From a virus (Duplodnaviria > Caudoviricetes), in the IMG/VR virus record IMGVR_UViG_3300028423_000363, positions 1 to 62,770 of that record: a DNA stretch of 62,770 nucleotides, one strand, 5' to 3'. This document shows, piece after piece, positions 1 to 62,770 of this stretch; within the stretch, counting starts at the first letter, position 1, and every line of letters begins with the position of its first letter. Both the position numbers and the translations under genes were made by a program. The notes beneath the pieces were generated by a model. That model had not been told where the DNA came from. It was given only the letters and a program-made list of their open reading frames with translations, and did not search any database.

Positions 1-819
1 GTTCATAAATGTAAGCCTATACATACTGATATGTACTTATACATTGTTGATTTATGGAATAGACTAGGTCAAAAAAACACCTTTGGTTTACCGACAACTA
101 TAACTATGGAGGTTTTAGGTATAGGATCTTATAATACTTATAAAAAAACTTATCAAGATTTAATAGACTTCGGTTTTATAAAAGAAATAAAGAAATCAAG
201 AAATCAACATCAATCCAGAATAGTTGCCCTGTCAAAAAATGACAAACCACTTGACAAATCACTTGATAAAGCTAGTGCAAAAGCAGTTGATAAATCACTT
301 GACAAAGTAATTAACATAATAATAGAACAATTAAACAAGGAACAACTAACCATTGAACAATATGTTGAATTTATTAAGGATATAGATTTTAGTAAGAATG
401 AAAAGGAAATTAATATAGATAATCAAACTACTTCAAGTTTTCAGGATAAGAAAAAATCAAAAGATTTTTCTGACGAAGTGATAAGAAGTTATAATAGCTT
501 AGTTAAATACTTTCCTGAAGAGTTAAGACCTGAAAAAAATAAGTCTTGGTTAGAAACGATTGATAAGCTTAATAGAATAGATGGTCATAGTTTCGACCTC
601 ATAGAAGAAGTAGTTAGAAAGACTAGAAATGACAACTTTTGGAGACAAAACTTTTTATCATTACCTAAGCTTCGAAATAAAAATAAAGACGGTGTGCAGT
701 ATTTCTTAGTTTTTAAAACTAAATTTGCTCAGAAGAAAGATAATCACTGGAAAGATAATCCAAATTCAAAAAACATAACTATGGAAGAATTAATTGAACA
801 GGACACGCATGGACATTAA
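1..819 (+). CDS. Replication initiator / replisome organiser (lambda O-like, N-terminal wHTH); 5'-truncated by the window edge
   Basis: Frame is open from base 1 (VHKCKPIHTDMYLY...). N-terminus resembles Bacteroidota phage initiators (NRLGxK-FGLPT...SYNTY..T..DL.DFGFIK). Carries internal 12-bp repeats and lies directly upstream of the primase-helicase. Confidence 0.6.
   Translation, partial: VHKCKPIHTDMYLYIVDLWNRLGQKNTFGLPTTITMEVLGIGSYNTYKKTYQDLIDFGFIKEIKKSRNQHQSRIVALSKNDKPLDKSLDKASAKAVDKSLDKVINIIIEQLNKEQLTIEQYVEFIKDIDFSKNEKEINIDNQTTSSFQDKKKSKDFSDEVIRSYNSLVKYFPEELRPEKNKSWLETIDKLNRIDGHSFDLIEEVVRKTRNDNFWRQNFLSLPKLRNKNKDGVQYFLVFKTKFAQKKDNHWKDNPNSKNITMEELIEQDTHGH
241..312 (+). repeat. Six tandem imperfect 12-bp repeats (GAYAAAtCACTT), iteron-like candidate origin
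   Basis: GACAAACCACTT GACAAATCACTT GATAAAGCTAGT GCAAAAGCAGTT GATAAATCACTT GACAAAGTAATT, inside the initiator gene. Confidence 0.6.
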
Positions 820-2635
820 TGGTTTCGAAATTAAAGACTACAATATCTATGATATCCCTAGCAAATCTAAATATCATACCTGCCCTAAATGCAGTAAAGA
901 TAGAAAGAAAAGCAATGACAAGTGTGCTTATGTTAATTGGGATAGTGGCATACTAAGTTGTCAGCATTGTGGAGAATCAACTCAAATGCACACATTTAAA
1001 TCAACTAAACAAAGAGAAAAAAACTATGTAAAACCAAAGATTAACCTTAGTAATCAAGGTAAGTATTCAGATAACTTCATTAAATACTTTTTAGACAGAG
1101 GTATTTCACAAACCACAATGTCAACCTTCGGAATAAGACAAGACAAAGAGTATATGCCTCAAGAGTCTAAAGAGATGAATGTGATTTGTTTTGATTATTT
1201 ATTAGACGGAGAAGTTATTAACGTTAAGTATCGTGACGGAAAGAAGAACTTTAAGATGTATAAGGGTGCTGAGAAAATCCTTTACAACTTAGACAAAGCT
1301 ATAAATGAAGATTATATTGTTGTTGTGGAAGGCGAGTTTGATTGTATGAGTTTTCACGAAGCAGGGATTGAAAGTTGTGTGTCTGTACCTAATGGCTTTA
1401 ATCTTAAAGGTAATATTAACTTAGATTACTTAAATGATTATACTGAATACTTCGAAAACAAAGAAACTGTTTACATTGCTGTAGATAACGACGATGCAGG
1501 TAGAAAAGGTCAAAAAGAATTAGTAAGACGAATAGGTGCTGACAAATGTAAAATAGTTGATTTCGGAGATTGTAAAGATGCTAATGACTATTTGATTAAG
1601 CACGGAAAGAAAGCTCTTCGTGAATTGCTTAAAGAAGCTAAGCAAGTCCAAATGGAAGGAATATTCACAGCTAACGACGTCAGGTCTTCGATGTATGATA
1701 AATACAGAAATGGTCAAGAAAGAGGTACGACAACTTACGTGGATAGCTTAGACCCTGCATGGACTTGGAGAGGCGGAGAAGTTAACCTTTGGACTGGATA
1801 TCAAAACGAAGGCAAGTCTTTATTTTTAAATCAACTTTGTGCTGTTAGAGCTTATTGGGAAGATGCTAAGGTTGCTGTTTTTAGTCCTGAAAACTTTCCT
1901 GTTGACGACTTTAATAATGATATTATAGAAATGTTTATAGGTAAGTCTGTTGATATTTACTATAAGAATATTTATATGAATGAGAAAGAGTTTGAACAAG
2001 GCTTTAATTTTGTTAATGATAATTTCTTTTTAATATATCCTGAGAATAACTTTAGCTTAGACTCTATTTTTGAAAGAACTAGATTTCTTATTAAAACTAA
2101 AGGAATAAGAACATTAATCTTAGATCCTTACAATACTATTGAACATAAAATGAATAGAGGAGAGCGAGAAGATTTATATATTAGTAGGTTTATGGCTAGA
2201 CTTAAAAGATTTGCTGTAGAGTATAATATAAGCGTAAACCTTGTTGCTCACCAAAATACAGCCAGGATAGATGTTGACAATGATGGAAGATACAGGAAAC
2301 CTGATGTTAATAATATTAAAGGAGGTGGTACTTTCGCTGATAAAGCTGATAATGTTATTTCCATATGGAGACCTAATAGAAAATTAGATTACAAAGACAC
2401 TACTGTGTGGTTTATGTCTCAGAAAATTAAAAAGCAGAAGTTAGTTGGTATACCTCAAGAGATACAAGACATTACTTTTAGTGTAAAAGAAAACAGATAT
2501 TACTTTAATGGGTTTAGCCCATTTCAGAAAATAGATAAACACAGAAAAGGAGAAAGCGTTGAGCAGATGACTATAGAAAACAAAAAAGATTATGAACTTC
2601 CTAAGTTAGACCCTAACGATGATTGCCCTTTTTAA
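794..2635 (+). CDS. Primase-helicase (T7 gp4/Twinkle-like: Zn finger, TOPRIM, SF4 helicase)
   Basis: CPKC...CQHC zinc ribbon, VVEGEFD and VDNDDAG TOPRIM motifs, Walker A GYQNEGKS, LILDPYN, LVAHQ. True start is probably ATG 809. Confidence 0.92.
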   Translation: MNRTRMDINGFEIKDYNIYDIPSKSKYHTCPKCSKDRKKSNDKCAYVNWDSGILSCQHCGESTQMHTFKSTKQREKNYVKPKINLSNQGKYSDNFIKYFLDRGISQTTMSTFGIRQDKEYMPQESKEMNVICFDYLLDGEVINVKYRDGKKNFKMYKGAEKILYNLDKAINEDYIVVVEGEFDCMSFHEAGIESCVSVPNGFNLKGNINLDYLNDYTEYFENKETVYIAVDNDDAGRKGQKELVRRIGADKCKIVDFGDCKDANDYLIKHGKKALRELLKEAKQVQMEGIFTANDVRSSMYDKYRNGQERGTTTYVDSLDPAWTWRGGEVNLWTGYQNEGKSLFLNQLCAVRAYWEDAKVAVFSPENFPVDDFNNDIIEMFIGKSVDIYYKNIYMNEKEFEQGFNFVNDNFFLIYPENNFSLDSIFERTRFLIKTKGIRTLILDPYNTIEHKMNRGEREDLYISRFMARLKRFAVEYNISVNLVAHQNTARIDVDNDGRYRKPDVNNIKGGGTFADKADNVISIWRPNRKLDYKDTTVWFMSQKIKKQKLVGIPQEIQDITFSVKENRYYFNGFSPFQKIDKHRKGESVEQMTIENKKDYELPKLDPNDDCPF

Positions 2636-2710
2636 CATTTAAAGTGTTGTGTATATGAGTGTTATTAACTACTTTTGTCAAGTAAAATGATCAATAAACT
2701 TGACATTAAT

Positions 2711-2838
2711 AACGGATTACGGCTATGAAGCGTTGCCGAGTAAAACGCTTGAACTTTTAAATTATAAACAAAATGGATATACACCCGCAACACACAAATA
2801 TAGCACAGGGCAAAGGCAATGATTTTATAGCCGATGTT
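2711..2838. repeat. attC-like site (long loop containing the start of ORF 2773)
   Basis: AAC-GGATTA-CGGCTATGAAGCGTTGCC (2720-2737) ... GGCAATGATTTTATAGCCG (2815-2833)-AT-GTT. Confidence 0.7.
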
Positions 2839-3021
2839 ATAAACTGCCCTGATGAATTAGAGCCAGTTTTGGCACAAATAGAACATATAAACGATTTAGG
2901 TAAATCTAAATGGTACGAGGTAGTTTACTATGACGGGAACTGGCGTTCTTATAGTGGAAGCAATACTTTTGATGATGGTGAAAAGGTTTTAAAATGGAAA
3001 TACTGTAAGGGTTGTTTATAA
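2773..3021 (+). CDS. Cassette-encoded hypothetical protein spanning the crossover GTT in frame
   Basis: 82 aa. GTT 2836 is codon 22 (Val). The stop TAA lies within the closing TAAC core. Confidence 0.7.
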   Translation: MDIHPQHTNIAQGKGNDFIADVINCPDELEPVLAQIEHINDLGKSKWYEVVYYDGNWRSYSGSNTFDDGEKVLKWKYCKGCL

Positions 3022-3312
3022 CGTAAAAGTATAACAGTAGTAACAGAATATAAACTTTAAAATTAAAATAAAATGGCAAAACCAATTTTTATAGTAGAAT
3101 CACCAATTATGCAAACACAAGAAGAGTTTGTAAACACACAAAAAGTATTAGAAAATAAATTAAATGACTACCACGTTTTGATAGTACAAACCAATGTAGA
3201 TGATTTTAATTTTAAAGTTTTTTACGATAAAGACTTTACAGAAATTGAACTTAATGATTTAAGAAAATACATTAAAGAAAAATTAAAGTAGTTATTACTG
3301 TTATGCATTGTT
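3020..3312. repeat. attC-like site with a complete ORF in its loop
   Basis: AAC-GTAAAA-GTATAACAGTAGTAAC (3029-3044) ... GTTATTACTGTTATGC (3291-3306)-ATT-GTT. Arms are identical to those at 55275-55562. Confidence 0.75.
3073..3291 (+). CDS. Hypothetical protein inside the attC-like loop
   Basis: 72 aa with an A-rich leader. The stop TAG overlaps the first base of the right arm. Confidence 0.75.
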   Translation: MAKPIFIVESPIMQTQEEFVNTQKVLENKLNDYHVLIVQTNVDDFNFKVFYDKDFTEIELNDLRKYIKEKLK

Positions 3313-3359
3313 ACTTGCAGTGCGCCTATTAAGTGTAATTGTTTGGCGCATTGCTATGT

Positions 3360-3425
3360 AACATTTCGGCGATATGATTTGCGCCTTTATGGATTGAGTG
3401 ATTAGCGTAAATTATATTGCGTGTT
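3360..3425. repeat. attC-like site (66 bp)
   Basis: AAC-ATTTCG-GCGATATGATTTGCGC-20 nt loop-GCGTAAATTATATTGC-GT-GTT. Confidence 0.75.
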
Positions 3426-3460
3426 ATATGCCGATAGGGAACTGTAAAAATTAAGAAGAT

Positions 3461-3703
3461 ATGAAAACATTTAAAGTAAATACTGTGCAAGATATGATTG
3501 ACTGCACGAATGAAAACAACTTAGATAATTTTTTAGTAGATTTAAAAAAGATTATTGAAGCAGCTCATTATTTTAGAGAGTTAACTGATAATATGGCTGA
3601 GAAACAAAACATTTCTAAAAAATTAACGGAACTGAAAAGCAAAGGATTTGAATGGATTGACGATAGCAAACACGAAATAACTATCGAATTAAGCAGTAAG
3701 TAA
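3461..3703 (+). CDS. Cassette-encoded hypothetical protein
   Basis: 80 aa, between GTTATATGC (3423) and GCATATAAC (3720). Confidence 0.75.
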   Translation: MKTFKVNTVQDMIDCTNENNLDNFLVDLKKIIEAAHYFRELTDNMAEKQNISKKLTELKSKGFEWIDDSKHEITIELSSK

Positions 3704-3855
3704 TTTTTATTGCATATAACACGTGATAACATCATATATTGAACTAAAACATTATTAATCATGTAGTTACATAATATAAGTAGTTCGGAAGTGAACTTTT
3801 TATTTTTTAATTAAGTGATGAAGAGTTTGTTTTCGAACTACACTAAAATAAGATT

Positions 3856-4071
3856 ATGACGACATTTCAAGATTTACTAAAATTAAAAACAAAAAAAGGA
3901 GTTCCTTATAAAATAACTTCTATAGAGAAAATCAAAGACACAAAAAAATGGCATAAAAAAAAGAAAGATTATACTTATTCTTGGGAAATAATAACTAAAT
4001 TTGACGGAAATATAAGGTTTAAACTAACCTTAAACAACAACGACATAATAACAAATCAAGAGAAACTATGA
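3856..4071 (+). CDS. Hypothetical protein
   Basis: 71-aa ORF, translationally coupled to the next gene (ATGA overlap). Confidence 0.65.
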   Translation: MTTFQDLLKLKTKKGVPYKITSIEKIKDTKKWHKKKKDYTYSWEIITKFDGNIRFKLTLNNNDIITNQEKL

Positions 4072-4394
4072 GTGATTCAGTAACTAAGTTTTATGATTCA
4101 TTAACATCCGAAACTATTAGTGGCGATTTAAAATTAGCACATGACATGAAAAACAGTATAAAGCCTAAACATTACGAATTAATGGGAGTAGAAGTTAAGG
4201 ATATTTTAGAAGAGGTTTTAGATAAAGTCGAAAAAAGCAATTTCAATATGTCTTTAAATGAGGCAGGATGGTATCAACAAGCTATGCAATACTTTCTAAG
4301 ATTCTACGCTAAGAATGGTTTAGAAGACTTAGAAAAAGGTATAGAAGCTATGAATATTTTAGTTAAAAGTATAAAAACAAAAAACAATGAGTAA
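4068..4394 (+). CDS. DUF3310-like (SaV-like) phage protein
   Basis: IKPKHY...EVKD...YFLR...KNGLEDLEKG signature. Confidence 0.7.
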   Translation: MSDSVTKFYDSLTSETISGDLKLAHDMKNSIKPKHYELMGVEVKDILEEVLDKVEKSNFNMSLNEAGWYQQAMQYFLRFYAKNGLEDLEKGIEAMNILVKSIKTKNNE

Positions 4395-4644
4395 GAAAAA
4401 AGATTTACCAAACCACAAGATTGCAGTATTAACAAGTTTGTTAGTAGATGAATTAGATAGTCTTAAACCAACATCTGATAAAGGACAAAAAGTATTGAGT
4501 CTTGGTCGTGAATTGCAGGAAGAGTTAATGCCTGTATTAGATAATTTATACACTCTCGAAGGAGTAAGCAAAACAACTTATCTCTCAGACCTTGCAAATA
4601 AGGTGGACACAGTAATCAGAAAAAACTATAGAAAAATAAATTAA
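4387..4644 (+). CDS. Hypothetical protein
   Basis: 85 aa, overlaps both neighbouring genes in the operon. Confidence 0.7.
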   Translation: MSKKKDLPNHKIAVLTSLLVDELDSLKPTSDKGQKVLSLGRELQEELMPVLDNLYTLEGVSKTTYLSDLANKVDTVIRKNYRKIN

Positions 4645-5276
4645 TGAAAGTAGAATTATTAGACGTATTCGGAAATGATCTAATGATAGCTAATGCAGCT
4701 AGAGTTAGTTACGGAAAATCAAAAAATTTCTTTGACGAAAAAGACGAGAAGCTTTTAAGGTTTTTAGTTAAACACAATCATATATCTCCGTTTTTTCACC
4801 CTAAGCTACAGTTTAGAATAACTTGCCCTATATATGTCGAAAGACAATTAAAGAAAACAACTATAGGTGTTGACGAAAATAGTATAAGCGGTAGATATGT
4901 AGACTTTAGTGATACTTACACTAGAATAGAAAATTGGAGGAAGCAATCAACATCAAGTAAACAGGGAAGTTTCGGTAGTGTCGAAAATCAACATAAATGC
5001 TCTCTAATAGAAGATAATATTATAGAGGTATGCAAGAAGGCTTACGAAGATTTAATTAACGAGGGCGTCTCTAAAGAGCAAGCAAGAAGTGTTTTGCCAT
5101 TAAGTTTAAACACAACAATGATATGGACAGGAAGTCTTCAGGCTTTTTTAAGGCTTTGTCAATTAAGATTAAAAGAAGATGCTCAAATAGAAACAGGAGA
5201 TGTTGTTCGTGAAATGTTGAACGAAGTCAAGAAGTCTGGTAGTTTTGATAAAACATTATTGATATATGATTTGTAA
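4644..5276 (+). CDS. thyX: FAD-dependent thymidylate synthase ThyX
   Basis: ANAARVSY, HISPF, RQL...NSISGRY, KEQARSVLP, LRLKEDAQIE motifs. Confidence 0.92.
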   Translation: MKVELLDVFGNDLMIANAARVSYGKSKNFFDEKDEKLLRFLVKHNHISPFFHPKLQFRITCPIYVERQLKKTTIGVDENSISGRYVDFSDTYTRIENWRKQSTSSKQGSFGSVENQHKCSLIEDNIIEVCKKAYEDLINEGVSKEQARSVLPLSLNTTMIWTGSLQAFLRLCQLRLKEDAQIETGDVVREMLNEVKKSGSFDKTLLIYDL

Positions 5277-5382
5277 AAGAAAAATATTAAAATGTATCGC
5301 TACAGTAACAGTGTTTTTTAGACGTTCAAGTTTGGCATATGATTATAGAATTGCCATAGCTAAATATTCAGTTCAAACATTT

Positions 5383-5412
5383 AAAACCCCCTTTGATTAG
5401 GGGGTTTTTTTT
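5383..5412. terminator. Bidirectional intrinsic terminator between convergent replication and virion blocks
   Basis: AAAACCCCCT-TTGATT-AGGGGGTTTTTTTT. Confidence 0.85.
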
Positions 5413-8400
5413 ATTTAAAAATATCATTTAACTCGTCTTCACTTCTAAACAAATCAGAATTGATATCTTTACCTGTATTCTGTTCTACCGACTTGATTAT
5501 ATCTTTTATAGATTCAGCTCTTTTACTTGAGTTAGCAGCACTTCTAGCTTGTTGATAATTCAAGGCTTTCCTTATTAATCTTGGTGCAGGTATTCTTATT
5601 GTTGATAGTAAAAACTTAGTTAAGAATTCAGGCATCTTTTCCTTAGCCTTTCTTCTTGTTTCAAACTTTTTAGCAGATTTTACTCCAGGAATTTCACCTG
5701 TTTTAGAAGCGTTTTCTATGAGACCTATACTAGAGTTAGCAAACGAACTATAAGCTCCTAACAGTTTTGTACTTGATTTCAATATACTATAAGAACTAAG
5801 TATTAAATCTCCGTTTTCATCTCTAGGAATTATAGAGTAAGTTAACGAGTCTCTGAAATTGTAAGAGTTGTCATCTCTAAGACCTACATCTACACCGAAA
5901 CCTACGTTTAGTGATTCTATACCTGTTGAAGCTAAAACCTTTTGTAAGTTCCCAAGCCTTCTCATAACAAATACATTAGCAGCTAAAGACATCCCTTCGT
6001 TATAAAGCATTTTACCAAACTCTTTATCCTCTTCTTCGTCATACTCGCTTTCAAGACCAAACACACCCATTATAGTATCTAAAACAGTTCCGTATGCAAA
6101 TTGCATCCCAAAGTTATAAGCACTCATTCTAAATAAAGTAGCTCCTAATAATCTAGCACCTCTACCTCTAGACATATCTCCTCTTTTTCCTGCAAGTGCA
6201 TCAACACTTTTGACTATAGAAGAAAATTCAGCCATTTGAAACCTCGTCATATACTTATTAAACATTTTGAGTATATTCGCTCTTTCTTCAGGATTTAATT
6301 GAGAAAAAGGAGTGCTTTCAAAAGGGTTTAAAGACGAAAATCCTTGAGATAAAACTTCATCTGCATATCTAACCGATTCATTAAGAGGTTCTATTACAGA
6401 ATCATAATATATATTATCCTCTTTCATTCTGTTAACATCTAAAGCCTTACCTGTAAGTTCTTTAAATCTAGTTTTAAAACTACCCTCCCATAAAGGAATA
6501 GCTACAGCTCTATCTGGTGCTTCTAATAATATCGAGTTAACACTTTTTATTAACCTGCCGATACCTGGCTCTTTCTTAGAAGACGTTAACTCTCCTGCCT
6601 CAACTTCTTTATACAAACTTGTCGAAGCTACAAATATTCTTGATGATTGAGCAGAGTTACCTATCCTAGCTATAAACTCTAGGTCTTCATAACTATCTCT
6701 AGCCCCTTTACTGGTTCTGTTTTTTAGCCCATAAGCTAATTCTTTAGGGTTGTTAATTATAGCAAAAGACAAGTTACTCGTTAACTCCACTCCTGCCCTC
6801 ATAGGGTCTGCTAATTGATTGTAATAACCAATCTCATTTATCCGTTTAGCAAACTTTTCGGCAAAGCTATTACTTGTATAGTAAGATGAAGCAAACTCAT
6901 TCCTAAAAACCTTTGTAAATAACTCTTTAGATGCTTCGATAAATACTCTTCCGTTTTCATCTATATTTTCATTATTTAAAGCCCTATTCATAGTTGAATT
7001 AAACTCTTTTATAGCAGGCAACATATGATAACTTCTGTATATTTTGTCAACATTTCGGCTGAAATTTTCTACATAGTTGAAATCTAAAGGATTCACACCT
7101 GCTGTTCTTTCTATTAAAGAGCCTAACTCAGAAAAATAAGCACCTCCTTCTAAAAATGAATCAGCTTCTTTTATTATACTACTTAAGTCAACTTTCTCTT
7201 TAGTTCTCACATTTAAAGGTACATAATAGTCGAATATTTCAGGAGTTTTACCTTCCATAGTTGCAACATCTATAGACATTTGCTTCCCTTTATTATTGTT
7301 GAAATTCTCTATTATGTCAAAAACTTGCTTCTCATCTTTCTTTAGGCTTTTTATTGATGCCTCTACATCTATACTTCCATCGTTTTTCTTAGGCAACTCT
7401 CTGTAAATATCCTGAACATAAGTTAAGTTTTCTCTGTATCTGTCATCCCTATTGGACTTAGCGTAAACTTCAGATGCTTTAATATATTCTTCAGGTCTAA
7501 TTCTTTTTTTAGTGTCTATGTTTTTGTTTATTTCATAAAACTTCTGAAGCTGTATTAAGTATATCTTAGCATTAAACTTCATTTTGTTAACTCTAGACCT
7601 AGACGCTTGAAGATTAACCTTGAGTACCTTCTCTCTTTTTACATTGAATATATCTAAAGCAGCAACTCCTTCTCCTTTTTGTTTGTTAATAGAGTAAGAA
7701 CCAAAACCTTTAGCGACAGATTCCATTCCCATGTACTTATAAAGCTTACCACTTTTCTTTCCTTTCAAAATGTTATCTAAATCTCTTAATTGGTTTCTCT
7801 CGGCATACCTAAACATTCTGTTTTCAGCGTCATTTTTAATAGAATTTACAGCCGCATCATAAGAATCTCTAAGTAAATTTCTATATTTCACCCCGTCTAG
7901 CTCTTGCTGAATCCCTTTATTGTTTCTGTCAGCCTTTACACTATTCATAATACTCCTAACACGAGGAGTGATAGCACCTCCTTCAGAGATTATATCTATA
8001 TTATTATTTAATACTTCTAAATCTGTATTTGTAAACCCTTTAAGCTCATCTTTTGTTATAGACTTTATAAATGCAAAATCAGTTATTTTATCTTTAGCTA
8101 CATTCTCTATTGATGTTTTCTTTTTGGATTCAAACTCACTTAATAACCCTGCATCAACCTCTTTCTTATCTTCTTTAGTTGATACTTCTTTTTCTACACT
8201 AGGTTGATTATTAAATATTTTAGCAAACTTTCTTGTTGTAGGCTTAGATTTTATAGGATTAAATCTATTACCTTTAACATTGTTAACATACTCTTCAAAC
8301 TCTAATAAATCGTTCTCTGATAACAGTTCAGGGTTTATTTGTAAAGACCTCACAAGTTCTCCATTCTGAGGTATATATTTTCCACCTCTATTTTTTTTGT

Positions 8401-11083
8401 AAGAGTTGATAGCTGTCTTTGCGGATTTTTTAACTTCTTTTATTCTTTTAGATTTATCTTTAGGTTTAACCTCTTTGAAATCTTCAGGTTTGGCGTCTGG
8501 AGTTACTTTTTTTGAATTATCAATATCAGACTCTTCTATAATGTTAGCCTCATTAGGTATAACATCTTTTGACACTACTTTTTTATTGTCATTTTTAATT
8601 TCTAAAAAAACAGACTCTCCTTCACCTATATCCCTTCTAGCATAAGTAACATTTTCTTTTGTTTCTGATTCTTCTAAAACAACTTCATCTTCAACTATTT
8701 CTTGAGGTGCTTTATCTCTATCTTTAAGAGTTTTTAGTATTTCGTCTTTTTCTTTTATATCCTCTTCGGCTAATTTCTTTAAATCACTTAACTGCTTTTT
8801 CTTAACTTTAATATCTACCTCTGTATTTTCTCTTATTTCTTTAGCTTCTTTTCTATATGAAGATATATTCTTGTCTAAGACCTTTAAAGTTTCAAACTCG
8901 TCTTTAGTCGCTTTTTTTATATTTTGAGCATTAGAAAGTATAATATCTCTATTCTTAGTAGTTAAATCTATTATCTCGCTTTTATAAGCATCCATAGACT
9001 CTTCGCTTAAACCTCCTTTGGCTAATTCAGCTTCTACCTCTAACACACGCTCTGCATTCTTTTTTAAAGCTCTTTTTTCTTTGATAGTTGATATCGACCT
9101 TCCTGCCATACCTGTAACAGCTCCGAAGCCTGGAAGTAAAAAACCAACTAATCCTCCTGCCACTAAAGGGTCTGTAACATTGTCAAAAATATTTACATTT
9201 TCTTTTCTAAGTATTACAGCGTCATTAAAGTTTTCTAGCATTTGAACACCTCCTTCTTCTATAGACTCACTTGCGGCAGGCATCAGGTATTTTTTAGCTC
9301 CTTTTACCGTACTTCTCACAGCTTTATCTCTTACTGATTTAGGTGCTGATTTATAAACTCTAGAGAAACCTCTAAGTCTAGAAACAGTAGGTAGAAAACC
9401 TAAACCTGCTTCAGTTACACCTGTCATTAATGATGATGTTATTATCTGAGCTTTGTTGTACTCAACTCCTTGCTCTATCTCTTGCTGTATTTGTCTATAT
9501 TTGTTTCCTGTTGTAGAACCTCCTATTATAGTAGCACCAATTAAGGGGTTTGATGTAGCTGCTGCAACATAAGGTAGCGTTTCTCCTGTTGTTGTTAAAG
9601 TATAAGTAAGATAATCGTCAAAAGAATCAGCGTCTGTTATACTAAAATCTTTCTGAACTTCACCTCTTAAATCCTCAGACCATTCATTTAATTTATCTGA
9701 AAATTTCTGAGTAGCCCAAGCTCTAAATTTAACAACATTACCAACTAAAGGTACATCCTCCGTTATACTTCCTAATATTTCTTTATCATACATTACTTGC
9801 AGGTCTGCTAACCCACCTATTATATTCAGTCCTGCGGCTGTTGTTTTAGCTCCTGCTGTGGCAAACATATTATAAGACCTATTAAATAAGTCCATTTCCT
9901 CTGATAAAGTACCTATTTCTGCGTCTGTATTCTTTATTTTTTCCTGAATACTTTTAAGATCTTCTTGATACTCGTTAGAGGCTTGTATTTTAACGTCTCC
10001 TTCGTTTATAGAGAATAACACTCCTTCTTCTTTAGCATCGTTTAAAACGCCTGTAATTTGATTTGTTAGTTCTTCGTATTCTTTCTTTAAAGATAACCTT
10101 TGTTCTTCAGTAGAAGCCCACTCTTCATCAATAAAAGTCATAGACTCTATTTCTTTCTTTCTGTCAACTAAAGGCTTTACCTCTGTGAAATATGTATTGG
10201 CTTTTTCTTTAAACTCGTTTTGAAGTAAATTAGCAGACTCCACAGACTTAGATAACTCTTCATTTTTAGCTATTATACTGTTTTCTGAAAAATCAAATAA
10301 GTTTTCTCTATCCTCTACAGGTAACTCGTTAAGGAAGTTTCTTTGTTTTTTTTCAACTAACCCTTTCTTGAGTTTTTCTTTTTTTATCTCTATAGCTCTT
10401 TGACGAAGAATTTTATTATAGTCTTCAGGTTTGCTACCTTTAAGCTTTTCACGAAGTTCACTTTCAGCTTGGTCTAATTCCTCACTGATGTAATTGTAAG
10501 CATTTGTATCTCTTGGTAATAAATCTAAATCACCTGTTAAACCTCCTGTGCCTGCAACTGGGTCACTATTAAAGAAGTTCATAAAGCTATCAGCAACAGT
10601 GTTATAAGCTAAACCTATCTTATCAAAAGTATCAGGCTCTAACTCTTTAGCTATAGTTTCTTCTATAGTTTTTAAATCTTCATCTGTTACTTTAGTTGAC
10701 TCTTTCCAATTCCTGTAATTTCTTACCGTAGATGAATCCAAAGGTTGAGTAACGTCGTTTGTCGTTTTCAAATCTTCGGAATCCAAAGAAACAGTATTTA
10801 TTTTCGGAGGTGTACTCGAATCCTTTTCTGTTTGTTGAGTAGATAAGTCTGAATCGTCTTTTTTTTTTACATCGCTAACATCCCCAAAATATGCTTCTTT
10901 AAACTGATTAGGCGTAAGCGTTGTCATCTCGTTATTATTGAGATATGTAAAAAGCTCATTAAAGTTATCATCTTTAAGACCATACTCTCTGCTAAACTGG
11001 TCAAAAGACAAGTCAGTCATTTTATTTTGAGATAGGTAATCGTATAACTCTTTTCTTTTTATAGGATTATTTTGCTTAGCCAT
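5411..11083 (-). CDS. Very large internal virion (ejection) protein
   Basis: About 1890 aa (likely start MAKQNN at 11083). Helical and charged, with a Gly/Ala-rich hydrophobic middle. Last gene of a podovirus-type virion operon. Confidence 0.65.
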   Translation of the reverse strand: MAKQNNPIKRKELYDYLSQNKMTDLSFDQFSREYGLKDDNFNELFTYLNNNEMTTLTPNQFKEAYFGDVSDVKKKDDSDLSTQQTEKDSSTPPKINTVSLDSEDLKTTNDVTQPLDSSTVRNYRNWKESTKVTDEDLKTIEETIAKELEPDTFDKIGLAYNTVADSFMNFFNSDPVAGTGGLTGDLDLLPRDTNAYNYISEELDQAESELREKLKGSKPEDYNKILRQRAIEIKKEKLKKGLVEKKQRNFLNELPVEDRENLFDFSENSIIAKNEELSKSVESANLLQNEFKEKANTYFTEVKPLVDRKKEIESMTFIDEEWASTEEQRLSLKKEYEELTNQITGVLNDAKEEGVLFSINEGDVKIQASNEYQEDLKSIQEKIKNTDAEIGTLSEEMDLFNRSYNMFATAGAKTTAAGLNIIGGLADLQVMYDKEILGSITEDVPLVGNVVKFRAWATQKFSDKLNEWSEDLRGEVQKDFSITDADSFDDYLTYTLTTTGETLPYVAAATSNPLIGATIIGGSTTGNKYRQIQQEIEQGVEYNKAQIITSSLMTGVTEAGLGFLPTVSRLRGFSRVYKSAPKSVRDKAVRSTVKGAKKYLMPAASESIEEGGVQMLENFNDAVILRKENVNIFDNVTDPLVAGGLVGFLLPGFGAVTGMAGRSISTIKEKRALKKNAERVLEVEAELAKGGLSEESMDAYKSEIIDLTTKNRDIILSNAQNIKKATKDEFETLKVLDKNISSYRKEAKEIRENTEVDIKVKKKQLSDLKKLAEEDIKEKDEILKTLKDRDKAPQEIVEDEVVLEESETKENVTYARRDIGEGESVFLEIKNDNKKVVSKDVIPNEANIIEESDIDNSKKVTPDAKPEDFKEVKPKDKSKRIKEVKKSAKTAINSYKKNRGGKYIPQNGELVRSLQINPELLSENDLLEFEEYVNNVKGNRFNPIKSKPTTRKFAKIFNNQPSVEKEVSTKEDKKEVDAGLLSEFESKKKTSIENVAKDKITDFAFIKSITKDELKGFTNTDLEVLNNNIDIISEGGAITPRVRSIMNSVKADRNNKGIQQELDGVKYRNLLRDSYDAAVNSIKNDAENRMFRYAERNQLRDLDNILKGKKSGKLYKYMGMESVAKGFGSYSINKQKGEGVAALDIFNVKREKVLKVNLQASRSRVNKMKFNAKIYLIQLQKFYEINKNIDTKKRIRPEEYIKASEVYAKSNRDDRYRENLTYVQDIYRELPKKNDGSIDVEASIKSLKKDEKQVFDIIENFNNNKGKQMSIDVATMEGKTPEIFDYYVPLNVRTKEKVDLSSIIKEADSFLEGGAYFSELGSLIERTAGVNPLDFNYVENFSRNVDKIYRSYHMLPAIKEFNSTMNRALNNENIDENGRVFIEASKELFTKVFRNEFASSYYTSNSFAEKFAKRINEIGYYNQLADPMRAGVELTSNLSFAIINNPKELAYGLKNRTSKGARDSYEDLEFIARIGNSAQSSRIFVASTSLYKEVEAGELTSSKKEPGIGRLIKSVNSILLEAPDRAVAIPLWEGSFKTRFKELTGKALDVNRMKEDNIYYDSVIEPLNESVRYADEVLSQGFSSLNPFESTPFSQLNPEERANILKMFNKYMTRFQMAEFSSIVKSVDALAGKRGDMSRGRGARLLGATLFRMSAYNFGMQFAYGTVLDTIMGVFGLESEYDEEEDKEFGKMLYNEGMSLAANVFVMRRLGNLQKVLASTGIESLNVGFGVDVGLRDDNSYNFRDSLTYSIIPRDENGDLILSSYSILKSSTKLLGAYSSFANSSIGLIENASKTGEIPGVKSAKKFETRRKAKEKMPEFLTKFLLSTIRIPAPRLIRKALNYQQARSAANSSKRAESIKDIIKSVEQNTGKDINSDLFRSEDELNDIFK

Positions 11084-12680
11084 TAAATTTAATTTTAGTT
11101 GATTTATTTTCAGACTCTGCTCTTTCAAACACATCTTCAGTTATACCTGCTCTATTGAATAATACTTGTTTTTCAGTTTCAGGTAAGACAAAAGATATAT
11201 CTTTTCTTTGCTCTGGAAGTCTTATACTTTGTTTTACAGTTTCTTGCGTTATTGTTTGGTCTTGACTAGATAAATCAGTTTCTAACATAATATCTTCAAT
11301 AACATCATCAACTTTATCTTCGCTTGCACTTTTTATTCTGTTCTTCTGTTCTTCAGAAAGCGCATTGTTTATTTTAGTAACAATCCTTTGAGGTGTCTTA
11401 GATACTGTTGTTCCTTCTGTTTCAAGAGAAGAACCTCTAACAACTATAACCCCATTAGGTAGCTTAGATACGCCTTTTAATGTGAAATTACTGAAAGTTT
11501 TAGGAGAACCTTTGGAAAAACCTTGTATGCTATCGAATTGAGGGTTATTTCTTGTTATAGGTATTTCAACTGCCCCTGCAAATTGAGCGTCTGTAACTTG
11601 AGTTCCTATATCAGAGCCTTCAGCTTCGTTTAAAGATACGATAGCATCTCTATATTGAGCGATATTAGCATTCTGAATATTACCTATTAAAGTCTCTGTT
11701 TCCCTTTGCTCATCCGCATATTTACGACCTGCTAAAGCATCGCTTCTTCCTAACTTCTCTTTTGCACTTTTCTTAGTTCTAGCTTCGACTTCTCTTACCA
11801 TTTTATCTTGAAGCTCGTTAGACAGCCTTTGAACTTCATCTTCGCTAAAATTATACTTACCTCTCTCTCCTGTTAACTGAAACCATAAATCATTTTGAAG
11901 TTTAGGATTTAAAGCAATAGACCTCGCTTTCTCTCTTATTAACTCTTTTTGATTATTGTCTAAGCCTTCTTGAGTGAAAGTCATGTAATAGTTCTTCTTG
12001 TCATTACGGTCTACACCTTCAAAAACGTCTATTCTTGATATAAACTCTTCGGCTAAACCTTTTGCTTCTCCTTGTAAATCGTAAGCTCTCGGAGCGTTAT
12101 TAATAGTATCTACTACTGATTTAAGGTACATTTTCTTATTTACACCTTTTTCAGAGTACATAGGATTACCATTTTCGTCTAATTCTACTTCTTCAATCTT
12201 ACCGTCAACTATATTAGTAACAAGACCTTGTTCTCCTATCCAATCATCGCCTAAACCTCTAGATATTTTACCTTCGGAATAGTCTGTAATAAAAGAATCT
12301 ACCGTAGGAGTTAATGTTTTTCTTAGGTCTGTGTATTCAGAAAGTTTTTTGTTATAGTTTGAAGCCATAGCACGACCTTCTGATATAGATATTTCGCCTG
12401 ACTGAACCTTCTTTTGAATATCATACTGCATATCTCTCATCTGAGAAACAATACTGTAATCTATTTCGTCAAAGGTTTTCTGACCTGTTCCTGCAACTGT
12501 AGGGTCTGCAAGTATATCTTTAATGCCTATCTTAGCTTTTTCTACTTGTTTTTTTCTTTCAAAGTCTTTCTCTTGAATATCTGATAAGTCTTCGAAACCA
12601 CCTTTAACCATACCTGCGACGTCTATAACGCCTGTGTTTGGTTGTACTGTTGCGAAAGAACCTTTATTACCTACTGCCAT
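11076..12680 (-). CDS. Putative internal virion (ejection) protein
   Basis: 534 aa, between the small and the giant ejection-protein candidates. Confidence 0.55.
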   Translation of the reverse strand: MAVGNKGSFATVQPNTGVIDVAGMVKGGFEDLSDIQEKDFERKKQVEKAKIGIKDILADPTVAGTGQKTFDEIDYSIVSQMRDMQYDIQKKVQSGEISISEGRAMASNYNKKLSEYTDLRKTLTPTVDSFITDYSEGKISRGLGDDWIGEQGLVTNIVDGKIEEVELDENGNPMYSEKGVNKKMYLKSVVDTINNAPRAYDLQGEAKGLAEEFISRIDVFEGVDRNDKKNYYMTFTQEGLDNNQKELIREKARSIALNPKLQNDLWFQLTGERGKYNFSEDEVQRLSNELQDKMVREVEARTKKSAKEKLGRSDALAGRKYADEQRETETLIGNIQNANIAQYRDAIVSLNEAEGSDIGTQVTDAQFAGAVEIPITRNNPQFDSIQGFSKGSPKTFSNFTLKGVSKLPNGVIVVRGSSLETEGTTVSKTPQRIVTKINNALSEEQKNRIKSASEDKVDDVIEDIMLETDLSSQDQTITQETVKQSIRLPEQRKDISFVLPETEKQVLFNRAGITEDVFERAESENKSTKIKFNG

Positions 12681-12692
12681 TTTTATTATTTA

Positions 12693-13238
12693 TTAACCGT
12701 ACATAGATGTTAAGAAATCTTGCTGAGATTCTTCTTCAGCTAACATTCCTGCAACGCCTATACCTGTTTGACCTAAACCTGCAACACCACTAGAAATTAA
12801 ATTACTTCCTTGTTGGTATTGAGAAGATAAAGCACTTATATCTTGCATTTCTCTCTGCTCTTGCATAGCTCTAATTCTCTGCTCGTCTTGTGCTCTTATT
12901 TGGTCAATACGTTGTTGTTGTTGCTCTAAGTTTTGAGTGATGCCAATGTTCTGTTGCTGTTGTGCTTGTCGTAATCTACCCATACCACCTATAACTCCTC
13001 TAGCACCACTTCTTGACAAAGCGTCAACACCTGAAGAACCTAGTCTAGCACTTTCTTGAAGTTGCATTTCAGTACCTCTAGTATAAACTGATAGATTGTC
13101 CGCAACATTAGAGAACTCTTGTCTTTGATAATTTTCTAAAGCCTGTTCTGCTTCTCTTTTTTGTTTAGCTCCTTGAAATAACTGAACTCCTGATGTAGCC
13201 AATCCTACTCCTGCTGTTATAGCTGTTGCTGCTGCCAT
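12693..13238 (-). CDS. Small ejection/internal virion protein
   Basis: Ala/Gly-rich hydrophobic N-terminus, Gln-rich coiled coil and Gly-rich C-terminus, typical of T7 gp14/P22 gp7-like proteins. Confidence 0.6.
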   Translation of the reverse strand: MAAATAITAGVGLATSGVQLFQGAKQKREAEQALENYQRQEFSNVADNLSVYTRGTEMQLQESARLGSSGVDALSRSGARGVIGGMGRLRQAQQQQNIGITQNLEQQQQRIDQIRAQDEQRIRAMQEQREMQDISALSSQYQQGSNLISSGVAGLGQTGIGVAGMLAEEESQQDFLTSMYG

Positions 13239-13642
13239 TATTCTATAATTTTTATTAATTCATTAGAACCTTGAGTTCCTAATTTATAACCTGACTTTAA
13301 GTATTTCTTTTCTAAGTTACTGTTTTTAACATAAGTAAATAAACATCTAACTCCGTTATTTTTAGCTTCATCAGTAATCTCATTAATCAAGAAAACCAAA
13401 GCATCTTCTCTTAACTTTCTATCTTTAACATTAGGATTGCTTACTACAAACTCACATAATGCAAAACCACTATTCGTGAAGTATAAAAACCCTGCTGCTA
13501 TATCAACACCATTTTCCTCAACCATAAAACCTCCTAAGCCATTGTTAGGTAGTAAAGATTTATCTATAACAGGAAATCTCCACCATTTCCACCAATCAAC
13601 TAAGGTTTCGTAATCACTTTCTTTAAGAACTCTTGATGTCAT
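13238..13642 (-). CDS. GNAT-fold acetyltransferase-like virion assembly protein
   Basis: AAGFLYFTNS...EFVVSNP...YLKSGY; position before the ejection proteins, as for T7 gp13/P22 gp14. Confidence 0.65.
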   Translation of the reverse strand: MTSRVLKESDYETLVDWWKWWRFPVIDKSLLPNNGLGGFMVEENGVDIAAGFLYFTNSGFALCEFVVSNPNVKDRKLREDALVFLINEITDEAKNNGVRCLFTYVKNSNLEKKYLKSGYKLGTQGSNELIKIIE

Positions 13643-13660
13643 ATATACAAAGATACAAAA

Positions 13661-16600
13661 TTAAGTCTTAGGTGTGCTTAAAAACACTTCAGAACTAACA
13701 CTAAATAACTCTGTCTTGTTTTCTGTGTCTAATTCTGCCGATACTTCTAAATGATTACCGACTAAACCGCTTGTTTCTATAGATTGTGGTTTAAACGCTA
13801 ACACAAAGTCTCCGTCAGATAAATTAGTTATCCCTGAAGGGTCTAAAGTTCCCGAAACTGTAATCACATTGTCACTACTTATGTTTACTATTTGCCCTAC
13901 AACATCTAATTGGTCGTTGGCAATATAATCTCCTACAGAAACTTCTTCGTTTATCGGTTGGTCGAAAAATATATCAAAATCTACAACCCTATTATTAAGA
14001 CCTATCCCTTGAACGTGTAAAGATTCTGTGTTGATACTCTTAACATCTCTGTTACCTCTTATGAAAGCTCTATATATACCTTCTTCTTTGTCAAAGTCGT
14101 TAATATCAACGTGACCTTGAAATACACCGTCTACTGCTGTCGAAGATAAATTAGTTTTTAAATCTATCTTCCATTTGTCGCTTCCGTCTAATTCTATAGT
14201 CTTAAAGTTTTTCCTGTTGTTAGGAGTATTGTTAAGTGCTATAGTGAATTTAGAAGGCTCCTTAACGCTATAAAAAGTGTTATAAATACCAATATCTCTT
14301 GCATTGTGTCTGAATATGTTTCCGTCTTTAAAGGTATAAAAATTTCCGTTAATAGCAACCATATCTTCAGGATTGAATCTTTGATTACTAACCCAACCAC
14401 CTCCGTCCTGATTAATAGATTCTTTCCAAAACCAAGTTTCGTATTTTCCTTCGTCTAACTTTAAGTTAAGAACGTAAGTATTATAGAAATCATCGTAAGA
14501 GCCTGTAATTTGACCTACTTCCTTTTCATTAAATAGATTTCTAAAGTAACTTCTAAGACCTCTTGATGATATTTCGAAAACACCATTATTAGAAAGCCTA
14601 CATACAACACCTCTTTTTCTATCTGTAAAATACATTAAAGTACCATATTGAGCAAAGCTTTCACTGTCTTTAGATATGCCGTATTCTCCACTATAAGTTC
14701 TTTGATTACCTAAAACATTAACAATTCGTGATACGTTAGCAGTGCCATCAGCGTTGAATAATTCAGCCTCTCCTAAACCTATAAAGCTAACTTTATCTTC
14801 TTGAAATAGAACTAAATTAGTATCCCTGTTATAAAGCCTATATATACCTCCGTATCTTTTATCTATATCGTCTTTAAAGTTTGCTGTAGATAAGTTAAAT
14901 TCATTAAGTGCATTTACACCTGTGTTATCGTTAAACACCCCTGAATAGGTTATGTCTGCAAATCTTGTTAGTTTTTGATACTCGTCTGCACTTGTTGTAG
15001 TCGGTGTCGAAGAAACATCTAAGAAATTAGCGTTAAACTTATCTTTATACTGATAGCTTTCTGCACCATTACCCTGTGAGTAGCAGTTAAAATATCTACT
15101 GAGTAAATGTTCTGTTTGTTCGTATTCTCCGTTAACTATATCGTAAGTCTCAGGTGTTTCGAAAAATATATTATCACTAACAGGTTTTTCTTTTGTTTCA
15201 AAGACATAGTAGCCATCAACTACTCTAATATTTATTTTTATATCTAATTTACCTCTATTAAGATTATTTCCTGATTCACTACCCTTAATAACCATAACAT
15301 AAGGCTTTGTGTTATCAAGTCTTACTTTATGTATTGTAAAAGGATTGTCATCAAAATTATTATCTCCAACAAGCAAAGAATTTCCCAATTCATCAATTAA
15401 ATAACTTCCTCCAGTATCTGATTCTAGCACTACTTCCCCTCTAACTACCCAATATGGTATATAATCAGCATCATCATTTTCAGTTTCAAAAAAACCTGTT
15501 GGATATGGTGTTTCGGGTGTATCTGGAAATTGACTTGGGTCAGGTGCATTGTTAGGAACATATGTATTTATTCCTGTTATGAAATCATGGATATTAGCGT
15601 AATTAGCATTAGATACAAATGTTTTTTTGACTAAAGACTGGTCATCATCATTTCGAGATAGTATTTTAATTATATCGAATATCGTGCCTTGATTAAATGG
15701 TAAATCTTCAAATATAGTATTCCCTCCTGCGTCTGTCGTTTCTATTTTAAAATTATCTAAAATAGTATAAGGTCTTTCTGATCTAACATTAGATGCTTGC
15801 CCGTCTGCTCTATCTATATTAATAAATTCACTCTCATCGTAATCTAATGAAAATCCTTCTGGTCGTATCTTTATGTATTGCCCTTGTTCTTCTTCTAATA
15901 ATACACCTGTACCTTCAACTGTATTGTTAGGTATAAAATCCCTGTCTTGGTCAACTATATCTAAAACCTTAACTGTGCCTAACGTATTTTGTATTTCAGT
16001 AGAGTCTTTTTTAACTATTATCTCATCACCTACATTAACCTTATTAACATCTCCGCCCTCTAATTTAATCCATCTAAAACCTCCATCTATGTAAAATCTA
16101 TTAGAGTAAAACGTTTCCCATAAACCTACTTTCTTAACTGCAAACTTGTACCTGTCAGCCCACTCAGGTACTTTCTGAGTTTGAGGTATGGTTACTTTCA
16201 AAGTATTTTTCTTGTCAGATGCAGATATAGGTACGTGTACTGTGTTATCTATAGATGTTAAAGCTGTAGTCTTTCTTCCTTCTTTGTCTAAGAACAACAT
16301 AGCAACCTCGTAATCTCTATTGCTTTTCATAGATGCTGAAGACTCATTTGTAAACACATTAACTTGAGTGTTTTGCTCTTCAAATATATAAGATATACCA
16401 CCTCCATTAGTTAAAATAAACTTAACTCTAGGCAATGATATTCTTAGTGTGTTTTCATCAGGAGAAGCTACATTAAAGTTACTAGCGTTAAAACTAATAC
16501 TGTCTGTATTTAAAGGTTCACTAAAACCATTATCATTAAAAAAACTTTCGAAAGCACTTAACGCATTTTGAAAATCTTGATTACTTGCTATTTGAAGGGA

Positions 16601-17914
16601 TTTATTTAACCCTTCTAAGTTAGGTAAGGTTATATTAGCAGACAATAAACCTTCAAAAGAGTCTTGGTCTGTTCTTTCTTGTAAGTCAAAACCTATATCT
16701 ATTCTACCTCCGTTAACAAAAGCATCATCAGGAATATTCGTAAGGTCTATATCGACAAAGCCAAAACCTGGTTCGTTAAAAGCAGAAGTAGGTATATTAA
16801 TTCTGTTAAACTCTTCACTAACAACATCTACTGTATATTCTAGCTTGACTTTATCTCCGTCTTCGTTAACTAAGTCTCTTTGTTCTTCGTAGTTAGCGTA
16901 AAACAATCGACCTCCTGCATATTCTTGAGCTATTGCTTTTAAAGGAACATTGTCGAAACTTCTAAAATATTCTGCTTCAGGTAAGACTCTAAAGTTTTTG
17001 TTATTCTTAAAAGTAAAGGTAGCTTCAGTATCATTACTTAAACCCTCGTCTTCTTTGTTTATATCTTCAATTATATACCAATTAGATGAATTACTCTCTT
17101 TAAATAACACCTGAATATCTGTTACTACTTCATTTCCTGTATTATAAGTTATATCACAAGCATTAAATATATTAACCATTCCTTCATTTTCGAAGGTGTC
17201 GAAGTTAATTTCAAATGCTTTAGGAGTAAACATTGATTCAGAAGAAGAAGATATAGCAGAATAATAACCATCTTTATACTTATATCTATAAGCAAATGTT
17301 ATAAACTTATCCTCTAAACTATCTCCTCCGTCATTTAATCTTAAAGGAGTTAAGTCAGGTGCTTTTCTAGGAGCAGGCTTTATAACATTAATATCATCTT
17401 CTAAAAAGTTTCCAGAAGTGTATGTTTTACATCTCTCTATGTTTATTATTCTAGGAGGGTTATCATCACCACAAAATGCTAATAAGTCGCTATCTCTCTC
17501 TAAATCTCCTGAATCAGACGCTTTGTTTATAACATTAGCGTGAGTTATCCTCTTGTCGAAGTTTAATATATTGTTAGCAGTGTCTTGTAAAACCTGAACT
17601 AAAGTATTAGTCTTAGAGTTAAACTCAACTATAGTGTCATAGTCATCTCCTTTAACAAAGTAATATACTAAGTTTTTAGAGTCATTAGCCACACTACCTA
17701 TAACTTCAGGATTAGTTATTTCGTTTTCGACAACTAGATTAATATCGCTTTCCTTTACATTCCCTAGTACATTTTCAAGTGTACCAGAGTCATCACCTTC
17801 CGAAACATTAGTAATAGCATTACTTATATCTCTTACAGAACCATTAGGAATTAATCTTTCGTCAGCGTCTTTATTAACACCGCCTCTTATAAAGTTATTG
17901 GTTATTTTAGCCAT
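13661..17914 (-). CDS. Tail nozzle / stabilisation protein (tail tubular B-like)
   Basis: 1417 aa, beta-rich. N-terminus NNFIRGGVNKDADERLIPNG; FAYRYKY, YFTDRKRGVVCRL and GEYGIS motifs. Confidence 0.75.
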   Translation of the reverse strand: MAKITNNFIRGGVNKDADERLIPNGSVRDISNAITNVSEGDDSGTLENVLGNVKESDINLVVENEITNPEVIGSVANDSKNLVYYFVKGDDYDTIVEFNSKTNTLVQVLQDTANNILNFDKRITHANVINKASDSGDLERDSDLLAFCGDDNPPRIINIERCKTYTSGNFLEDDINVIKPAPRKAPDLTPLRLNDGGDSLEDKFITFAYRYKYKDGYYSAISSSSESMFTPKAFEINFDTFENEGMVNIFNACDITYNTGNEVVTDIQVLFKESNSSNWYIIEDINKEDEGLSNDTEATFTFKNNKNFRVLPEAEYFRSFDNVPLKAIAQEYAGGRLFYANYEEQRDLVNEDGDKVKLEYTVDVVSEEFNRINIPTSAFNEPGFGFVDIDLTNIPDDAFVNGGRIDIGFDLQERTDQDSFEGLLSANITLPNLEGLNKSLQIASNQDFQNALSAFESFFNDNGFSEPLNTDSISFNASNFNVASPDENTLRISLPRVKFILTNGGGISYIFEEQNTQVNVFTNESSASMKSNRDYEVAMLFLDKEGRKTTALTSIDNTVHVPISASDKKNTLKVTIPQTQKVPEWADRYKFAVKKVGLWETFYSNRFYIDGGFRWIKLEGGDVNKVNVGDEIIVKKDSTEIQNTLGTVKVLDIVDQDRDFIPNNTVEGTGVLLEEEQGQYIKIRPEGFSLDYDESEFINIDRADGQASNVRSERPYTILDNFKIETTDAGGNTIFEDLPFNQGTIFDIIKILSRNDDDQSLVKKTFVSNANYANIHDFITGINTYVPNNAPDPSQFPDTPETPYPTGFFETENDDADYIPYWVVRGEVVLESDTGGSYLIDELGNSLLVGDNNFDDNPFTIHKVRLDNTKPYVMVIKGSESGNNLNRGKLDIKINIRVVDGYYVFETKEKPVSDNIFFETPETYDIVNGEYEQTEHLLSRYFNCYSQGNGAESYQYKDKFNANFLDVSSTPTTTSADEYQKLTRFADITYSGVFNDNTGVNALNEFNLSTANFKDDIDKRYGGIYRLYNRDTNLVLFQEDKVSFIGLGEAELFNADGTANVSRIVNVLGNQRTYSGEYGISKDSESFAQYGTLMYFTDRKRGVVCRLSNNGVFEISSRGLRSYFRNLFNEKEVGQITGSYDDFYNTYVLNLKLDEGKYETWFWKESINQDGGGWVSNQRFNPEDMVAINGNFYTFKDGNIFRHNARDIGIYNTFYSVKEPSKFTIALNNTPNNRKNFKTIELDGSDKWKIDLKTNLSSTAVDGVFQGHVDINDFDKEEGIYRAFIRGNRDVKSINTESLHVQGIGLNNRVVDFDIFFDQPINEEVSVGDYIANDQLDVVGQIVNISSDNVITVSGTLDPSGITNLSDGDFVLAFKPQSIETSGLVGNHLEVSAELDTENKTELFSVSSEVFLSTPKT

Positions 17915-18786
17915 TTACGTCTACCTTTAATTCTCTGAATAAATTGATGAGGTTTCAAGTTAGCTAATCTTATCTTAGCGTTTTGTCTCTCTTTTAAATA
18001 ATCTTTTTTAGCACGTCTTATTCTATACTCGGTAGTATCTATTCTGTTGTTAAGTATTTCGTACTTTATGAACGCATATAAAGCTCTCTCTGCGAACTTA
18101 TGTATTTTTACGTCTTTAGGGTCGGCATACTCTAAACCATCGCTTATATACTCTAATACTATTGTCTTCTTAGGTAAATCAGAGCTAAATCTCATCACTT
18201 TTTTTGAAACAGAAAAAGTACCATTAGTGTTTGCTCTCGAAGTGTCTAAGCCATATTGAGCAGAAGGTCTTTCTCCGAAACCATTAAATTCACTAGGCTC
18301 TCCTGATATATTGTAAGCATTAACGTATTGTTGAGATAGGTTTTCTTGATTTTCAGTAACACTAGAAGTTCCCTCTAAAGGAAAACCATCGTTGTCGAAG
18401 AGTACATTATACTTGTTATCTTGTAAGTATGCATTTATAATACCTGTATCTCTGCTTTCTAAGATAGGTCTTAAATTACCGACATCATCAACCCAACTTA
18501 CTCTAGCGTAATTCACATAATCGTGAGGTAATATTATCTCTAAGTTATCCCCTAAATCTAATTCAACTTTTTTGATCTCTTTCAAGGCATCGTAATTAAG
18601 CTCCTTTAAACCTCTTTTAGCTTCAAACAAAACACGATGTCTAGCAACATTGTTTATCTCTTCATTATCTCCGACATATCTAACCATAAAGGAGTTAATT
18701 ATATCTTTTAAAGTAATATATTGATATCCTCCGTGAAGGTCAGAGTCGTTGTAGTATTCTTCGGGTGTTTGTTCTAAACCTGCCAT
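17902..18786 (-). CDS. Head-tail adaptor/ring structural protein
   Basis: AKRGLKELNYD...LPHDYVNY motif; located between capsid and nozzle genes. Confidence 0.6.
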   Translation of the reverse strand: MAGLEQTPEEYYNDSDLHGGYQYITLKDIINSFMVRYVGDNEEINNVARHRVLFEAKRGLKELNYDALKEIKKVELDLGDNLEIILPHDYVNYARVSWVDDVGNLRPILESRDTGIINAYLQDNKYNVLFDNDGFPLEGTSSVTENQENLSQQYVNAYNISGEPSEFNGFGERPSAQYGLDTSRANTNGTFSVSKKVMRFSSDLPKKTIVLEYISDGLEYADPKDVKIHKFAERALYAFIKYEILNNRIDTTEYRIRRAKKDYLKERQNAKIRLANLKPHQFIQRIKGRRKWLK

Positions 18787-19484
18787 TATTGCTCTTTATT
18801 ATCTTTTACTGTTTCTTTATTCATAGCGACTTGAATAACTTCAGGGTCTCTTATTGTAATACCACAATAGCCTAAAATCTTTATAATTAATCGTGTTTCG
18901 TCGCTAGGATGCAACTCTATATCTTGAAAATCTGAAGCTGAAGGATTGTAAACAGGATTTCCTGCTACCTCTAAAAATGTCCATTTAGGTTGCTTAGGCT
19001 CTCTTATATATGTGGCATTTACATTATCCTCTATTGTTGTTGGATATACTTCAAACTTACTTCCAAACCTTGTGTATAAAGGATAGGTTTCTGTCGGAGA
19101 AGCATAATGGTCATTTTTCAACATAGCAATAATAGACTTAGGTGTTTCTTCTATAATAGCGTCTTTATAGGTTAACTGAATAACCCTATAAACATCTGTT
19201 GCGTTTATCTCAAAAACACCTGTAGCTGTGTTAGTCAAAGCAGAAAAGTCTGCAAAAACATCTATTTTTTCTCTTATGTTTTTAGGTATATCACTATATT
19301 CAGAGTTAGTCATACGCTGATTTTGCATATTAATATATCTGTTATAGTGATAGAAATTATCTTCGAATATACTTCTCTGTGCTAAACCTGCTAAACGATT
19401 AAACTCCGCAGGAGGTATAGTACCTCTATTTTCCTTATTTAATAGGGTTAATACGGTGTTTCGTACTCTATCTATCATGCTCAC
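18786..19484 (-). CDS. Tail tubular protein A / adaptor-like
   Basis: LNKENRG.IPP.EFN..A..AQ and YIREP..PKW motifs; follows the capsid gene. Confidence 0.6.
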   Translation of the reverse strand: MSMIDRVRNTVLTLLNKENRGTIPPAEFNRLAGLAQRSIFEDNFYHYNRYINMQNQRMTNSEYSDIPKNIREKIDVFADFSALTNTATGVFEINATDVYRVIQLTYKDAIIEETPKSIIAMLKNDHYASPTETYPLYTRFGSKFEVYPTTIEDNVNATYIREPKQPKWTFLEVAGNPVYNPSASDFQDIELHPSDETRLIIKILGYCGITIRDPEVIQVAMNKETVKDNKEQ

Positions 19485-19508
19485 TTGAATTTATACAAAG
19501 ATACGAAT

Positions 19509-19538
19509 AAAAAAAGAGGTCGATTAAGACCCCTTTTT
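19509..19538 (-). terminator. Intrinsic terminator after major capsid gene
   Basis: On +: AAAAAAAGAGGTC-GATTAA-GACCCCTTTTT. Confidence 0.7.
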
Positions 19539-19576
19539 ATCAAACATATATTATGTTTTGCCTATCTAATTATCAG

Positions 19577-20905
19577 TTAGCTTCGGAAGACAACAAAGTT
19601 GTTTCTACCCATAGTACATAAAGCTCTCTCTGATAAGAAATGCAATTCGTTTGCATCTTTATCACTTGTACGAGCACCACCTGCTGAACCTGTCATCCAA
19701 GTTTTGTAACGTCTATCCTCTCCTTGAGCGGCACGATATTTAACGTGTAAGAATGGAAGTGTTGCGTTTTCACCCATTACTTCATCATATACGTTAGTTG
19801 TACCTGCTGGCACTAATACAGCGTTAACTTTACCATTACCTGTGAAAGCTCCACGAGTAGTTGGGTCGTTTAAGTATTTCCAAGAAGTCTTGTAGAAATC
19901 ATACTCACCTCTACGGAAACCTGTAAATCCTAAGTTAAGAGCAGTTTCTTCATCACCGAATACACCGTAAGAAGTACCACCTGCACCATAACTGTTCTGA
20001 GCAGCTAACATATCGTCAATAGCTAAAGATTGAGTACGATTGTTGAAAATCATGTTCTCTTCAATAGCAGCTTGTTGATCTAATCGGTCAAGGATTCCGT
20101 CAAAGTCAGATAAAGTATCAGCTACACCTGTAAATACGTTACCCTCTTCTACAGCCTCAAAGAAACCTTCTGTACCTTTCTTGCCTGCACCTCCAGCATC
20201 AGAACCTGACTCTACGTTTCTGTTTTCAATCATAGCTGTTTCCAATACATCATCAAAGCGCATTCTTGTCTGAGAACGTGATTTTAAGTACCATAAGAAA
20301 CCACCGCCTTCTTCAGCGTTTAATTCAATCCAACCTACTTGAGTCATATCAGAGCCGTTAACAACGTCAACGTCTTTGATAATCACAGGTGAGTTTTCAT
20401 AAATATCTACAGGAGCTTCCTTACTCTCTGTCATACCGTTAGTTCCTTTTGCAAATTCAGAACCGATAACGAAAAGGTTAAGACCTGTTGTTCCTACGTC
20501 AAATCCACCTGACTTACTTGATACAGCAGTAAAGGTGTCATCAGTTACAGCAGTAACGTGAGCCACGTCTTCGCTAGTCCCGTCATTGATGAGTAAAACT
20601 TCGTTTACTCGGAATGGGTGTCCTACTAAATCAAATACATTAGCAGTACGCTCAACGCCTGTAGCTACATTACGTAGACGAGTTTCTTCAGACCATTTGA
20701 TAAGGTCAGATGAACTTGGCATTTCACTTGATGTTCGCTCTAAGAAACCTTTAATAGATTGGTTTCCGTAACGTTGAAATTCTTCAGTAACTAAATCTGG
20801 AAGATACTGATTGTCGAAGTTAAATACATCTAAATAATTAGTTGTTAAAACTTCTTTCGTTGGTGAAGGAGTTAATGATACTCCTGGACTTGCTTCTATA
20901 GCCAT
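19577..20905 (-). CDS. Major capsid protein
   Basis: 442 aa, follows the scaffold gene and is followed by a terminator. QYLPD...RYGN, GSEFAKGT, GTEGFFEAV and HFLSERALC motifs of flavobacterial podophage capsids. Confidence 0.85.
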   Translation of the reverse strand: MAIEASPGVSLTPSPTKEVLTTNYLDVFNFDNQYLPDLVTEEFQRYGNQSIKGFLERTSSEMPSSSDLIKWSEETRLRNVATGVERTANVFDLVGHPFRVNEVLLINDGTSEDVAHVTAVTDDTFTAVSSKSGGFDVGTTGLNLFVIGSEFAKGTNGMTESKEAPVDIYENSPVIIKDVDVVNGSDMTQVGWIELNAEEGGGFLWYLKSRSQTRMRFDDVLETAMIENRNVESGSDAGGAGKKGTEGFFEAVEEGNVFTGVADTLSDFDGILDRLDQQAAIEENMIFNNRTQSLAIDDMLAAQNSYGAGGTSYGVFGDEETALNLGFTGFRRGEYDFYKTSWKYLNDPTTRGAFTGNGKVNAVLVPAGTTNVYDEVMGENATLPFLHVKYRAAQGEDRRYKTWMTGSAGGARTSDKDANELHFLSERALCTMGRNNFVVFRS

Positions 20906-20908
20906 TTT

Positions 20909-22084
20909 TTACTGTTTTTTTCTAAAATTAAACTTAATACCTGGCTGACCTGGATTAATAGCTTTCATTGTGAAACCCTTTTTAGGATTACTTTCAGAAG
21001 ATTTATGACCTGAGAAATTAATATTCTTACTTTCTTTAGTCTCTTCTGCGATAGCTTCAGACTTTCCTAACTCATAAAAATGCTTAGCCATAGCGTCTGC
21101 ATTCATAGCTGCGTTTAGCGCTTTATGATACCCTTTCACATCTTTGATAGCACCATTTTCATCGGTAAACTTTCCTATAAAGTTATTTACATCTGATTGC
21201 ATCTTTGCTAAAGACTGTGAATCACCACTTTTAAAGACCTTCTTTTGTCCACCTAGCTCGAACTCGAAACCTTCGAAATCTTGACTAAAAACAGACTGAG
21301 TTTCTTTAAGGAAATTCTCGTGTCTTTGCTTTATCACATTTTGCTGTTCTTCCTGCAACCTTTGAACTTCGCTTAGCTTTGTCTTAGCCTCTTTGTACTC
21401 TTCAGGAATCTGCACTTCACTTGTAGAAGACCCTTCCACAGGTGCTTTATACTTCTCCTTCTGAGACTCAAGATAAGATACCGCTTCGCTTAGTAACTTT
21501 TTCTTATTTCTATTCTTTTTACGGACTTCAGAATCGTCGTCAATGTCTTCGTCAACTTTAAACTCATTCAACTCATCTTTAATGTCCTCGTCTGAGAAAA
21601 AAGGATTTTTATCCTTGATGTAGCGTTTTAATGTCGCTTCTTCACTTTCCTTAGACCAATCTTTCTGTAATTCTAAAAAGTCTTGATAACTCCTATTAGT
21701 TTCTTTTTTGTAATCTAAATAAGACTGTAACTCTTGAGGTATTTCTGTTTCTTGTTTTGGTTTAGATAAATCTTCTAAACTTTCAGCTTCAATACCTTTG
21801 TCTTTAAGAAACTTTAGTACGTCATCATCTTTTAGACCTATTTCTTCTTGTACGTCTTGCTTTTGCTCTTCATTTTGCTCTTGCCCTTCGGCTTGCTGCA
21901 ACTCTTCTTCTTTCTCATCTTTATTGTTTGTTTGAGGTTGTTCCTCTGTTGTTACTTGTTCTTCTTGAGTAGTTTCACTAACTTCCTCTTGTTTTACATC
22001 TTCTTTTTGCTCTTGCTTTGGCTCAACTTTTACTTTGTCTTCCTCGCCAACAACCTTAGCATTTTTCAAAAAACTCAATTCCAT
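20909..22084 (-). CDS. Capsid scaffolding protein
   Basis: Very acidic, E/Q-rich N-terminus and coiled coils; HFYELGK motif; between portal and capsid. Confidence 0.7.
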   Translation of the reverse strand: MELSFLKNAKVVGEEDKVKVEPKQEQKEDVKQEEVSETTQEEQVTTEEQPQTNNKDEKEEELQQAEGQEQNEEQKQDVQEEIGLKDDDVLKFLKDKGIEAESLEDLSKPKQETEIPQELQSYLDYKKETNRSYQDFLELQKDWSKESEEATLKRYIKDKNPFFSDEDIKDELNEFKVDEDIDDDSEVRKKNRNKKKLLSEAVSYLESQKEKYKAPVEGSSTSEVQIPEEYKEAKTKLSEVQRLQEEQQNVIKQRHENFLKETQSVFSQDFEGFEFELGGQKKVFKSGDSQSLAKMQSDVNNFIGKFTDENGAIKDVKGYHKALNAAMNADAMAKHFYELGKSEAIAEETKESKNINFSGHKSSESNPKKGFTMKAINPGQPGIKFNFRKKQ

Positions 22085-22128
22085 AGATTATATTTATTTA
22101 GATTAATACAAAGATAATAATTATTTAT

Positions 22129-24576
22129 CTATTGATTTTCATTTTCAAATTCAGTAAGGTCAAACTCGCTAAGTTCTATATCTTGTTCTTCGAAGTCAAT
22201 AGCATCAAGCTCTTTTTGTCTTTGCTCTGTCAATTTAGACTCCATAGACTTTTCCTTTACTGTTCTTTGGTCTTTTCTATCCTCTTTCATTCTATCTCTT
22301 TCGGTCTGAGACTGAACTTCCATTTGCTTTTTAGGTATGTCGTACTCTCCACGAATCTTCTCTATCTGCATTTTATAGTTGTACTCTCTATCCATTTTAG
22401 CCATATCCTGCTCGAATTTCATCTTAGAAAGCTGACTTTCCCCTTGCAGTTCCGCTTGTTTCTTTTGAAGTTCTGCTTGCGACGAAGCCTGAGAAGATTG
22501 AATGTTTGCTTGTTTTTGAGCCTCAATCTCTTGCATTTTCTGTTGCTGTTTCTGCTTAGCATATTTCTTCTTGCGTATCTTGAGTATCTCATTGGCATAT
22601 TTTAAATTTGATATGTTTAATATATCTATCTTATCTTCTACACCTAAGTTTCCATTCTGTATCTCAATCTGTATATCCTGCTCTAACCTTGCTTTATCTT
22701 CATCGTCAGGCTCTAACTCTAAGTGTATGGCGAAATCCCTTAAATGCATATCCTTGAAGTACTCTAAGTTTCTTACACTTCCTGAACCAATCTTCTGAAT
22801 GAAATCATCTTTAGTTTCTGAAAACTCTAGTATGTCTGATATACGAATACTCGTTAGTTGCGCTAATCTCTTTGTGATAAAGTTAGAGCCAATAAGGACT
22901 TGTTTAGTTGCTTCATTTGAGTTGTAGGCAGCCATTTTCTGAAGACCAACTAATGCATCTTTATCAGGTTGATTCCCGTCCATTCTAGTTAAGCCTGTAA
23001 CATCTTTAATCATCTGTATGTTAAAAGCATATTGTCTTTCAAAAGCAGCTAGTTTATTAGCAGAACTGCTAGACCTTATTTCCTGAATAGGAACTTTAGC
23101 ATTGTTAAACTCACCTCCGTAAGTAGAACTCCTACCGAAAATACTACCTGTAGTCATAAACATATCAAATGCTTCTGTCGGAGTATATTTATTACCATTA
23201 CCTAAGTCTATTTCCATTAATCCGTCAACATCTATAAACTGACCATCAGGTAACGTCATTTGAAGTGTTTGTTGTATTTTAAGGTCTATCATTTTAATTT
23301 TGTCGGAGAATGGTATCATTCTATCGACTAAGCTATCAATATGACCTCTACCTATACCTGGAGCACAAATAGCGTAAGGAGGTAATACTTTATTAGAATT
23401 AGACTTAGGTCTCATTTGATTTTCCATAACTTCCCACTGAAGTAATATGTCTGTGCCTAAAACATAAGCACCCTCAAACCAAATCTCCTCAGACTTAATT
23501 CTCTTTTTAAAATCTCTATCTCCGTTTCCTTTAACTTCGAAATCCTTATCTCTCTTTAATACTTTTCGACCTCCTGTCTTATTAGACTTCTCTTTCCAAA
23601 TCTTTTTTCTTACGGTTTTGTAGGCAAATTTAAGTATAGCTATTTTACCGTCTAAGTTATCATCATAAACAGAGTAACTGTCAAGTCCGTGATATTCTCC
23701 CCAAGTTGTCGAAGCTTCTTGGATTTTATCCTTTTCTTCTTCTGTTAATTGTGGGTTTTCTCTAATCACGTTAGATATAAGCTCGCTACTAAATTCTCCG
23801 AAGTAAAAACAATCTTTAAAGAAAGGGTCTTCTGTGTAACTATAGATAAAGTTTTCAGGGTCTACATAATTATAAACAATTCCGTCACTATAAGAGTATT
23901 CATTTTTAACACCACCTATACCTATTTCAACTAAATCACTTATTATTCTAAACCTTAAATCATCATCATAGTCATTATCCTCCATAACAGACTTAATAGC
24001 TAATTCTTGAGCTATTTCCGAAGAAGGTTTAAACTTCATATTAGCGTGTATGTCTAACTCTTCTTGACTGTCAGGCAATTCATCAGGATTCATTGTAAAT
24101 AAGTCTACACCTAATTCTTGTTTAGCTTTCATCGTAAAGTCTTTAGTAAGCATATCTTTTTCTATAGCCTCACGATACTTAGCTCTTTCCTCTTGACTTT
24201 CTCTATCTATAGACATCGCTGTAATAGAATAATTTCTATCCATCATTCCATTTACAACCCAATCTTTAAATTTAGGTATGATAGGTATCGGTTCGTAGTC
24301 TAAGTTTAAATAAGAAACATCACCATCTACATTGATATAGTCTTTGTATTTTCTAGTAGACTGTTTCCCTTTAGCATACAGACGTCTTCTTATGAATTCA
24401 TTTTTGCTATCATAAAACCTAGAGCTACTGTTCCCTTCTCTTTTGAACCATTCTCCTTGAATAGCCTTAGCAACCTGTTTTCCGTATTCAGGTTGTTTCT
24501 GTTTAGAAAAGTCGTCTGTGTGTTTAGGGAAAGAAACTCTTTCAATACTCATTCTGTTTTTCTGCTTACCTCTCAT
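22129..24576 (-). CDS. Portal protein
   Basis: 815 aa immediately after the terminase. RLYAKGKQS, SYLNLDY.PIPIIPKF, and a Q-rich C-terminal coiled-coil barrel. Confidence 0.85.
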   Translation of the reverse strand: MRGKQKNRMSIERVSFPKHTDDFSKQKQPEYGKQVAKAIQGEWFKREGNSSSRFYDSKNEFIRRRLYAKGKQSTRKYKDYINVDGDVSYLNLDYEPIPIIPKFKDWVVNGMMDRNYSITAMSIDRESQEERAKYREAIEKDMLTKDFTMKAKQELGVDLFTMNPDELPDSQEELDIHANMKFKPSSEIAQELAIKSVMEDNDYDDDLRFRIISDLVEIGIGGVKNEYSYSDGIVYNYVDPENFIYSYTEDPFFKDCFYFGEFSSELISNVIRENPQLTEEEKDKIQEASTTWGEYHGLDSYSVYDDNLDGKIAILKFAYKTVRKKIWKEKSNKTGGRKVLKRDKDFEVKGNGDRDFKKRIKSEEIWFEGAYVLGTDILLQWEVMENQMRPKSNSNKVLPPYAICAPGIGRGHIDSLVDRMIPFSDKIKMIDLKIQQTLQMTLPDGQFIDVDGLMEIDLGNGNKYTPTEAFDMFMTTGSIFGRSSTYGGEFNNAKVPIQEIRSSSSANKLAAFERQYAFNIQMIKDVTGLTRMDGNQPDKDALVGLQKMAAYNSNEATKQVLIGSNFITKRLAQLTSIRISDILEFSETKDDFIQKIGSGSVRNLEYFKDMHLRDFAIHLELEPDDEDKARLEQDIQIEIQNGNLGVEDKIDILNISNLKYANEILKIRKKKYAKQKQQQKMQEIEAQKQANIQSSQASSQAELQKKQAELQGESQLSKMKFEQDMAKMDREYNYKMQIEKIRGEYDIPKKQMEVQSQTERDRMKEDRKDQRTVKEKSMESKLTEQRQKELDAIDFEEQDIELSEFDLTEFENENQ

Positions 24577-27191
24577 TACCTCTTAATGTTTATTTTAATA
24601 GTGCTTGGCTTTTGATTTCTAGCACTATATTTTTCTATATTTTTAGCCATTAATGCTAGTCCTGAACTAATCGTAGCATCATACTTTGTCCTCTTATTTA
24701 TATCAAACTTTAACCAATCTCTTAAAGTTCTTTCAAAATACATTCTTCCATAATCACCCTCTTCTTCGTTATACCCTATATGCTCATCTATATAAGACTC
24801 TATGGCAGATGCGTGCATTTGTTTCATATCTTCCGAAGAGTTAGGAACTCCACCTATTTCTTTTTCTGCTTTTGACAGCATATTCATCGGTTTGTCAAAC
24901 CTCGTTATTGCAAAGTTACGATATCCTCTGTTCTTGAAATGATAAAGTAGTCTAGGCTTATTATTCTCAATTAATACGGGCATTCCATAAAAAACGGACG
25001 CCATAAGCACATTTTCAAAAAATTTATCGGCTGTACTCTCTCTAGCTATATATTCTAAAAAGAAATGTTCACTTGGTACATCTCCTATAGAGAACCTAGT
25101 CACTCCATGTAAAGCACCTTTAGAACCACCACTTTCATTATCTCCATTTCCGTATTTACTAACACCCTCAACAGTACCTGATATATCATAGCTATCACAA
25201 CCAAACACACCTATATGACCGTTTAAAGGCGATTTACTATAACCTCCGTAGCCTATTTTATTTTCCCAACGGTTACGAAGCTCTAATGGAGGAATCCACG
25301 TCACTCTAAAATGTCCGTTTTTAGAAGGTGTCCAAACTACTTCTGTATCAGGAATACCACCTTTCCAAGAGAAATTACCTTCCATAACCACTTCTCCTAC
25401 TTTAGATTGGTCTACGTAATCTAACTGCTCATTTATTTTCTCTATATTAAATATACAATTTACAGCTTCATCTCTAAACGCCTCTTCAGGTGTCATAGGG
25501 AACGCTCTTAACTCTTCGTTATAAGCAATCTCACTTTCTTTACGTTTAGCCTTTCTTCTAGCTTCTAGATAATCTATAGAACCTACTTTCTTAATATTAC
25601 CATGAACATTCTCGAAATATTCTCCGTCAACTACAACTTCGTGACATTTACCATACTTATCTGTAAACTCTGTCATATTCTTATGAGCAGGCAAAAAGTA
25701 TCTGTAAAGACCTGTGGGTGTTCTCTCTGTAACTTTATCTCTCTTCTCTACGTCTGAAGATTTCCAAAGCTTATGAAACGCTTCTCCACCTTTGTTTCTA
25801 GCAGCAACAGTAGAGCCTAAAAAAGCCTTACCTACAACCTTACCACCCTCATCAAACGTAGGAGAAACTTGTCCCCAATGATTTTCAAAAGACGCTCTTT
25901 CCCATTTACTAGCTTCGTCTCCTAAGTACCTAAACATCTTGTAACTATCATAACTACCCTCACTTGTAGGTTTAAAGTTTATGTAAGTGTTTAAGTAATC
26001 ATCTGTGTTTGTATCTTTACTTTTTTTAGCTTTCTTACTTCTGTCAGGTGGTTTAGCGAAGTGTAAATACTTAGTGTTATCTACACTATTCTTTGTTACA
26101 GGCTGAAAGAAGAATGGTAGGTTTTGAAACGCATAAGATAATTTACTAAACGCCTCCTGAGCATCTTTATCTGTTTTCGAAGTAATACCAAAGTTTGCGT
26201 TATTAGTTGATGTGGCTTCGTCTAAGAATGAAAAAACCTTCTCATAAGTAAAACCTGTACGCCTTGATTTAACAAACAACTCCCCTAAACTTCTAGGGTC
26301 TAGCTTACAAGCCTCTCTGTGATATGTTAAATATAATTGAGCGTACCTGAAATCCATATAACCACCGTCATCTTTCATCTTACACCATTGCAGTGCAAAG
26401 TAAAAAGAGCCAGGCAACCATACAGCATCTCCGTTATTGTAAAACCATATACCTTCACGTCTTTTTCTAAACTCTTCAGCAATATACTCTGCGTAGGCTT
26501 CTTCTGTATCTACAGTTAGTCCTTTAGGTAATTCGCTTCTACGCCAATACTGCTCCTCTTTAGGTAAGTCGTGATATAGTATTTTAGTTTTGTCTTTAGG
26601 CTCTTCAGGCAGAGTAATATTTAAACCCTCTAAGTTTATAATTTTGCCTTTAGTTCCTTTAGGACAAATAAGTATAGAGTCTGTTTCCATATCATACCAC
26701 TCTTTGTGATAATTACTTAAAGGAAATAACTCTTGATTTGCAAACTTTTCAGGATAACCTCTTTTAAACTCTTTGTCGGAGAGATTAAACTTATCTGCAT
26801 CTAACTGAAGTCTAAGCTCAATTAAGTTCGAGTCTATATTTACTATTGCTTGGTGTAAAACAGATTTACCCTCTGTAACTAAGTGATGCTTATCTTCATC
26901 TATCTCACTGTAATCTATTTGTTCTCTCAGAAATTGACGAAGAGTTATTAAAGCTTTGTCACCTGCATCTACAAGTCTTTCTATATAAGCCTTTAGTTTG
27001 TCAGGGTTAGGTTGATTTTGTGAGTTTTCCCACTTATGAATCATATCCTTAGCATACTTAAAAGAGTTTTCTTTACTCTTCATAAGTGTTTTCAGCTTTG
27101 TAGGGTCTAACGAGTCTACATCTATACTATACTCTAAACCTTGAATAATAGTATCAATAGCAGCCTCTATGTCTTTTCCGAAACCAATCAT
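24576..27191 (-). CDS. terL: Terminase large subunit with ~150-aa N-terminal extension
   Basis: Walker A VKSRRTGFT, Walker B YLGDEAS, motif III GST, nuclease GCDSYD and terminal KYDATISSG. Confidence 0.88.
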   Translation of the reverse strand: MIGFGKDIEAAIDTIIQGLEYSIDVDSLDPTKLKTLMKSKENSFKYAKDMIHKWENSQNQPNPDKLKAYIERLVDAGDKALITLRQFLREQIDYSEIDEDKHHLVTEGKSVLHQAIVNIDSNLIELRLQLDADKFNLSDKEFKRGYPEKFANQELFPLSNYHKEWYDMETDSILICPKGTKGKIINLEGLNITLPEEPKDKTKILYHDLPKEEQYWRRSELPKGLTVDTEEAYAEYIAEEFRKRREGIWFYNNGDAVWLPGSFYFALQWCKMKDDGGYMDFRYAQLYLTYHREACKLDPRSLGELFVKSRRTGFTYEKVFSFLDEATSTNNANFGITSKTDKDAQEAFSKLSYAFQNLPFFFQPVTKNSVDNTKYLHFAKPPDRSKKAKKSKDTNTDDYLNTYINFKPTSEGSYDSYKMFRYLGDEASKWERASFENHWGQVSPTFDEGGKVVGKAFLGSTVAARNKGGEAFHKLWKSSDVEKRDKVTERTPTGLYRYFLPAHKNMTEFTDKYGKCHEVVVDGEYFENVHGNIKKVGSIDYLEARRKAKRKESEIAYNEELRAFPMTPEEAFRDEAVNCIFNIEKINEQLDYVDQSKVGEVVMEGNFSWKGGIPDTEVVWTPSKNGHFRVTWIPPLELRNRWENKIGYGGYSKSPLNGHIGVFGCDSYDISGTVEGVSKYGNGDNESGGSKGALHGVTRFSIGDVPSEHFFLEYIARESTADKFFENVLMASVFYGMPVLIENNKPRLLYHFKNRGYRNFAITRFDKPMNMLSKAEKEIGGVPNSSEDMKQMHASAIESYIDEHIGYNEEEGDYGRMYFERTLRDWLKFDINKRTKYDATISSGLALMAKNIEKYSARNQKPSTIKINIKR

Positions 27192-27742
27192 ATTTCAGTA
27201 AGTAGGTCTTTGTATTTCATTCTATAATAAACCTCGCCATTAATCTTATAGGTTGCATTCTTAAAGTCTTTAAACGTATATCTCTTTCCGTTTACAAGAC
27301 CTAAATCGTTAAGTTCTTTGTTATCGAAAACCAACTCACCTATATTGTCTTGTTCTCTATTTCCGTGTATAAAGTCATCTTGAACTACAGGCTTTAAAAA
27401 CACATAAGGAAATCTAGAACTTTTGTTTCCGTTTTTATCGATTCTAAGGTAATAATCTTCTGTGTAAAATAAATCGTCTTTGATATGCTTCATAGAGTTA
27501 ACCATCTCTCTTCGTTGATTTCTCATCAATCTAAAAGTATTATGATGCACTATAAGCGTATCTCCTTTTTTTACATCACCTTGATAACCTATAGGTGTTT
27601 CTACAACAACTCCTTCTCTGTTTGTGTCGTGTCCATCTTCTATACTGTTAGAAATAACTAAATCAACGTCTCCGACTTTCTTAGTGTTATTGTATCTTTT
27701 GTTGTCTTTAGGTGTTATTATGAAATAATTAGGGCTTTTCAT
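27188..27742 (-). CDS. GroES-like (tandem) co-chaperonin-fold protein
   Basis: EGVVVETP...VKKGDTLIVHHNTF, then a second repeat FLKPV...GELVF...YKINGEVYYRMK, resembling GroES beta-barrels. Confidence 0.55.
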   Translation of the reverse strand: MKSPNYFIITPKDNKRYNNTKKVGDVDLVISNSIEDGHDTNREGVVVETPIGYQGDVKKGDTLIVHHNTFRLMRNQRREMVNSMKHIKDDLFYTEDYYLRIDKNGNKSSRFPYVFLKPVVQDDFIHGNREQDNIGELVFDNKELNDLGLVNGKRYTFKDFKNATYKINGEVYYRMKYKDLLTEI

Positions 27743-27743
27743 A

Positions 27744-27956
27744 CTACTCGATTATTTGATGTTCTTTAACAGTAACTATGCTTTCTTTGAAAGACTTCCA
27801 TTCCTGAACTTCATCTCCTTTCCTGAGATAAACAACAAACCAACCGTCTTTAAGTATAATGTTTGAGACAACTTGGTCTCTGAATTTAGACCCTACGACA
27901 TAAAACAGACCATTTTTAAGGTCTTCACCTATTCCTATTTTTCTATAACTATCCAT
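27744..27956 (-). CDS. Conserved small phage protein
   Basis: RKIGIG.DLKNG..Y.VG...WKSF; first gene after the promoter at 27979. Confidence 0.6.
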   Translation of the reverse strand: MDSYRKIGIGEDLKNGLFYVVGSKFRDQVVSNIILKDGWFVVYLRKGDEVQEWKSFKESIVTVKEHQIIE

Positions 27957-28010
27957 TGTATTAAATTTAACTATAATACAAAGATAGAGAATTATTTACA
28001 GATGTAGGTT

Positions 28011-29225
28011 TTATCGAGAGTTACACTTGACTACAGCAAGATGATTCACTTGAGTTGCGTTAACTCCAAACAAAACAGGAAGTAATAATGCTAAGAAGTC
28101 CAATACACCACCGCCTGTACTTTGTGTAAAAGCTCTAGCGTCAACTATATCTCCTGATGTTAAATTTATTTGAGTAGATAGCGTGTGTGCTCTTTGACTG
28201 TTTAATGCTAAAGGATTTTCATTTGCATCTATAGATATTAAATTTCCATTTACAAATATACCTAATGCTGTAGCTTGAGATGCAGAAACAAGACCCGACC
28301 TTACAACAACACCAGCACTTATGTCGTAAATTCCTGTAGTATTTACAGTTATTCTCCCGTCAGTACCTATGGTAAAGTTAGATGTAGCGTTGTTAAAAAC
28401 AGCCGTGTCATAATCTAATATCGTAAACTGACCGTCTGTAAGTGTTTGGTCTGCTGCTGTTGTAGACCTTACTGCTTCTTCTTCAGAGTCTAATCTACCC
28501 TCTAATCCATTTAATTCTGATTGAGTAGCTGTAGATATAGGCTTGTTTAAATCCGAAGTATTATCAACATTATTTAACCCTACATCAGATTTATCTAAAT
28601 CTATATTACCACTTCCTTCCAAAGATTGACCTTCTACAGTTTTAAGAGGTCTTTTAGATTGTATTGATGATGTTGTTTCGTCACCTGTATTTACTCCGCT
28701 TTGATTGTCTAAGTTAGATTTATCTCCTGTCACAAAGTTAGACGCTTCACTAGCAGAAAATATAGGATCTGATTCAGAAGTTAAATAACCCTGATTATTT
28801 GATAGCTGTGATATATCATCTTCAGGTTGTAGAGAAGTGTCAGCTAAATCTCCTTGAGCAGAAGTCGCATAATCACTTTCGTTAAAATCTGTTATATCAG
28901 ACTTAACGTGAGTATGTGTTAAACTTGCTTTTTGGTCTAATGCGGATTGAGTAGCTGTAGATATTGGCTTTTCTAAGTCTGAAGTGTTATTGACTTTAGA
29001 TAATCCTAAATCTTCTTTTGTAGTACCGTGAGGGTTTGTTCCGTCATTCAAATCTAATTCACTATGATCCTTATTAAACGTGTCAAGTATAGCTTCACTT
29101 TGAAGATACTCAACGAGTTTAGATACTGTAAAGTTTTTAGTAACATCACCTTCAGCATCAGAGCCTATCCACTTGTCTTGAGGTTGTATATTACTGTCTT
29201 GCTGATATGTTGATATTCTAGCCAT
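28011..29225 (-). CDS. Tail fibre/spike protein with C-terminal C1q/BclA-like beta domain
   Basis: MARISTY N-terminal module; duplicated (V.NTSDL.KPISTATQS.L) fibre repeat; TGIYDISA...LTSGDIVD C-terminus. Confidence 0.65.
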   Translation of the reverse strand: MARISTYQQDSNIQPQDKWIGSDAEGDVTKNFTVSKLVEYLQSEAILDTFNKDHSELDLNDGTNPHGTTKEDLGLSKVNNTSDLEKPISTATQSALDQKASLTHTHVKSDITDFNESDYATSAQGDLADTSLQPEDDISQLSNNQGYLTSESDPIFSASEASNFVTGDKSNLDNQSGVNTGDETTSSIQSKRPLKTVEGQSLEGSGNIDLDKSDVGLNNVDNTSDLNKPISTATQSELNGLEGRLDSEEEAVRSTTAADQTLTDGQFTILDYDTAVFNNATSNFTIGTDGRITVNTTGIYDISAGVVVRSGLVSASQATALGIFVNGNLISIDANENPLALNSQRAHTLSTQINLTSGDIVDARAFTQSTGGGVLDFLALLLPVLFGVNATQVNHLAVVKCNSR

Positions 29226-29710
29226 TATTTAGATATTTTCTTGAATTTCTCGAAGCCACGACTGCCGAAGTACGCTAAATACACAGTAATAAGTAGGTTT
29301 TTTAAAAGACTTACCCAAACTTCGTCTACATTAAAAGGACTGTCCGAGCTATCAGCAACAATTAATATAACTGTTGACAAAGTAAGAAACACAATAGTTA
29401 GAGGTCTTACGTTTTTAGACAACCAAGAGTCTGAAGTCATATCCGCTTCCCATCGTTTAGATATAGCTATAAACTCTTCTTTATCTAACTGTAGTTGTTC
29501 TACGAGCATTTTTTTATCAAACTCCGTTAATTCCTTAGAACCTTTTATCTTATCGCTAAGACGTTCTAACGCTTCTACGCCCGTAATACTACCTGCTATG
29601 TCTAAAAGTTCAGGAGCGACGTTCTTTCCTTGTTCAACGAGCCAACGCAAAGCATCTCCAACTCTTGTCGTGCCGTTTCTTTCTTTGTATGTAGGCTTTC
29701 TGTCTGGCAT
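29225..29710 (-). CDS. Holin-like membrane protein (3TM-holin/DUF3154-like)
   Basis: RWEADMTSDSWLSKNVRP followed by two TM helices and YFGSRG.EK. Confidence 0.65.
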   Translation of the reverse strand: MPDRKPTYKERNGTTRVGDALRWLVEQGKNVAPELLDIAGSITGVEALERLSDKIKGSKELTEFDKKMLVEQLQLDKEEFIAISKRWEADMTSDSWLSKNVRPLTIVFLTLSTVILIVADSSDSPFNVDEVWVSLLKNLLITVYLAYFGSRGFEKFKKISK

Positions 29711-29716
29711 AGAGGT

Positions 29717-29956
29717 TTATAAAATAAAATACATTAGTATAACAGGAAGTATAGTCATAAAGAAGTCTAAAGGTTCAGGTGTGCCTTTTTTAAGGTACAT
29801 ATCCCAAACAGCTTCTTTAGCACCTGCTATAACAATAGTAGATGCTAACGCCCATTCTAAAGACATAAATAAGGCTAAGAATAAATAAATTAACGTTCCT
29901 GCTATAAAATGTAGTAGTTTGTCTTTTGCTGTTATTCTACTCAATAGTTGTTTCAT
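29717..29956 (-). CDS. Small membrane protein (DKxxHF, VanZ-like)
   Basis: DKLLHFIAG...KEAVWD...EPLD, hydrophobic. Confidence 0.55.
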   Translation of the reverse strand: MKQLLSRITAKDKLLHFIAGTLIYLFLALFMSLEWALASTIVIAGAKEAVWDMYLKKGTPEPLDFFMTILPVILMYFIL

Positions 29957-30107
29957 AATCTACGCCTTTAGTTGTTAGAAAATCAATTAGTTCTTGCTCT
30001 GTTTCAAATTCCTCGAAGTAAGGCTGACCACTGTTAACTTGTTGTCCTTCTTCTATTTTTCCATAATGGAAAACATCCTTGTCATTGTGTGCTACATAAT
30101 ATTTCAT
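29937..30107 (-). CDS. Small hypothetical protein (56 aa, not in ORF track)
   Basis: Read manually: MKYYVAHNDKDVFHYGKIEEGQQVNSGQPYFEEFETEQELIDFLTTKGVDYETTIE; fills the operon gap. Confidence 0.55.
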   Translation of the reverse strand: MKYYVAHNDKDVFHYGKIEEGQQVNSGQPYFEEFETEQELIDFLTTKGVDYETTIE

Positions 30108-30117
30108 ATCTATTTTT

Positions 30118-31116
30118 TTATATTTCTAATCCGCCATCTGTGATTGTCCAACCTCTAGCAATTAAAGCGTTTCTTGCTGTTTGCCCTGCTGCGTTGTATT
30201 GTGAGTTACCACCATCAAAGGCTACGTTGTTGTTAGGGTTGTTTGCTTCTAAGTCTATCAATAATTGTGAGTAGCGTTCTGTGTTTATGGTGTTTTCTAA
30301 GAACATAGAACCGCCGTTAGTTAATGAAGGTAACTCCATCCCTGTTGGTAATGAAGTAAGGGAGTTATCCATAAACATAAAACGACCATCAGTCAACAAT
30401 GGCAAATCCATACCACTTGGTAACGATGTTAAATTATTGCCTAAAAACATAGAAATACCTTCAGTCAACAACGGTAACTCCATCCCTGTTGGTAATGAAG
30501 TTAAATTGTTTCGCACAAACATTTGTACACCTTCATTCAACAATGGCAACTCCATTCCTGCTGGTAATGATGTAATAGCATTATCTCTAAACATTCTACC
30601 AGCAACAATTAACAAAGGCATTTTCATATCGCTTGGTAATGAAGTAAGGGAGTTATCCATAAACATAAAACTTCCAATCTCTACAACTTCAAACCAAGCA
30701 CCACCACCTGCTATTTCTGATAAATTTGAGCATCCGAAAAACGCATTACTTTGATTAGGCTCATTAACTCCATACAATCCCCATTGAAGGACTTTAAGCA
30801 GTTTATTTTTATCTCCACCATCACTAAACGTTAACTTATCAAGCCCTGCTTCTTTTGGAATAACTCTTAACTCATATATACCTGCGCTAGGTAAGGTAAT
30901 TGTTTGCTCGTTAACTAAGTCGCTAAAACTTGCAACTAAGCTGTTATTTTGATAGGCTTCTACATCGTACTCGCCAACCGCACCTGTAAATTGGAATTGG
31001 TCTGCATTGCTTACCCCTGCGATAGATGTATCTACCTCAATAATGAAGTTAGGGTCGAATTTAGAATAAGACCGACCTGTTATATCAATACTGTTAGATA
31101 TCGACAATCCTACCAT
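30118..31116 (-). CDS. Leucine-rich-repeat (BspA-like) virion fibre, possibly a head fibre
   Basis: Five 24-aa repeats NxLTSLPxGMELPLLxxGxxMFxx; C-terminus ARNALIARGWTITDGG. Confidence 0.65.
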   Translation of the reverse strand: MVGLSISNSIDITGRSYSKFDPNFIIEVDTSIAGVSNADQFQFTGAVGEYDVEAYQNNSLVASFSDLVNEQTITLPSAGIYELRVIPKEAGLDKLTFSDGGDKNKLLKVLQWGLYGVNEPNQSNAFFGCSNLSEIAGGGAWFEVVEIGSFMFMDNSLTSLPSDMKMPLLIVAGRMFRDNAITSLPAGMELPLLNEGVQMFVRNNLTSLPTGMELPLLTEGISMFLGNNLTSLPSGMDLPLLTDGRFMFMDNSLTSLPTGMELPSLTNGGSMFLENTINTERYSQLLIDLEANNPNNNVAFDGGNSQYNAAGQTARNALIARGWTITDGGLEI

Positions 31117-31364
31117 AGTGCAAGAATATCGCTAGCTGTCGTGTTTGTACTAAAAACTCTAACAACCTGAACAGGTAAAAAACTTCCGTCAGCAACATTT
31201 TTAAAGACTACGTCGTCTCCACTAGATGTTAAAACTCTTAAATCTCCTCCTGTACCCACAAATAATACAGCACCTCTGTTGTTTTGTGTTTCATACTGAA
31301 AGTTTTCTGTATCACTAGCGGTAATACTCTTAACTTGTGAACTTTGTAATTTCTGATAACTCAT
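31110..31364 (-). CDS. Small beta-rich virion protein (head-spike-base-like)
   Basis: LFVGTGGDLRV...VFKNV..GSFLPVQVVRV.ST.TTASDI.AL resembles the RcGTA Rcc01079 spike-base family. Confidence 0.55.
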   Translation of the reverse strand: MSYQKLQSSQVKSITASDTENFQYETQNNRGAVLFVGTGGDLRVLTSSGDDVVFKNVADGSFLPVQVVRVFSTNTTASDILALW

Positions 31365-31367
31365 ATC

Positions 31368-31625
31368 TTATTTCTTTTTTCTTTTAATACTTTTTGCTCT
31401 CTTACCCATTCCGACTTTCTTTTTATCTCTTACGGCTTTTTTCTTTTCCGAAGAAGACATTTCTCCCCAAGTCTTAGGAGTTTTTGACGAAACACGTTTT
31501 GTAGGTCTACACTTCTTTACAGCTTTGTTTTTACTAGAACCACACTTATTTCCTTTTTCATCTCTCCAATCTTCTTTAAACCATCTTTTCAGTGATAAGC
31601 CTTTTTTAGTTTTCCTTATAGCCAT
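31368..31625 (-). CDS. Small basic phage protein
   Basis: LKRWFKEDWRD...CRPTKRVSSKTPKT, very K/R-rich. Confidence 0.65.
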   Translation of the reverse strand: MAIRKTKKGLSLKRWFKEDWRDEKGNKCGSSKNKAVKKCRPTKRVSSKTPKTWGEMSSSEKKKAVRDKKKVGMGKRAKSIKRKKK

Positions 31626-31744
31626 TACTTTTTCTTTTTAGCTTGTTTCTTTCTACACTTAGCAATAGCACCGCCTGCGTAGGCACTTGGAAAAACTTTA
31701 TATTTTTTCTTTACTTTATAGTAACAATAATCTTTCTTACTCAT
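31625..31744 (-). CDS. Small basic Cys-containing peptide (39 aa, not in ORF track)
   Basis: Read manually: MSKKDYCYYKVKRKYKVFPSAYAGGAIAKCRKKQAKKKK; stop overlaps the next start (TAATG). Confidence 0.6.
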   Translation of the reverse strand: MSKKDYCYYKVKKKYKVFPSAYAGGAIAKCRKKQAKKKK

Positions 31745-31761
31745 AAACCTCTATAAATCAA

Positions 31762-32019
31762 TTAGTTACAGTTCCAAGCCTTTCTCGACCAATAATTTGC
31801 CGAAAGTTTATTATTCTTTCCTTTTATTCCACCGCTTCTAGCACAGTAACTCTTTTTGCGCTTAGGGTTGTCTTTCTTAATACGCATATTAGGGTCTCCG
31901 AAATGTATAAGTTTCTCTTTACCTCCTGAACAAGCCTTAACCATTTTAGTCTTATTCTTCTTAGGAGACTTAGTAGGTTTATTACATTTCATCTTAGATT
32001 TATCAACTCTTTTTCCCAT
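31762..32019 (-). CDS. Small basic phage protein
   Basis: KLIHFGDPNM.IKK..P.RKKSYCARS...SANYWS motif; follows the promoter at 32034. Confidence 0.65.
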   Translation of the reverse strand: MGKRVDKSKMKCNKPTKSPKKNKTKMVKACSGGKEKLIHFGDPNMRIKKDNPKRKKSYCARSGGIKGKNNKLSANYWSRKAWNCN

Positions 32020-32110
32020 AGCGTTATTTTATACAAAGATACAAAAAAAGCCAAAGTCGAAACTTCAGCTTTTAATGATGGTTAAATTTAAAAGAATATT
32101 CTACAAAAGA

Positions 32111-32581
32111 CTACCTTCTAGCACTTGAACAGTTTTCAGAAAAAGTAACCCACCTTATGTTTCCTTTTTCGTATCCCTTATCTGCATCTATTCTGTCTAT
32201 TGAAGGGCTCTTTTTTAAATCGTATCCGCTTTCTTTCCACTTTTTAAATATATATTTATAATCATCATTATTTAATGACCACTCATAAAAATCTTCTTTA
32301 TCTAAAATAGAAAGACCTTTGTATAAATGATTTTTATTTTTCAAAACACCGCCTACTCTTGATTTCATATTTCTGTAAGTTCTAACCAACTTTCCTTTAA
32401 TTGTTTTTTCATATTTTTTAGTAATTATATTATCATTATTCAATCTTCTTTTTCTTTGCTTGTCATTATTACATTTTCTGCAATAATAATCATAGCCTCT
32501 TTTGTTTTTAGGTCTTTTTAAAAACTCAGAAACCTCCTTTTCTTTTAAGCAACAGTTGCACTTCATCTTTATTTTTTCCAT
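32111..32581 (-). CDS. HNH-like (His-Me finger) endonuclease with N-terminal Zn ribbon
   Basis: CNCC...CRKC, then SIDRID..KGY..GNIRWVT..EN. Confidence 0.65.
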   Translation of the reverse strand: MEKIKMKCNCCLKEKEVSEFLKRPKNKRGYDYYCRKCNNDKQRKRRLNNDNIITKKYEKTIKGKLVRTYRNMKSRVGGVLKNKNHLYKGLSILDKEDFYEWSLNNDDYKYIFKKWKESGYDLKKSPSIDRIDADKGYEKGNIRWVTFSENCSSARR

Positions 32582-33864
32582 TTGAAATAATAAGGGTTTA
32601 ATGTGTATGTATTCTCTTTGAAATTTATAGTATAAAAACCTGATATACCTTTTTTAAAATTAGTCTGAACCCAATTTGAAGAAGGACTAAAAGCAGGAAA
32701 ATTCCAATATTTAAACTTTTGAGATGTAGAATTGTCAAAAATATCTTGATGACTATCTCCTTTTATAAAGTATATATCGTATTTGTGTAAATCATGCTCG
32801 CTTATATAATTGTCTATCTTTTCTATTTGTTTGTTATCTAAAATAGGCTTAAAACCAAACTTCAAATTAACGCCGTCTTTTCCGTGAGTAGCAATAAAAC
32901 ATTTATCGTTATATATGTAGTGATTTATAAACTTCCTTTGTATCTTAAACTCTACATTACCTAACACGTGTTCTAAGTATGTTTTTAAAGGTTTGTTTAC
33001 TACATAGGCAAAACTCCCAGAGTGATTATCATCCACTATATTTACAACGTCAATTTGCTTATAAACAGAAGACAACTCAGAGAACAGCCAAACCTTAAAG
33101 TCAAAAGCAACATCAAAAGCTTCTTCGTTTGTCATATTCTGTGGCAGGTGATGTCCTTTTCTGACAGTTTCTCCATCCCAACCATCTAAATAATCTCCTA
33201 AATCAAAAAATACTAAATTATCATTTGTTTTTGTATTTATAATATGATTCAATAATATTTGACCTCTCCTGAATAATTCATCCTTGTTCCACTCTCCACC
33301 AAAAAGAGAGAAGCCATTAGGATTAGGGTTCATTCCGATATGAACATCTGTAATACAACATAAATCAAAATCACTTTTTTCAATATCTTTTTTTTCAAAC
33401 TTAGGAAGATTTGATTTTTCAGATATAAGTTCTTTTACTTTTTCTACAACTTTGTTTTCGTAATCTAAATCTCCTTCGACCACATTCTCCTTAAAAACTA
33501 TATTATAAAAAGGAGTTCCTGTATGAGACACTAATTTATAAGATGATATATCTTTTCTAGGTAAGGTGTAATGTTCGCAATATTCGTCAATATCCATCAT
33601 GTGTCCTTGTTCATTCCAGGCACTTAATACAAATGTTTTATCTTGTTTGTAATTATTTGACGAAGTATCTGATTTAACTTCTTCTTCATTTACAGGTATT
33701 TCTTTTACGTCAACGCTGTCTAAAGACTCTAATACTCCGCTAATTTTTCTTCTTATAGTATCAGTGTACTTAATTCCGTGAAGTTTACAGTAAGCTCTAG
33801 CGGTTTGACTTTTGTTCTTCTCTTCTTCGTAAAGATTTGATAACTGCTTTAAATTGTAATTCAT
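32569..33864 (-). CDS. Calcineurin-like metallophosphoesterase
   Basis: TDVHIG, LGDYLDG, DNH, THG and GDSH metal-binding motifs. Confidence 0.75.
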   Translation of the reverse strand: MNYNLKQLSNLYEEEKNKSQTARAYCKLHGIKYTDTIRRKISGVLESLDSVDVKEIPVNEEEVKSDTSSNNYKQDKTFVLSAWNEQGHMMDIDEYCEHYTLPRKDISSYKLVSHTGTPFYNIVFKENVVEGDLDYENKVVEKVKELISEKSNLPKFEKKDIEKSDFDLCCITDVHIGMNPNPNGFSLFGGEWNKDELFRRGQILLNHIINTKTNDNLVFFDLGDYLDGWDGETVRKGHHLPQNMTNEEAFDVAFDFKVWLFSELSSVYKQIDVVNIVDDNHSGSFAYVVNKPLKTYLEHVLGNVEFKIQRKFINHYIYNDKCFIATHGKDGVNLKFGFKPILDNKQIEKIDNYISEHDLHKYDIYFIKGDSHQDIFDNSTSQKFKYWNFPAFSPSSNWVQTNFKKGISGFYTINFKENTYTLNPYYFKWKK

Positions 33865-33923
33865 CGTTTAGTTTTTGAATTATTATATAACAAATATATA
33901 CAATAATCTTAAAAAACAAAGAA

Positions 33924-34406
33924 TTAGACATTAAAAAGATAAACCTTTGGGTTTTTAGGCTCATCACAAACATCTAAATGAACCCAAGATATAGGTTTTC
34001 CGTTTAGCTTGTTTTCTAATCTTATTTTATGTGGAAGTAATTCTGAGATACTAAGTAAGTATTCTCTAACGTGGACAGAAGACATATCTTTTACATTAAA
34101 GTCGAAAGCCTTTCCTAATACGTGTGCAGATAAATAAGGGTAATCTTTTGACGAAACTATTCGAGAAGTGTTTTCTCTTAGACCTCTTTGGTGCATATCT
34201 CCTCCGAAAAGCCAATTATTAACTGTAATAGACTTTCCTAAGTCCTTCCTTATAAATGTTATAACTTCTAATAATCTAGGGTCGAAACGTGATAAAAAAA
34301 AGTAATCACCTCTCTCTTTAAATTGGTTATAAACATCTTCGCTTACTATTTCTCGTATATCGAAGTATTCAAGGAATTCGTCGTAAAGTTTATTGGTTTT
34401 TGTCAT
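33924..34406 (-). CDS. Endolysin, peptidase M15-like
   Basis: QRGLR...SAHVLGKAFDF...WVHLD zinc-peptidase signature. Confidence 0.75.
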   Translation of the reverse strand: MTKTNKLYDEFLEYFDIREIVSEDVYNQFKERGDYFFLSRFDPRLLEVITFIRKDLGKSITVNNWLFGGDMHQRGLRENTSRIVSSKDYPYLSAHVLGKAFDFNVKDMSSVHVREYLLSISELLPHKIRLENKLNGKPISWVHLDVCDEPKNPKVYLFNV

Positions 34407-34569
34407 TTTGTTTTTGTTTTCGCCTTTTTTCTATTATCTCTATTGTCTTGTAAACTGTATAAATTATAGAAACTACTAGTAGTATGATTTTTAATACAGC
34501 TTCTAAACTAGAAAAACTAACTATAAATGTTACCAAATTTAAAATCCCGACTTTGTATTCGTTATGCAT
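34390..34569 (-). CDS. Probable holin (59 aa, not in ORF track)
   Basis: Read manually: MHNEYKVGILNLVTFIVSFSSLEAVLKIILLVVSIIYTVYKTIEIIEKRRKQKQNDKNQ. TM segment(s) plus basic tail, overlapping the endolysin start. Confidence 0.6.
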   Translation of the reverse strand: MHNEYKVGILNLVTFIVSFSSLEAVLKIILLVVSIIYTVYKTIEIIEKRRKQKQNDKNQ

Positions 34570-34948
34570 CTTTTTTATCTTTTATTGAGTTTAAACAGTG
34601 ACCACCTTTAAACCAATATTGTACGTCTATGATATATAACAAAGATACTAAAATCCAACCACATACTGTGAGACGCTTATCTCTCTGATTCTTACCTAAT
34701 ACACTTGAAGTTGTTTCGTTTTTATCGCCATGTAAAGTGCCGTTTTCTTTGCGTAACGTCATATTAAATAAAGTTGCAAAATGGTAATTTCCAAACTTAT
34801 CTAACTCAATAGCGTTAACTTTCCAAAAGTTATTGACACGACTTATAAAACTACTTCGTTTTTTATTCTTAATTAGTACCGCTATAAAGTTAGGGAATAC
34901 TAAAATAAAGAAAATAACGTATGCTATAATGCTTAATATAAATCCCAT
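34562..34948 (-). CDS. Membrane protein next to the lysis genes
   Basis: Two hydrophobic segments; DKFGN...ETTSSVLGKN...HC..SI motif. Confidence 0.6.
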   Translation of the reverse strand: MGFILSIIAYVIFFILVFPNFIAVLIKNKKRSSFISRVNNFWKVNAIELDKFGNYHFATLFNMTLRKENGTLHGDKNETTSSVLGKNQRDKRLTVCGWILVSLLYIIDVQYWFKGGHCLNSIKDKKDA

Positions 34949-34950
34949 AT

Positions 34951-35388
34951 CTATTCTATTATGTAATCATCAGCAATTAAACCTCCAAAAGTATTTTTAC
35001 TTACTATTTGCTGTAACACACCTTGCTTAATTATCCAATCTTGAATATCTAAGTAAGCCGTTAATTCACTAGGTATAGCATCTGTAAATTGGCTAATCAT
35101 AACATTTACCATATCTCTAGGAATGCGCTCGTAATAGTCTACAACTACGTGCTGTGCATCTGTTGTTGTTTCGCCTACAGGCTTTTCAAAATGCTGAATA
35201 TACTTTACTTGTGCCTTAAATCCTTTACTTAAAGGCTGTAAAATCTCAACTTGAATTTCAGCGTGTAAATTGTTAATGCCTGTTTTTGGAAATGTCAGTT
35301 TATTAACTTTATCAGTTATTTTGCTGAAGCGTTCCGCTTGTTCTTTCCATTGATCGCTTGTGATGTTTACTTTTGTCTTTAATTTCAT
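34951..35388 (-). CDS. Hypothetical protein (possible fibre chaperone)
   Basis: 145 aa, directly after the fibre/lectin genes. Confidence 0.55.
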   Translation of the reverse strand: MKLKTKVNITSDQWKEQAERFSKITDKVNKLTFPKTGINNLHAEIQVEILQPLSKGFKAQVKYIQHFEKPVGETTTDAQHVVVDYYERIPRDMVNVMISQFTDAIPSELTAYLDIQDWIIKQGVLQQIVSKNTFGGLIADDYIIE

Positions 35389-35394
35389 AATTTA

Positions 35395-36075
35395 TTAAAT
35401 TGTTATAAAAGTTGCTTGTTGTTCTTCTTCTGTCAATGCTCTATTCCATACAATTAATTCATCAAAATCAATTTTTCCAGTTAAACTCGAATTTAATTGA
35501 CCTAACCTATATTCTGATGAAGTGTTTAAAACACCTGTTTGTGCAAAGGTTTGCATTGCTTGTAAATTAGTTTGCATTGTCATTTGCGAACCATTATAAG
35601 TAACTATGTATTCATTCCAATCTGAAGAAATCGTATTACTAATACCATTAAGATTAACCCTGCCGTTATTTGTTACGGTTGTGAAAGCAGGAATTACTTC
35701 ATTATTAGATGAAACTTGTCGAATTAAAAAAGAATTAGACCCAAGCCACCCAGTAAAGATTTCATTTTTTAAATCAGTTAAATCATTGTTTTTAAATCTC
35801 ACGTAGATTGTAAAGTTATTACTACCACCTAAAAAAGAATTATAACTTACATAGGAATTCGTATTTCCGTCAAAACCATACGCTAAATCTCCTGATTCAA
35901 AACCTGAAACACCTAAAGTAACCCCTGATTTTATAATTCCGTTTTCAGCACCCACTGAATCATTTGAAACTGTTCCGCTTATTTCATTACAGAAATACCT
36001 GTGTATTATACCATTAGAAGGAAATGGTGGTGCAACCGCCCTTAACCTACTCGCTGCTATTATTGACATACTCAT
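35395..36075 (-). CDS. LamG/concanavalin-A-like lectin domain virion protein
   Basis: FDG...FTIYVRF...W.EYIVTYNGS...DELIVWNRALT.EE. Confidence 0.7.
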   Translation of the reverse strand: MSMSIIAASRLRAVAPPFPSNGIIHRYFCNEISGTVSNDSVGAENGIIKSGVTLGVSGFESGDLAYGFDGNTNSYVSYNSFLGGSNNFTIYVRFKNNDLTDLKNEIFTGWLGSNSFLIRQVSSNNEVIPAFTTVTNNGRVNLNGISNTISSDWNEYIVTYNGSQMTMQTNLQAMQTFAQTGVLNTSSEYRLGQLNSSLTGKIDFDELIVWNRALTEEEQQATFITI

Positions 36076-37685
36076 TACTCAGCTAATTTTAAAGTTCCAT
36101 ATAAAGTTGCTACATCGCTACCGTGTGTTCTGATTCCAAACACACTAAACTCATTATCTGTTTTGTTTTGAAAGGCTGCGGTTACGTTTAAAGTACCGCC
36201 ACTTTCAGCTACAAAAGTAATTACATCAGTATCATCGCCACCAACTTGCTCGCCTTGAAATTCTAAATCACTAGCTAAACTATTAGGCACTAAAAATGTG
36301 CAAGGTGCGGTTATCATTAAGTGTTTATCTACATCGCTTGGTATTAGTGTGTAAGTGCCACTCGCTACGGGTTTGTCTGTTTTTTTGTCTACTTTATTAT
36401 TTTGTAAATCTGTTATATCACTAGCATTTGTAGAGATACCACTTATATCTTGGTCGCCTGTGTTTGTACCGCTAGTGTTAGCTAACCTATCAATATCTGT
36501 TTGAGAAGTAAATTTATTGTTTGTCGAGGTATCATCTATGTCATCTGCATCTAAAACAACATCTCCTATTTTAGTGTTTACAGAATTAACATCGTTAACC
36601 TCTGCGCCTGATTCTATGTTATCTAACTTTGTCTTATCTCCGTCAACGAAAGCACCTTCTAATAATATATCTTGTTTGTCTGATACTAAAACAGATAAAT
36701 CAATAGATGTCTTAATTACTCCGTCTTCTAATATATTTAAAGAGTTTCCTGTAAGTTCTAAGTCGTAAACAGAGCCACCTCCTGAACTACCACTTGAAAT
36801 ACCCGATATATCAATAGTCGTATTATCGTCTCTAGTTAATGTTATAGTGCTGGTAGAAGGATTGTAAGAACCACTTATTATTCTAGGCAAATTAGTGTCA
36901 TCTAAATATTTAGATAAATCAATATTAGATACTTCAACATTATCTTTTGATAAAATCAAATTATCATCTACAAGTTCTAATAGATATTCAGGAATAGGGT
37001 CTCCTGTTTCAAAACCTGTTTGATCTACTAAATTAAAGTCAGCTAAATCTGTTTGTTGTTCTCCGAAACCTGTAAGACCACTATCTCCTTGAAATAAATA
37101 AGACTTAACAACTCCGTTTTCTGTTATTGTAAAAACTGTAAAACCCTCTGATAAAGGTTGTATTTCAATAGGAGGATTAATATTATTTACAGCTTCAGAA
37201 ATATTTAAAGGTTGTATCTCTCCTAAACTAAAAACATCAGTCGTAGAGTCTTGTGTTATATTCTCTACAACTAATGCTTTCTCTGATATAACTTGTATGT
37301 TGTCTTTAGTTATAGGTGTTTCGTTAGCTCCATAAGAACCTTTACCTAAATCTTTCAGAGCTAAAACATAAAACCTATTACCTCTTTTTAATTTAAAAAA
37401 ATATATCTCATCAGCACTTATTGTTAATGACGGAGATAAATTGTTTATTAGTATAGCAGCATCTTCTAAGACAGTAATGCTTGCACTAGGGTTGTCTATA
37501 GATGGTAAAGTAAAAGATTTAATAAGATTGTTTTGCTCTGAAGCTTCGAAATCTTGAGTTATAAAAGTTTTAAGACCTTGAACCGTATAGTTTTTAGTCT
37601 TATTATTTTGGTCTCCGTCACTACCTAAAACAATATCTTTATTCGTTATATTGTCGTCTTGTATGTATGTTTTTATTCTTGCCAT
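36075..37685 (-). CDS. Tail fibre protein
   Basis: MARIKTY N-terminal module; DKTKLDNIESGAEVN, VNSVNTKIGDVVL and SGTNTGDQD fibre motifs. Confidence 0.7.
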   Translation of the reverse strand: MARIKTYIQDDNITNKDIVLGSDGDQNNKTKNYTVQGLKTFITQDFEASEQNNLIKSFTLPSIDNPSASITVLEDAAILINNLSPSLTISADEIYFFKLKRGNRFYVLALKDLGKGSYGANETPITKDNIQVISEKALVVENITQDSTTDVFSLGEIQPLNISEAVNNINPPIEIQPLSEGFTVFTITENGVVKSYLFQGDSGLTGFGEQQTDLADFNLVDQTGFETGDPIPEYLLELVDDNLILSKDNVEVSNIDLSKYLDDTNLPRIISGSYNPSTSTITLTRDDNTTIDISGISSGSSGGGSVYDLELTGNSLNILEDGVIKTSIDLSVLVSDKQDILLEGAFVDGDKTKLDNIESGAEVNDVNSVNTKIGDVVLDADDIDDTSTNNKFTSQTDIDRLANTSGTNTGDQDISGISTNASDITDLQNNKVDKKTDKPVASGTYTLIPSDVDKHLMITAPCTFLVPNSLASDLEFQGEQVGGDDTDVITFVAESGGTLNVTAAFQNKTDNEFSVFGIRTHGSDVATLYGTLKLAE

Positions 37686-37693
37686 ATTAAATA

Positions 37694-38353
37694 TTAGTTT
37701 AAAACTGTTACCCCTTTATTTTCTAAGGTAGTTACAAAGGCATCTGACGCTGAACTTCTAACTTCATTAACTCCTGTTATTTGAACTCGTTTCAAGCCAA
37801 CCCATGTCGCTTCAGATAAATCCTCTAACAAATTATCAACCTCTGATGTCGTAAGACCTACACCTGATGACGTGCTTAATATAAATCTATCCATAGGCAC
37901 ATAAGTAAAACTTCTCCTCGTTTGGTAATCTTCTATAGTGCTAAAACCTTGCAGAGAAACAAACTCACTTACCGAAAAAGGAATATTTGATATTTTCCCT
38001 GTTGCTTTTTCCGTAATATATAAGCCTTTTAAATTAGACATTCCAAATAAATCAGACAAAAGAAAGTCATGACTTGTTGCTTTTGTTACTTTCAATTCCT
38101 CGACGTTATCTCTACTAACATATATCTTAGTGCTTCCGTCAAAAGATAAAGGAAGATTGTAACTTTGTGGTGTTGAACTACTCTGTCTTGTTATAATATT
38201 ACCATCTCCATAATCTATTTGATAATCAGAACCATCAACAGTTTTAACACCTATGAAAACTTCCTCTTCTCTCCTAACACTGTTAAGGCTTAAGATAATA
38301 GGGTCTTGCTCTTGCTCTTCAAAATACGAGTAAACTAACTTCCTTATAGACAT
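37694..38353 (-). CDS. Virion-associated protein (PKD/LRR-like)
   Basis: IDYGDG, a short LRR-like stretch, and a C-terminus VDNLL.DL...LENKGVTV similar to the 30118 product. Confidence 0.5.
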   Translation of the reverse strand: MSIRKLVYSYFEEQEQDPIILSLNSVRREEEVFIGVKTVDGSDYQIDYGDGNIITRQSSSTPQSYNLPLSFDGSTKIYVSRDNVEELKVTKATSHDFLLSDLFGMSNLKGLYITEKATGKISNIPFSVSEFVSLQGFSTIEDYQTRRSFTYVPMDRFILSTSSGVGLTTSEVDNLLEDLSEATWVGLKRVQITGVNEVRSSASDAFVTTLENKGVTVLN

Positions 38354-40396
38354 TTAACTTCTTTTTACTACTCTAACATAAAAACCATTAACATCTACAT
38401 CATCAGCTGCCGTACTTCTAACTCTTATAAACGCAGGATTATCCTTAGTTAAGTTATTTCCTATATATATTTCTCTTTCCTCTACTATTCTGTAGGTGTC
38501 TGCATCTCTGAAGTACATAGAAGAAAAGAAAGGTATTATATATTCGCCTGTTTGACCTTCGCCTAAAACTAATTCAGCATCAAAATTTTCTCCTGTTGTT
38601 GTAGTAGTCAAATCTAAATCTAAACGTATTCTTACAATATCATTAATATTTAGACCTGTAAAATCAAACCTATCAGTAGCTATATTGTATATATTAGGAA
38701 CTCCAGGTGCAGGTGCTAAATAAGTATTACCTCCTGCGCCATTATTACTTATGTTTTGATATGTGTTAGCAACTAAGGTTTGAGCAGCTTGAGTATCTTC
38801 GTAATCGTAAATACCCATATTAATATTCTCGCTTACATCAGAGCTTGTAGTGTCTACAATATATTCTGTACCACTAAGAATAACAGTGCCTAAGTTATTA
38901 GTAGGTAAAGTTGTCTCTGTTGCTGTATTAGCACCTGTCAAATTGAATGTTAATGTTCCTCCTGAAAAGTTTCTTATATTAAACTCTAAACCATCTATCA
39001 ATCCATCAGGTAAGTCTAAATTAATATTTCCTGTGGTAACATTTATAGTTGCTTTGTGAAAGTCATTTGTCAAAGTAGTATTCGAAGATATATCAACTAC
39101 ATAAGGCTTAGCACTTTCTAATATCCATTCAGTATCTTGATACACCCATAATTGATTAGCATCTCCGTTAGATAATGTAGCGTAATCTCCGTTACTACCT
39201 GATAAAGCAATTATGTTAGAACTATTTGTGAAATTACCTCTATATCTTTTTAGACTATCCACATAAAACTTATTTGCAGCGTCTTGATCGTTATTCGGCA
39301 AACCTAGATTAGTAATATTATTATTTGACATATCGAGATTACCTGTCATGGTATCACCTGACTTACTAACCTTTAAATCATCAGCGTTGTCAACATAAGT
39401 CTCTGTCGCAAAACCTGCGTCATTATTAAAAGAAGAAAGATTTTCGTTGATTTTCTCACCTCTTATTTTTATAACATTACTAGATGTTATTTGTTTACTT
39501 CCACTTCCATACACACCTTTACCCGAGTTTATGATATATACCGAGTTATAAGATGCCCCTGCATCGTTTTCTAAGTTGCCATTTGAAAAAGCAATAAACA
39601 ATTCTTTATCGCTTATTTCCACATTAGGCGATAATCCATTTATTTGAGAAACAACACCTGCTATCTCTTGAGATTCATCACTATAACTATTATTTAAAGT
39701 TACTTGTACGTATTTTGCTTTGACATTATCGTCATCTACTGTGTTGTCACTAAAAGATAAGAAGTCAGAAACTGTTGATTGAAGGTCATTAGAACCATAA
39801 AGACCATTAGTACCGACAAACTTGAATAGAAACGATGTTCCTCCGTCTATAAAAGTAAAAAAATATTGTGTTTCTGTACTTGATAAATTTAAAGAAGGAA
39901 CAGAGGTGTTGACTTCATCAACGAGACTACTCCCTGTAATATCCCCTAAATCTATTGTGACTGTGTTTCCTAATCCTGAAACATCATCAGCAGTAGGATT
40001 AGTAACGTTTAACAGAACTAAGTCATCTAAAGATACTGTATCTGATAAAGGATTGTAAGTTCCGTTACCTAAAGGGAATAAATACAAAAACTTACGAACA
40101 ATATTGTTACCTGTGCTTTCGTCTATATCTTCTTTTAGGAAAGAAAGTAACACAGGACTATCTTCTCCTGTTACTGTTAAATTAATACCAGATAATTTAC
40201 TTTCAATAGTTTCGTTGACACCTACACTTGTAGTTACAATTTTAGCGACATTGTTTGTAGCGACGCTTTCCACAAATTGAGTTAACGCAGAAACTTTAAA
40301 GTTTTTAGTCTTATTTAGGTTATCACCATCAGTACCTATAACTATATCATTTTCAGTCACCAAATTGTCGGTAACATACGTCTCTATTCTCGCCAT
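38354..40396 (-). CDS. Tail fibre protein
   Basis: MARIETY N-terminal module; KVSKSGDTMTGNLDM...DAANKFYVD fibre motif. Confidence 0.7.
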   Translation of the reverse strand: MARIETYVTDNLVTENDIVIGTDGDNLNKTKNFKVSALTQFVESVATNNVAKIVTTSVGVNETIESKLSGINLTVTGEDSPVLLSFLKEDIDESTGNNIVRKFLYLFPLGNGTYNPLSDTVSLDDLVLLNVTNPTADDVSGLGNTVTIDLGDITGSSLVDEVNTSVPSLNLSSTETQYFFTFIDGGTSFLFKFVGTNGLYGSNDLQSTVSDFLSFSDNTVDDDNVKAKYVQVTLNNSYSDESQEIAGVVSQINGLSPNVEISDKELFIAFSNGNLENDAGASYNSVYIINSGKGVYGSGSKQITSSNVIKIRGEKINENLSSFNNDAGFATETYVDNADDLKVSKSGDTMTGNLDMSNNNITNLGLPNNDQDAANKFYVDSLKRYRGNFTNSSNIIALSGSNGDYATLSNGDANQLWVYQDTEWILESAKPYVVDISSNTTLTNDFHKATINVTTGNINLDLPDGLIDGLEFNIRNFSGGTLTFNLTGANTATETTLPTNNLGTVILSGTEYIVDTTSSDVSENINMGIYDYEDTQAAQTLVANTYQNISNNGAGGNTYLAPAPGVPNIYNIATDRFDFTGLNINDIVRIRLDLDLTTTTTGENFDAELVLGEGQTGEYIIPFFSSMYFRDADTYRIVEEREIYIGNNLTKDNPAFIRVRSTAADDVDVNGFYVRVVKRS

Positions 40397-40494
40397 ACTG
40401 TTTTTTTATTATTATTTACAAAGATACGAAGAATAAAAATTAGTTTAATTCATTGAAAAATGTATATTTGCTATATAATCTTAAATTTATAATA

Positions 40495-42120
40495 ATGAAA
40501 CACATTAAAGAAATTAACTTTGGAGATTATTCTCGAAGTGAATTAATGAAAGGTGTAGACATCGTTGCAGACGCTGTTTCCTCAACTATGGGAGCACAAG
40601 GTCGTAATGTAATCTATGAAACACAATTTGGTAAGCCGAAGTCAACTAAAGATGGTGTGACTGTTGCTAATCAGGTATTCTTAGAAAAACCACTTCAAAG
40701 TCTAGGTGCGGAACTAGTTAAAGAAGCTGCCGAAAAAACTGTAAATGAATGTGGTGATAGCACGACAAACACAACAGTATTAGCTCGTGAGATAATGAAA
40801 TTATCGAACAACGAAGTTGATAAAGGAGCGCATCCTATCGAACTCAAAAGAGGCATCGAGTCTGCGACTCAAGAAATCCTAAGTATAATTAACAAAAAAC
40901 GTGTTAAGTTAAAAAAGAAGGATTACTTCAATGTCGCTAACATTTCAGCTAACAATGACAGAGAGTTAGGTAAGGTTATTTCAGACGCTTTCAAAAAAGC
41001 AGGGAAGAACGGAGTAGTGCTTCACGATAAGTCAGCTACTAACGAGACACATATCAAGATGTCTGAAGGGATGCTTATTGAGAGAGGATTTTCTAATAAG
41101 ACTATGATTACTGATACAGGTGCTGCAACAATGGAACTCGATAAGCCTTATCTATTCATTTGTGATAAACCGATAGATAATATCAATGAGATAATGTTCT
41201 TGTATGAGCATCTTCACGAATTAAAGAAGCAAGGTAAAAACGCGAGTGTTTTAATTATCGGAGAACTTAGTCAAAAGGTCGAAGAAATTATAAGTGTTAA
41301 TCGTTATAAGCATAATGCTAATCTGTTCTATGTTAAAGCTCCTGCTCACGCAAGTAAGCGTACAGACTTTTTAGAGGATATTGCTATTGCTACAGGAGCT
41401 AAGATGATGCGTAAAGATTCGACAGACAGCTACGCTTCGTTAGGTGTCGGAATATTAGGTCAGTGTAAAAGTGTGAAGAGCACAGAAAGAGAAACTGTTC
41501 TTGACATATTCGAAGAAAGTTTTAGAGACGATATAGATGCTCAAATAAAGACCTTAGAGCAACTTAAATCTAAAGCGAGTAGTACAAGGCATAAATTACA
41601 GAAAAGCTTCTTAGAAGAGAGAATAGCTAAGTTATCGTGTTCTGTGGCAACTATTATGGTAGGTGCTAATAGTGAGGTTGAGTTAGACGAAAAGATAGAT
41701 AGAGTTGACGATGCTGTGAATGCGTTGAGGTCTGCTGTCGAAGAAGGTATTTTGTTAGGTGGTGGCTTAGCTTTATTTAACGCTTCCTTTGAATTAAGTA
41801 GAGATTCTAAGAACACAGAAGACTTTAATAAGGGTTACTGCATTATTCAGGAATCTATCAGAAAGCCTTTTATACAAATATTAGATAATGCAGGGGTTAA
41901 AGATATCGAAGAGGTTGAATCTTCCGTGTTTACTTCTGAGTCTGAGTATTTAGGATATAATGTTTCTACTTTTGAATATTGTGATTTTTACAAAGAAGGA
42001 ATTATAGACCCTCACAAAGCTATTAGATGTGCTTTACAAAACGCTTCATCTGTAGCTTCGACATTTTTATTAACTAACACAACTATATCAATAAAGAGAG
42101 ATGAAAGCAATACTAAATAA
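40495..42120 (+). CDS. groEL: Phage chaperonin GroEL-like
   Basis: STMGAQGRNV, TKDGVTVA, GDSTT, ISANND, RVDDA, EEGILLGGG, GIIDP. Start taken as ATG 40495 because the promoter box lies at 40463. Confidence 0.93.
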   Translation: MKHIKEINFGDYSRSELMKGVDIVADAVSSTMGAQGRNVIYETQFGKPKSTKDGVTVANQVFLEKPLQSLGAELVKEAAEKTVNECGDSTTNTTVLAREIMKLSNNEVDKGAHPIELKRGIESATQEILSIINKKRVKLKKKDYFNVANISANNDRELGKVISDAFKKAGKNGVVLHDKSATNETHIKMSEGMLIERGFSNKTMITDTGAATMELDKPYLFICDKPIDNINEIMFLYEHLHELKKQGKNASVLIIGELSQKVEEIISVNRYKHNANLFYVKAPAHASKRTDFLEDIAIATGAKMMRKDSTDSYASLGVGILGQCKSVKSTERETVLDIFEESFRDDIDAQIKTLEQLKSKASSTRHKLQKSFLEERIAKLSCSVATIMVGANSEVELDEKIDRVDDAVNALRSAVEEGILLGGGLALFNASFELSRDSKNTEDFNKGYCIIQESIRKPFIQILDNAGVKDIEEVESSVFTSESEYLGYNVSTFEYCDFYKEGIIDPHKAIRCALQNASSVASTFLLTNTTISIKRDESNTK

Positions 42121-42355
42121 AGTAGTAGTAGAACCTATTCACGCAGAGAATATCAATAAACTTGGGATTGAAGTTGGAAAACAAGAGTCTGAGAAGTTTG
42201 CTAAAGGAATCGTGAAGAGTGTCGGAGAAGATGTTGAAAACATCAAAGAAGGTGAAACTGCTTGGTACGATAAACATCGTGCATCAGATTTACTAATAAA
42301 TGGAGAACGACTTGTCGTTATGGATAATTTTAATATCTTTGTAATAGAAGATTAG
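42101..42355 (+). CDS. groES: Co-chaperonin GroES
   Basis: MKAILNKVVVEP...KGIVKSVGEDV..IKEGE; overlaps the end of groEL. Confidence 0.85.
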   Translation: MKAILNKVVVEPIHAENINKLGIEVGKQESEKFAKGIVKSVGEDVENIKEGETAWYDKHRASDLLINGERLVVMDNFNIFVIED

Positions 42356-42384
42356 TTTTTTCATTGTTTTAGTTTTTTGGTTTT

Positions 42385-42414
42385 AAGAGGGCTGTTAATT
42401 CAGTCCTCTTTTTT
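42385..42414 (+). terminator. Intrinsic terminator after groEL-groES
   Basis: AAGAGGGCTG-TTAATT-CAGTCCTCTTTTTT. Confidence 0.75.
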
Positions 42415-43119
42415 ATTTAATTCTTTTTTGATTTCTTTAGGCGTATTAATGGTTTCGTAGTTCGTTTTGTTATGCTCCTTCACAAATTCACTAAAACTTA
42501 GGTTGTTTAAATCGTCATAGTCTTCTTCCGTCTTTCTTTCGTTAAACTTACCACTATTCATTTGCTTTATCTTCTTAGCAAATCTTTTATCGACGTAAGA
42601 CCTAGACTTTTCACGCATTAAAGGATTGTGCGTATTGTATTCGCTAAACTTATATCTAAGCATTAACTTATCATAAAACGCTCTTATAACGTTTTTAGTC
42701 TTTTTACTAAGTGTGTAAAGTTTTGTTTTAGTCCCTCTTCCTTTATGTTTCTTGGTAACTTCATATTTGACGATATACCCTTTTTCTAAATACTTATTCA
42801 ATCTTCCAGAATCCCACGCTAACATCTCTTCGTAGTCTTTAAAATCTTGTCTAGTGAATGGTGGTTCGGAGTATAAAAAAAGAAAGAACTCTATCTCTCT
42901 GTCTTGCAAGTCTTTAAACTCTGTTCGCTTGTAGAAGTATTTAACGATTATAAAATACTTTAAGAAATCAAATTCTTTCTCAGTGGTATAGGTAATACTC
43001 TTTTTCCTACGCTTAGGTCTTTTAATGTTTTTCCTTACAATACTCGTGACAACATCTTTTGACCTAACGTTATAATTACCCTTTTCCTCTTTTTCGAGAA
43101 AGTCTTTAAATTCTGACAT
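42400..43119 (-). CDS. Winged-helix (MarR-like) DNA-binding protein
   Basis: FLFLYSE..F....F..YEE.L.WD..RL..YL.KGYI...KLYTLS pattern. Confidence 0.5.
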   Translation of the reverse strand: MSEFKDFLEKEEKGNYNVRSKDVVTSIVRKNIKRPKRRKKSITYTTEKEFDFLKYFIIVKYFYKRTEFKDLQDREIEFFLFLYSEPPFTRQDFKDYEEMLAWDSGRLNKYLEKGYIVKYEVTKKHKGRGTKTKLYTLSKKTKNVIRAFYDKLMLRYKFSEYNTHNPLMREKSRSYVDKRFAKKIKQMNSGKFNERKTEEDYDDLNNLSFSEFVKEHNKTNYETINTPKEIKKELNKKED

Positions 43120-43156
43120 AGTATTTAATTAAATTAAAAATCGTGAATTGTGGAGA

Positions 43157-43468
43157 TTATTTTTTTGAAGAGCCTTTTCCTCTAGCGTTTCTATCTCCTT
43201 TTGTATCAGAGCTACTACCTCTATTTGCTTTAATGCTTTTTCTTACAAGACCATTTTTAGTATGGCTCAAATCTGTCTTGCTTGTGTCAACCCCACGTTT
43301 CTTAGCAGCTCTTCTCTTCTTTTCAAGCTCAGACCTCTTTTTACGCTGTTCAGGTCTAGCATTTACTTTCTTAGAAATAGCGTTTTTTCTGTCTCTAGCC
43401 TTTTTATTTTTTCTAAAATATTTAGCAGAGTCTGAAAGTTGACTGTATGGTTTCTTTTTCGGAGCCAA
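43157..43468 (-). CDS. Basic hypothetical protein (degenerate HNH-like C-terminus)
   Basis: K/R-rich, DLSHTK.G......ANRG; TTG start. Confidence 0.55.
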   Translation of the reverse strand: MAPKKKPYSQLSDSAKYFRKNKKARDRKNAISKKVNARPEQRKKRSELEKKRRAAKKRGVDTSKTDLSHTKNGLVRKSIKANRGSSSDTKGDRNARGKGSSKK

Positions 43469-43469
43469 A

Positions 43470-43748
43470 CTATTTCTTTTTAAAGTTTCTCACTACTTTT
43501 CTTAAAGAATCTCTTTCCTTTGTTTTTCTGTAAAGACGTCTTTCTAAGTTATTTCTAACATCTTTAGGACTTCCTATAATGTTTTTATTAAAGTGTCCTT
43601 TAGGTTCGGAGTCTAGTTTTTTGATGTCTTGTCTAGTTTTTAAAACAGAAGCACCTGCTTTAGCCATTTGTTTTTTAGCTTTAGCTAGTTTACTAGAATT
43701 ACCTTTAGTCTTTTTGACTTTCTTTTTATCTTTTTCGTTGCCGTACAT
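43470..43748 (-). CDS. Basic hypothetical protein
   Basis: 92 aa, Lys-rich, first gene after the promoter at 43766. Confidence 0.55.
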   Translation of the reverse strand: MYGNEKDKKKVKKTKGNSSKLAKAKKQMAKAGASVLKTRQDIKKLDSEPKGHFNKNIIGSPKDVRNNLERRLYRKTKERDSLRKVVRNFKKK

Positions 43749-43784
43749 AGTGTATATATTTAATACAAAGATACAAAATATCGG

Positions 43785-45032
43785 CTATAATATATTTAAT
43801 AGTTTTTCTTCTGATATGTCTTTGTTAATAAAGTCAATCAAAGCTCTGTATTCGTCTGAATGTTTATGAAAGAAATAATCTCTTTCTATTCCGTCACTAA
43901 GAGTTACTATTACCTTACCATAATTAGTGAAATCTGTTTTGGTTTTTTCTACATAATCTTTTCTATTTAAAACCTCTCCATCTAATACAAACTTTTCTTT
44001 ACGAGTTATTTTTATCATATTATCTTAATTTTATCTCTTCTACCTTTACATAATTATTATGGTTAAAATAAAAACTAATCAACACTACAATAATAATCTA
44101 TTAAGGAGTATATTATAACTGTACTAATTGCAGACAATAATGTAACCCAAATAGAAGTCCAAATATTAAAAATCACCCATATAAATACAAAAAGAGCTAT
44201 AGAAAGCACAGGGATTACTTTTAACTCTTCTGGTAATTTTTTTAAAATTTTCATATTCTCATTTACTTGTCGGAGGTTCGTAATAATAAATCTCCAGTTT
44301 CTTTGTCTAAGCTTTTAACAGCTTTATAAATAATACGACTCATTGTGTATATTTCTTTCTTTTCGTCTTTAGATGTCTCTAAACCTATTTCAGCGTGATT
44401 AGCCTTATCTAGCTCTAAAAGACTATCTATTCTTTCTTTGACAGTTCGTGAAGTGTCCTCTGCGATTGACGAAACTAAATTGTTTATTTCCATATTTCTA
44501 TTTATTTAATTTATAAGCTGTTATTAAAACTATTAATGCAACAATAATATAAACTATTGCAGTAGGCTCTATATTCATAGGAATTAAATCCTGACAAGCC
44601 TCACAATAATCACACTTTTTAGGTTGACAAGCCGAAGCTATACAACCATTACAATTATTCGGTGGTGGTGGCGGTATCTGTTTCATTTTTCAAATCTAAT
44701 ACATTTTCTTGTTTTTCGACCATACCAAATGAATAAATAATCATCTGAAGAGTTATCTATATTTAGTCTAAATAAATATTGACAATACACGATTGCCAAA
44801 GCTATAATTAATAGTATAAGCATAATATTTGTTTTGGAGAGACTACTAAGTCTGTCATTGATTTATTAAATATAGTATGTTCGCCTTGAATGTCTATAAA
44901 CTCTTCGATGTCTGAGTCTAAGATTTTACCAACAAACATATTTTGTTCGAAGTCATAAATAGACTCCATTAAGACAAACCCTTCTTCGTCTTGGTAGATA
45001 TGTAACTTGTTTTTTGAATATAAATCTATCAT
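43785..45032 (-). other. Cluster of small hypothetical ORFs (43785-44018, 44263-44493, 44498-44686, 44808-45032 and shorter ones)
   Basis: Co-oriented small ORFs downstream of the promoter at 45229. Confidence 0.55.
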
Positions 45033-45306
45033 TATACGTTTATGTTTTTAAGTGCCTTTTGAATATCTTCGTCAATCCAAAGATTATGTATTACGTGTAT
45101 ATTTATACCTGTTTCATTTATGATATCTTTTTTCTTTAAAATACCTTTATTAAAACATTCGATTAATGATTTTTTTCTTGATTTTCTAAGTTGTTGTGCT
45201 GAAGTCATATTATTTCTTTTTAATTATGCAAATATAAGTAAAAATTATTTAACACACATTGTTTTTATGATGTTTGTTTTTTGTATATTTGTAAAAATTA
45301 ATAATT

Positions 45307-46230
45307 ATGAAAGAAGATTTAAAAATTATACACGATTTAGCTAAAAAATATAAAATAACAATATACAAGGAGTATATAAAAGAAAACCAAGAGTACGACA
45401 ATGTTTATATACCTGTTTTTAGATTGAAAAATGTGTGTGATGATAATTATCTTAAAAATGTTTTAAATATTAACCTAAATCAAAATGAAATCTTAGCTGC
45501 GAGGATCTATAAGGAAAAATTCAATGTCATTGACGCAAAGCCTTTCTTTTTTAGGTATTCTAAGAGAAATGGAACTTCTAACGACTTGTCTAAGATAATA
45601 AACAATAACAAGAAAGCTATATCAAAATTAGTTTTAATGACTTCTTTTTTGAATAAAGACAAAAGTGATGATGTTTTTGATAAATATTTCAATACTGTAT
45701 GTGATTTACTTTATGATTTTAATGGCTATGAAATAGATAGAGAGATGTTGGCTGACCTTACTATAAAAGGGAGGAATATGTCAGAAAAAGATATAGTGTT
45801 TCAACAGAAAAAGTTTAAATTTGTAAATGGTTTTGACAAAGCACCTAAAAAAGTAAAAATGAAAATAGTTAATCAAGGATTATACTGGGATGATTATGAC
45901 GAAATACATTCTAGAATAAAGAAAGCAATATATTATCTTTTAGAAACAGATGAGTTTATTCACTCTGGAAATATATCTAAAATAGCAAAAGTAAAAACAA
46001 AAGATGCTATGAAATATAGAAGCGTATTTAAAGATTTAATAGATGCTCACAATAAATCAAAATACGAAACTGATAACTACAAGAAATATATTAACAACGC
46101 TACTAAGAAAATAATAAATTCTACTATTGCTGAACTTGAAAGAGAAGGTAAAAAAACTACTAATGTAAACATTGCTAAGAAATCTAATCTTCATATTAAT
46201 ACCGTATCTAAAAATAGATGTAGATTGTAA
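45307..46230 (+). CDS. Hypothetical DNA-binding protein with C-terminal HTH
   Basis: TNVNIAKKSNLHINTVSK HTH-like end; own promoter at 45284. Confidence 0.55.
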   Translation: MKEDLKIIHDLAKKYKITIYKEYIKENQEYDNVYIPVFRLKNVCDDNYLKNVLNINLNQNEILAARIYKEKFNVIDAKPFFFRYSKRNGTSNDLSKIINNNKKAISKLVLMTSFLNKDKSDDVFDKYFNTVCDLLYDFNGYEIDREMLADLTIKGRNMSEKDIVFQQKKFKFVNGFDKAPKKVKMKIVNQGLYWDDYDEIHSRIKKAIYYLLETDEFIHSGNISKIAKVKTKDAMKYRSVFKDLIDAHNKSKYETDNYKKYINNATKKIINSTIAELEREGKKTTNVNIAKKSNLHINTVSKNRCRL

Positions 46231-46860
46231 AAAAAACACACGGACTTATACCCTCTATAATATAAATATAATAAGGGTCATAGTTGATGTGTGAAAATTC
46301 TCAAACAGTTCACGAAATGTCCCAAGCTACAAAATGTAAAATTTTGCAGGAGAAGATTTTTGTTTTGATTAGGTTTAGAAAAAGCTCTGTATATGAGTTA
46401 GGTTTTAATAAGTTTAGTATATGAGTTAGGTTATACCCCAATACACATCAACCCTCACCCTTCCGAAAATCATTTCAAATCGCATAGGGGGGATCTTACA
46501 TTTTGCACTTCATTTTGAAACTTTTTAACCCTTTAACCTATCTTTTTATTGATATAGTCCAAACTTATAACCAATATTACTTTGATAAGGTTTGTTTATT
46601 TGTTGTTTGTGGTTGGTTTGTTGTTGTTGTTATCCCCTCACTTTAATAACCTACTTTATTTAATTGGTTTAAATTGTTTTGATGTTTACAGTTCGTGAAT
46701 TGTGATCTATTATTTAAGGGGCTTTAAAGGTGGTTTAAACGGTCCTTATATATATGTATGTCTTTTGTAATTGTGAATAGTTGAATAATAGTGTTAATTG
46801 TTAAAATTATGTTAAACTAATTTAATTGTATTGTGTAACTAAATTGTTGACTTATATTTG
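46231..46860. other. Large non-coding region, probable genome terminus and start of early region
   Basis: No long ORFs; 16-bp direct repeat, C/G runs, a GT-rich tract, then a promoter at 46853 followed by A-rich small early genes. Confidence 0.5.
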
Positions 46861-47073
46861 TCCATGTAAACAAATTATTAATATTAAAACATTTGAATTA
46901 TGTCAAAGTATGTAACCTATTTAACTAGCAATGAAGTTGATGATGTCTTTAAATTTAACAACGGTATGCACATACGTTTCCCTAAAATTATGAATATGTC
47001 TGAAAAGGATGTTTAAAATTGGTACTCAAAAAATCAAACAATTTAATAAATAATAACCTTTAAAACTAAAACT

Positions 47074-47673
47074 ATGGAAACTTTAAAAATGCCATTAAGT
47101 CAAGCAAAACAAAACACAAAACAAGCTAACAAGTCAGAAAAACAAAAGCTTAAAAAGATTAACGATCAATTAAAGCAAAGTAAATTAACTATAAAAAATA
47201 ATTGGTTAGAAGATACGCAAAGTGTATCGGCGCTGGTTAAATATGTTAGAAAAAATACTGAGATTGTTAAGCCATTAATCGACGCAATAAATAAAAAATA
47301 TGATGTTAATTTCAACGTTGGTAGCCTTAACGCTTCTGTTTTAAAGTTCGGTTACTTACATGAATTAAACCAAGTCAATTTAGATGGCGAAATCATTAAG
47401 CCTAAAAAATACTTTAATATTTCGTTCATGCTAAAATGTTTAGAACGTAAAGCAAAATTTGACTCAGACCTAGACAAATTTGCACCAGTAAGTAAAAAAG
47501 CAACTGAAAAAAATCTCTTAAGAAAATACTCGAATATTATACATAAAACGAGTTTAATTTTTGGGGATGATGTTCACACTTTTGTTGATCAACTAATTGA
47601 CCAGGATAAAACAATGCAGCAAATAGTTAACCGAGTTAAAACAGAATTTAAAACCCCACAATTAAACAAATAA
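47074..47673 (+). CDS. Early hypothetical protein
   Basis: 199 aa, first sizeable ORF after the putative terminus. Confidence 0.7.
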   Translation: METLKMPLSQAKQNTKQANKSEKQKLKKINDQLKQSKLTIKNNWLEDTQSVSALVKYVRKNTEIVKPLIDAINKKYDVNFNVGSLNASVLKFGYLHELNQVNLDGEIIKPKKYFNISFMLKCLERKAKFDSDLDKFAPVSKKATEKNLLRKYSNIIHKTSLIFGDDVHTFVDQLIDQDKTMQQIVNRVKTEFKTPQLNK

Positions 47674-47684
47674 ACCAACATTTT

Positions 47685-47742
47685 AGGCTTAATCAATAGC
47701 TTTAAAGCGTATTGCGTAGGTTCGCGACCTGTTAAGCCTCAA
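47685..47742 (+). ncRNA. tRNA-like mini-RNA (acceptor stem plus T-arm, no D-arm)
   Basis: AGGCTTAA/TTAAGCCT closing stem, TAGG-TTCGCGA-CCTG T-arm, and central CAATA-GCTTTAAAGCG-TATTG hairpin. Confidence 0.45.
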
Positions 47743-47859
47743 TAAATTATAAAAGTTTAACATCACGTTAACAATTTAACTGAAATACTTTTGTAATTTT
47801 ACCAAAACAAAACAAGATCTTTGAATTTTTAGATAGTTATAATTTTAAGTTACTTTAAA

Positions 47860-48310
47860 ACGGTATTCAAGGCACGGCATGACCCTACTTTTTTACCAGG
47901 TTAATACAAAATTTGTTTTTTGTTTATACCTTAAAGCCTTAAGCGTTAACTATACTAATTTGCCTACACTATACACAAATAAAAAATATTAATATAGCTT
48001 TTTAAATTGCTTTATTACTTACTAGGATAAAGATTTTAAAGTACTTTTTAGGCTTTAATTATTTAATAAGCATTATTATATTAATAGATTTTACTTGTTG
48101 AATTGTAGGAGCTTGCATTATTATTTTGGCGGCTAAAATAGTCAAGCGTCGTTTGTTAGCGGCGTAATGCGTAGACCTTGTAGGCCAGGGCGGATCCGAA
48201 TTTATATTTTATATATTATAAACTAGGTAATAGGTTTACATGATCCTAAAGACAAACAAAGTCTTGAAAAATATTAACAGGTGCAAGTTATTGAGTTAGC
48301 TTGCATCATC
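47860..48310 (+). ncRNA. Candidate large structured ncRNA
   Basis: ORF-free, locally GC-richer, with many nested and crossing complementary segments. Confidence 0.4.
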
Positions 48311-50537
48311 TATTTTAAAACAAATACTAACTTTTAAAAAAAATAAAAATGGAAAATCTAAAAAAACAATATCGCAAAAAATATGGTTATTCACCATCTG
48401 ATAATGAAATTTTAAATCTTTATTTTCAAGGTAACTTAAACCTAACAAACAAGCAGGAAAATGAAATAATAAAACATTTTAATCTTTAAAAATAAAAAAC
48501 ATGAGTGAGTTAATAGACAAAATAAATCAAAAAATAGACTTGGGTGGTTTAATATCTAGAGGTAGATATTATAAAAGATTTTGTGATGACAAAAATTATG
48601 TAGATTTTTATCATAACTACAAACCAAACGAAAAAAAATTAAGAGAAAATTACATAGACTTAATAAAATACTTTTTAGAAGACAAAGAGTTAACTAAAAA
48701 TATTGAGAGTTATCTAAAGTATAAAGAACCTTATTTTAAAGAGCAAAGAAAAAAAACAACAAACAATATGTACACTTATATTGTTGTAGATGAATTGCTA
48801 ACAATTATAAGAAAATTCAAATCTAAACAGATAGATAAAAACCTAAACTTTTGTAACTAAAATACACTAAACAAGTTACAAAAAACAACAACTTTAAAAC
48901 TAAAATTATGCATAATTCAGAAGTAAGCAAAAAAGCATTTTACAAATTGTTTGACAGCTCAGACGATTTACAATTAACAGAAAATAAAGAAACTTATATA
49001 ATGGAGAGTTATTATAATGTTGACTTAGACGTGAGCGGAGAGGCTATTTATAACCATGTCAGCTCAGTATGGCAATATTATATCGTAGATATTAACCTTT
49101 AAAACATTTAAGTTATGAAAGTAGAATTTTATAAAATAGCAACTCACAAAGGAATTGATAAACAAGGTATTGAAAGCCCATTTAAAGAATATATTTATAA
49201 TATTAGATTGGTAGGTAAAGACTATTTTAATAAGCCATATGAGTCCGATTTTTATCAATATTGTACAGTACAAAAAAACGCAAAAGACGCTAAAAAAGAT
49301 ATTGAACAAAGATTAATTAATAACGGCGTATTTGATGCTGCACTTGATGGCCAGGATATAAACCATTTAATGTAAAAAAAATATTAACTTTAAAACCTTA
49401 GACAAATGACAATTTACGATTTCAACCAGTATGATAATGACGTTGTAGAATATTTCAGAGAAAATTATCCTGACTGGGATAATGTTAAAAAACAAGACTT
49501 GCAAATTTGCTGCAATGGTACTCTTTTTGTGGGTAATACAGAATTTAAAACACCTATCAAACTCAGTGATTACGAAATTTAAAACCTAAAACAAAATGGA
49601 AATAACAAAATGCACACATGTAACAGCTACAGAAAAGAAACATTTAAAAGCATTTTTAAATAGCGGAAAAACAGACGCAAAAATAAATAGAAAATTTTAT
49701 TCTATTATCTCAGGAACACCTCAAGCAGATAAATTTCTATATAAAATTAGAATAACCACACCAATGAAGGATGATTATGGCAATAAGAAATTAGACACGC
49801 AAACAATAGAAGTTTTAAATTAAAAACATAAAACAAATGAAAATGAATACTGAAAAAATAATTTACAATAATTTAAGCATAAGAAAAATCATATATCGTT
49901 TACCTATAAACATGAGTAAAATACATAAAAAAAGATACATAAATAATTGCATTGAAGTTTATAAAAATGAATCTAAAAATTTTAATTTAGACTTATGTCA
50001 ATCATTAAGAAACGAGAATTTTAATTTAATTAAAAATTATTTATATAATAAATAAAAACCTAAAACAATGAGCAAACGAAAAAGAATAATAAAGACATTT
50101 AAAAGCCACAATAATAAAATGATGGCTTTGACAAAAAAAATAAACGACCGACGCAAATTGCTAACAAAACAAGAGCAAGTAAAGTTTAATATAAAACTAG
50201 AGTTTAAACACCCTGAAATATTTTCGTAATGAAACCAGAAGAAAAAGATTTATTTTTTAATCAAGAACAATTACCTCAAAACGTAAAGCAAATAGTTTTC
50301 GAAATGAGTGAAGTAGAAATTAACGAGGGATTTGATTATAAAAAATGTAACAAATATCAATCACAACTAGAAAAACTAGGCTACACTTTTGACTATGAAC
50401 TAGACGCAACGCCTTACAATTTACAAAAAATAAAACAATGAAACCAGTAACAAAAACACTTAACACAGGTTTAAAAGTAACACAAACCTACTGCAAGAAG
50501 AAACAAACCGTAATAATAACCGTAAATAAATAAACAA

Positions 50538-50885
50538 ATGGAAACTTTTTTAAACACACTACACACAGACATAGACTTAACTTACATCTATAATCAAGAC
50601 ATGACCTTCGAAGAGTTTGAAGAGGCTGTCACAGAATACATAAGAGGTGAAGAAATTATATATTATTATAAAGCTATGGAGTTATTGCAAGAGCACGACC
50701 CAAGCCTTAATCATAGCTTAGAATTAGCCAACGAATTAGGTTACACAACGGACAATATAAATAGTGAATTGTTAGCAACCTTATTATATCAAGACATATT
50801 ACAAGATGAATGGTTTGAAATAAGAGACGAAGTACAAGAAAAGTTTGAAGAACTTGAAGAAGAAGAACTAAACGAAACATTTTAA
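50538..50885 (+). CDS. Highly acidic early protein, Ocr-like DNA-mimic candidate
   Basis: 115 aa, very D/E-rich, with EEIIYYYKAMELL motif and acidic tail. Confidence 0.5.
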   Translation: METFLNTLHTDIDLTYIYNQDMTFEEFEEAVTEYIRGEEIIYYYKAMELLQEHDPSLNHSLELANELGYTTDNINSELLATLLYQDILQDEWFEIRDEVQEKFEELEEEELNETF

Positions 50886-51432
50886 AAGACAAGACAATGA
50901 AAACATTTGAATTACAACCACTAAAAAGAAAATCCTTTTATGGCAAAGCTCAAGTATTACAAACGCCTGAAGGACATTTATACTTAGACAGCTACAACAC
51001 TAGAGTAGCAACCTACACAAAGGAAGGACATTTCGAGGTAACAAAAGACGAAAGCCTTTTAACTAATACAACACTTCGACATATAAGAGCTTTTCAGAAC
51101 TATGTAGGACTAAAACCACAAACAAAACAAGAACTTTTAAAATCTTAGACAAATGACAATACAATTAGCAAAAACAAACAAAGAAACAATAGGAGTTTAT
51201 AGAGACCACTCCGAAAAAATAGGACATATAAAGCCTAGCGATGTTGCTCAGGCTTTTGATTGGAATGGTGCAGACGTACTCAACTTCTTTGCCGAAACAT
51301 TAGTTGAATGTAACTACCATACAGAAGCTATACAAATAAAAGAAATGATAAAGTTAAATAACAAAACACAATTTGATTTTAGACCATCACTTTAAACTTA
51401 AACATTTTAACATAAACTAAAAACCTAGACAA

Positions 51433-51942
51433 ATGAAAAAATTATTTTTAATCTCAGTAATATTAATTACTGCAATCGCAAAAGGACAAACACAAACCAA
51501 CAGACTAGATTTAATCTTACTACAAGATATTAAACTAGCTATGCAAGGACACGAAAAAACTAGTAAAGATAGTTTTACTACAGATATTAGACTTTCTGCA
51601 AGGCTAAACAGTACACAAAATTACACAGGTCATTGGTTCTTAGCTCCAGAGATAGAATACGCAGATCTCAACATTAGATTTATTAGATATAGCGCAAACA
51701 TAGGTTATAAGTTTAATAGATTTCATGATGAAATATCTTTAAGTATATCAGGTGGTTATGGTTTAATTGATAGAGAGGGACAAGCTTATCAATCAATAGG
51801 TATAGATGTTTTCTTAGAATACGAAATAACTAAACGATTATCTTTAACATTAAATAACCAAACACTAGAGAGAAAAGATGTTAAGAGTAAAGACATTGTT
51901 AATTCTTTTTTCTTAGGTGTAAACATTAAACTATTCAATTAA
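51433..51942 (+). CDS. Signal-peptide outer-membrane beta-barrel-like protein
   Basis: MKKLFLISVILITAIAKG signal, alternating beta strands (YSANIGYKF, IGIDVFLEY), terminal FFLGVNIKLFN. Confidence 0.6.
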   Translation: MKKLFLISVILITAIAKGQTQTNRLDLILLQDIKLAMQGHEKTSKDSFTTDIRLSARLNSTQNYTGHWFLAPEIEYADLNIRFIRYSANIGYKFNRFHDEISLSISGGYGLIDREGQAYQSIGIDVFLEYEITKRLSLTLNNQTLERKDVKSKDIVNSFFLGVNIKLFN

Positions 51943-53793
51943 TAATTAAATCTTAGACAAATGGCAATTTTAGAATTAAACAAAGAACAATTAAACAACT
52001 ACTTAGAGAAATTAGTATTAACAAGATTCGAATATCTACATAACTTAGAAAGTTTTATATCTGAAGATATAGGTCTAAGTATAAAGTTACAAAGAAAAGA
52101 AGCAGACCTTGACACTTTAAGTGACTTTTGCTTAATAGGTAATATTAATATAAATGGTGCTGACTTAGCTTTTATAGATATATACTACTTGATAGATAAT
52201 AAATTAAACTATTTAATTACAGAAGTAAACGTAGAATATACTTAAATCTTAGACAAATGAAATTAGACTATTCAAAAATCGAAAATGTAGAAGTAGACGG
52301 AATAAATGGTTGGGATTATCCTGACTTTTCAGACGCATACATAGCAAGTGCTGACTACAACGGCAGAGGAATGACCGAAGAAGAGTTAAACATTATTAAC
52401 GAAGACTCTCAGTTTGTTTTTGAGCAAGTAGAAAGCCATCTATTTTAGTATGCAAGACAATAAAAAGTTTAGGTTAGCAGTAGCAATAATATACTTAACT
52501 GTGTTTTTATTGTTACTGTCTATAACCTTATCGCAATTCAAGCTAACATCTAATATCAACATAACAATGTTATTAGGTTCTCTGACAATAATATCATTTA
52601 TCCTTTTTAGGAAAGCAGTATATCAATATTTAAACAAAGATTAATTATGGATTTAGACGTAACACATAATATTAAAATATGCGACTTCAAGCATATTAAT
52701 GAAGCCATCTATGAAATAGAGATAGGCGAGACAATTCACGATTGTAGAAAATTTACAGGCTTCGTCAATAATCAAAAAGTAAGAGGTTTAATAACTAAAG
52801 ACAATAAAAAATTACACTCAATAACTTATGAGCAGTCATATAGATAACGTACTAAGACTCGTTAATAAAACAAAATCAAAAATAAAAGTTGATAGTAATA
52901 AACGCTTACAATGGAAGTTATCAGCGTATAAAGTTTTACTTGAATTAACGACGTGGGACATAAAGTGTGAAGAGCTTAACTATTTACTTGACGGAGACTT
53001 CGACAATTTACACGAAGCAAAAACAATATCAATAGGTAAGATAAGTTACACAGATTCAGTGTTATATTTCAAAACATTCTTGTATGAAGGAGAACTTTTC
53101 GTTATATTTACCACCTCAAGAAATGATTTAGGTGTGATATTTAAACCAAATAGCGATAAATATTATAACCTGCCTTTGGTTTACTGTTTAGTAGATGACA
53201 AAGTTTACGATAATATATACGACTTTGAACACATTACAGATCACAAAGGAAACAATATAGATATTAAAAACTCAAAACTAATTATTACAGACTTTACTTA
53301 TGGATAGAGACGAATATTTCGAAGAAGAATACAGAAATAAAGAACAAGACCTTAGACTTAAAGAAATGGAATTAGAAGAGCAAATGTACTTTCACGAATT
53401 TAAAAACGAAGGCAATTTCTTTGGAAGACAAAAGTTCACTAAAAAATACTAAAAAATGGAACTATTTAAGAACACAATTAAACAGGCGATCGAGAAGTAC
53501 GACTTTACCAATCAAATTGAGCATTACGACCAGAAAATATTTGAGTTAAGCATCGGTGATATGCCAATGGAAATCTTAAACGAATCTGTAGGTAACGACA
53601 CGCTTATTTTGGAGTTGATATTTGACTTCAGAGGAGAAATAGAGGGCGATGATGTTAGGGTTTGTGAAGACTTATATTTAAGAGCTGTTAGCCTGTTTTT
53701 ATTTAACAATGGCGAAGAGCTTAAATTTGACACTGACTTGTTTTATGATGATGTCAAAGATTCTTTAATTCAATCTATGAATGATTTTGTAAT

Positions 53794-54135
53794 GTGGCAA
53801 TAAAAAATAAAAAAATGACAGAAGCAGATAAAATATTAAATAAGCATTTAACTGATAATGAAGCTAAATATATAGCTGATAAAAGATTTCTTTACGACAG
53901 TTTGATAAACGCAATAAATGAAGCATTAGCTACATCTCGTGTTAGCAGTAGCTTATTAGAAATAACACTTGAAGAATGGGAACACACTTGTGACGATGGC
54001 TGCTGTTATTCTTACGGTGAAGATATATATCTAAATGGTGAGAAATTAGACGAGCAAAATGCTGAAGATAGTAGGAATGCATTAACAGCAGTACTTACAA
54101 GGTTAGGTTATGACGTTGAAATAAATTACCGCTAA
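53794..54135 (+). CDS. Hypothetical protein reading in frame into the first cassette of array 2
   Basis: GTT 53941 is an in-frame Val (ATSRVSSS); stop lies in GCTAAC. Likely start ATG 53815. Confidence 0.7.
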   Translation: MAIKNKKMTEADKILNKHLTDNEAKYIADKRFLYDSLINAINEALATSRVSSSLLEITLEEWEHTCDDGCCYSYGEDIYLNGEKLDEQNAEDSRNALTAVLTRLGYDVEINYR

Positions 54136-54200
54136 CTGGTGGCGTATAAGATTTGCGCCTTTTCAGCCGAGTAAGTTCAGCGTAAATTTTATGCGCTGTT
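54134..54200. repeat. attC-like site (67 bp)
   Basis: AAC-TGGTG-GCGTATAAGATTTGCGC-21 nt-GCGTAAATTTTATGCGC-T-GTT. Confidence 0.78.
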
Positions 54201-54249
54201 ATGCACTGGCACGGATTAATAAATAATAACTTAAATTCAACTTAATAAA

Positions 54250-54543
54250 ATGAAAAAGCCTACAACAGAGTGTTCAATTTCGGTACAAAAAAAATCAGAA
54301 ATAACTCGTGTATTTTTAGAAAGTCAAGGATGGAAATTGATTGAAGAAAAACCACTATTTGAATCTTTTGAGCATACTAAAAATCCTTACTTAAAATGCT
54401 CTATTGGATTGTACGGTGGTTTTTCTGTAGTAGAATTACACTGGTGCAACAAAACGCCTGAAAGAGAATTTTCGACAATCAATAACGAACTAACTATTAA
54501 TGATTATCACACAATCATTCGCCTGTTAAATGTACGGGTGTAG
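54250..54543 (+). CDS. Cassette-encoded hypothetical protein
   Basis: 97 aa, between GTTATGCACTGGCAC and GTGCTTGTGCATAAC. Confidence 0.75.
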   Translation: MKKPTTECSISVQKKSEITRVFLESQGWKLIEEKPLFESFEHTKNPYLKCSIGLYGGFSVVELHWCNKTPEREFSTINNELTINDYHTIIRLLNVRV

Positions 54544-54554
54544 TGCTTGTGCAT

Positions 54555-54620
54555 AACATTCCAGTGCTATGAAAAGTGCCTTTAGGGAATAAGTGATTAG
54601 CATTTTTTATAGCACGTGTT
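54555..54620. repeat. attC-like site (66 bp)
   Basis: AAC-ATTCCA-GTGCTATGAAAAGTGC-20 nt-GCATTTTTTATAGCAC-GT-GTT. Confidence 0.78.
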
Positions 54621-54667
54621 AGCTGACGAAGTGAACAGTAAAATATTAATGGATTAAAAAAAGAATT

Positions 54668-55258
54668 ATGAAAAATTGGACTGGAAATAAAAACAGTATT
54701 TATAAAACTTTAGGTTCGAGTAACCACACAGAAAAAAGCCGTGAGCAACATGACTATTATGCAACCGACCCAAAAGCAGCCGAATTACTTTTGGAATTAG
54801 AAAGCTTTGAAAATGTATTAGAGCCTTCTTGTGGTGAGGGACATTTAAGTAAAGTTTTTGTTGATGCAGGAATTAATGTTACAAGTAGCGACTTAATTGA
54901 TAGAAATTACGGAACTCAAAAAAGTTTTTTTGACTACGAAAAATGGAATGGCGATATAGTTACAAACCCACCTTACAAATATGGGCTTGAATTTGTAGAA
55001 CACGCTTTGAAAATAATACCTAATGGAAATAAAGTTGCGATGTTTTTAAAACTGCAATTTCTTGAAGGTAAGAAACGAAAAAAACTTTTTGTAGATAAAC
55101 CACCTAAAAAACTTTACGTATCTAGTAGTAGGCTGCTTTGTGCAAAAAACGCTGATTTTGAAGGTATGCGAAAAGGTGGCGGTAGTGCCGTTGCTTACGG
55201 CTGGTTTGTTTGGCAAAAAGGTTTTAAAGGACTTTCGCAAATAGAATGGTTTAATTAA
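54668..55258 (+). CDS. Cassette-borne small DNA amino-methyltransferase (probably N6-adenine)
   Basis: DYYATDP, SAM-binding LEPSCGEG, catalytic VTNPPY. Confidence 0.8.
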   Translation: MKNWTGNKNSIYKTLGSSNHTEKSREQHDYYATDPKAAELLLELESFENVLEPSCGEGHLSKVFVDAGINVTSSDLIDRNYGTQKSFFDYEKWNGDIVTNPPYKYGLEFVEHALKIIPNGNKVAMFLKLQFLEGKKRKKLFVDKPPKKLYVSSSRLLCAKNADFEGMRKGGGSAVAYGWFVWQKGFKGLSQIEWFN

Positions 55259-55274
55259 TATTTTATTGCAGGCT

Positions 55275-55562
55275 AACGTAAAAGTATAACAGTAGTAACG
55301 GAAATATTAATAACTAAATTTTTTAAATATGAAAGCAAAACTAATATATAATGGTGAAGAAACTGCAGAAACACAAGAAGTTGATTTACCACAAATACCA
55401 AGGGTAGGCGACGGTTTTTGTGTTTTAATAGACAATGTAGAAAAGCGAGTATTTGCTTCTTGTGTGGTGGAAAGCATAGACTGGTGGATTGAAAATGGTA
55501 AACTGCGAAATGTAGAAATTTATTTAAAAGACGAAGAATAGTTATTACTGTTATGCATTGTT
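55275..55562. repeat. attC-like site with a complete ORF in its loop
   Basis: Arms identical to 3020-3312. Confidence 0.75.
55329..55541 (+). CDS. Hypothetical protein inside the attC-like loop
   Basis: 70 aa (PQIPRVGD motif); stop TAG overlaps the right arm. Confidence 0.75.
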   Translation: MKAKLIYNGEETAETQEVDLPQIPRVGDGFCVLIDNVEKRVFASCVVESIDWWIENGKLRNVEIYLKDEE

Positions 55563-55670
55563 ATATATCTGGTGGTGGCTAGTAAGACCTTAGCGGATGA
55601 TGAATGCACTTGATGCGATTCTGGTTTGGCGAAAATATGGGTTTATTAACCTGTGCCACCACTTGTATAT

Positions 55671-55734
55671 AACTGGTGGCGTATAAAATAAGCCAGCGCA
55701 ACACTGGTTAATTCGGCTTGTTTTATGCGCTGTT
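55671..55734. repeat. attC-like site (64 bp)
   Basis: AAC-TGGTG-GCGTATAAAATAAGCC-20 nt-GGCTTGTTTTATGCGC-T-GTT. Confidence 0.78.
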
Positions 55735-55796
55735 GTAAAGCGTTTTTCAATTCAAATTTTTTAAATTCAAATATTAATCAATTAAATAAAATAAAA

Positions 55797-56369
55797 ATGA
55801 AAAAATTATTAAAATCATTAGACAAAAAAATATCAGTTAGACAAGCTGGTACAGGAACAATTTATGTTTCTTTTGACGGTAAAAAAATAAGAATTGCTAA
55901 TCATGAACCTAATAGATCAATGAAAAGACAAAGAGGTTCAGCAGATCTTGAAATCTACACTCACGATTTAGTAGGTAAAGAAATAAATTCTAAGTATGAT
56001 GTTGTAGAAAAAGTAGCAGATTTTTTAAATATTGAAATTAAAGGACCTACAAAGTCAGCTATTACACGTTTTAGAAATAAAGAATTAGAAAAATCAAAAA
56101 AACTTGCTAGAATAGAAATTGAAAATGAAAAGGAAATGAAAGAAATACAAGATCGAATTAAAAAGTTTTATTCTAAAATAAAAAAGCTGACTAAAGGCAA
56201 AGAAAAAGAACTTAAACAATTATATGCTGAAGCTGAAAAATATGGCGATTTAGGCTCTAATGGATCAAAAAGAAGAAAAAGACGTACATCATATTTTAAA
56301 AGAGAATTCAAAAATAGGTTTGGAATAGAAGCAACGCCTTCAGATGTTAAAAATGCAATTAATTCTTAA
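55797..56369 (+). CDS. Cassette-encoded basic hypothetical protein
   Basis: Likely start MKKLL at 55797; TGTIYV...KIRIANH motif; flanked by GTTGTAAAGC/GCTTTACAAC. Confidence 0.7.
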   Translation: MKKLLKSLDKKISVRQAGTGTIYVSFDGKKIRIANHEPNRSMKRQRGSADLEIYTHDLVGKEINSKYDVVEKVADFLNIEIKGPTKSAITRFRNKELEKSKKLARIEIENEKEMKEIQDRIKKFYSKIKKLTKGKEKELKQLYAEAEKYGDLGSNGSKRRKRRTSYFKREFKNRFGIEATPSDVKNAINS

Positions 56370-56413
56370 TGCTTTACAACACGTAATAACAACACATAAA
56401 CACTTAAACCCTT

Positions 56414-56686
56414 ATGAATACTACAAAACAAAAAAATAAAGAGTTTGAAAATGAACTATTTTATGATAGTTTCAAAACAAAAAAGTTAAGAAGTGAACTA
56501 TCAAAGGAAGCTAAGACTGCTATTGAAATCAGGAAAGAAAACACAACTCAAAAAGATGTAGCCGATACCTTAGAAATACCACTAACAAAGATTAAACAAG
56601 TTGAGAATGGCACTTGCAAAGATATAGATGCTATTCTTAATTACATAGGTTATCTCAATTACAAATCAATAATAATTATTAACTGA
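56414..56686 (+). CDS. XRE-family HTH protein
   Basis: TQKDVADTLEIPLTKIKQVENG. Confidence 0.7.
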   Translation: MNTTKQKNKEFENELFYDSFKTKKLRSELSKEAKTAIEIRKENTTQKDVADTLEIPLTKIKQVENGTCKDIDAILNYIGYLNYKSIIIIN

Positions 56687-56691
56687 TTTTT

Positions 56692-56722
56692 AAAAAAAAG
56701 AGAGGCGTTTAAACCTCTCTTT
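56692..56722. terminator. Terminator between convergent genes
   Basis: AAAAAAAAGAGAGG-CGTTTAAA-CCTCTCTTT. Confidence 0.75.
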
Positions 56723-56728
56723 AAATAT

Positions 56729-57463
56729 TTATTTTAACTTAGTCTTCAGAAACTTAGCCAACTTTTGACCTTCTTTGGTTTTCATATAAGACTTTAAAGT
56801 TTCTTCGACATCACTGTTAAAAGGAACTTCTAAAACTAAATCTTCACCTGCATAAATTTTATCAGACTTCTTAGTTAACAGTCCGTGAGACAAGGCATCA
56901 CTAGCTAAAGCTAACAAACTTAAATCTTCGTCATTAGCTAATTCAATTATAGTCTCAGGGTCTTTCTTAGCTTCAACTAATAAATCTCTTTTAAGTTCTG
57001 TCGATGTAAGTTTCTTAGACTTACCTCCGAATACAGCTAAACCTAATGCGGATAATTCATCTGTAGAACAATCGAAGATACATTTCTTAGCGTTAAATTC
57101 TAACTCTTCACGATCAAACTCTTCCGAAGCTTTTGCTTCAGGGTCAAACTCTTCAAACAACAATCCGTTGTGAGGATGCTTAGACAAGAACTCTTGAAGA
57201 ACCATGTTGGTTTTCGGAACTTTTAAAACTCCGTCAATCATAGCAACACGACCTAATATAGACTCGCCTTGTTGCTCATCCATAAAAATTGATTGTTGAT
57301 TAGTACAATAGCGAAGACTTCTAGGATTACCTTTACTGTCAACCCATTGCAAAGGATTGTTTTGAGTGTGTGCTGTTCTAATTGTTAAGGAAGCACTTCT
57401 TTTCCCTTTCTGAACGTATGTGCGATCTTTACGCTCTACGCTCGTTTTCTTTTTTACTGGCAT
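56729..57463 (-). CDS. Conserved flavobacterial-phage protein (isolated minus-strand gene with own promoter)
   Basis: KDRTY...LRYCTNQQSIFMDEQ...LQEFL..HP...ELKRDLL; promoter box at 57492. Confidence 0.6.
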   Translation of the reverse strand: MPVKKKTSVERKDRTYVQKGKRSASLTIRTAHTQNNPLQWVDSKGNPRSLRYCTNQQSIFMDEQQGESILGRVAMIDGVLKVPKTNMVLQEFLSKHPHNGLLFEEFDPEAKASEEFDREELEFNAKKCIFDCSTDELSALGLAVFGGKSKKLTSTELKRDLLVEAKKDPETIIELANDEDLSLLALASDALSHGLLTKKSDKIYAGEDLVLEVPFNSDVEETLKSYMKTKEGQKLAKFLKTKLK

Positions 57464-57506
57464 AATTAATTTAATTTATTTAATATAAATACAAAGATAC
57501 AAAATA

Positions 57507-57722
57507 ATGAAAACAAAAATCAGAACACCAGAGCAACAAAAGATTGCTCAATTAAATCAACAAAACGTAATAATTAAAAACGAAAACAAAAAACTAATAA
57601 AAATTGCACTTCACTATAAGCATAAATCAGAAAAATTGCATAACGAGTTAATCAAATATAAATCTATAAGTGGTTTTTATAAGTTTTTTAACATAAAATC
57701 TTGGTTTAACAAGTATAAATAA
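57507..57722 (+). CDS. Hypothetical coiled-coil protein
   Basis: 71-aa ORF. Confidence 0.5.
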   Translation: MKTKIRTPEQQKIAQLNQQNVIIKNENKKLIKIALHYKHKSEKLHNELIKYKSISGFYKFFNIKSWFNKYK

Positions 57723-57754
57723 TTATTTTTGTAATCAATTAAATACATATATAT

Positions 57755-58048
57755 ATGCAAATTTTAAATTTTAGTATCAATTTAGACAAGATTGACAAAA
57801 GTAAAATCGTGAAAGGTCAAAAAGGTAAGTATTACAATATTACTGCCTTTGTATCTGACGAGGAAGATCAATTCGGAAACAACGTTTCTGTAATTACATC
57901 TCAAACTAAAGAAGAGAGAGAGGCTAAAGAAGAGAGAACTTACTTAGGTAATGGTAAGGTGGCTTACGATTCTAACGGAGGAGGCCCTACTTCTAATGAT
58001 TCAAACTCTTCAAACGAGGAAGATGAAGATGATGATTTACCTTTTTAG
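57755..58048 (+). CDS. Single-stranded DNA-binding protein-like
   Basis: SINLDKIDK...KGKY...DQFGN...YLGNGK and acidic tail DDDLPF. Confidence 0.7.
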   Translation: MQILNFSINLDKIDKSKIVKGQKGKYYNITAFVSDEEDQFGNNVSVITSQTKEEREAKEERTYLGNGKVAYDSNGGGPTSNDSNSSNEEDEDDDLPF

Positions 58049-58067
58049 TCAAAGAGAAACAACAACT

Positions 58068-58093
58068 AAGGAGGTGTAATAGCCTCCTTTTTT
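58068..58093 (+). terminator. Intrinsic terminator
   Basis: AAGGAGG-TGTAATAG-CCTCCTTTTTT. Confidence 0.75.
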
Positions 58094-58116
58094 ATTAATC
58101 TTTAAAACAAATAACA

Positions 58117-58740
58117 ATGGCAAAAGAAAAAATGAATCTTAGACAAAAATTATCAGCTATACAAAATGAGCTGAAAGCACCTAAAAATCAAAGAAACAAT
58201 TTCGGGAAGTACAACTATCGTTCAGCAGAAGATATATTAGAGGCTGCTAAACCTTTGTGCTACAAATACAATACGTGCTTAGTAGTTAGTGATGAGTTAG
58301 TTAATATAGGCGAAAGGTATTATATAAACGCAGAAGCTGTTCTTTTCGATAATGAATCTGATAACACTATTTCTGCCAATGGATATGCCAGAGAGGAAGA
58401 AAATAAGAAGGGTATGGACGGTAGCCAAATAACAGGTGCTTCGTCATCGTACTCACGAAAATACGCTCTTAATGGTCTGTTTAATATTGACGACACTAAA
58501 GATAGTGATGCGACAAATGACGGTAGTAAAGAAGTAAAGAAGCCTTCGAGTAAACCAAAACAAAAGACAGCTACAGAAGATGATAAAAAACAGAAGTTAA
58601 TCAAGGCTTTCTCAGACAATAAAGAAAAGACCATATCGGCTATGAAGTCTAAAGGTCAGAAGTTGTCAAGAGCTCAAGCTAACGTCTTAGTTTCGGAAAA
58701 TATTGTAACTAAAGAAGAGATTGCTGATGTGGTCAAGTAA
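58117..58740 (+). CDS. ERF-family ssDNA annealing protein
   Basis: LKAPKNQ.N.FGKYNYRSAEDIL...QITGASSSYSRKYALNGLF.IDDTKD.D. Confidence 0.85.
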   Translation: MAKEKMNLRQKLSAIQNELKAPKNQRNNFGKYNYRSAEDILEAAKPLCYKYNTCLVVSDELVNIGERYYINAEAVLFDNESDNTISANGYAREEENKKGMDGSQITGASSSYSRKYALNGLFNIDDTKDSDATNDGSKEVKKPSSKPKQKTATEDDKKQKLIKAFSDNKEKTISAMKSKGQKLSRAQANVLVSENIVTKEEIADVVK

Positions 58741-59111
58741 GAATATAAGAGGTTTGTTCTGTATAATAGAACTACTACTTACGGCAGTTAGCGTAACTAT
58801 CGGAATGATAGGAATAATATTAAGTTCGAAATCCTTGCTAATCATTGCAGGGATTTCTTTTTTAACTTCATTATTAATAAACACTATAATTAAAAGATAT
58901 GACGAAAGACAAGAAAGAGTACAACGTGAGAGAAAAGTTAAACAATGGTAGAAAATATGTTCACGTTAAAATAGAATATAATGGCGAAACTTACCTTGAT
59001 AAAGGTTTTAAAACAGTAGAGGAAGCGACTAAAATTGCAGATATTACTATTCTTAAAAACATGTTACCTTATGAAACGAAGAGATTTAAACCTGTAAACA
59101 AAAACAAGTAG
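58721..59111 (+). other. Two small ORFs (membrane protein 58721-58951; 58899-59111 with AP2-like F.T.EEA)
   Basis: ORF track; hydrophobic pair of helices in the first. Confidence 0.45.
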
Positions 59112-59372
59112 TAAAGTATTACTTTACAACTGAAATCAAGTTATTAAGTATTACTTAAATACTGAAATTATGATATATTGGATAAGCAAAGAAAAAGTTA
59201 GTGAAACAAAAGAAAATCTTTGGCACGTTTGGGAGTCAGGCATAACTCATTCAAAATGCATAGATGCTTTTAAAGACGAGTCTTGTGCAGAAGACTATTG
59301 TAAATTTTTAAACGAAAATGCAATAAGTAAAGCCTTAGTGTAAATAAGTAAATATAGAAAAAACTTAAAACA

Positions 59373-60098
59373 ATGGATAGATTAGTATTAATAGATTGTG
59401 ATGGTCTTCTGTACAAGAACATAGAGGACTTAGACGAATACAAAGATAGGATTGACGAAACAATATCAGCTATTATAAACAAGGTAAACGCTACGCATTA
59501 CAAATGTTTCTTAGAAGTTAGAGGTAATCAAACTTTCAGAAAGGTTATGTATAATGACTACAAGGCAAAAAGACCAAGTAGAAATTATCATAATAAAGAA
59601 GAGATTAGAGAGTATTTAATGGAGTGTTATGACCCTTATATCAGTGCAGGTGTTGAATCAGATGATAGTATCATATCTACATATAAGTATGTTTCTGAAG
59701 AGCATCCCTTTACAGATTGCTATGTTGCAGGAAACGATAAAGACTATCTTACACATCCTATAAAATATATAGACTTATATCATGGTCGTTGGCTTTTGAC
59801 AGAGAATATAAGTGAAGAAGATGCTAAATACAACTTCGTTTATCAAATGCTTCGAGGAGATGTTTCTGATAATGTTCCTGGACTAAAGGGAATAGGAGAC
59901 GCTAAAGCTAAAACTTTATTAAAAGATTTACCTGTTAATAATTTCAGTTATAAACGTTTATTGTTATCTTTGTATAAGAAGCAATATAAAAGCTATTTAA
60001 GAGCTAAAAAAGAGATTGAGGTAAGTTATAACCTTTTACGAATTAGAAACAATGTAAGGTTCTGCAAATCCTTCAACGAAGTAGTTTTCGAAGATTAG
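59373..60098 (+). CDS. 5'-3' exonuclease (T7 gp6 / RNase H-like)
   Basis: LIDCDG, FRK....YKAKR, ESDD, DKD and GDVSDNVPGLKGIG H3TH motif. Confidence 0.88.
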   Translation: MDRLVLIDCDGLLYKNIEDLDEYKDRIDETISAIINKVNATHYKCFLEVRGNQTFRKVMYNDYKAKRPSRNYHNKEEIREYLMECYDPYISAGVESDDSIISTYKYVSEEHPFTDCYVAGNDKDYLTHPIKYIDLYHGRWLLTENISEEDAKYNFVYQMLRGDVSDNVPGLKGIGDAKAKTLLKDLPVNNFSYKRLLLSLYKKQYKSYLRAKKEIEVSYNLLRIRNNVRFCKSFNEVVFED

Positions 60099-60115
60099 CT
60101 TTTAAAGTTTAAGTT

Positions 60116-60589
60116 ATGAGAAGAAGAAATAATAAATATGTTAATGTTTCAACTAACAAAAAAGACTTAACCTATAAAGGTGTTAAGTATAAGTCAAGAC
60201 TTGAAAAAGAAATGGCTAAAATGTTGGATGAAGCAGGTCTTCCTCTTAACTACGAAACGAGAACTTTTGTCATCTTTAAAAAAGAAAATGATAGCATAGG
60301 CAGTATAAGAAAAACTGTTAAAAATACAGGAGATTATAAGCTTAGAGACACTAAACTAAACTCTTTGAAATATACTCCTGACTTTATTGATGATGACTTA
60401 AAACAAAACAACGCATTTATAATCGAAACAAAAGGTAGACCAGACACTGCTTTTATGTTGAGATTTAAACTCTTCCAAAGATATTGTAATAAATATTATC
60501 CGAAGATTAAAATATATATGCCAAGAAACTTAAAACAATGCCGAGAAACTATTAAATTAATACTTAATAATAGAGAAAATGAAGAGTAA
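60116..60589 (+). CDS. Endonuclease I-like Holliday-junction resolvase (PD-(D/E)XK)
   Basis: YKSRLE...YE...YTPDF...IIETKG. Confidence 0.8.
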   Translation: MRRRNNKYVNVSTNKKDLTYKGVKYKSRLEKEMAKMLDEAGLPLNYETRTFVIFKKENDSIGSIRKTVKNTGDYKLRDTKLNSLKYTPDFIDDDLKQNNAFIIETKGRPDTAFMLRFKLFQRYCNKYYPKIKIYMPRNLKQCRETIKLILNNRENEE

Positions 60590-60788
60590 AACTCAGCAAG
60601 GCAAAGTTAAAATGAGAATGCTTCACGAAGAAAGAGTGGAGTTAATCAATGGTCTTTTTGGCAACATCAATGATTTAGTATCAGATCTTTATGAAAAGCT
60701 ATTTGATATGGAAGATATTGACAAGACTAAGGAAGAACTGATAACAATAATTAAAAAAACAAAACTAAATGACTTTAAAGCAGATTAG
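60579..60788 (+). CDS. Hypothetical protein
   Basis: 69 aa, coupled to both neighbours. Confidence 0.55.
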   Translation: MKSKTQQGKVKMRMLHEERVELINGLFGNINDLVSDLYEKLFDMEDIDKTKEELITIIKKTKLNDFKAD

Positions 60789-61419
60789 AGAAACAGTTGA
60801 CAAGACTTTAAGTAAGTACGATTTTAAAGATATTGAGAAAGACAGAATATTTGTTCTTGTTGCAAGAGATAGAAAACCTAATGTAACAATGAAAGATTTG
60901 GAGGAGTTTGGTATTAACAGTAATAACTTTTCAGTCCATTACAAGAAAGCTAAGATACTTTGTCGAAACAATTCAGAATATAACAGAGCAGTCCAGGAAG
61001 TACTGACTAAGTATGACAATATCCCTATTGTTGATAGTAAGTCAATTTCAGGAATGATTGATAAGGTTCGTGAATTTCGGAAAGCATTTGAATTAAAGAT
61101 TAAAGATAAGCCATCTCTAATCACTAAAAGTGAGTATGATTTACATTACAAACTTCTCAAAGAAGAGATGAATGAATATTTTGACGCTTGTGAAGAAGGA
61201 GATAAGGTTGAGGTTTTAGATGCTCAGGTTGATATTTTATATATCCTTTTAGGAAGTGTTCTTCATCACGGAATGGATAAGGTGTTTGAGAAGGCTTTTA
61301 ACGAGGTTCACGCAAGTAATATGTCTAAGCTTCAAGACGGAGAAGTTTTGAAGAGAGAAGACGGTAAAGTGCTTAAAGGAGACAAATATTTCAAACCTAA
61401 CTTAGAAGATTTGGTATAA
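60769..61419 (+). CDS. MazG-like/PRA-PH nucleoside-triphosphate pyrophosphohydrolase with N-terminal extension
   Basis: LLKEEMNEY...EVLDAQVDILY...EVHASNMSKL...REDGKVLKG..YFKPNL. Confidence 0.85.
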   Translation: MTLKQIRETVDKTLSKYDFKDIEKDRIFVLVARDRKPNVTMKDLEEFGINSNNFSVHYKKAKILCRNNSEYNRAVQEVLTKYDNIPIVDSKSISGMIDKVREFRKAFELKIKDKPSLITKSEYDLHYKLLKEEMNEYFDACEEGDKVEVLDAQVDILYILLGSVLHHGMDKVFEKAFNEVHASNMSKLQDGEVLKREDGKVLKGDKYFKPNLEDLV

Positions 61420-61854
61420 TGTGGATATCTAAAGGAATAGACGACGAAAGTTTCTATTATTTGTTTGACGGAAATGGTAATGAGTTTCAGTTTCAGATAT
61501 TAGGTGATAAGATTATTCACGAAAAATATATATCTCCAAAATACAAATCACACATATCTAAAATGACAGGAATAAATTTTGATGACATAAAAAAATTGTA
61601 GATTACAACAATTATATATATCTTTACAAAAATTAAATTCAAATATTATGAGCAAAAAATCAATTAAAATAACAAAAGATTTAATGTCCTTTACTCTAGG
61701 AGTTCTATTGATTACATTCCCTGAGAAAGTGACAGATGGTGTTATTATTGCTATTGGAATACTATTTATAATTAGTAGCCTAAAACCATTCATCCAGTTT
61801 TTAGAAGCTAAAATTGAATATGAAATCAAGAAAATAGATAATGATTTAACTTAA
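61419..61854 (+). other. Two small ORFs (61419-61601; membrane protein 61648-61854)
   Basis: ORF track; the second has two TM segments. Confidence 0.5.
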
Positions 61855-61989
61855 ATGAAATAATTTTATTATCTTTGTACATATATAGAAGTAGGTGCAT
61901 TGCTTTTATTATATAAAAAATTTTTAATAGCTTTTGCTTAGTAGGTATGCACCACTGAACGGCAAGAGCTTTTTTTATACCAATACCTT

Positions 61990-62745
61990 ATGTATGTATA
62001 CCTTATGAAATGTTCTATTTATTATAAAATAGGATATTCAAAAAATCCAAAAAACAGACTAAAAACTGTAAAAACACACAATCCTTTAGATGTTAAACTT
62101 CTCGCGACGTTAAAAACTAAAAAAAGTAGGAGTTTAGAAAAAGAACTTCACAATTTGTTTTTGCCGAAAAACTCAAGGAGAGAATGGTTTGAGTTGCATT
62201 ATCAAGATTTATTAAAGTTGAAGATTGATTATGGATTTAATTTTCTTGAACCAATAGAATACATTACCGACGACTACAAAGAAGACGAATATACTTTAGG
62301 TAAGATAAAGGAGATAAGAATTGATAACGCTAAATTAGACGCTCTTAAAACATATTTCGAGAATTTATTCGAAACGGAAATAGTCGATAACATACCTATG
62401 AAAAAATGTTCTTTGAACTTTGATTCAGAGTTAATAATAAAAGCTATTGATAATCTTTTTGAACAAGGTAAGGATGCTGATACCTGTTATAAACTTATAT
62501 ACACGGTTTGCTGCAATCTTCAGGAATCAAAAGAAAATCCAGGCAGGTATTTTGCGAAAGTAGTTAGAGCTTTGCTTTACAAGCAATATGGATATGAGTT
62601 AATGGATAAGGATTTTGACTACATATCTAATAATTTCAACAAAGACTCAAATGTTAGTAAAGCTATAAGGGAGATCAACTCAAGAAAGTTTTATCTAAAT
62701 ATTACTGAGTTTCTTATTTTTATTAATGATAAATTTATTATATAA
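61990..62745 (+). CDS. T5orf172/GIY-YIG-like domain protein
   Basis: YVYLM....YKIGYSKNP..RL......NP...LEKELH..F......EWFEL. Confidence 0.8.
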   Translation: MYVYLMKCSIYYKIGYSKNPKNRLKTVKTHNPLDVKLLATLKTKKSRSLEKELHNLFLPKNSRREWFELHYQDLLKLKIDYGFNFLEPIEYITDDYKEDEYTLGKIKEIRIDNAKLDALKTYFENLFETEIVDNIPMKKCSLNFDSELIIKAIDNLFEQGKDADTCYKLIYTVCCNLQESKENPGRYFAKVVRALLYKQYGYELMDKDFDYISNNFNKDSNVSKAIREINSRKFYLNITEFLIFINDKFII

Positions 62746-62770
62746 TTATGAGTGATTCTAAAAATAAAAT

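Follow-up and report, generated by a model that had tools for sequence, protein, structure and literature searches.

The window, by which we mean the whole stretch of 62,770 nucleotides analysed here (IMG/VR record IMGVR_UViG_3300028423_000363, a virus of the Caudoviricetes), carries at 2661-3720 a gap-free chain of seven stem-closed domains, array 1. The array lies behind a primase-helicase gene and ahead of a DUF3310 gene, and its features are as follows.

794-2635, + strand: primase-helicase gene, 613-aa ORF; conserved left anchor of array 1
2661-2713, + strand: D1, unit without ORF; hairpin GTTATTAA...TTAATAAC with 8 bp ends and an inner 8-bp stem
2714-2835, + strand: D2, long-loop hairpin site of the widespread "leader" type, followed by GTT at 2836
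2836-3022, + strand: D3, unit closed by GTTATAAAC...GTTTATAAC; inverted-repeat ends of 15 nt, 87%
3023-3309, + strand: D4, bracket with 19-nt arms at 3026-3044 / 3291-3309, 84%
3310-3362, + strand: D5, unit without ORF (hairpin); ends of 5 bp, then 10 bp
3363-3422, + strand: D6, canonical hairpin site with a 16-bp stem, 3369-3384 / 3405-3420
3423-3720, + strand: D7, unit GTTATATGC...GCATATAAC; ends of 9 bp perfect, 17 nt at 88% including flanks
4068-4394, + strand: DUF3310 gene (PF11753, 26.8 bits); conserved right-hand neighbourhood

The primase-helicase is 62.5% identical to the helicase of Tenacibaculum phage JQ. The terminal AAC of D1 (2711-2713) forms the left junction of the array, and the TAAC at 3717-3720, which ends D7, forms the right junction. 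The loop of D2 contains an ATG at 2773, and D3 carries the body of ORF 2773-3021 (82 aa; phrog_23756, a family of unknown function). Further ORFs are enclosed by the arms of D4 (3073-3291; 72 aa, no family) and by D7 (3461-3703; 80 aa, no family). An Rfam scan of the window gave no match at the gathering threshold, and no tRNA or tmRNA either.

Four units and three intervening hairpin sites had been proposed for this locus by the first-pass annotation. The units at 2661-2713, 2836-3022, 3310-3362 and 3423-3720 were rightly placed, and their ends are inverted repeats; the hairpin sites at 2714-2835, 3023-3309 and 3363-3422 are likewise real. The sites follow a common grammar, namely AAC, a spacer of 4-6 nt, a stem of 16-20 bp, the loop, the returning stem, 0-3 nt and GTT. 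In arrays, hairpin sites alternate with units, and the GTT.../...AAC ends of a unit are complementary and specific to that unit.

A second locus of the window, array 2 (54138-56382, + strand), is built on the same grammar. Its last unit is an eighth domain, additional to those annotated earlier.

54138-54197, + strand: hairpin site
54198-54558, + strand: unit, ORF 54250-54543
54559-54617, + strand: hairpin site
54618-55276, + strand: unit, DNA methyltransferase 54668-55258 (phrog_799, E 1.2e-60)
55277-55560, + strand: bracket, ORF 55329-55541
55561-55673, + strand: unit without ORF
55674-55732, + strand: hairpin site
55733-56382, + strand: unit, ORF 55797-56369

The spacer lengths are shared between the arrays, as had been claimed: 3363-3422 and 54559-54617 have the same geometry (AAC, 6 nt, 16 bp, 20-nt loop, 16 bp, 2 nt, GTT). 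The resemblance noted earlier between their loops also holds, with 3385-3404 and 54580-54599 agreeing at 16 of 20 positions. Moreover, 3019-3044 (26 nt) is identical to 55274-55299, and 3289-3313 (25 nt) to 55539-55563; between the ORFs inside these identical flanks no DNA similarity is detectable.

Pairing and strand preference of the sites

Plain scans for GTT...AAC pairs are uninformative, chance matches being abundant in AT-rich DNA. A scan of the window's + strand for AAC-stem-GTT with a stem of at least 14 found five sites, whereas 20 first-order shuffles gave 0.15 on average and never more than 2; the one at 3055, an AT-only match, we take as chance. Across 39 loci, 54 sites were found, against 0-2 in shuffles.

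The four canonical hairpins of the window fold at -22.8 to -27.3 kcal/mol on the + strand (z -3.5 to -4.5) and at only -8.3 to -15.8 kcal/mol on the - strand. D6, whose stem has three G.T pairs, shows the same asymmetry (-25.4 kcal/mol, z -4.28, versus -8.3, z -1.10), as does D2 (-28.9 kcal/mol and z -2.84 on the + strand, z +0.30 on the - strand). The units without ORF fold as well, D1 at -10.6 kcal/mol (z -3.55) and D5 at -22.9 kcal/mol (z -4.51).

In an alignment of 27 sites, 15 of the 17 stem pairs change on both sides. These two-sided changes fill 142 cells as against 39.4 in shuffles, and none of 500 shuffles reaches 142; when the alignment is slid as a control, 31-51% of cells are paired. 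The 97.2% of cells paired in the alignment itself is a circular figure because the site-finding script demands pairing, but the covariation, the fixed G.T pairs and the shuffle counts provide independent support. One G.T pair is fixed in all 27 sites and a second, 5 nt off, is present in 20 of them. Such fixed pairs allow good folding on one strand only, hence the asymmetry, and in phage arrays the strand that folds well is the coding strand.

Loops are 20-21 nt long in the canonical sites of the window and elsewhere mostly 33-146 nt, with a few shorter. They are 49% A; an ATG is present in 23 of 27, and 18 of 27 have a frame that runs on without a stop through the 3' arm. The leader-type hairpin, of approximately 125 nt, is highly conserved among loci. 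A conserved N-terminal targeting peptide was considered as the cause of this conservation and rejected, because the loop-encoded peptides vary widely and the arm-encoded residues alone are constant. The leader loops also have a common AACTTT...AAAT motif.

Cassette ends and breakpoints in close relatives

Among 33 non-redundant modules, 23 have at least 13 contiguous pairs between their own ends, whereas only 14 of 1030 cross-pairings do so. The closing ends of these 23 modules comprise 15 different hexamers, and position 11 is a G.T pair in every one of them. The earlier reading has to be corrected on one point: the units alone do not contain every ORF in full. The mobile module on the folding strand would be a hairpin site together with the next unit, cut at AAC, and each ORF lies entirely inside such a module.

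Contigs of close relatives (approximately 94-95% identical in the primase) match the window through 2709 and continue in unlike sequence from 2710. The relatives' backbone contigs resume at 3717, with the TAAC that closes D7, and cover the DUF3310 gene. One relative contig of 344 nt corresponds exactly to 3019-3362 and ends at the D5 edge, while the hairpin 2710-2839 is preceded by at least three different upstream sequences. The relatives' breakpoints are 2709/2710, 2839, 3019, 3362 and 3717, and others coincide with the inner edges of the D4 arms. In one contig 3053 is linked to 3286, the shorter side being 27 letters, so that the interior of D4 is skipped or replaced. In the bin that holds D2, the summed contig depth is 2-10x that of the adjoining bin. 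The relatives' contigs thus break at AAC/GTT cores, which means that variation keeps to the core boundaries in the comparison of the primase-to-DUF3310 interval that the first-pass annotation had named as a check; the comparison is partial and drawn from the relatives' contigs.

Primase relatives in IMG/VR are at most 61% identical, and the closest of them (L003) is without such an array behind its primase; hence no empty site can be read from assembled relatives. For this phage, neither a circle nor an empty site nor a deletion joint was seen as a product of recombination. Coverage was low or absent over parts of 2840-3716 in four sequencing runs, which we do not count as evidence.

These may be genuine cassette junctions across which phage sequence moves solely by homologous or single-strand-annealing recombination, with ERF, Rad52-like proteins and exonucleases at work and no site-specific enzyme. 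The phage does encode ERF, a 5'-3' exonuclease and an endonuclease I-like protein, and L070 carries a Rad52-like protein. Furthermore, the breakpoints coincide with the borders of conserved blocks, also on the inner side of the D4 arms, the conserved leader hairpin is long enough to anneal, and the PeSL elements of T4-like phages act in this way according to the available text of PMC2839356. However, homologous recombination needs two crossovers in shared sequence, and yet one and the same cargo is followed at its four loci by four unrelated neighbours. The cassette-specific ends lack homology between cassettes and yet are kept perfectly complementary, and the host recombinase linkage and fixed site orientation described below would be left unexplained. 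We consider it unlikely that annealing accounts for the arrays.

The window itself encodes no tyrosine recombinase (PF00589), in a search that matched 14 of 14 control genomes, and neither a serine recombinase nor a Y1 transposase (PF01797). A serine recombinase was found solely in G001 and G002, two carrier phages that also have a Y1_Tnp match. The modules could be non-autonomous single-strand transposons of the IS200/IS605 type (PATE-like), moved by a Y1 HUH transposase, a reading that would suit the strand-specific hairpins, the lack of target duplications and the apparent insertion 3' of AAC. Nevertheless, the G001 match is partial (profile positions 3-81 of 121) and remote, approximately 50 kb from the array and with no such hairpins nearby; with the copy in these two phages partial and far from the array and none in the window, the Y1 lead was rejected. 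Host arrays, moreover, adjoin a tyrosine recombinase and not a Y1 enzyme. We regard this origin as highly improbable.

Related sites in other phages and in host chromosomes

The same grammar is found in Cellulophaga phage phi17:1, in Polaribacter phage P12002L, where it surrounds gp35-gp38, and in L025/L026. The AAC/GTT-flanked palindrome occurs at the four canonical sites of the window and about 50 times elsewhere. The 22-mer of the D2 3' arm is present in 31 IMG/VR and 8 GTDB contigs; the leader-type loci were gathered by this exact 22-mer and are a biased set. As exact patterns, the 22-nt flank and the 20-nt loop each had 0 matches in IMG/VR, and a search of the phage collection for near DNA matches returned none. 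Rfam searches of L026, L032 and L002 gave nothing relevant at E<=1; neither here nor in the window did an attC family come up. Phage cargo includes methyltransferases and small ORFs.

In Flavobacteriaceae chromosomes, the same sites are arrayed immediately 3' of a gene for an Xer/IntI-like tyrosine recombinase. Sites are held by the 3' flanks of 8 of 11 homologues of one such recombinase, all 26 in one orientation. On this 3' side, 57,565 nt contain 24 sites; on the 5' side of these eight genes, 64,007 nt yield 5, all weak and non-canonical. In host array L112, the GTT word of each site pairs with the AAC word of the site that follows. The host cargo includes defence genes, and GmrSD and a KAP NTPase are among its members. 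Against TIGR02249 the host recombinase scores 183.5 (cut-off 265), with profile positions 182-239 unmatched, and it falls below the curated cut-off of every family that it matches. TIGR02249 matches above the cut-off were found in 0 of 5 site-carrying genomes and in 0 of 301 genomes of the same family, the latter in a search that matched no positive control.

The orientation of the cargo bears on whether the helices act in the transcript, as RNA stems that bracket cistrons for processing, stability and translation insulation, with modularity a by-product. The phage arrays by themselves are compatible with this: the canonical hairpins fold better on the + strand, which is the coding strand, G.U pairs are ordinary in RNA, and the loops are A-rich, with start codons and open frames as given above. 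In the hosts, on the other hand, the same sites, G.T pattern included, run antisense to the genes. Coding capacity is mostly antisense to the folding strand in all 8 site-holding host flanks (in L110, L112, L113 and L115, 0 aa sense versus about 725-2170 aa antisense), whereas each of the 5 phage arrays has its cargo in sense orientation on that strand. Hence the structure is not tied to mRNA, and the antisense host arrays point to a role in DNA. In addition, no Rfam family matches, and a 9-15 bp stem around a translated ORF of 200-1300 nt would presumably seldom stay closed. Given the antisense host arrays, we demote mRNA punctuation to a rather doubtful explanation, still less likely than annealing.

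Since the same sites adjoin a recombinase in likely host bacteria, the phage and these bacteria seem to share one gene-capture system. Arrays 1 and 2 probably belong, as arrays without a recombinase, to an integron-like cassette system of Bacteroidota in which IntI plays no part. A cassette, on the folding strand, would consist of a hairpin site followed by a cargo region; the latter would begin with GTT and a cassette-specific word and end with the complementary word and AAC, as expected if one folded site of a free circular cassette supplied both ends. The AAC junction of the folded single strand would be the place where cassettes are gained, lost or exchanged, and the likely enzyme would be the Xer/IntI-like tyrosine recombinase that hosts encode beside their own arrays. 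In phages, the A-rich hairpin loop may often supply the start codon and the first codons, so that the cassette would carry its own translation start.

The first-pass annotation had argued from the two loci for an active, reusable insertion system rather than a single duplication. Breakpoints at the cores and the same grammar in other phages and in hosts favour a reusable system; activity in this phage is what we infer, because the phage encodes no recombinase.

Integrons are the textbook case of cassette-by-cassette gene capture; by the general view they require IntI and are rare in Bacteroidota. Strand choice in classical attC sites is set by extrahelical bases. The available text on IntegronFinder 2.0 reports one complete integron in Bacteroidota. 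A wider proposal, to which we give even chances, is that a second gene-capture system of integron type, independent of IntI, is common to Bacteroidota and their phages, with defence cassettes in the hosts and enzyme-less borrowing by virulent phages. Hosts would store defence and accessory cassettes 3' of a dedicated Xer/IntI-like recombinase, and virulent phages would use borrowed folded sites to collect anti-restriction methyltransferases and small early genes. With the phage cargo flipped to the folding strand, the hairpin loop could also serve as a translation start that travels with the cassette. The fixed G.T pairs lie one helical turn away from the AAC/GTT ends and may signal which strand is chosen.

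If true, this would explain the free swapping of accessory genes among marine flavobacterial phages, with hosts using the system for defence genes and lytic phages using it for counter-defence genes. It would also be a second, independently evolved case in which folded single strands recombine, and a simple sequence rule, AAC-hairpin-GTT plus fixed G.T pairs, would become available for finding cassette cargo in metagenomes. Cultured pairs, Cellulophaga baltica with phi17:1 and Polaribacter with P12002L, make the system testable.

Comparison with known systems

The literature searched, apart from the phage CALIN paper cited below, contained no description of a non-IntI recombinase beside such arrays or of such a grammar; none of the papers searched gave the link to a recombinase, the complete grammar or the mirrored orientation of the cargo.

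Acinetobacter dif modules are small gene modules bounded by inverted sites for an Xer-type host tyrosine recombinase; dif-type sites are conserved 28-bp XerC/XerD sites. CTX phage, an element that exploits Xer, uses a folded single strand. The sites described here differ in being cassette-specific words around a long hairpin, and a dif-like 11-6-11 site was not recognised in them.

PeSLs, as presented in the available text of Arbiol et al. 2010 (PMC2839356) and Comeau et al. 2014 (PMC4122927), have sigma-70 promoter and terminator motifs and serve as direct repeats for homologous recombination. Like the sites here, those described there are conserved stem-loops with G.T pairs in their stems, set between small accessory genes where the genome is hypervariable. 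Expression signals may be part of them, and they mark the boundaries of insertions, deletions and replacements between close relatives, as do the breakpoints at 2709/2710, 2839, 3019, 3362 and 3717. Unlike the present sites, the PeSLs of that text are without AAC/GTT cores, cassette-specific inverted ends and recombinase-linked host arrays.

An attC site, in the available text of Cury et al. 2016 (PMC4889954), is an imperfect palindrome between conserved AAC (5') and GTT (3') triplets. In that of Qi et al. 2023 (PMC9892861), a cluster in Polaribacter phage P12002L is named a CALIN, an array of integron cassettes that lacks an integrase, and one attC predicted there (HattCI+INFERNAL) was recombined by IntI1 at G|TT. 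In integrons, the start of a cassette (after G|TT) pairs with the R'' box at its end, which makes the sites of an array chimeric. The window sites have the same triplets around their palindromes, and their loops fall under the variable terminal structure (about 20-100 nt) of attC. The CALIN likeness extends to the complementarity between the start of a cassette and the word before its AAC (in the window units and the L112 chain), to variable loops, tandem one-gene cassettes and methyltransferase cargo, and to the lack of a phage recombinase.

The differences from attC lie in the 17 aligned stem pairs, which are without bulges and have two G.T pairs instead, and in the lopsided spacers, 3-7 nt on the 5' side versus 0-3 nt on the 3' side. 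The complementary cassette ends run to about 15 bp, unlike those of a CALIN; the integron R box is 7-bp. A complete integron has IntI, with its IntI-specific insertion, beside the array; IntI was not found in the phage or in the host-family genomes searched. The host arrays lie 3' of the recombinase and in the same direction, whereas integron cassettes run divergently from intI. Finally, the phage genes run in sense with the folding strand, and many of them begin inside the loop. Integron cargo is antisense to that strand, so that the ORF comes before its attC, and the host arrays, with cargo mostly antisense, do resemble integrons in this.

Anatomy of the two arrays and their phage

A sequence reading of 2600-3800, combined with an inverted-repeat scan, divides array 1 (2661-3720) into seven stem-closed domains that follow in series without gaps.

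Domains of array 1
D1, 2661-2713: unit, no ORF
D2, 2714-2835: hairpin, long loop containing an ATG at 2773
D3, 2836-3022: unit
D4, 3023-3309: 19-nt arms enclosing ORF 3073-3291
D5, 3310-3362: unit, no ORF
D6, 3363-3422: 16-bp stem, 20-nt loop
D7, 3423-3720: unit enclosing ORF 3461-3703

This confirms the four units and three hairpin sites that the first-pass annotation had placed here. Every unit has GTT at its start and AAC at its end, with its own complementary words adjoining both triplets. Array 2 (54138-56382) is built in the same way, down to a geometry of 6/16/20/16/2 exactly common to D6 and 54559-54617; it also contains a unit (55733-56382) beyond those originally listed. The flanks of D4 (26 nt and 25 nt) are identical to those of 55277-55560, while the enclosed ORFs share no DNA similarity. 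On the + strand of the window, 5 AAC-stem-GTT sites were observed versus 0.15 per shuffle; elsewhere in the early region (48.3-54.1 kb) genes are closely spaced and array-type elements absent. A similar 14-nt word (ACGT-R-ATAACA-W-CA) stands right after the last AAC of both arrays (3721-3734 and 56383-56396), and may be a remnant of the original insertion target or primary site. A backbone hairpin (GTAGTTCG...CGAACTAC, 3779-3842), just before ORF 3856-4071, lies outside the array grammar.

The 62,770-bp IMG/VR record is complete by CheckV and AT-rich (31.8% G+C). The primase-helicase encoded at 794-2635 shares 62.5% identity with the counterpart in Tenacibaculum phage JQ, the next relatives being those of Cellulophaga and Flavobacterium phages; no near DNA-level relative of the window was found in the phage collection. 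ERF, a 5'-3' exonuclease and an endonuclease I-like gene are encoded, and no tyrosine recombinase, serine recombinase or Y1 transposase was found in the window. The phage also carries a GroEL/Cpn60-type chaperonin (40453-42120 (+), PF00118, E 1.9e-57) and a leftward block with two giant ORFs (5411-11134 (-), 1907 aa; 13661-17914 (-), 1417 aa). A T5orf172/MUG113-domain protein (GIY-YIG-like; 61990-62745 (+)), with no visible link to the arrays, is possibly the nuclease of a mobile element of its own. Long ORF-free stretches of the early region (46230-47070 and 47680-48340) contain G+C-rich segments (e.g. ~48130-48200), possibly non-coding RNAs or an origin; searched at the gathering threshold, Rfam returned nothing in them.

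Breakpoints in relatives and spread of the sites

Contigs of relatives from four public sequencing runs were aligned to window positions 1-6000. Contigs ~94-95% identical to the window span the primase and end their match at 2709 (X1 record 4, X2 record 10, X3 record 17, X5 record 27), with unlike sequence beyond 2709 in two of these four. Backbone contigs start at 3717 (X1 record 6, X3 record 19), where X3 has an unlike upstream sequence resembling the 3' end of an array 2 unit. A 344-nt contig is identical to 3019-3362, a different contig joins 3053 to 3286, and a 1140-nt contig at depth 118 has 2710-2839 at its end, a segment preceded by at least three different upstream sequences. The breakpoints thus sit at AAC/GTT cores, bearing out the expectation that variation would respect core boundaries; as these data are contigs, they show presence, not absence.

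A 19-mer from D2 matched two IMG/VR phages, both with arrays of the same grammar carrying several DNA methyltransferases as cargo, and this grammar recurs in the cultured Cellulophaga phage phi17:1 and Polaribacter phage P12002L. A 22-mer from the 3' arm of D2 is present in 31 IMG/VR and 8 GTDB contigs, mostly Bacteroidota; two carrier contigs that were inspected seem to be of phage or prophage origin. At loci with this 22-mer, the start of an ORF lies in the hairpin loop, and the frame continues across the 3' arm and GTT. With breakpoints at cores and so wide a family, the main point of the first-pass annotation, a reusable insertion system rather than a single duplication, is supported.

Short MAG contigs under the labels Mycobacterium, Dehalococcoidales and Rickettsiales (L063, L064, L065) carry the 22-mer as well; they are probably phage contigs mis-binned into other genomes. 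In 4552 nt (L050) of a 265,845-bp jumbo-sized viral contig, our script called 13 hairpin sites in 4.5 kb, two of them overlapping, which makes this array very dense. One carrier phage locus (L030, G001:7916-11152) has an apparent truncated IS200-type Y1 transposase gene, covering profile positions 3-81 of 121 only.

Structure of the sites and the host recombinase

Across the fetched loci, the script search yielded 59 distinct hairpin sites, a few probably by chance; 39 loci gave 54 sites versus 0-2 in shuffles. At least 13 contiguous pairs join the module's own ends in 23 of 33 non-redundant modules, versus 14 of 1030 cross-pairings, and these 23 use 15 different hexamers, with position 11 a G.T pair in every one. 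When 27 sites are aligned, 15 of the 17 stem pairs show changes on both sides, one G.T is invariant (27/27) and a second, five positions away, occurs in 20. The percentage of paired cells is circular because sites were chosen for pairing; this does not affect the covariation, the fixed G.T pairs or the shuffle counts. No Rfam family matches the sites. The G.T pairs allow just one strand to fold well: fold energies of the four canonical sites of the window are -22.8 to -27.3 kcal/mol on + versus -8.3 to -15.8 on -.

In Aequorivita marina, a tyrosine recombinase gene has its 3' end ~60 nt from the end of a cassette of the widespread long-loop kind like D2 (leader-type), and the gene product scores below all curated cut-offs (XerA 187 vs 220, IntI 183.5 vs 265, XerD 170 vs 330). 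Homologues (at least 46% identity) occur at 17 places in 301 genomes of this family; 8 of 11 examined 3' flanks carry sites, 26 in total, all oriented so that folding strand and recombinase gene converge. Over 64,007 nt on the 5' side of eight of these genes there are 5 matches, all weak and non-canonical, compared with 24 sites over 57,565 nt on the 3' side. Host array genes, which include GmrSD, a KAP NTPase and an RNase T-like exonuclease, lie on the strand opposite to the folding strand; given this cargo, the arrays are therefore not prophages. In host array L112, the GTT word of each site is complementary to the AAC word of the next, which is the integron cassette signature. IntI above cut-off was found in 0/5 site-bearing and 0/301 family genomes, the control genomes being integron-free and so providing no positive control. 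A viral contig of 11.5 kb encodes a tyrosine recombinase (L062:2760-3464 (+)) with 34% identity to the host enzyme; its gene follows a leader-type cassette at a distance of ~100 nt and lies on the cassette's strand, unlike the convergent host layout.

Proposed mechanism and comparison with known systems

An RNA role would fit the phage arrays, since in phages the coding strand is the folding strand and the loops are A-rich (49% A) with an ATG in 23 of 27; it is countered by the host genes, which lie opposite the folding strand. The structure stays on one DNA strand while genes run either way, which points to action at the DNA level. On the folding strand, a cassette would consist of a hairpin plus the following unit, with AAC on both sides. 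This phase leaves all ORFs of both arrays whole and fits array 2, where the first element, directly behind a resident gene's AAC, is a hairpin and the last is a unit. It agrees, too, with how integrons react: there, the cut in the folded bottom strand falls within the AAC ahead of the hairpin. Pairing between the complementary unit ends of a free circular cassette would lengthen the hairpin by ~15 bp, and phages may gain and lose cassettes in recombinase-carrying hosts, or by annealing-type recombination between shared hairpins.

Our literature search found no account of the AAC-hairpin-GTT grammar or its recombinase link. Array 1 itself matters less than what the site family implies. Qi et al. 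2023 (PMC9892861) report CALINs in 17 phages, P12002L included, and demonstrate recombination of one predicted P12002L site by IntI1. IntegronFinder 2.0 reports one complete integron in Bacteroidetes, and Bacteroidota figure among the integron-bearing phyla of Ghaly et al. 2021. The attC definition of Cury et al. 2016 (PMC4889954) comprises R/L boxes, unpaired spacers, extrahelical bases, a variable loop and AAC/GTT triplets. The present sites share with attC the AAC/GTT triplets, cassette-end complementarity and loop range, but depart from integrons in the absence of bulged bases, in the IntI requirement and, in phages, in cargo orientation. Among models that rely on homologous recombination, the PeSLs of T4-like phages (PMC2839356) come closest. 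On balance, we lean towards array 1 being a newly recognised example of a variant integron-like cassette system.

Follow-up and report, generated by a model that had tools for sequence, protein, structure and literature searches.

Genes and hairpins in the window

The stretch of DNA analysed here (the window) is the entire IMG/VR record IMGVR_UViG_3300028423_000363 of 62,770 nt, which belongs to a marine Caudoviricetes phage. It holds two loci at which a small ORF lies between a 26-nt left arm and a 25-nt right arm (Table 1), the full sites being 295 nt (3019-3313) and 290 nt (55274-55563) long. Both arms had been noticed as identical at the two loci, and exact matches were indeed found, with no third copy of either arm in the window even when up to 3 mismatches were tolerated; the number of arm matches expected by chance was 0 (100 shuffles). 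When either locus is folded as a single strand, GUAUAACAGUAGUAAC pairs with GUUAUUACUGUUAUGC and the whole ORF is enclosed. The predicted stem has the proposed 16 bp at both loci, 2 of them G·U, and could be extended by 4 bp through pairing of the outer TAAC and GTTA. The energy of the arm duplex is -20.7 kcal/mol on the plus strand vs -13.1 on the minus strand. The enclosed ORFs of 72 and 70 aa are unrelated, as had been claimed (BLASTP gives no alignment at E<=100), and each terminates on the TAG that starts the right arm, in agreement with the overlap of stop and arm seen earlier.

Table 1. Arms, cargo ORFs, hairpins and related genes in the window
Feature	Coordinates	Strand	Remarks
Left arm, locus 1	3019..3044	+	Outer TAAC, 6-nt spacer, 16-nt inner stem half; the TAA of the arm is the stop of the upstream ORF 2773-3021
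Leader, locus 1	3045..3072	+	A/T-rich, from left arm to ATG; similar to the leaders of L128 and L110
Cargo ORF72	3073..3291	+	72 aa; homologue in L128 90% identical, between the same arms
Right arm, locus 1	3289..3313	+	TAG stop, 16-nt inner stem half, ATT spacer, outer GTTA
Left arm, locus 2	55274..55299	+	Begins 15 nt past the methyltransferase gene 54668-55258
Leader, locus 2	55300..55328	+	Resembles L116
Cargo ORF70	55329..55541	+	70 aa; no relative found
Right arm, locus 2	55539..55563	+	Exact copy of the locus 1 right arm
Long-loop family member	2708..2844	+	Loop holds leader, ATG (2773) and first codons of ORF82
Hairpin H1	3310..3362	+	GTTAC...GTAAC; first GTTA shared with the right arm
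Family member E3 (short)	3357..3432	+	
Family member E4 (short)	54131..54206	+	Immediately 3′ of ORF 53794-54135
Family member E5 (short)	54552..54627	+	Between ORF97 and the methyltransferase gene
Hairpin H1′	55560..55672	+	GTTATATAT...ATATATAAC; opens with the GTTA of the locus 2 right arm
Family member E7 (short)	55668..55741	+	
ERF protein gene	58117-58740		

Compared with its homologue in contig L128, ORF72 has a pN/pS of 0.25. At locus 2 the similarity to contig L116 is an 85-nt blastn block of 85% identity (window 55274-55358) that spans the left arm, the leader and the first 30 nt of ORF70. The 3′ arm of the long-loop member at 2708..2844 falls within ORF82. A copy of E5, 76% identical, precedes a non-homologous methyltransferase gene in contig L112, and the match forms a 123-nt block that includes the methyltransferase leader. 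The cargo ORFs gave no tblastn match in GenBank phages, no PHROG and no Pfam family; the flanking regions gave a single weak match against GenBank, to phage phi17:1; and no Rfam family reached gathering score anywhere in the window. TTG/TAnnTTTG is the host-type promoter motif, and a promoter of this kind in the left arm found no support, no such motif being seen there by eye.

Paired-arm sites in other genomes

Collection scans gave 10 distinct paired-arm sites, of which 9 have an ORF and one (in contig L110) is nearly empty with a loop of 39 nt, the loops of arm-type sites ranging from 39 to 246 nt. By BLASTP the ORFs sort into 8 families without a mutual match at 1e-4. The idea that the loop is a cargo slot is thus borne out by 8 unrelated ORF families and a near-empty site among the 10. 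The cargo ORFs have 47-72 codons and follow an A/T-rich leader of about 28 nt; in 8 of the 9 ORF-bearing sites the ATG lies 25-29 nt past the left arm and the right arm supplies the stop (TAG). The orientation of leader and ORF relative to the arms is identical in all 10 distinct sites. On each side 15 of the 16 inner stem columns are invariant in the arm-type sites, against only 1/10 and 3/7 for the spacer and outer columns, and the outer TAAC/GTTA becomes CAAC/GTTG in L110 and L128. That the arms hardly vary, and that no inner-stem pair has changed in a compensatory manner, suggests that some factor recognises their sequence specifically.

The arms are present in at least 8 further distinct contigs, one of which is a Lutibacter genome. 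It may be noted that the right arm in viral contigs was recovered with a degenerate 17-mer, and that a right-arm 20-mer with GC gave 0 matches there. Five of the 9 metagenome loci (L111, L113, L115, L117 and L118) were excluded since they have no leader or ATG context, and 3 of the 4 genome loci were set aside. In a 16-mer scan 20 of the 21 new loci were chance matches in coding sequence and only one (L156) had the leader context; the sole match of an E4/E7 17-mer (L119) lies in coding, G+C-rich DNA and was also put down to chance. The left arm was found without the right arm ahead of longer ORFs in L005/L114 and in L156, so the left arm may have a function of its own; in L112 the left arm is seen and the contig ends too early to show a right arm.

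The search of viral and bacterial contigs that had been suggested as a check therefore finds the arms around other ORFs, not only around the two of the window. It also bears on another account of the two loci, namely that gene conversion or a duplication took place within this one genome and means nothing beyond it, which would agree with the 100% identity of both arm pairs within the window. This account is refuted for practical purposes, as the same arms occur in those 8 or more contigs, other cargo is found between them, and the phages that bear them are otherwise without detectable similarity to the window.

Relocation of the sites and limits of homology

The arms together with ORF72 are common to locus 1 of the window and to L128, and the neighbouring genes are unrelated; in the same manner the arms and a membrane ORF are common to L005 and L126, whose flanks are unrelated. 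Ungapped extension of the outward flanks detected similarity outside the arms in none of the 45 site pairs; as this extension is too strict for leader similarity, only its outward-flank result is used. In the parts of the window covered by contigs of relatives, breaks lie at 3016/3019, at 3312 and at the 5′ TAAC of the 2708..2844 member, and one contig connects 3053 with 3286. The expectation that the long sites act as breakpoints is thereby upheld, as homology between phages that are otherwise unrelated ends at the arms and contigs break there. Taken with the other cargo found between the arms, this means that the sites are neither confined to the two ORFs nor absent from breakpoints, the two outcomes under which the original prediction would fall.

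One might instead take the 16-bp inverted repeats around a segment of 160-250 bp, found with their cargo in unrelated contexts, for the ends of a miniature transposon or the borders of an invertible segment, which a dedicated enzyme would move or flip. We consider this highly improbable. Neither pair of flanks (gttgttta/cttgcagt; ttgcaggc/tatatctg) contains a target-site duplication, the internal sequence differs from copy to copy, and searches for three transposase or invertase families (PF01797, PF00589, PF00239) came out empty. An invertible segment would also be at odds with the single orientation of the 10 distinct sites and with the sole contig joint, which is a skip with no change of strand. 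Moreover, the arm pair fits into a hairpin family that has members with short loops (7-20 nt).

The AAC...GTT hairpin family

This family was built from 18 short- or medium-loop members, phage and bacterial, bounded by AAC...GTT. In the 18 members 97.4% of the cells are paired, 14 of the 22 pairs show compensatory changes, on both sides, AAC and GTT are retained in 17-18 of the 18, and G·T (G·U) wobbles stand at two fixed stem positions in 16; for each of five family measures the observed value was reached by 0 of 500 shuffles. The same strand folds better in 18 of 18 members with RNA and DNA parameters alike. All members and the arms have an unpaired spacer of 4-6 nt on the 5′ side vs 0-3 nt on the 3′ side, and loop length forms a continuum from about 7 to about 150 nt in the non-arm members and from there into the arm-type sites. 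A model made from the 18 members with no arm sequence (R2) matches the near-empty site of L110 over its full length (25.3 bits, E 1.9e-4). This supports placing the arms, as a divergent member, in an attC-like hairpin family. A narrower model (R1) was applied to 100 loci that surround relatives of the primase-helicase and ERF genes, and to the Lutibacter genome, and recovered no member in either.

In a Flavobacteriaceae genome (G024) 9 near-identical members and the ORFs between them form an array next to a tyrosine recombinase, whose best NCBIfam match is the integron integrase model TIGR02249 with 210 bits vs a cut-off of 265, and which resembles Xer proteins about as well as IntI4. Members are also found in cultured Cellulophaga and Polaribacter phages, including P12002L and phi17:1. 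For P12002L attC sites have been published, one of which recombined with IntI1 (PMC9892861), the tie between those sites and our family members being at the level of the phage and not of compared coordinates. Tyrosine recombinases, serine recombinases and Y1 transposases (PF00589, PF00239, PF01797) are absent from the complete phage genome of the window.

With respect to the neighbouring genes, the strand that folds well is sense for all 5 plus-strand members of the window and both arm sites, for 3 of 3 matches in L112 and 4 of 5 strong matches in P12002L, and likewise in phi17:1; the sense-strand folding energies are 2-3 times the antisense ones. Hence a role in RNA fits at least as well here. 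The hairpins of early transcripts could be RNase III-type processing sites, attenuators or insulators, with the long-range stem excising or insulating the message of the small ORF and cargo exchange as a by-product, as with the PeSLs (regulatory promoter/stem-loop cassettes of T4-type phages that mediate shuffling; PMC2839356, PMC4122927). That G·U pairs are stable in RNA, that most ORF-bearing sites (8/9) have their stop codon right against the 3′ arm, so that a terminating ribosome would open the stem, and that further hairpins follow the sites, one in L133 with a U-tract, are all in keeping with such a bracket. Yet no U-tract lies 3′ of the hairpins in the window, no promoter was recognised by eye in the arms or leaders, and the absence of an Rfam match extends to these hairpins. 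In the G024 array, the reverse of the phage orientation, the well-folding strand is antisense to every ORF, and still both G·T positions and the strand bias are kept. The G·U pairs were for this reason dropped as proof of an RNA function, the bacterial members keeping the wobbles on the antisense strand. An RNA bracket also leaves the invariant AAC/GTT ends and the neighbouring recombinase unexplained, and on this balance we regard it as rather unlikely.

A probable portable cassette in the hairpin loop

As judged from sequence comparison, the site works like a portable slot for genes, located in the loop of a recombination-type hairpin. The reading that we favour, and hold to be probable, is a portable gene cassette in the loop of an attC-like hairpin that is exchanged by recombination at the invariant arms. 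Each of the two sites would be one attC-like hairpin, in which the outer pair is YAAC/GTTR, the spacer is unpaired and asymmetric and the inner stem has 16 bp, and whose terminal loop appears to have been taken over by a small expression unit made of leader, ATG, an ORF of 47-72 codons and the stop supplied by the arm. As constraint lies only on the stem and the AAC/GTT ends, the content of the loop is free; the primary function of the hairpin would then be indifferent to what the loop holds, and small early genes may be safely housed in the loop. The near-invariant arms and leader, common to otherwise unrelated marine Flavobacteriia phages, may offer the short homology needed for exchange, with cargo passing between co-infecting genomes and the arms as the limits of the relocating unit. 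This exchange, which we infer from sites in metagenomic or genomic contigs and not from an event seen, would proceed by short-homology recombination, for which the ERF annealase of the phage would be a candidate; a host integron-type integrase acting on the folded plus strand may take its place or be active beside it. Points that weigh against this reading are the empty recombinase searches in the phage genome, the G024 recombinase score below the cut-off, the inner stem free of extrahelical bases, the left arms found alone, the near-invariance of the arms, and the sense orientation in phages, which also speaks against a simple integron. Of the original prediction, the cargo slot, the homology limits and the membership in an attC-like family thus stand; that a recombinase acts on the sites in the phage, that the ERF protein swaps the cargo, and that the structure works as DNA and not as RNA are possibilities.

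A further-reaching view, which we put forward tentatively and think possible but on the whole doubtful, is that of an undescribed integron-related cassette system in marine Flavobacteriia phages, in which the recombination hairpin is itself the vehicle. The whole hairpin or the loop alone would pass from phage to phage, and perhaps also between a phage and the integron of its host, through single-stranded intermediates on which an integron-type integrase of the host, an annealase of the phage, or both would act. Among the titles and opening parts of abstracts in the literature no description was found of this element or of a gene inside an attC loop.

Small early phage genes of unknown function turn over very fast and their movement is poorly understood. 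The arm site is a concrete, sequence-defined vehicle with an invariant 16-bp stem, a leader, a shared stop and at least 8 unrelated genes, and is tied to a hairpin family that forms an integron-like array in a bacterial genome. With such a defined substrate it becomes testable whether the attC-like sites of lytic phages are used, and whether a terminal loop can hold cargo without functional loss. The arm sequences may also be used as a probe for the mobile phage gene pool in metagenomes.

Comparison with known systems

Two candidate systems were discarded, dif/Xer sites for want of a sequence fit and the ends of IS200/IS605 elements for the same reason and the absence of PF01797. RNase III processing stems bracket the 16S and 23S rRNA, where complementary flanks pair in the primary transcript. 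As there, complementary sequences here flank a whole gene, and the predicted arm stem of 16 + 4 bp stands beside the ~20 bp of dsRNA in RNase III-type stems; but the rRNA stems bracket RNA genes, not protein ORFs, and are not portable between genomes. The MPME1/2 elements of mycobacteriophages are very small, bounded by inverted repeats and have one small ORF, which is the same in all MPME copies, whereas here the ORF varies by copy. IS1111-attC insertion sequences are ORF-bearing DNA inside attC, which is split into two halves. The group IIC-attC introns (PMC3001079) resemble the present sites in the same way, with ORF-bearing DNA dividing attC into two halves. Both, however, encode a mobility enzyme and have a constant sequence, while the inserts here are small ORFs unrelated to one another, lack a mobility gene and sit exactly between a conserved leader and the stop of the arm.

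The PeSLs (PMC2839356, PMC4122927) are similar in being short conserved intergenic elements of variable early regions that flank genes of unknown function and form stem-loops with G-T pairs. They are described as marking insertion or replacement junctions between phages, as the arms were found to do here. They are direct repeats with a sigma-70 promoter and a local stem-loop, known from T4-type phages (Arbiol 2010, Comeau 2014), whereas the stem halves here lie on either side of a gene with no promoter recognised by eye, and neither the hosts nor the phages are related to the T4 group.

The closest likeness is to integron attC sites, the anatomy of which is given by Bouvier et al. 2009 (PMC2727003), and to the CALINs (attC clusters without integrase) reported in virulent phages by Qi et al. 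2023 (PMC9892861). The hairpins are imperfect palindromes with conserved outer AAC...GTT that pair, an unpaired spacer and a covarying inner stem. One strand folds better, ORFs and hairpins form arrays, methyltransferase genes lie nearby, the bacterial array adjoins an integron-integrase-like gene, and P12002L is common to both. In attC the choice of strand is set by extrahelical bases of the inner stem (PMC2727003), whereas the inner 16-bp stems here have no bulged base and two conserved G·T wobbles instead. Read by eye against the full 7-nt box consensus RYYYAAC / GTTRRRY, boxes such as GGCTAAC, ATGTAAC, GTTATAT and GTTAGCT agree only in part. In attC the folding (bottom) strand is antisense to the cassette ORF, which holds for the G024 array and is reversed in the window, L112, P12002L and phi17:1, and a PF00589 search finds no integron integrase in the phage genome. 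Lastly, canonical attC terminal structures had been taken as short and non-coding, whereas the loops of this family grade up to gene size and the terminal loop of the arm sites carries a whole ORF with its own leader.

The two arm-bracketed loci and their genomic setting

The record is a complete virus genome of 62,770 bp, in which the genes for structure and packaging (portal, large terminase, virion proteins) form one block on the − strand and a + strand block, running across the record ends, holds small early and replication genes. The T5orf172/MUG113 domain protein at the record end is a member of the GIY-YIG-related nuclease superfamily, lies in the same variable region and is possibly a homing-type nuclease. 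The only GenBank DNA match of the window is Cellulophaga phage phi17:1, and the arm element is present in a Lutibacter genome too, which points to marine Flavobacteriia as hosts. The original prediction of identical arms that pair as a 16-bp stem around unrelated ORFs, with TAG stops overlapping the right arm, was reproduced throughout. Both arms (26 nt left, 25 nt right) are exact at the two loci, and no other copy is present in the genome even at 3 mismatches, while none is expected by chance. On single-strand folding of each locus the arms pair across the whole ORF: the left arm contributes its last 16 nt, the right arm the 16 nt that follow its TA. This stem includes two G·U pairs, and the outer TAAC and GTTA are also able to pair. 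The 72-aa and 70-aa ORFs (ORF72 and ORF70) have no mutual similarity and both end on the TAG that opens the right arm.

Features of the window and of related contigs (positions in the window unless another record is named; L numbers are other contig loci)
Feature	Position	Strand	Content or remark	Loop (nt)
Primase-helicase	794-2635	+	Putative replication gene, read from sequence by eye	
Long-loop family hairpin	2708-2844	+	Loop: leader, start codon 2773, first ORF82 codons; 3′ arm within ORF82	
Arm-type site, locus 1	3019-3313		ORF72	246
Short family hairpin	3357-3432			
25-bp hairpin	3780-3840		8 G·U pairs; in gap upstream of ORF 3856-4071	
Thymidylate-synthase-like ORF	4644-5276	+	Putative, read from sequence by eye	
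Tandem repeats	30297-30656		72-nt period, inside − strand ORF 30118-31116; 4 overlapping 144-nt copies spaced 72 nt, 360 nt total, 65-73% alike	
GroEL-type chaperonin, phage-encoded	40453-42120	+	PHROG 5725, E 2.7e-128; within otherwise − strand late region	
Short family hairpin	54131-54206			
Short family hairpin	54552-54627			
DNA methyltransferase	54668-55258	+		
Arm-type site, locus 2	55274-55563		ORF70	241
Short family hairpin	55668-55741			
Putative ERF-type annealase	58117-58740	+	Label from earlier sequence reading; many relatives	
Flap endonuclease		+		
T5orf172/MUG113 domain protein	61990-62745	+		
Arm-type site	L128		ORF72 homologue	246
Arm-type site	L116		63-aa ORF	219
Arm-type site	L133		60-aa ORF	209
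Arm-type site	L135		60-aa ORF, different from that of L133	209
Arm-type site	L131		Cys-rich 47-aa ORF	168
Arm-type site	L139 (Lutibacter aestuarii record)		64-aa ORF	222
Arm-type site	L126 (= L130; L137 near-identical)		49-aa membrane ORF	161
Arm-type site	L110		No cargo; leader, ATG, few codons only	39
Long-loop family hairpin	L110 157-285	−		
Long-loop family hairpin	L131 1629-1832			
Second hairpin type, after right arm	L133 (after 7660); L135; L116; P12002L 29974-30077, 30849-30964			
G024 integron-like array	L172 1-7300 and L171 (contigs C2, C46)		Hairpins on strand opposite to ORFs	

Census of arm-type sites

Viral, metagenome and genome contigs were scanned with sub-strings of the arms. 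The left-arm 19-mer gave one locus in viral contigs (L005, left arm alone) and four in genome contigs (both arms in one), and the left-arm 20-mer nine in metagenome contigs (leader/ATG context in four, both arms in two). In viral contigs the right-arm 17-mer gave 19 loci, of which seven are preceded at 175-260 nt by the left inner stem, and the left inner 16-mer 26 loci, 21 of them new: one new left-arm-only site, the remainder chance matches in coding DNA. The arms are therefore not confined to the two ORFs of the window, since 10 distinct paired-arm sites were found after removal of identical copies. As the arms occur in other contigs with other cargo, a duplication private to the window genome is not supported. 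The nine cargo ORFs make up 8 families, between which BLASTP gives no match at 1e-4, and none of the nine has a Pfam family. Eight of the nine ORF-bearing sites have their ATG 25-29 nt past the arm and use the arm's TAG as stop, the exception being L126 (ATG at +8, own TAA stop). ORF72 looks like a real gene, judging from the pN/pS of 0.25 between its two copies (6 synonymous and 7 non-synonymous differences, the latter conservative). The left arm alone precedes a 54-aa membrane ORF in L005 (= L114) and a 137-aa DUF7448 ORF in L156; in L112 the ORF after it is 94 aa or longer, and the contig stops before any right arm position could show.

Arms as members of a hairpin family

The four short hairpins of the window share one architecture (YAAC, 4-6 unpaired nt, first half of a 16-bp stem, loop, second half, 0-3 nt, GTTR), and a comparison of just three already reveals compensatory changes in 10 of 22 pairs. 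A model built from these short hairpins (R1) has matches at two places in the metagenome contig L112, in Polaribacter phage P12002L, and in two of the 151 Flavobacteriaceae genomes searched. When 18 members were aligned to the model, an alignment biased towards the structure, 97.4% of cells were paired and 14 of 22 pairs had changes on both sides; AAC/GTT is retained in 17-18 of the 18 members, and G·U wobbles stand at two fixed positions in 16. None of 500 shuffles matched the observed values, and pairing in slid controls dropped to 27-50%. The better-folding strand is the same in all 18, with RNA and DNA parameters alike. A second model (R2), trained on those 18 members with no arm site among them, recovers the near-empty L110 arm site at full length (25.3 bits, E 1.9e-4), and so the arms are a divergent member of the hairpin family and no isolated inverted repeat. 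R2 also finds members in phi17:1 and, with the hairpin at 2708-2844, brings the + strand members of the window to five; this one is orthologous to a hairpin at the start of phi17:1 gp8. Two more long-loop members, in L110 and L131, resemble it in that the start of the downstream ORF is in the loop and its reading frame continues across the 3′ arm. Several phages have a hairpin of a second type behind the right arm; it begins with the arm's GTTG, ends in CAAC, has the conserved loop GTTTTAATG and occurs in up to three consecutive copies, the final one with a U-tract. The 25-bp hairpin at 3780-3840 (−26.3 kcal/mol on the + strand against −9.2 on the − strand) is recognised as a family member by neither R1 nor R2.

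Across the 10 arm-type sites, 15 of the 16 columns in either half of the inner stem do not vary, and the three variants seen all still pair, as wobbles on the + strand. Spacer and outer box together keep just 1 of 10 and 3 of 7 columns invariant. The outer pair TAAC/GTTA is replaced by CAAC/GTTG, with both sides changed, in L110 and L128, and pairs via U·G in L116 and L133. The stems of short family members covary freely, unlike these near-invariant ones, suggesting that the arm type is either sequence-recognised or recently spread.

Arms as limits of homology

Locus 1 and L128 have arms, leader and ORF72 in common between unrelated neighbour genes. Their mean column identity is 85% over 475 columns, about 130 of which are unrelated flank, with some 16 differing columns in about 290 inside the unit; the similar stretch extends from the inner stem to GTTR. 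L005 and L126 likewise have the membrane ORF in common; L005 has lost the right arm, and its similarity stops within the 3′ end of that ORF. Locus 2 and L116 share two blocks only: one of 85 nt that takes in the left arm, the leader and 30 nt at the ORF start, and one of 47 nt made up of ~23 nt at the ORF end and the right arm. No similarity extends beyond the arms in any of the 45 site pairs, and the site-carrying phages have almost nothing else in common with the window (1-14 kb compared each). As the end points of similarity differ between pairs (inner stem, leader or ORF ends), this is the pattern expected of recombination in short shared sequence and not of a single fixed cut. In L112 (940-1760) a methyltransferase of 220 aa has a 76% identical copy of hairpin 54552-54627 on one side and the left arm on the other, and is without similarity to the 196-aa methyltransferase in the same relative place in the window. 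The gene was exchanged here while the non-coding elements on either side stayed conserved.

Contigs from four marine and saltern runs, mapped to window 2000-4500, break at 3016/3019 and 3312; one of 344 nt is exactly 3019-3362, and another links 3053 directly to 3286. A second break cluster of very high depth at 2709-2711 falls, in four runs, on the 5′ TAAC of the family member 2708-2844, and summed depth over 2711-2779 is very high. A transposon or inverton is not supported, given the single orientation in the census, the lack of a strand-change joint in the mapped contigs and the family search of the complete phage genome, which gave no tyrosine-recombinase, Y1-transposase or resolvase match. 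The sites are best read as portable gene cassettes that an attC-like hairpin carries in its terminal loop. With 8 cargo families and unrelated flanks, the descriptive core of the original prediction, that identical arms enclose a slot for cargo whose genes can be swapped, is upheld. We rank first the explanation that cargo is exchanged through recombination within the invariant arms and leader, perhaps with the help of a host integron-type integrase at the AAC/GTT ends.

Relation to integron sites and to other phage cassettes

The Flavobacteriaceae genome G024 has an array of nine near-identical family hairpins with ORFs interspersed; it is spread over two contigs, and the end of one contig falls within a hairpin. 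The ORFs include a ParE/RelE-like toxin-antitoxin-like pair (read by eye), a hydrolase and lipoprotein-like proteins, and a 408-aa tyrosine recombinase, encoded on the strand of the ORFs, adjoins the array. Its best NCBIfam match is the integron integrase TIGR02249 at 210 bits, below the cut-off of 265, and against solved structures XerC-like, XerA and IntI4 are about equal, making it only a candidate integron integrase. Qi et al. 2023 (PMC9892861) describe attC-site clusters without integrase in virulent phages, including P12002L with methyltransferase cassettes, and one P12002L attC site recombined by IntI1. R2 has five matches below E 1e-3 in P12002L, putative sites that adjoin methyltransferase genes among others. 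Against a plain integron reading of the phage sites stand the lack of a match to the three recombinase families in the phage, stems without extrahelical bases, and the reversed strand. Extrahelical bases in the inner stem define the strand choice of attC (PMC2727003), whereas arm-type and family inner stems have none. The better-folding strand in the genomes G024 and G148 is antisense to the neighbouring ORFs, like the attC bottom strand; in the window, L112, P12002L and phi17:1 the sense strand folds better. Given this reversal, the ORFs of the phages do not qualify as classical cassettes, and in phages the hairpins may have a role at the RNA level; the G·U pairs are no proof of RNA function, since wobbles are kept on the non-mRNA strand in bacteria. 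Ranked second, after recombination at the arms and leader, is that the hairpins may act only as RNA-level brackets, whose conservation would promote shuffling incidentally. Such brackets would be akin to PeSLs, the promoter/stem-loop cassettes of T4-type phages, which (PMC2839356, PMC4122927) offer a precedent for incidental shuffling by conserved elements.

Follow-up and report, generated by a model that had tools for sequence, protein, structure and literature searches.

Hairpins bracketing single genes in two arrays of a Caudoviricetes phage genome, with a probable role as RNA-level punctuation

The window, i.e., the whole stretch of marine phage DNA that was analysed (62,770 nt; positions 1 to 62,770 of IMG/VR record IMGVR_UViG_3300028423_000363), contained two zones, array L (2.7-3.9 kb) and array R (54.1-56.4 kb), in which hairpins alternate with + strand ORFs. 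The features identified in the arrays, and one gene beyond them, were as follows.

2706..2844, + strand: unit E, with TAAC at 2710-2713, 5' arm from 2720, 3' arm at 2823-2833 and GTTA at 2836-2839
2753..3030, + strand: connector with ORF 2773-3021 (82 aa), inverted repeat 2753-2771 / 3012-3030
3019..3313, + strand: F unit L, with TAAC at 3019-3022, 5' arm at 3029-3044, 3' arm at 3291-3306 and TGTTA at 3309-3313
3073-3291, + strand: cargo ORF of F unit L (72 aa)
3310..3362, + strand: connector hairpin L, without ORF, GTTAC 3310-3314 / GTAAC 3358-3362, inner stem 3317-3326 / 3345-3354
3355..3431, + strand: unit A, short loop, upper stem 3369-3384 / 3405-3420, lower stem 3355-3363 / 3422-3430
3415..3728, + strand: connector with ORF 3461-3703 (80 aa), bracket 3415-3431 / 3712-3728
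3712..3773, + strand: degenerate TAAC...GTTA hairpin after ORF 3461, weak (R1 13.7 bits on the - strand; local fold)
3780..3841, + strand: 24-bp hairpin from the scan, at the end of array L upstream of ORF 3856
54129..54206, + strand: unit B, upper stem 54141-54158 / 54180-54197
54197..54558, + strand: connector with ORF 54250-54543 (97 aa), bracket 54197-54212 / 54543-54558
54550..54626, + strand: unit C, upper stem 54564-54579 / 54600-54615
54618..55277, + strand: connector with ORF 54668-55258 (196 aa, methyltransferase-like), brackets 54636-54650 / 55254-55268 and GTTAGCTG / CAGGCTAAC
55274..55563, + strand: F unit R, with TAAC at 55274-55277, 5' arm at 55284-55299, 3' arm at 55541-55556 and TGTTA at 55559-55563
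55329-55541, + strand: cargo ORF of F unit R (70 aa), unrelated to the F unit L cargo
55560..55673, + strand: connector hairpin R, without ORF, outer stem 55560-55568 / 55665-55673, inner stem 55571-55579 / 55655-55663, 75-nt loop
55666..55740, + strand: unit D, upper stem 55678-55694 / 55715-55731
55731..56381, + strand: connector with ORF 55797-56369 (190 aa), end of array R, bracket 55731-55744 / 56368-56381
58117..58740, + strand: Erf-type single-strand annealing protein (PF04404, E 3.3e-40)

On the coding strand, the recurrent element follows the pattern YAAC-N3-6-[16-bp stem]-loop-[stem]-NT-GTTR. Its loop is short (units A-D, which form one tight family), about 40-130 nt long, or a whole cistron (the two F units). 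Within the 16-bp helix lie a TATGA/TTATA core and, four pairs from the inner end, a G:U that hardly ever varies. The units are separated by connector hairpins (GTTR-y...rc(y)-YAAC), which can have an ORF inside. Seven consecutive ORFs were each bracketed by their own inverted repeats; the 5' flank of each ORF pairs with its own 3' flank, in agreement with the cassette-like logic of an earlier, sequence-only reading of this DNA. For 7 of the 38 + strand ORFs in the window, the flank repeats fell into the 0-3% tail of mismatched flank pairs; since only these 7 were bracketed, genes can in general be expressed without the system, a point against the RNA-level reading.

The bracket of ORF 2773-3021 (17 Watson-Crick pairs, one A:C and one other) had a flank score of 13.75, equalled by 0 mismatched flank pairs. 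Those of ORF 3461-3703 (15 Watson-Crick pairs, two G:T) and ORF 54668-55258 scored 13.5 and 13.25, each in the 0.07% tail, and those of ORF 55797-56369 and ORF 54250-54543 scored 12.25 (0.8% tail) and 10.75 (3% tail). MFE and centroid RNA folds of 54120-55580 recovered all three long-range helices: the brackets of ORF 54250-54543 and ORF 54668-55258 were present in both, and the 16-bp arms of F unit R in the centroid fold. ORF 54668-55258 matched phrog_799 (E 1.2e-60), and the TAAC of unit B (54133-54136) provides the stop codon of ORF 53794-54135. The arms of F unit L comprise 14 Watson-Crick and two G:T pairs. F unit L shares identical ends of 25 and 23 nt with F unit R, and identical arms flank unrelated ORFs at two places in the genome; the two cargo proteins gave no BLASTP alignment with each other.

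The hairpin scan was strand-symmetric, with G:T and A:C penalised equally. At the strict threshold, 14 hairpins were found in the window, and the five intergenic ones (3369-3420, 3780-3841, 54142-54196, 54564-54615 and 55679-55730) together had 16 G:T and 0 A:C. With a laxer threshold, which gave 46 hairpins across the genome, the eight in the two zones had 19 G:T and 0 A:C on the + strand, against 30:28 in the remaining 38 (14:11 for 15 hairpins in other + strand regions and 16:17 for 23 in - strand regions). Base composition predicts about 53:47, from which 19:0 has an arithmetic p of ~6e-6, and five block-shuffled genomes yielded similar hairpin numbers with G:T about equal to A:C. Including long-range stems, 20 stems of the two zones held 224 Watson-Crick pairs, 33 G:T, 1 A:C and 3 others, a tally for which part of the stems were picked from folds of the + strand, in which overlaps occur and to which the F arms contribute twice.

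These counts bear out the earlier statement that mismatches are nearly all G:T on the + strand, and the proposed 2-3 wobbles per stem are right for units A-D, which have 3, 4, 2 and 3 (14 Watson-Crick pairs beside the four, two and three G:T of B, C and D). The seven sites it counted have no one-to-one counterparts: four are the tight family A-D, and others (3317-3354, 3780-3841 and 55560-55673) are hairpins of the same two arrays outside that family. The site it placed at 2711 is weak as a local hairpin (z -0.24, not significant) and becomes a fifth family member, unit E, only with the 3' arm 2823-2839 (R1 28.8 bits, E 0.0012). In unit E, about 11 bp are paired, the x12 wobble is lost and the loop contains the start of ORF 2773. 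The 3' arm of this unit lies within a coding region, which counts against an RNA-level reading.

An excess of G:T could also arise as a mutational footprint. If C-to-T deamination struck the displaced coding strand asymmetrically, G:C pairs would become G:T there with no selection on a single strand, and the inverted repeats would work as double-stranded DNA, e.g., as protein-binding palindromes; the G>C skew on the + strand of the array regions is in line with this. However, hairpins outside the arrays were unbiased on either strand, the wobbles are fixed in position across 48 distinct arm sequences in which neighbouring pairs covary, and family-wide it is the asymmetric loops that are conserved and the stems that vary, the opposite of a double-stranded operator. 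This explanation is already disfavoured, and we regard it as very improbable.

Comparison of the folding energies of both strands favoured the + strand under RNA and DNA parameters alike. As RNA, units A-D folded at -27.1 to -30.8 kcal/mol on the + strand (z -2.4 to -4.5) and at -10.5 to -20.2 kcal/mol on the - strand (unit A, -30.8 versus -10.5); as DNA, the values were -10.5 to -14.7 and -5.2 to -11.7 kcal/mol, respectively. The covariance model R1 gave + copies 67-90 bits and their - strands 13-15 bits (89.9 versus 14.9 for unit A, 83.0 versus 13.1 for unit B, 80.5 versus 14.8 for unit C; unit D scored 66.9). Connector hairpin L, whose inner stem has nine Watson-Crick pairs and one G:T, folded as RNA at -19.5 kcal/mol (z -3.39). 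While RNA energies were strong, the array hairpins were weak as DNA (-7.8 to -14.7 kcal/mol), with only -7.8 kcal/mol for hairpin 3780-3841 (18 Watson-Crick pairs, six G:T, 0 A:C). The earlier proposal that selection acts on the fold of a single strand, here the + strand, was supported.

Units A-D showed compensatory changes at 9 of 16 pairs, and a model built exclusively from these four found 53 matches (E<=0.1) in 100 other phage loci. In 45 distinct sequences, 98.4% of cells were paired compared with 72.7% in shuffles (0/500 reached the observed value), 15 of 20 pairs had changed on both sides, the covariation score was 0.597 against at most 0.095 in slid controls, and AAC...GTT at the unit base was kept in 45/45. 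A 16-bp helix enclosing 104-1269 nt (median 348) was found in 62 of 152 contexts of the family and in 1 of 152 when the arms were swapped. These 62 helices held 885 Watson-Crick, 99 G:T and 4 A:C pairs; G:U occupied position 12 in 58 of them, and positions 14-15, unused in helix selection, paired in 60 and 59. An ORF lay within the loop in 58 of the 62, the longest ORF covering a median of 82% of it. The connector hairpin alone occurred in no fewer than 120 viral contigs and 77 genome records, at 1-3 copies per locus. Of 176 cases, 110 were in sense orientation relative to the neighbouring ORFs and 3 in antisense, and 63 could not be assigned. One locus (L037) has a U8 tract, resembling that of an intrinsic terminator, on a hairpin of the same loop and register. 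To judge from these comparisons, the hairpins are part of a grammar common to many phages of Bacteroidota; a literature search found no description of a gene-bracketing hairpin system in print.

The hairpins also coincide with the ends of homology between phages. The F unit L cassette was 94% identical over 290 nt to that of a phage otherwise unlike this one (locus L033), with the borders at the arms. Metagenome contigs diverged exactly at TAAC or GTTA: one matched 55603-55673 exactly and diverged right after TAAC, and at another border of array R, homology began at AAC, 56378. Across the wider family, 25 of the 137 positions at which homology ended lay <=10 nt from a junction hairpin, compared with 0.8% of random positions, a 23-fold enrichment. 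One cargo was found behind 7 distinct upstream contexts, and identical arms enclosed at least 8 different cargo ORFs. Cassette 54197..54558 had no cover in two metagenome runs. The alignments support the view that the hairpins mark points of gene swapping between phages, as the sequence-only reading had suggested in treating the stems as recombination breakpoints; being evolutionary breakpoints, the stems are not RNA processing or termination signals only. The Erf-type protein may be an agent of short-homology exchange at these joints, and ERF families were found in 9 of 120 loci chosen by the connector hairpin.

Integrons offer another model for such exchange. In this model, the + strand would fold as single-stranded DNA, e.g., on the lagging-strand template or after exonuclease resection, and a tyrosine recombinase from the host or another element would cut at AAC/GTT, so that cassettes excise and insert. 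The likeness to attC sites is considerable: a single-strand fold, AAC and GTT at the hairpin base (45/45) below an unpaired spacer, units of 75-80 nt, and co-oriented cassettes with no promoter found within the arrays. The 5' end of each cassette is complementary to the stretch immediately preceding the next YAAC, as is reported for integron cassettes in work by Hall and Stokes. The strand asymmetry remains under DNA parameters, the shuffling of cargo and context fits cassette exchange, and several breakpoints at YAAC/GTTR, i.e., 4 nt with little homology, would fit a site-specific enzyme better. Moreover, a small recombinase of the Xer/IntI clade was present in 13 of the 120 loci, in 7 of them 36-133 nt downstream of the connector hairpin.

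Membership of attC was nevertheless rejected: no integrase was found, extrahelical bases are absent from the 16-bp stems, with 98% of cells paired, and only AAC and GTT are left of the R boxes, the RYYY/RRRY parts being lost. No integrase, recombinase or HUH domain was found in this lytic-type genome, estimated by CheckV to be 100% complete, and no protein family is common to carriers of F arms. The attI-like motif claimed for the right end was not recovered, as neither an attI-like partner nor an integrase was found where array R stops (56371-56395). Likewise, orienting the arrays on the - strand adds nothing, since an ORF followed by YAAC...GTTR on the + strand is already the classical top-strand layout. 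The strand that folds better here is the coding strand, whereas integrons recombine via the bottom strand, according to an excerpt of PMC6393395. ORFs often lie inside the helices, of which the longest would need 1269 nt to be single-stranded; spans of 104-1269 nt are easy for mRNA and hard for single-stranded DNA. In addition, the left border of the cassette shared with L033 is at the arm and not between the G and TT of GTT, stability as DNA is weak (especially at 3780-3841, with G:T at 6 of 24 pairs), and the metagenome collection yielded no 'empty' F hairpin. Integron-like recombination therefore appears improbable to us.

Selfish miniature hairpins of the REP/PATE type, mobilised in trans as single-stranded DNA by an HUH enzyme (IS200/IS605 or RAYT-type) and inserted beside a TAAC-like target, with any RNA role secondary, are a still weaker candidate. 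REP/BIME and IS200/IS605-derived elements are likewise strand-specific intergenic hairpins flanked by a fixed tetranucleotide, and IS608 inserts 3' of TTAC, comparable to the breakpoints directly after TAAC; REP/BIME-type hairpins also have a secondary role as mRNA stabilisers. The many copies across unrelated phages would fit as well. In contrast to those systems, the window yielded neither a Y1 or HUH transposase nor RAYT or TnpA, and the 28 gene families most often seen near the hairpins include no Y1/HUH transposase. Copies number 1-3 per locus without swarms, in phages rather than host chromosomes, and the strict alternation with ORFs, the 110:3 sense orientation and the enclosed cistrons point to a role in gene expression. 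We consider this origin highly unlikely.

On balance, the hairpins are rather probably conserved RNA-level punctuation of phages infecting Bacteroidota, likely signals for RNase III-type processing or for stability, and at the same time recombination joints. Structure, covariation, strand bias, sense orientation and breakpoints are observed; from these we infer RNA as the folded molecule, the nuclease and the exchange mechanism. None of the RNA runs searched contained the sequence. A further phage locus (L040) contains 700 nt that are rich in iterons, apparently non-coding and enclosed by a 10-bp GTTAGCACAC/GTGTGCTAAC repeat; this arrangement looks like DNA-level modularity and counts against the RNA reading.

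PeSLs (promoter-early stem-loops) of T4-type phages are described (PMC2839356, PMC4122927) as conserved intergenic motifs of small size, located beside variable small ORFs and serving as exchange points between otherwise unrelated sequences in plastic regions, and in this they resemble the present elements. PeSLs are direct repeats with a sigma70 promoter and a terminator, whereas here inverted, base-pairing arms bracket each gene; no promoter motif was found in the arrays and no U tract after units A-D.

Under RNA-level punctuation, each small gene of a polycistronic early mRNA would occupy the loop of a separate helix. The 16-bp helix and the 4-5 bp YAAC(G)/(T)GTTR stem, separated by an asymmetric internal loop, would make up about two helical turns, the shape of a bacterial RNase III substrate. 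Excerpts of PMC1540722 give about two helical turns for such substrates, allow coaxial stacking of short helices, and state that internal loops restrict the cut to one strand, leaving protective 3' hairpins. The early-gene RNase III signals of T7 (R1.1 type) are likewise RNA helices on the sense strand that lie between cistrons and span about two turns, with an asymmetric internal loop between upper and lower stem, and their cleavage leaves protective duplex ends (PMC1540722, in part). The present helices differ in that the hosts are Bacteroidota, not enterobacteria, in that they alternate with a second conserved hairpin, and in that cleavage is putative only. Long-range stems enclosing a whole functional RNA or ORF occur in rRNA operons and in ORF-bearing 23S intervening sequences; unlike these and the T7 signals, many helices here enclose a whole protein-coding cistron and have conserved sequence (TATGA/TTATA, YAACG/TGTTR) with a fixed G:U. 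Because RNase III has little sequence specificity, these features suggest a more specific partner.

The helices would be cut, or would shield RNA ends, giving the cistrons as separate, stable messages. Co-infecting phages may exchange single genes at the same helices, because identical short sequences recur there between unrelated genes, through annealing proteins such as Erf or template switching at hairpins.

Hairpins with a single layout were found in two gene arrays of the window. Four of them are short-loop units (A to D), and two further units (F units L and R) have the same layout with a whole ORF in place of the loop:

Unit A, 3355-3431, + strand, one of the family of four behind the covariance model R1
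Unit B, 54129-54206, + strand, R1 family of four
Unit C, 54550-54626, + strand, R1 family of four
Unit D, 55666-55740, + strand, R1 family of four
F unit L, 3019-3313, + strand, small gene as loop, encoding a 72-aa protein
F unit R, 55274-55563, + strand, small gene as loop, encoding a 70-aa protein

Units A to D consist of TAAC, a spacer of 4-6 nt, a stem of 16-17 bp, a loop of about 20 nt, the return stem, 1-2 nt, and GTTA/G. Compensatory changes were found in 9 of 16 pairs among the four copies, one G:U pair was present in all four, and another in three. The ends of F units L and R were identical over about 26 nt and their arms paired with two G:T, and no alignment was obtained between the 72-aa and 70-aa proteins. 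With default filters, R1 also detected a long-loop member at the 2711 site (unit E; 2706-2844, 28.8 bits). The ORFs between units each had an inverted repeat of their own, in which the sequence following GTTA of one unit pairs with that preceding TAAC of the next. In a permutation of flank repeats over 38 + strand ORFs, seven stood out (2773, 3073, 3461, 54250, 54668, 55329, and 55797), with scores of 10.75-13.75 versus 7.49 ± 1.36 for mismatched flanks (0-3% tail), and flank repeats of the other 31 were unremarkable. When 54120-55580 was folded as RNA, the MFE and the centroid structure each contained the three long-range helices as well as hairpins B and C. The junction motifs further supply stop codons; TAAC provides the TAA of ORFs 53794 (54133-54136) and 2773 (3019-3022), and in both F units (3289-3291, 55539-55541) the 3' arm begins with the last G of the TAG stop codon. 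All F units detected in other genomes had this one-base overlap of stop codon and arm as well (TAGTTATTACTG).

The sequence-only reading had noted that stem mismatches are G:T on the + strand, and this was borne out by a hairpin scan of the window in which G:T and A:C were scored alike at a strict and a laxer threshold. The strict threshold yielded 14 hairpins, and the five intergenic ones (3369, 3780, 54142, 54564, and 55679) contained 16 G:T and no A:C. The laxer threshold yielded 46, of which the eight located in zones 2636-3855 and 54100-56400 contained 19 G:T versus no A:C, whereas the corresponding counts were 14:11 in 15 other hairpins of + regions and 16:17 in 23 of − regions. Block-shuffled genomes had similar numbers of hairpins and lacked the bias. 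The 19:0 ratio in the arrays against even ratios elsewhere indicates that the bias is real, strong, and limited to the two zones. All 20 stems of the arrays together comprised 224 Watson-Crick, 33 G:T, 1 A:C, and 3 other pairs.

Folding energies computed for both strands favored the + strand as RNA and as DNA. As RNA, units A to D reached −27.1 to −30.8 kcal/mol on the + strand versus −10.5 to −20.2 kcal/mol on the − strand; as DNA, the values were −10.5 to −14.7 versus −5.2 to −11.7 kcal/mol, the gap being retained in weak structures. R1 scores of the same units were 67-90 bits on the + strand and 13-15 bits on the − strand.

The window, an entire IMG/VR virus record of 62,770 bases, was 100% complete by CheckV estimate and was classed as linear in IMG/VR; no end repeats were found, and its GC content was about 31%. 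Structural and lysis genes (for portal, large terminase, crAss-type muzzle domain, holin, and endolysin) are found at about 5.4-44.5 kb, where most genes are on the − strand. Replication and accessory functions are encoded at 1-5.3 kb and 45-62.8 kb, chiefly on the + strand; among them are a DnaD-like loader, primase/helicase, ThyX, Erf, a 5'-3' exonuclease, and MazG, together with numerous small ORFs without assigned function. Domain and PHROGs searches of the window, lax thresholds included, identified no integrase, serine recombinase, HUH enzyme, or RNase III domain. The phage also encodes GroEL (555 aa) and GroES (84 aa), along with another protein whose N-terminal part is GroES-like (40453-42355 and 27188-27742), and a 72-nt unit was repeated four times in tandem (65-73% alike) at 30297-30656 within ORF 30118-31116. 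Sequences related to the window originated from marine plankton metagenomes, and no close relative of positions 1-20000 was found in the phage collection by megablast.

The same grammar was present in other phages. Both halves of the F arms, the paired ends of the F units, were found in four IMG/VR contigs and in 11 of 16 metagenome contigs with the 5' arm; three of the remaining five stop at a contig end. Matches to the F-arm 16-mers alone were mostly due to chance: 26 stretches had the 5' arm, six of these in YAACG context and four with the 3' arm, and 75 had the 3'-arm 16-mer, with an exact 5' arm in four. At least eight different cargo ORFs were enclosed in identical F arms, and the 72-aa cargo occurred in seven different upstream contexts. 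The cassette at 3029-3318 was 94% identical over 290 nt to that of another phage locus, L033, with no likeness outside it. The primase, present in three of the F-arm carriers, was the sole protein family in common, and no family except primase/helicase was found in three or more of the seven F-arm genomes. No "empty" F hairpin (arms 0-30 nt apart) was found in metagenome contigs, and the exact pattern for units A to C had no match in IMG/VR.

Units in F-arm loci are joined by a second element, a connector hairpin of 29 nt (GTTR-N5-TCGTTTTAATG-N5-YAAC). Its exact pattern was found in at least 120 viral contigs and 77 genome records, of which some 52 are Bacteroidota as judged by their titles; both marine Flavobacteriia and gut Bacteroidales were among the records. 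Among the matches listed, 192 connector instances were distinct, and the five variable pairs were all Watson-Crick in 148 of these, forming 36 different stems. Relative to flanking ORFs, 110 of the 176 hairpin-like instances among the matches listed were sense, three were antisense, and 63 were unclear. In L033, a GC-richer element of about 190 nt occupied connector positions between cassettes three times (985-1172, 1457-1650, and ~2080-2270); its first two copies start with GTTGGTTG and end with CAACCAAC, and it had no Rfam match.

Among the matches listed, 62 of 152 contexts contained, no more than 1300 nt upstream, a sequence complementary to the 14 nt directly 5' of the connector, compared with one of 152 when arms were swapped between loci. 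The resulting long-range helix is 16 bp long, and positions 14 and 15, which lay outside the selection, paired in 60 and 59 of the 62 helices, respectively. These helices contained 885 Watson-Crick, 99 G:T, 4 A:C, and 4 other pairs, and had 48 distinct 5' arm sequences; 58 of the 62 carried a G:T at position 12 and 32 carried one at position 7. YAACG was located within 14 nt upstream of the helix in 55 of them. The enclosed stretch measured 104-1269 nt (median 348, n = 62), and an ORF lay in the loop of 58. Wobble positions 7 and 12 are the same two as in units A to D; these units are thus short-loop members of a family whose long-loop members wrap genes. This membership was directly confirmed by R1, built from units A to D alone, which gave 53 matches at E ≤ 0.1 in 100 of the connector-selected loci (among the matches listed). 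In 45 distinct R1-matched sequences, 98.4% of cells were paired, versus 72.7% in shuffles, none of 500 of which reached the observed value, and both-sided changes were found in 15 of 20 pairs. The covariation score of this alignment was 0.597 versus at most 0.095 for slid partners; fitting to the model favors structure, but the slid controls carry the same bias and still score far lower. R1 had no match at E ≤ 1 in 22 loci found via primase/helicase (34-61% identity), in which strong hairpins were ordinary terminators or a coding tandem repeat.

The elements also coincide with ends of homology. Loose ends or alignment starts of metagenome contigs were located at TAAC (54132/3, 55273, 55673, and 56378) and at GTTA (55562/3), and a 1852-nt contig matched 55603-55673 with zero differences and was unlike the window right after TAAC. 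In hairpin-selected loci, 25 of 137 internal homology ends among the matches listed lay within 10 nt of an exact connector hairpin, versus 0.8% for random positions. These ends of homology identify the elements as seams of mosaicism, and the stems are evolutionary recombination breakpoints, as the sequence-only reading had implied. In two marine metagenome runs with relatives, contigs covered units and not cassettes 54164-54527, 55347-55528, and 55711-56347, a lack of cover that is uninformative on its own.

Exchange at the joints would arise from short sequences common to unrelated genes; the 29-nt connector was identical in many phages. Annealing proteins may be the agents, with Erf, which is encoded in the window (58117-58740) and recurs near the elements elsewhere, as a candidate, and template switching at the hairpins could be an alternative route. 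The proposed exchange parallels the linker-mediated shuffling described for PeSLs of T4-type phages (PMC2839356, PMC4122927). As in PeSLs, a conserved intergenic motif is repeated beside variable small ORFs, with breakpoints at the motif, but the promoter and terminator stem-loop make-up of PeSLs was not found here.

No promoter motif was detected in the arrays. With up to one mismatch, TATCTTTGTA occurred 26 times in the window (15.4 expected) and never in the arrays, and neither of the two window matches to the -33/-7 pattern was in the arrays. Thirteen copies of TATCTTTGTA were exact, nine of them on the − strand (13646, 19494, 22107, 27977, 32032, 40417, 43764, 57490, and 59439), several just upstream of − strand genes. 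We take this motif to fit the Bacteroidota -7 box, and it is probably a promoter box of that type for middle or late genes. A crAss-type virion RNA polymerase promoter was rejected, the DFDxD motif being absent from the 1908-residue translation of ORF 5411-11134; according to the phi14:2 preprint, early transcripts lack a common upstream motif. Intrinsic terminators were likewise rejected, as units A to D lack a T run; ordinary terminators are present elsewhere in the window, at 56687 and 58049. In five early small ORFs (49391, 51138, 51418, 51946, and 52242; window 49366-52278), a conserved stretch, AACTTTTAAAAYCTTAGACAAATG, extends into the start codon; this repeated signal is of another kind than the hairpin grammar. 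ORF 47074-47673, at the −/+ gene-block switch, lies between two non-coding stretches of about 830 nt (46231-47073 and 47674-48500), which include a foldable, GC-richer part (48103-48200) and are probably a control or origin region.

REP/RAYT or IS200/IS605 elements occur in many dispersed copies, whereas one to three copies per locus were found here among the matches listed, and an HUH (Y1) transposase was absent from the window and from the 28 commonest neighbor gene families among those matches. CRISPR-repeat mimicry and tRNA-like minihelices were set aside, lengths and loops being a misfit. Rfam had no match in the whole window at the gathering score or in 44000-62770 at E ≤ 1, and in four compared loci (L033, L035, L037, and L040) it gave only an unrelated near-threshold DUF805b (L033 368-400, 35.5 bits; gathering score 35.6). 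ARAGORN found no tRNAs in the window.

The stems had been read as attC-like sites folded from a single strand. In attC, the hairpin base is formed by pairing of the R'' box (RYYYAAC) with the R' box (GTTRRRY). AAC and GTT were invariant in all 45 R1-matched sequences and paired, and the four flanking positions followed the RYYY/RRRY of the consensus in none of units A to D. In seven consecutive ORFs, as in a circular cassette, the 5' end was complementary to the stretch that precedes the cassette's 3' hairpin. Extrahelical L-box bases and an unpaired central spacer are described for attC (PMC6393395). A spacer is present here too, of 3-6 nt 5' and 2 nt 3', but the 16-bp stem has no bulged bases, 98.1% of its cells being paired. 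The better-folding strand here is the coding (+) strand, in contrast to the bottom strand of attC, opposite the cassette ORFs. Further, attC hairpins are compact (57-141 nt) and exclude the ORF, whereas in the two F units, and in 62 of 152 family contexts among the matches listed, the ORF is inside the 16-bp helix. Phage_integrase had no match among 77 window ORFs (E ≤ 1e-3), in PHROGs, or in 43 unassigned ORFs (E ≤ 0.5), and tblastn of 12 Xer/IntI-clade recombinases from related loci returned nothing in the window. Membership in attC was therefore not sustained, given a genome estimated as complete in which no IntI was found, no extrahelical bases, a coding strand that folds, and ORFs inside helices. 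An integron-like logic survived in part, with the core, the cassette-end complementarity, and the breakpoints at 4-nt motifs on its side, and integrase, bulges, strand, and ORF position against it.

An integron in this wider sense is unlikely as an explanation, and further evidence bears on it in both directions. Among the matches listed, 13 of 120 hairpin-selected loci (L208, L222, L253, L151, L150, L190, L258, and six more of L146-L265) encoded small Xer/IntI-clade tyrosine recombinases of 240-296 aa with Phage_integrase and an N-terminal SAM_4 domain. Their best NCBIfam matches were XerA or integron integrase, all below cut-off, and in seven loci the gene followed a connector hairpin at a distance of 36-133 nt, with a common TATnATATAT stretch before it. 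A non-coding iteron block of locus L040 is also bracketed like an ORF. However, the window and the other F-arm carriers lack an Xer/IntI-clade gene, tblastn giving only a partial match in locus L135. In the L040 block (reverse strand, ~8200-8935), iteron-like repeats, variants of AAATTAGTT / ACTAATTTCTGACAGAAAT, extend over about 700 nt in an ORF-like connector position between GTTAGCACAC and GTGTGCTAAC, and the block may be a replication origin carried as a module. It is rather improbable that Bacteroidota phages possess a single-gene cassette system without an integrase of their own, in which YAAC/GTTR and G:U-marked 16-bp junctions would be recognized by a structure-specific enzyme and cistrons would be excised and inserted between unrelated lytic phages. 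The enzyme may be a host or helper Xer/IntI-clade recombinase, or an unknown nuclease/ligase acting on ssDNA or even RNA. Such a system would be a phage counterpart of the integron, on the coding strand.

RNA fits better than ssDNA as the folded molecule, because the fold is selected on the coding strand, spans whole cistrons, is nearly always sense, has fixed G:U pairs, and is stable as RNA and marginal as DNA, with no recombinase present. The 16-bp upper helix is joined to a 4-5 bp lower stem of YAAC(G)/(T)GTTR by an asymmetric internal loop (3-6 nt 5' versus 2 nt 3'), and the two add up to about two helical turns. Bacterial RNase III substrates likewise have about two turns, with coaxial stacking possible, and their internal loops confine cleavage to one strand, with protective 3' hairpins left behind (PMC1540722). 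The units thus resemble T7-type RNase III signals in their two-turn helix, in an internal loop able to limit the cut to one strand, and, as judged from gene order, in an apparent sense position between cistrons, all window units being on the strand of the flanking genes. From the two-turn form and the sense-strand features, we propose, as the most probable mechanism, an intercistronic punctuation in which the helices would be cut or would act as a barrier to exonucleases, and each small gene would become a discrete, stable message. The conserved sequence and fixed G:U pairs hint at a partner more specific than RNase III. The sequencing runs listed for 53800-56500 included no RNA run and two DNA runs with small shares only; intergenic regions with high transcription are reported in the phi14:2 preprint.

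The elements would be a variant of intercistronic processing helices combined with linker-mediated shuffling. Searches of article full text found no published description of such elements, with PeSL papers giving only analogues. If the reading as intercistronic RNA punctuation is true, many phages of a major bacterial phylum would arrange accessory and early genes as single-cistron modules, each wrapped in a conserved RNA helix with fixed G:U pairs, and genome mosaicism would have its seams at these same helices. Modular phage evolution by way of "linkers", an old idea, would thereby gain a sequence basis that is concrete and testable, and a new family of structured RNAs would be established, with strong covariation and more than 50 members already. 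It would also provide a way to locate gene boundaries and recently exchanged genes, such as anti-defense candidates, in uncultured phages. Translation start signals of Bacteroidota are unusual, and the helices would represent an unstudied mRNA processing step in this phylum.

Follow-up and report, generated by a model that had tools for sequence, protein, structure and literature searches.

The attI site of classical integrons is a non-folding site at a fixed end of the cassette array, adjacent to the recombinase gene in complete platforms, and exchange takes place at its GTT/AAC core with strand-specific hairpins as partners (the layout of attI1 is given in the legend to Figure 4 of Qi et al. 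2023, PMC9892861). Cassette clusters that lack an integrase, the CALINs, are a second relevant class. According to Qi et al., CALINs occur in virulent phages, one of which infects Polaribacter and has methyltransferase cassettes, and the CALIN in the Shewanella prophage M16-3 is reported to keep its own attI at the start; these clusters were found with classical attC models and tested with IntI1. A third class is attG, described by Loot et al. (bioRxiv 10.1101/2022.09.11.507474) as IntI-mediated insertion of cassettes outside attI and attC, at sites that are numerous and unlike the att sites. Finally, the cultured Polaribacter phages Freya_1-10 (MT732463-72) and Cellulophaga phage Ingeline (MT732435), our comparators, carry integrases that the available part of their isolation paper (PMC8776804) takes as a sign of a temperate lifestyle, and the words 'cassette' and 'integron' are absent from that part of the text. 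Our search of the literature found no description of a recombinase-linked phage platform of the kind discussed below, or of its docking site.

The DNA studied here (the window) spans an entire IMG/VR virus record; it is 62,770 bases long and has 32% G+C. The primase/helicase shares 62.5% identity with its counterpart in Tenacibaculum phage JQ and is related to those of Cellulophaga and Flavobacterium phages, which makes this a Flavobacteriaceae phage. Erf, ThyX, an exonuclease and a GroEL-like protein are also encoded. No tyrosine recombinase was detected by PF00589 at E values up to 10 in the whole window, and a tblastn search of the window for recombinase remnants with five recombinases gave a best E value of 0.72. 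Repeats are found elsewhere in the genome: a leader, AAATCTTAGACAAATG, recurs with variants between 49366 and 52278 ahead of several small early ORFs, and four to five tandem 72-nt repeats lie at 30297-30656 inside a minus-strand ORF. An ORF at 61990-62745 contains a T5orf172/MUG113 (GIY-YIG-like) domain and may code for a homing endonuclease; on a circular reading of the record it would lie about 3.5 kb away from array 1.

The window contains two cassette arrays (Table 1). In both, ORF units bounded by GTT/AAC and with self-complementary ends alternate with hairpins bounded by TAAC/GTTA. Array 1 is located downstream of the primase/helicase gene, and its left border is approximate; in array 2 the ORF 54668-55258 is a DNA methyltransferase. 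The junctions AACGTAAAAGTATAACAGTAGTAAC and TAGTTATTACTGTTATGCATTGTTA are common to both arrays but flank different ORFs in each, and the two copies of AACGTAAAAGTATAACAGTAGTAAC are identical at 18 of 18 positions past the AAC.

Table 1. Coordinates of the two cassette arrays, their components and their terminal motifs in the window.
Feature	Positions	Strand	Description
Array 1	2636-3720	+	Three small ORFs (2773-3021, 3073-3291, 3461-3703) between AAC/GTT cores
Array 1, last cassette	3423-3720	+	GTTATATGC at 3423 paired with GCATATAAC ending at 3720
Array 1, terminal motif	3718-3738	+	AACACGTGATAACATCATATA; docking-like site, weaker copy
Array 2	54137-56380	+	ORFs 54250-54543, 54668-55258, 55329-55541 and 55797-56369 between AAC/GTT cores
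Array 2, last cassette	55732-56380	+	GTTGTAAAGC at 55732 paired with GCTTTACAAC ending at 56380
Array 2, terminal 21-mer	56378-56398	+	AACACGTAATAACAACACATA
Array 2, terminal motif and 15 bases to the next ATG	56378-56413	+	AACACGTAATAACAACACATAAACACTTAAACCCTT; docking-like site, stronger copy
Junction AACGTAAAAGTATAACAGTAGTAAC	3020-3044; identical copy 55275-55299	+	Left arm of a split hairpin with an ORF in the loop
Junction TAGTTATTACTGTTATGCATTGTTA	3289-3313; identical copy 55539-55563	+	Right arm of a split hairpin
Hairpin unit A1	3309-3363	+	No ORF; bounded by GTTA and TAAC; counterpart A2 at 55560-55673
Hairpin B1	3356-3429	+	TAAC, 5-6 unpaired bases, 16-bp stem, loop, stem, GTTA
Hairpin B2	54130-54204	+	Marks the left edge of array 2; the TAA of the hairpin also serves as stop codon of ORF 53794-54135
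Hairpin B3	54551-54624	+	
Hairpin B4	55667-55738	+	Adjoins the last cassette of array 2 on its left side

The four B hairpins can be aligned, with compensatory changes in 9 of the 16 stem pairs and with two G:U pairs that are fixed on the plus strand. They fold better than shuffled sequences, at -25 to -27 kcal/mol on the plus strand versus -8 to -16 kcal/mol on the minus strand (-26.5 versus -8.3 kcal/mol for B1). No Rfam family was found. A covariance model built from these four hairpins, R1, retrieves only its own sources from the phage genome, and matched 9 of 151 sampled Flavobacteriaceae genomes, with arrays in one of them (G028). The bacterial array L099 has five R1 hairpins on the plus strand, then a last cassette at the 3' side (GTTATGTCTT to AAGACATAAC), and beyond it, 3' of the hairpins in the R1 sense, the gene for a 409-aa tyrosine recombinase (PF00589, 8.8e-40; 210 bits with TIGR02249, the integron-integrase model, for which the cut-off is 265). 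The genes of L099 are on the strand opposite to the folding strand, therefore the conserved wobble pairs are not a feature of mRNA. Among 67 recombinase-bearing viral loci that encode relatives of the 409-aa enzyme, R1 has 7 matches in five loci only (L112, L111, L109, L102 and L152), all of them on the recombinase strand and upstream of the gene. With L099 included, all six arrays whose polarity can be read have the recombinase on the 3' side of the folding strand. By the same polarity the terminal motifs of the window are at the end that corresponds to the recombinase end, where they start at the AAC of the last cassette.

Compared with classical integrons, the likeness includes a non-folding site at the array boundary that corresponds to the recombinase-proximal end, an exchange point at a GTT/AAC core, and strand-specific hairpins as the partner sites. 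There are also differences. Firstly, the window has no intI, and no gene for an integron integrase with its extra domain adjoins the arrays. Secondly, the enzymes linked to phage platforms are small (263-278 aa) and Xer-like, and even the 409-aa bacterial relative scores below the integron-integrase cut-off. Thirdly, the recombinase gene is downstream of the phage cassettes and co-directional with them, and the cassette genes are on the folding strand. The arrays may be a CALIN: they hold four covarying, strand-specific TAAC/GTTA hairpins, as described by the R1 model, and no recombinase is present. They share with the published CALINs the state of integrase-less cassette clusters in a phage, and are set apart from them by their site family, docking core and linked enzymes.

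The first-pass annotation of this DNA had reported a 21-nt motif at the end of both arrays that follows the last AAC, does not form a hairpin and agrees at 18 of 21 positions between the copies. All of this holds: both 21-mers are in place, the first three bases of each are the AAC at which the last cassette's inverted repeat ends, and folding energies compared with shuffles give z values of -0.63 in array 1 and -0.49 in array 2. A degenerate version of the 21-mer with up to 3 mismatches, a pattern drawn from the same data, matches the genome twice, i.e. at the two terminal motifs, versus 0.04 matches expected. Among 999,769 pairs of AAC-anchored 18-mers on the plus strand, 12 pairs agree at 15 or more of 18 positions. 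Three of these link array regions, namely the motif pair, the identical internal junction and the hairpins B2/B4. The simpler pattern AACAC, 3-4 bases, ATAAC occurs four times in the window, against 0.485 expected.

Beyond the motif the two arrays continue differently. In array 2 the ATG of an HTH-type ORF follows 15 nt after the motif end, and in array 1 there are about 117-118 non-coding nt with an inverted repeat (3780-3841; 31-nt arms, 71% complementary, no spacer) before the next ORF. The short distance in array 2 could point to an expression signal, in the form of a promoter, an operator or a leader that serves the genes following each array, and it is also true that other early genes of this phage have a repeated leader and that ATAAACACTTAA stands before the recombinase ATG in L109 as well, a 12-nt identity with the L109 leader that is probably generic. 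Yet the next ORF of array 1 starts 118 nt beyond the motif, and the motif has no further occurrence in the 62.8-kb genome beyond the two array ends. No sigma-70-like site on the plus strand overlaps the motifs, with counts at chance in a scan that excludes Bacteroidota promoters, and promoter-like and terminator-like sites near the motifs are likewise at chance level. We consider a role in expression very improbable.

It is instructive to compare these array ends with the cultured phages. Freya_1, 5, 8 and 10 are 100% identical in the DNA that they have in common. All variation among them comes from three groups of small ORFs that stand immediately upstream of the integrase, the blocks X (845 nt), Y (902 nt) and Z (3195 nt). 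The four genomes hold, respectively, none of the blocks, X and Y, X and Z, or all three. All four keep one and the same site before the integrase ATG, AACACCCCTATAACAACAATAAGTATTTAACCCAATAAAATCAATAGAT, starting with AACACCCCTATAAC; the bases to the left of its AAC vary, and every block border is an AAC. Two of the three block differences abut the integrase-proximal site and one is internal, and the differences are compatible with gain and with loss alike. Ingeline, whose integrase is 40% identical to that of Freya, has the site AACACCCACATAACTCCACCCACACAAAAACCCTTTAAAAACAAGCAAG (start AACACCCACATAAC) 49 nt before the integrase ATG, which is the same distance as in Freya. The core AACAC, 3-4 bases, ATAAC is found at the junction AAC in both motifs of the window, in Freya_1, 5, 8 and 10, and in Ingeline. 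Note that its spacer is 3 bases long in the array 1 motif, and that the window motifs have a spacer one base shorter than Freya and Ingeline.

In order to judge this similarity, the two sites were aligned from their AAC to all 2696 AAC anchors of the window. Over 36 nt, position 56378 ranks first with the Freya site and first with the Ingeline site, and position 3718 ranks 23rd and 173rd, respectively. With the reversed sequence as a control, and with two other site types, the ranks at the lengths tested ranged from 202 to 2552. Local alignment of the Freya site to the window with no anchor produced higher chance scores elsewhere and did not single out the motifs. Because the unanchored alignment is non-specific, the likeness to a docking site rests on the fixed position together with the similarity, and only array 2 makes a strong case. 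In a viral scan with the Freya and Ingeline alignment, Ingeline itself and distant proteins were the only matches, which leaves just two independent examples of this site type linked to an enzyme. The window resembles these phages in that the core is at the AAC of the last cassette, the upstream cassette genes are co-directional, and natural variants occur at the AAC; the difference is that Freya and Ingeline encode a recombinase 49 nt downstream of the AAC, and the window has none.

Three additional observations concern this site type and its surroundings. On the minus strand, directly past the primase stop at 2636-2663, the sequence AACACTCATATACACAACACTTTAAATG scores among the top 3 of the 2696 anchors when the first 21-24 nt of the Freya site are the query, and array 1 may have here, at its left border, a docking-like site in inverted orientation. 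Ingeline_1 (L235, 3090-3125) has a perfect 12-bp stem, with ATTACGTGTTAG paired with CTAACACGTAAT, that holds AACACGTAAT, the first 10 bases of the array 2 motif. In the Polaribacter phages Danklef_1 and Danklef_5 (L233, L234) the integrase is cut to an annotated ORF of 132 nt, with tblastn matches to residues 96-271 of the Freya enzyme only; the Danklef array continues where Freya has its docking site, and record lengths vary by as much as 991 nt.

The occurrence of AACACGTAAT within a hairpin stem agrees with another reading. In it, an older, outer cassette has its left end in GTTATTACTGTT at 3291 and 55541 and its right end in the opening 13 bases of the motif, which consist of two AAC boxes spaced 7 bases apart; the motif would then be a cassette part and not a docking site. 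Indeed GTTATTACTGTT, which is contained in the junction TAGTTATTACTGTTATGCATTGTTA, is close to the reverse complement of these 13 bases, GTTATTAC at 55541 can be paired with GTAATAAC ending at 56390, and the internal left arm ATAACAGTAGTAAC resembles the start of the motif. Two AAC boxes followed by AYATA are found at 3033, 3718, 4026 and 56378. However, the similarity to Freya and Ingeline spans 36 nt and extends past the 13 bases, GTTATTACT is already paired with AGTAGTAAC on the left, and phages related to this one (see below) break at the first AAC, while the bases from ACGT on stay with the backbone. We therefore regard a cassette-end repeat as improbable.

Natural variation at array 2 was followed in four runs (X1-X4) of one marine plankton study, with contigs that are 88-95% like the backbone. 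Two contigs start exactly at 56378 (X1 record 7 and X4 record 28). In X2 record 13, 168 unlike bases ending in ATTTAGAAGCACAGAAGTAGTATTAATGGT are followed by a match to 56378-56565, and a second X2 contig is alike from 56375 and has different bases before, ending in ATTGCAAGAAGGTGGTTATTTTTAATTGCG. Hence at least two other sequences abut the same array 2 motif in relatives, and from these other left neighbours at the same AAC it follows that exchange at this junction occurred within the 88-95% lineage. Contigs also match up to the left border of array 2, at 54136, and are unlike thereafter (832 bases in X4 record 26 and 64 in X2 record 11), and loose ends are found at the internal cores 55273, 55552 and 55673. 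Joints from 55302-55304 to 55539 and from 54621 to 55306, which have sides of fewer than 30 letters, are left out of this count, and the ORFs 54250-54543 and 55797-56369 are almost uncovered by contigs, which is not evidence that the relatives lack them. Since break points are also present at the left border and at internal cores, exchange is not confined to the motif end. The first-pass annotation had proposed that the right-most cassettes are the newest and had suggested examining whether cassette turnover is polarised toward this end. The contigs gave no evidence for the former, and their breaks are spread over the motif end, the opposite border and the interior of array 2. In another lineage, L198 and L200 (61-63% relatives) are alike up to a GTT about 330 nt past the primase stop and then continue with different genes, which looks like a break point of the cassette type.

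The contigs also bear on the possibility that the motif is a dead relic, i.e. the leftover of a recombinase-bearing platform or of a duplicated array end, a mere flank with no role in recombination. Several features agree with this: neither a recombinase nor a remnant is present in the phage, the motif copies differ at 3 of 21 positions while the internal junctions common to both arrays are identical at 25 of 25, the spacer of the core is shorter than in Freya and Ingeline, and the Danklef phages show that such platforms decay. On the other hand, a relic does not sit easily with at least two other sequences directly to the left of the same AAC in relatives, where the exchange falls within the 88-95% lineage. 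We think it unlikely, if less so than the readings as a cassette end or an expression signal.

Docking sites of other types accompany other recombinases. Relatives of the 409-aa enzyme are present in 161 of 401 sampled Flavobacteriaceae genomes (E up to 1e-60), and in 29 of 30 fetched loci (L167-L196) a conserved site of about 55 nt follows the recombinase stop, with the elements TTATCC, GGATAA, ATATAAC, two bases and GTT; the cassettes start at its GTT. The recombinase of about 400 aa and its conserved site are a widespread chromosomal integron-like platform. A profile of the bacterial site matched the window best at 3673-3724 with an E value of 0.16 and left array 2 unmatched, and in the anchored comparison the window motifs rank between 755 and 2040. 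A second type, with AAC, about 4 bases and ATATGTA some 60 nt before the recombinase ATG, is found in 15 of 62 viral loci; we refer to it by the sequence TACTATATGTA. The recombinases of this L109/L111 clade have about 277 aa. The nhmmer profile of its 15 sites has no match at either window motif, whose anchored ranks are 552-2552. The type of the docking site tracks the recombinase clade, and identity between clades is 28-40%. The window motifs match neither the bacterial nor the TACTATATGTA-type family. A resemblance of the second half of the motif to ATATGTA was also considered and rejected, as the corresponding regular expression is at chance level in the window. A metagenome phage contig (L221, 2540-3000) has a single hairpin and a cassette, ends in the docking motif TACCTATATGT, which is of this second type, and has no recombinase gene after it.

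Counterparts of the window elements are rare elsewhere. The first-pass annotation had suggested looking for the motif at array ends of other phages and next to host recombinase genes, and the viral and genome scans did not find it there. The exact 16-mer of the motif has 42 matches in viral contigs, all in coding or unrelated contexts and none in an array; the 21-mer has 2 matches in genomes, again none in an array, and the one in Ochrovirga is inside a 356-aa ORF. The scan with the 22-nt shared junction returned 0 matches, and the one with the 16-nt hairpin arm 10 stretches, none of them hairpin-like. Five relatives of the methyltransferase lie outside hairpin arrays, with no recombinase in their records, and the relatives of the primase (up to 63% identity) have no motif and almost no R1 hairpins. 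For the gene that follows array 2 on the right, a single relative was found, which is 29% identical.

Taking these data together, we interpret the motif as an orphan docking site, i.e. a half-site in the position of attI, of the Freya/Ingeline type and belonging to a phage-borne integron-like cassette system; we give this interpretation an even chance of being right. The motif stands in the position and the polarity of such a site, is similar to two integrase-proximal sites, and coincides with natural break points at AAC. The attI-like entry site proposed in the first-pass annotation is to this extent supported, by the recombinase-end polarity, the core shared with Freya and Ingeline, the Freya block borders and the contig breaks at 56378. 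The proposal is weakened by the fact that the phage has no recombinase and that the scans found the motif at no other array end. Binding of a recombinase to the motif, its use as duplex DNA and continuing insertion in this phage would be consequences that we infer. The attG route is alike in that cassettes enter outside the classical att sites, and it would explain how an array was seeded in a phage backbone; the window, however, has two loci with a common motif (18/21) that resembles enzyme-linked sites.

The mechanism that we propose is as follows. The arrays would be rows of cassettes joined at AAC/GTT cores, with hairpin sites that fold on the plus strand. In related platforms the gene of a small Xer-like tyrosine recombinase stands just past the last AAC of the folding strand, and the conserved, non-folding stretch between the two would be the point where blocks of cassettes are gained or lost. 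The present phage keeps a stretch of the Freya/Ingeline type at both array ends, without the recombinase. As the phage has no recombinase, any exchange would depend on an enzyme acting in trans, whether from the host, from a prophage or from a second phage infecting the same cell. A wider and more tentative hypothesis, which we hold at clearly less than even confidence, is that recombinase-less flavobacterial phages keep working docking sites into which cassettes are loaded in trans by the Xer-like recombinases of Freya/Ingeline-like phages or prophages. This would amount to a shared marine market of cassettes, with at least three site families that co-evolve with three recombinase clades, and with two entry points possible per phage.

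The Freya isolates provide a cultured system for cassette gain and loss beside a small Xer-like recombinase, and the link between clade and site type gives three matched enzyme-site pairs that can be compared with IntI and attI of integrons. Should the motif prove to be a working docking site, entry points in uncultured genomes would be marked by the core AACAC, 3-4 bases, ATAAC, and the capture of accessory genes by marine phages would need no recombinase of their own.
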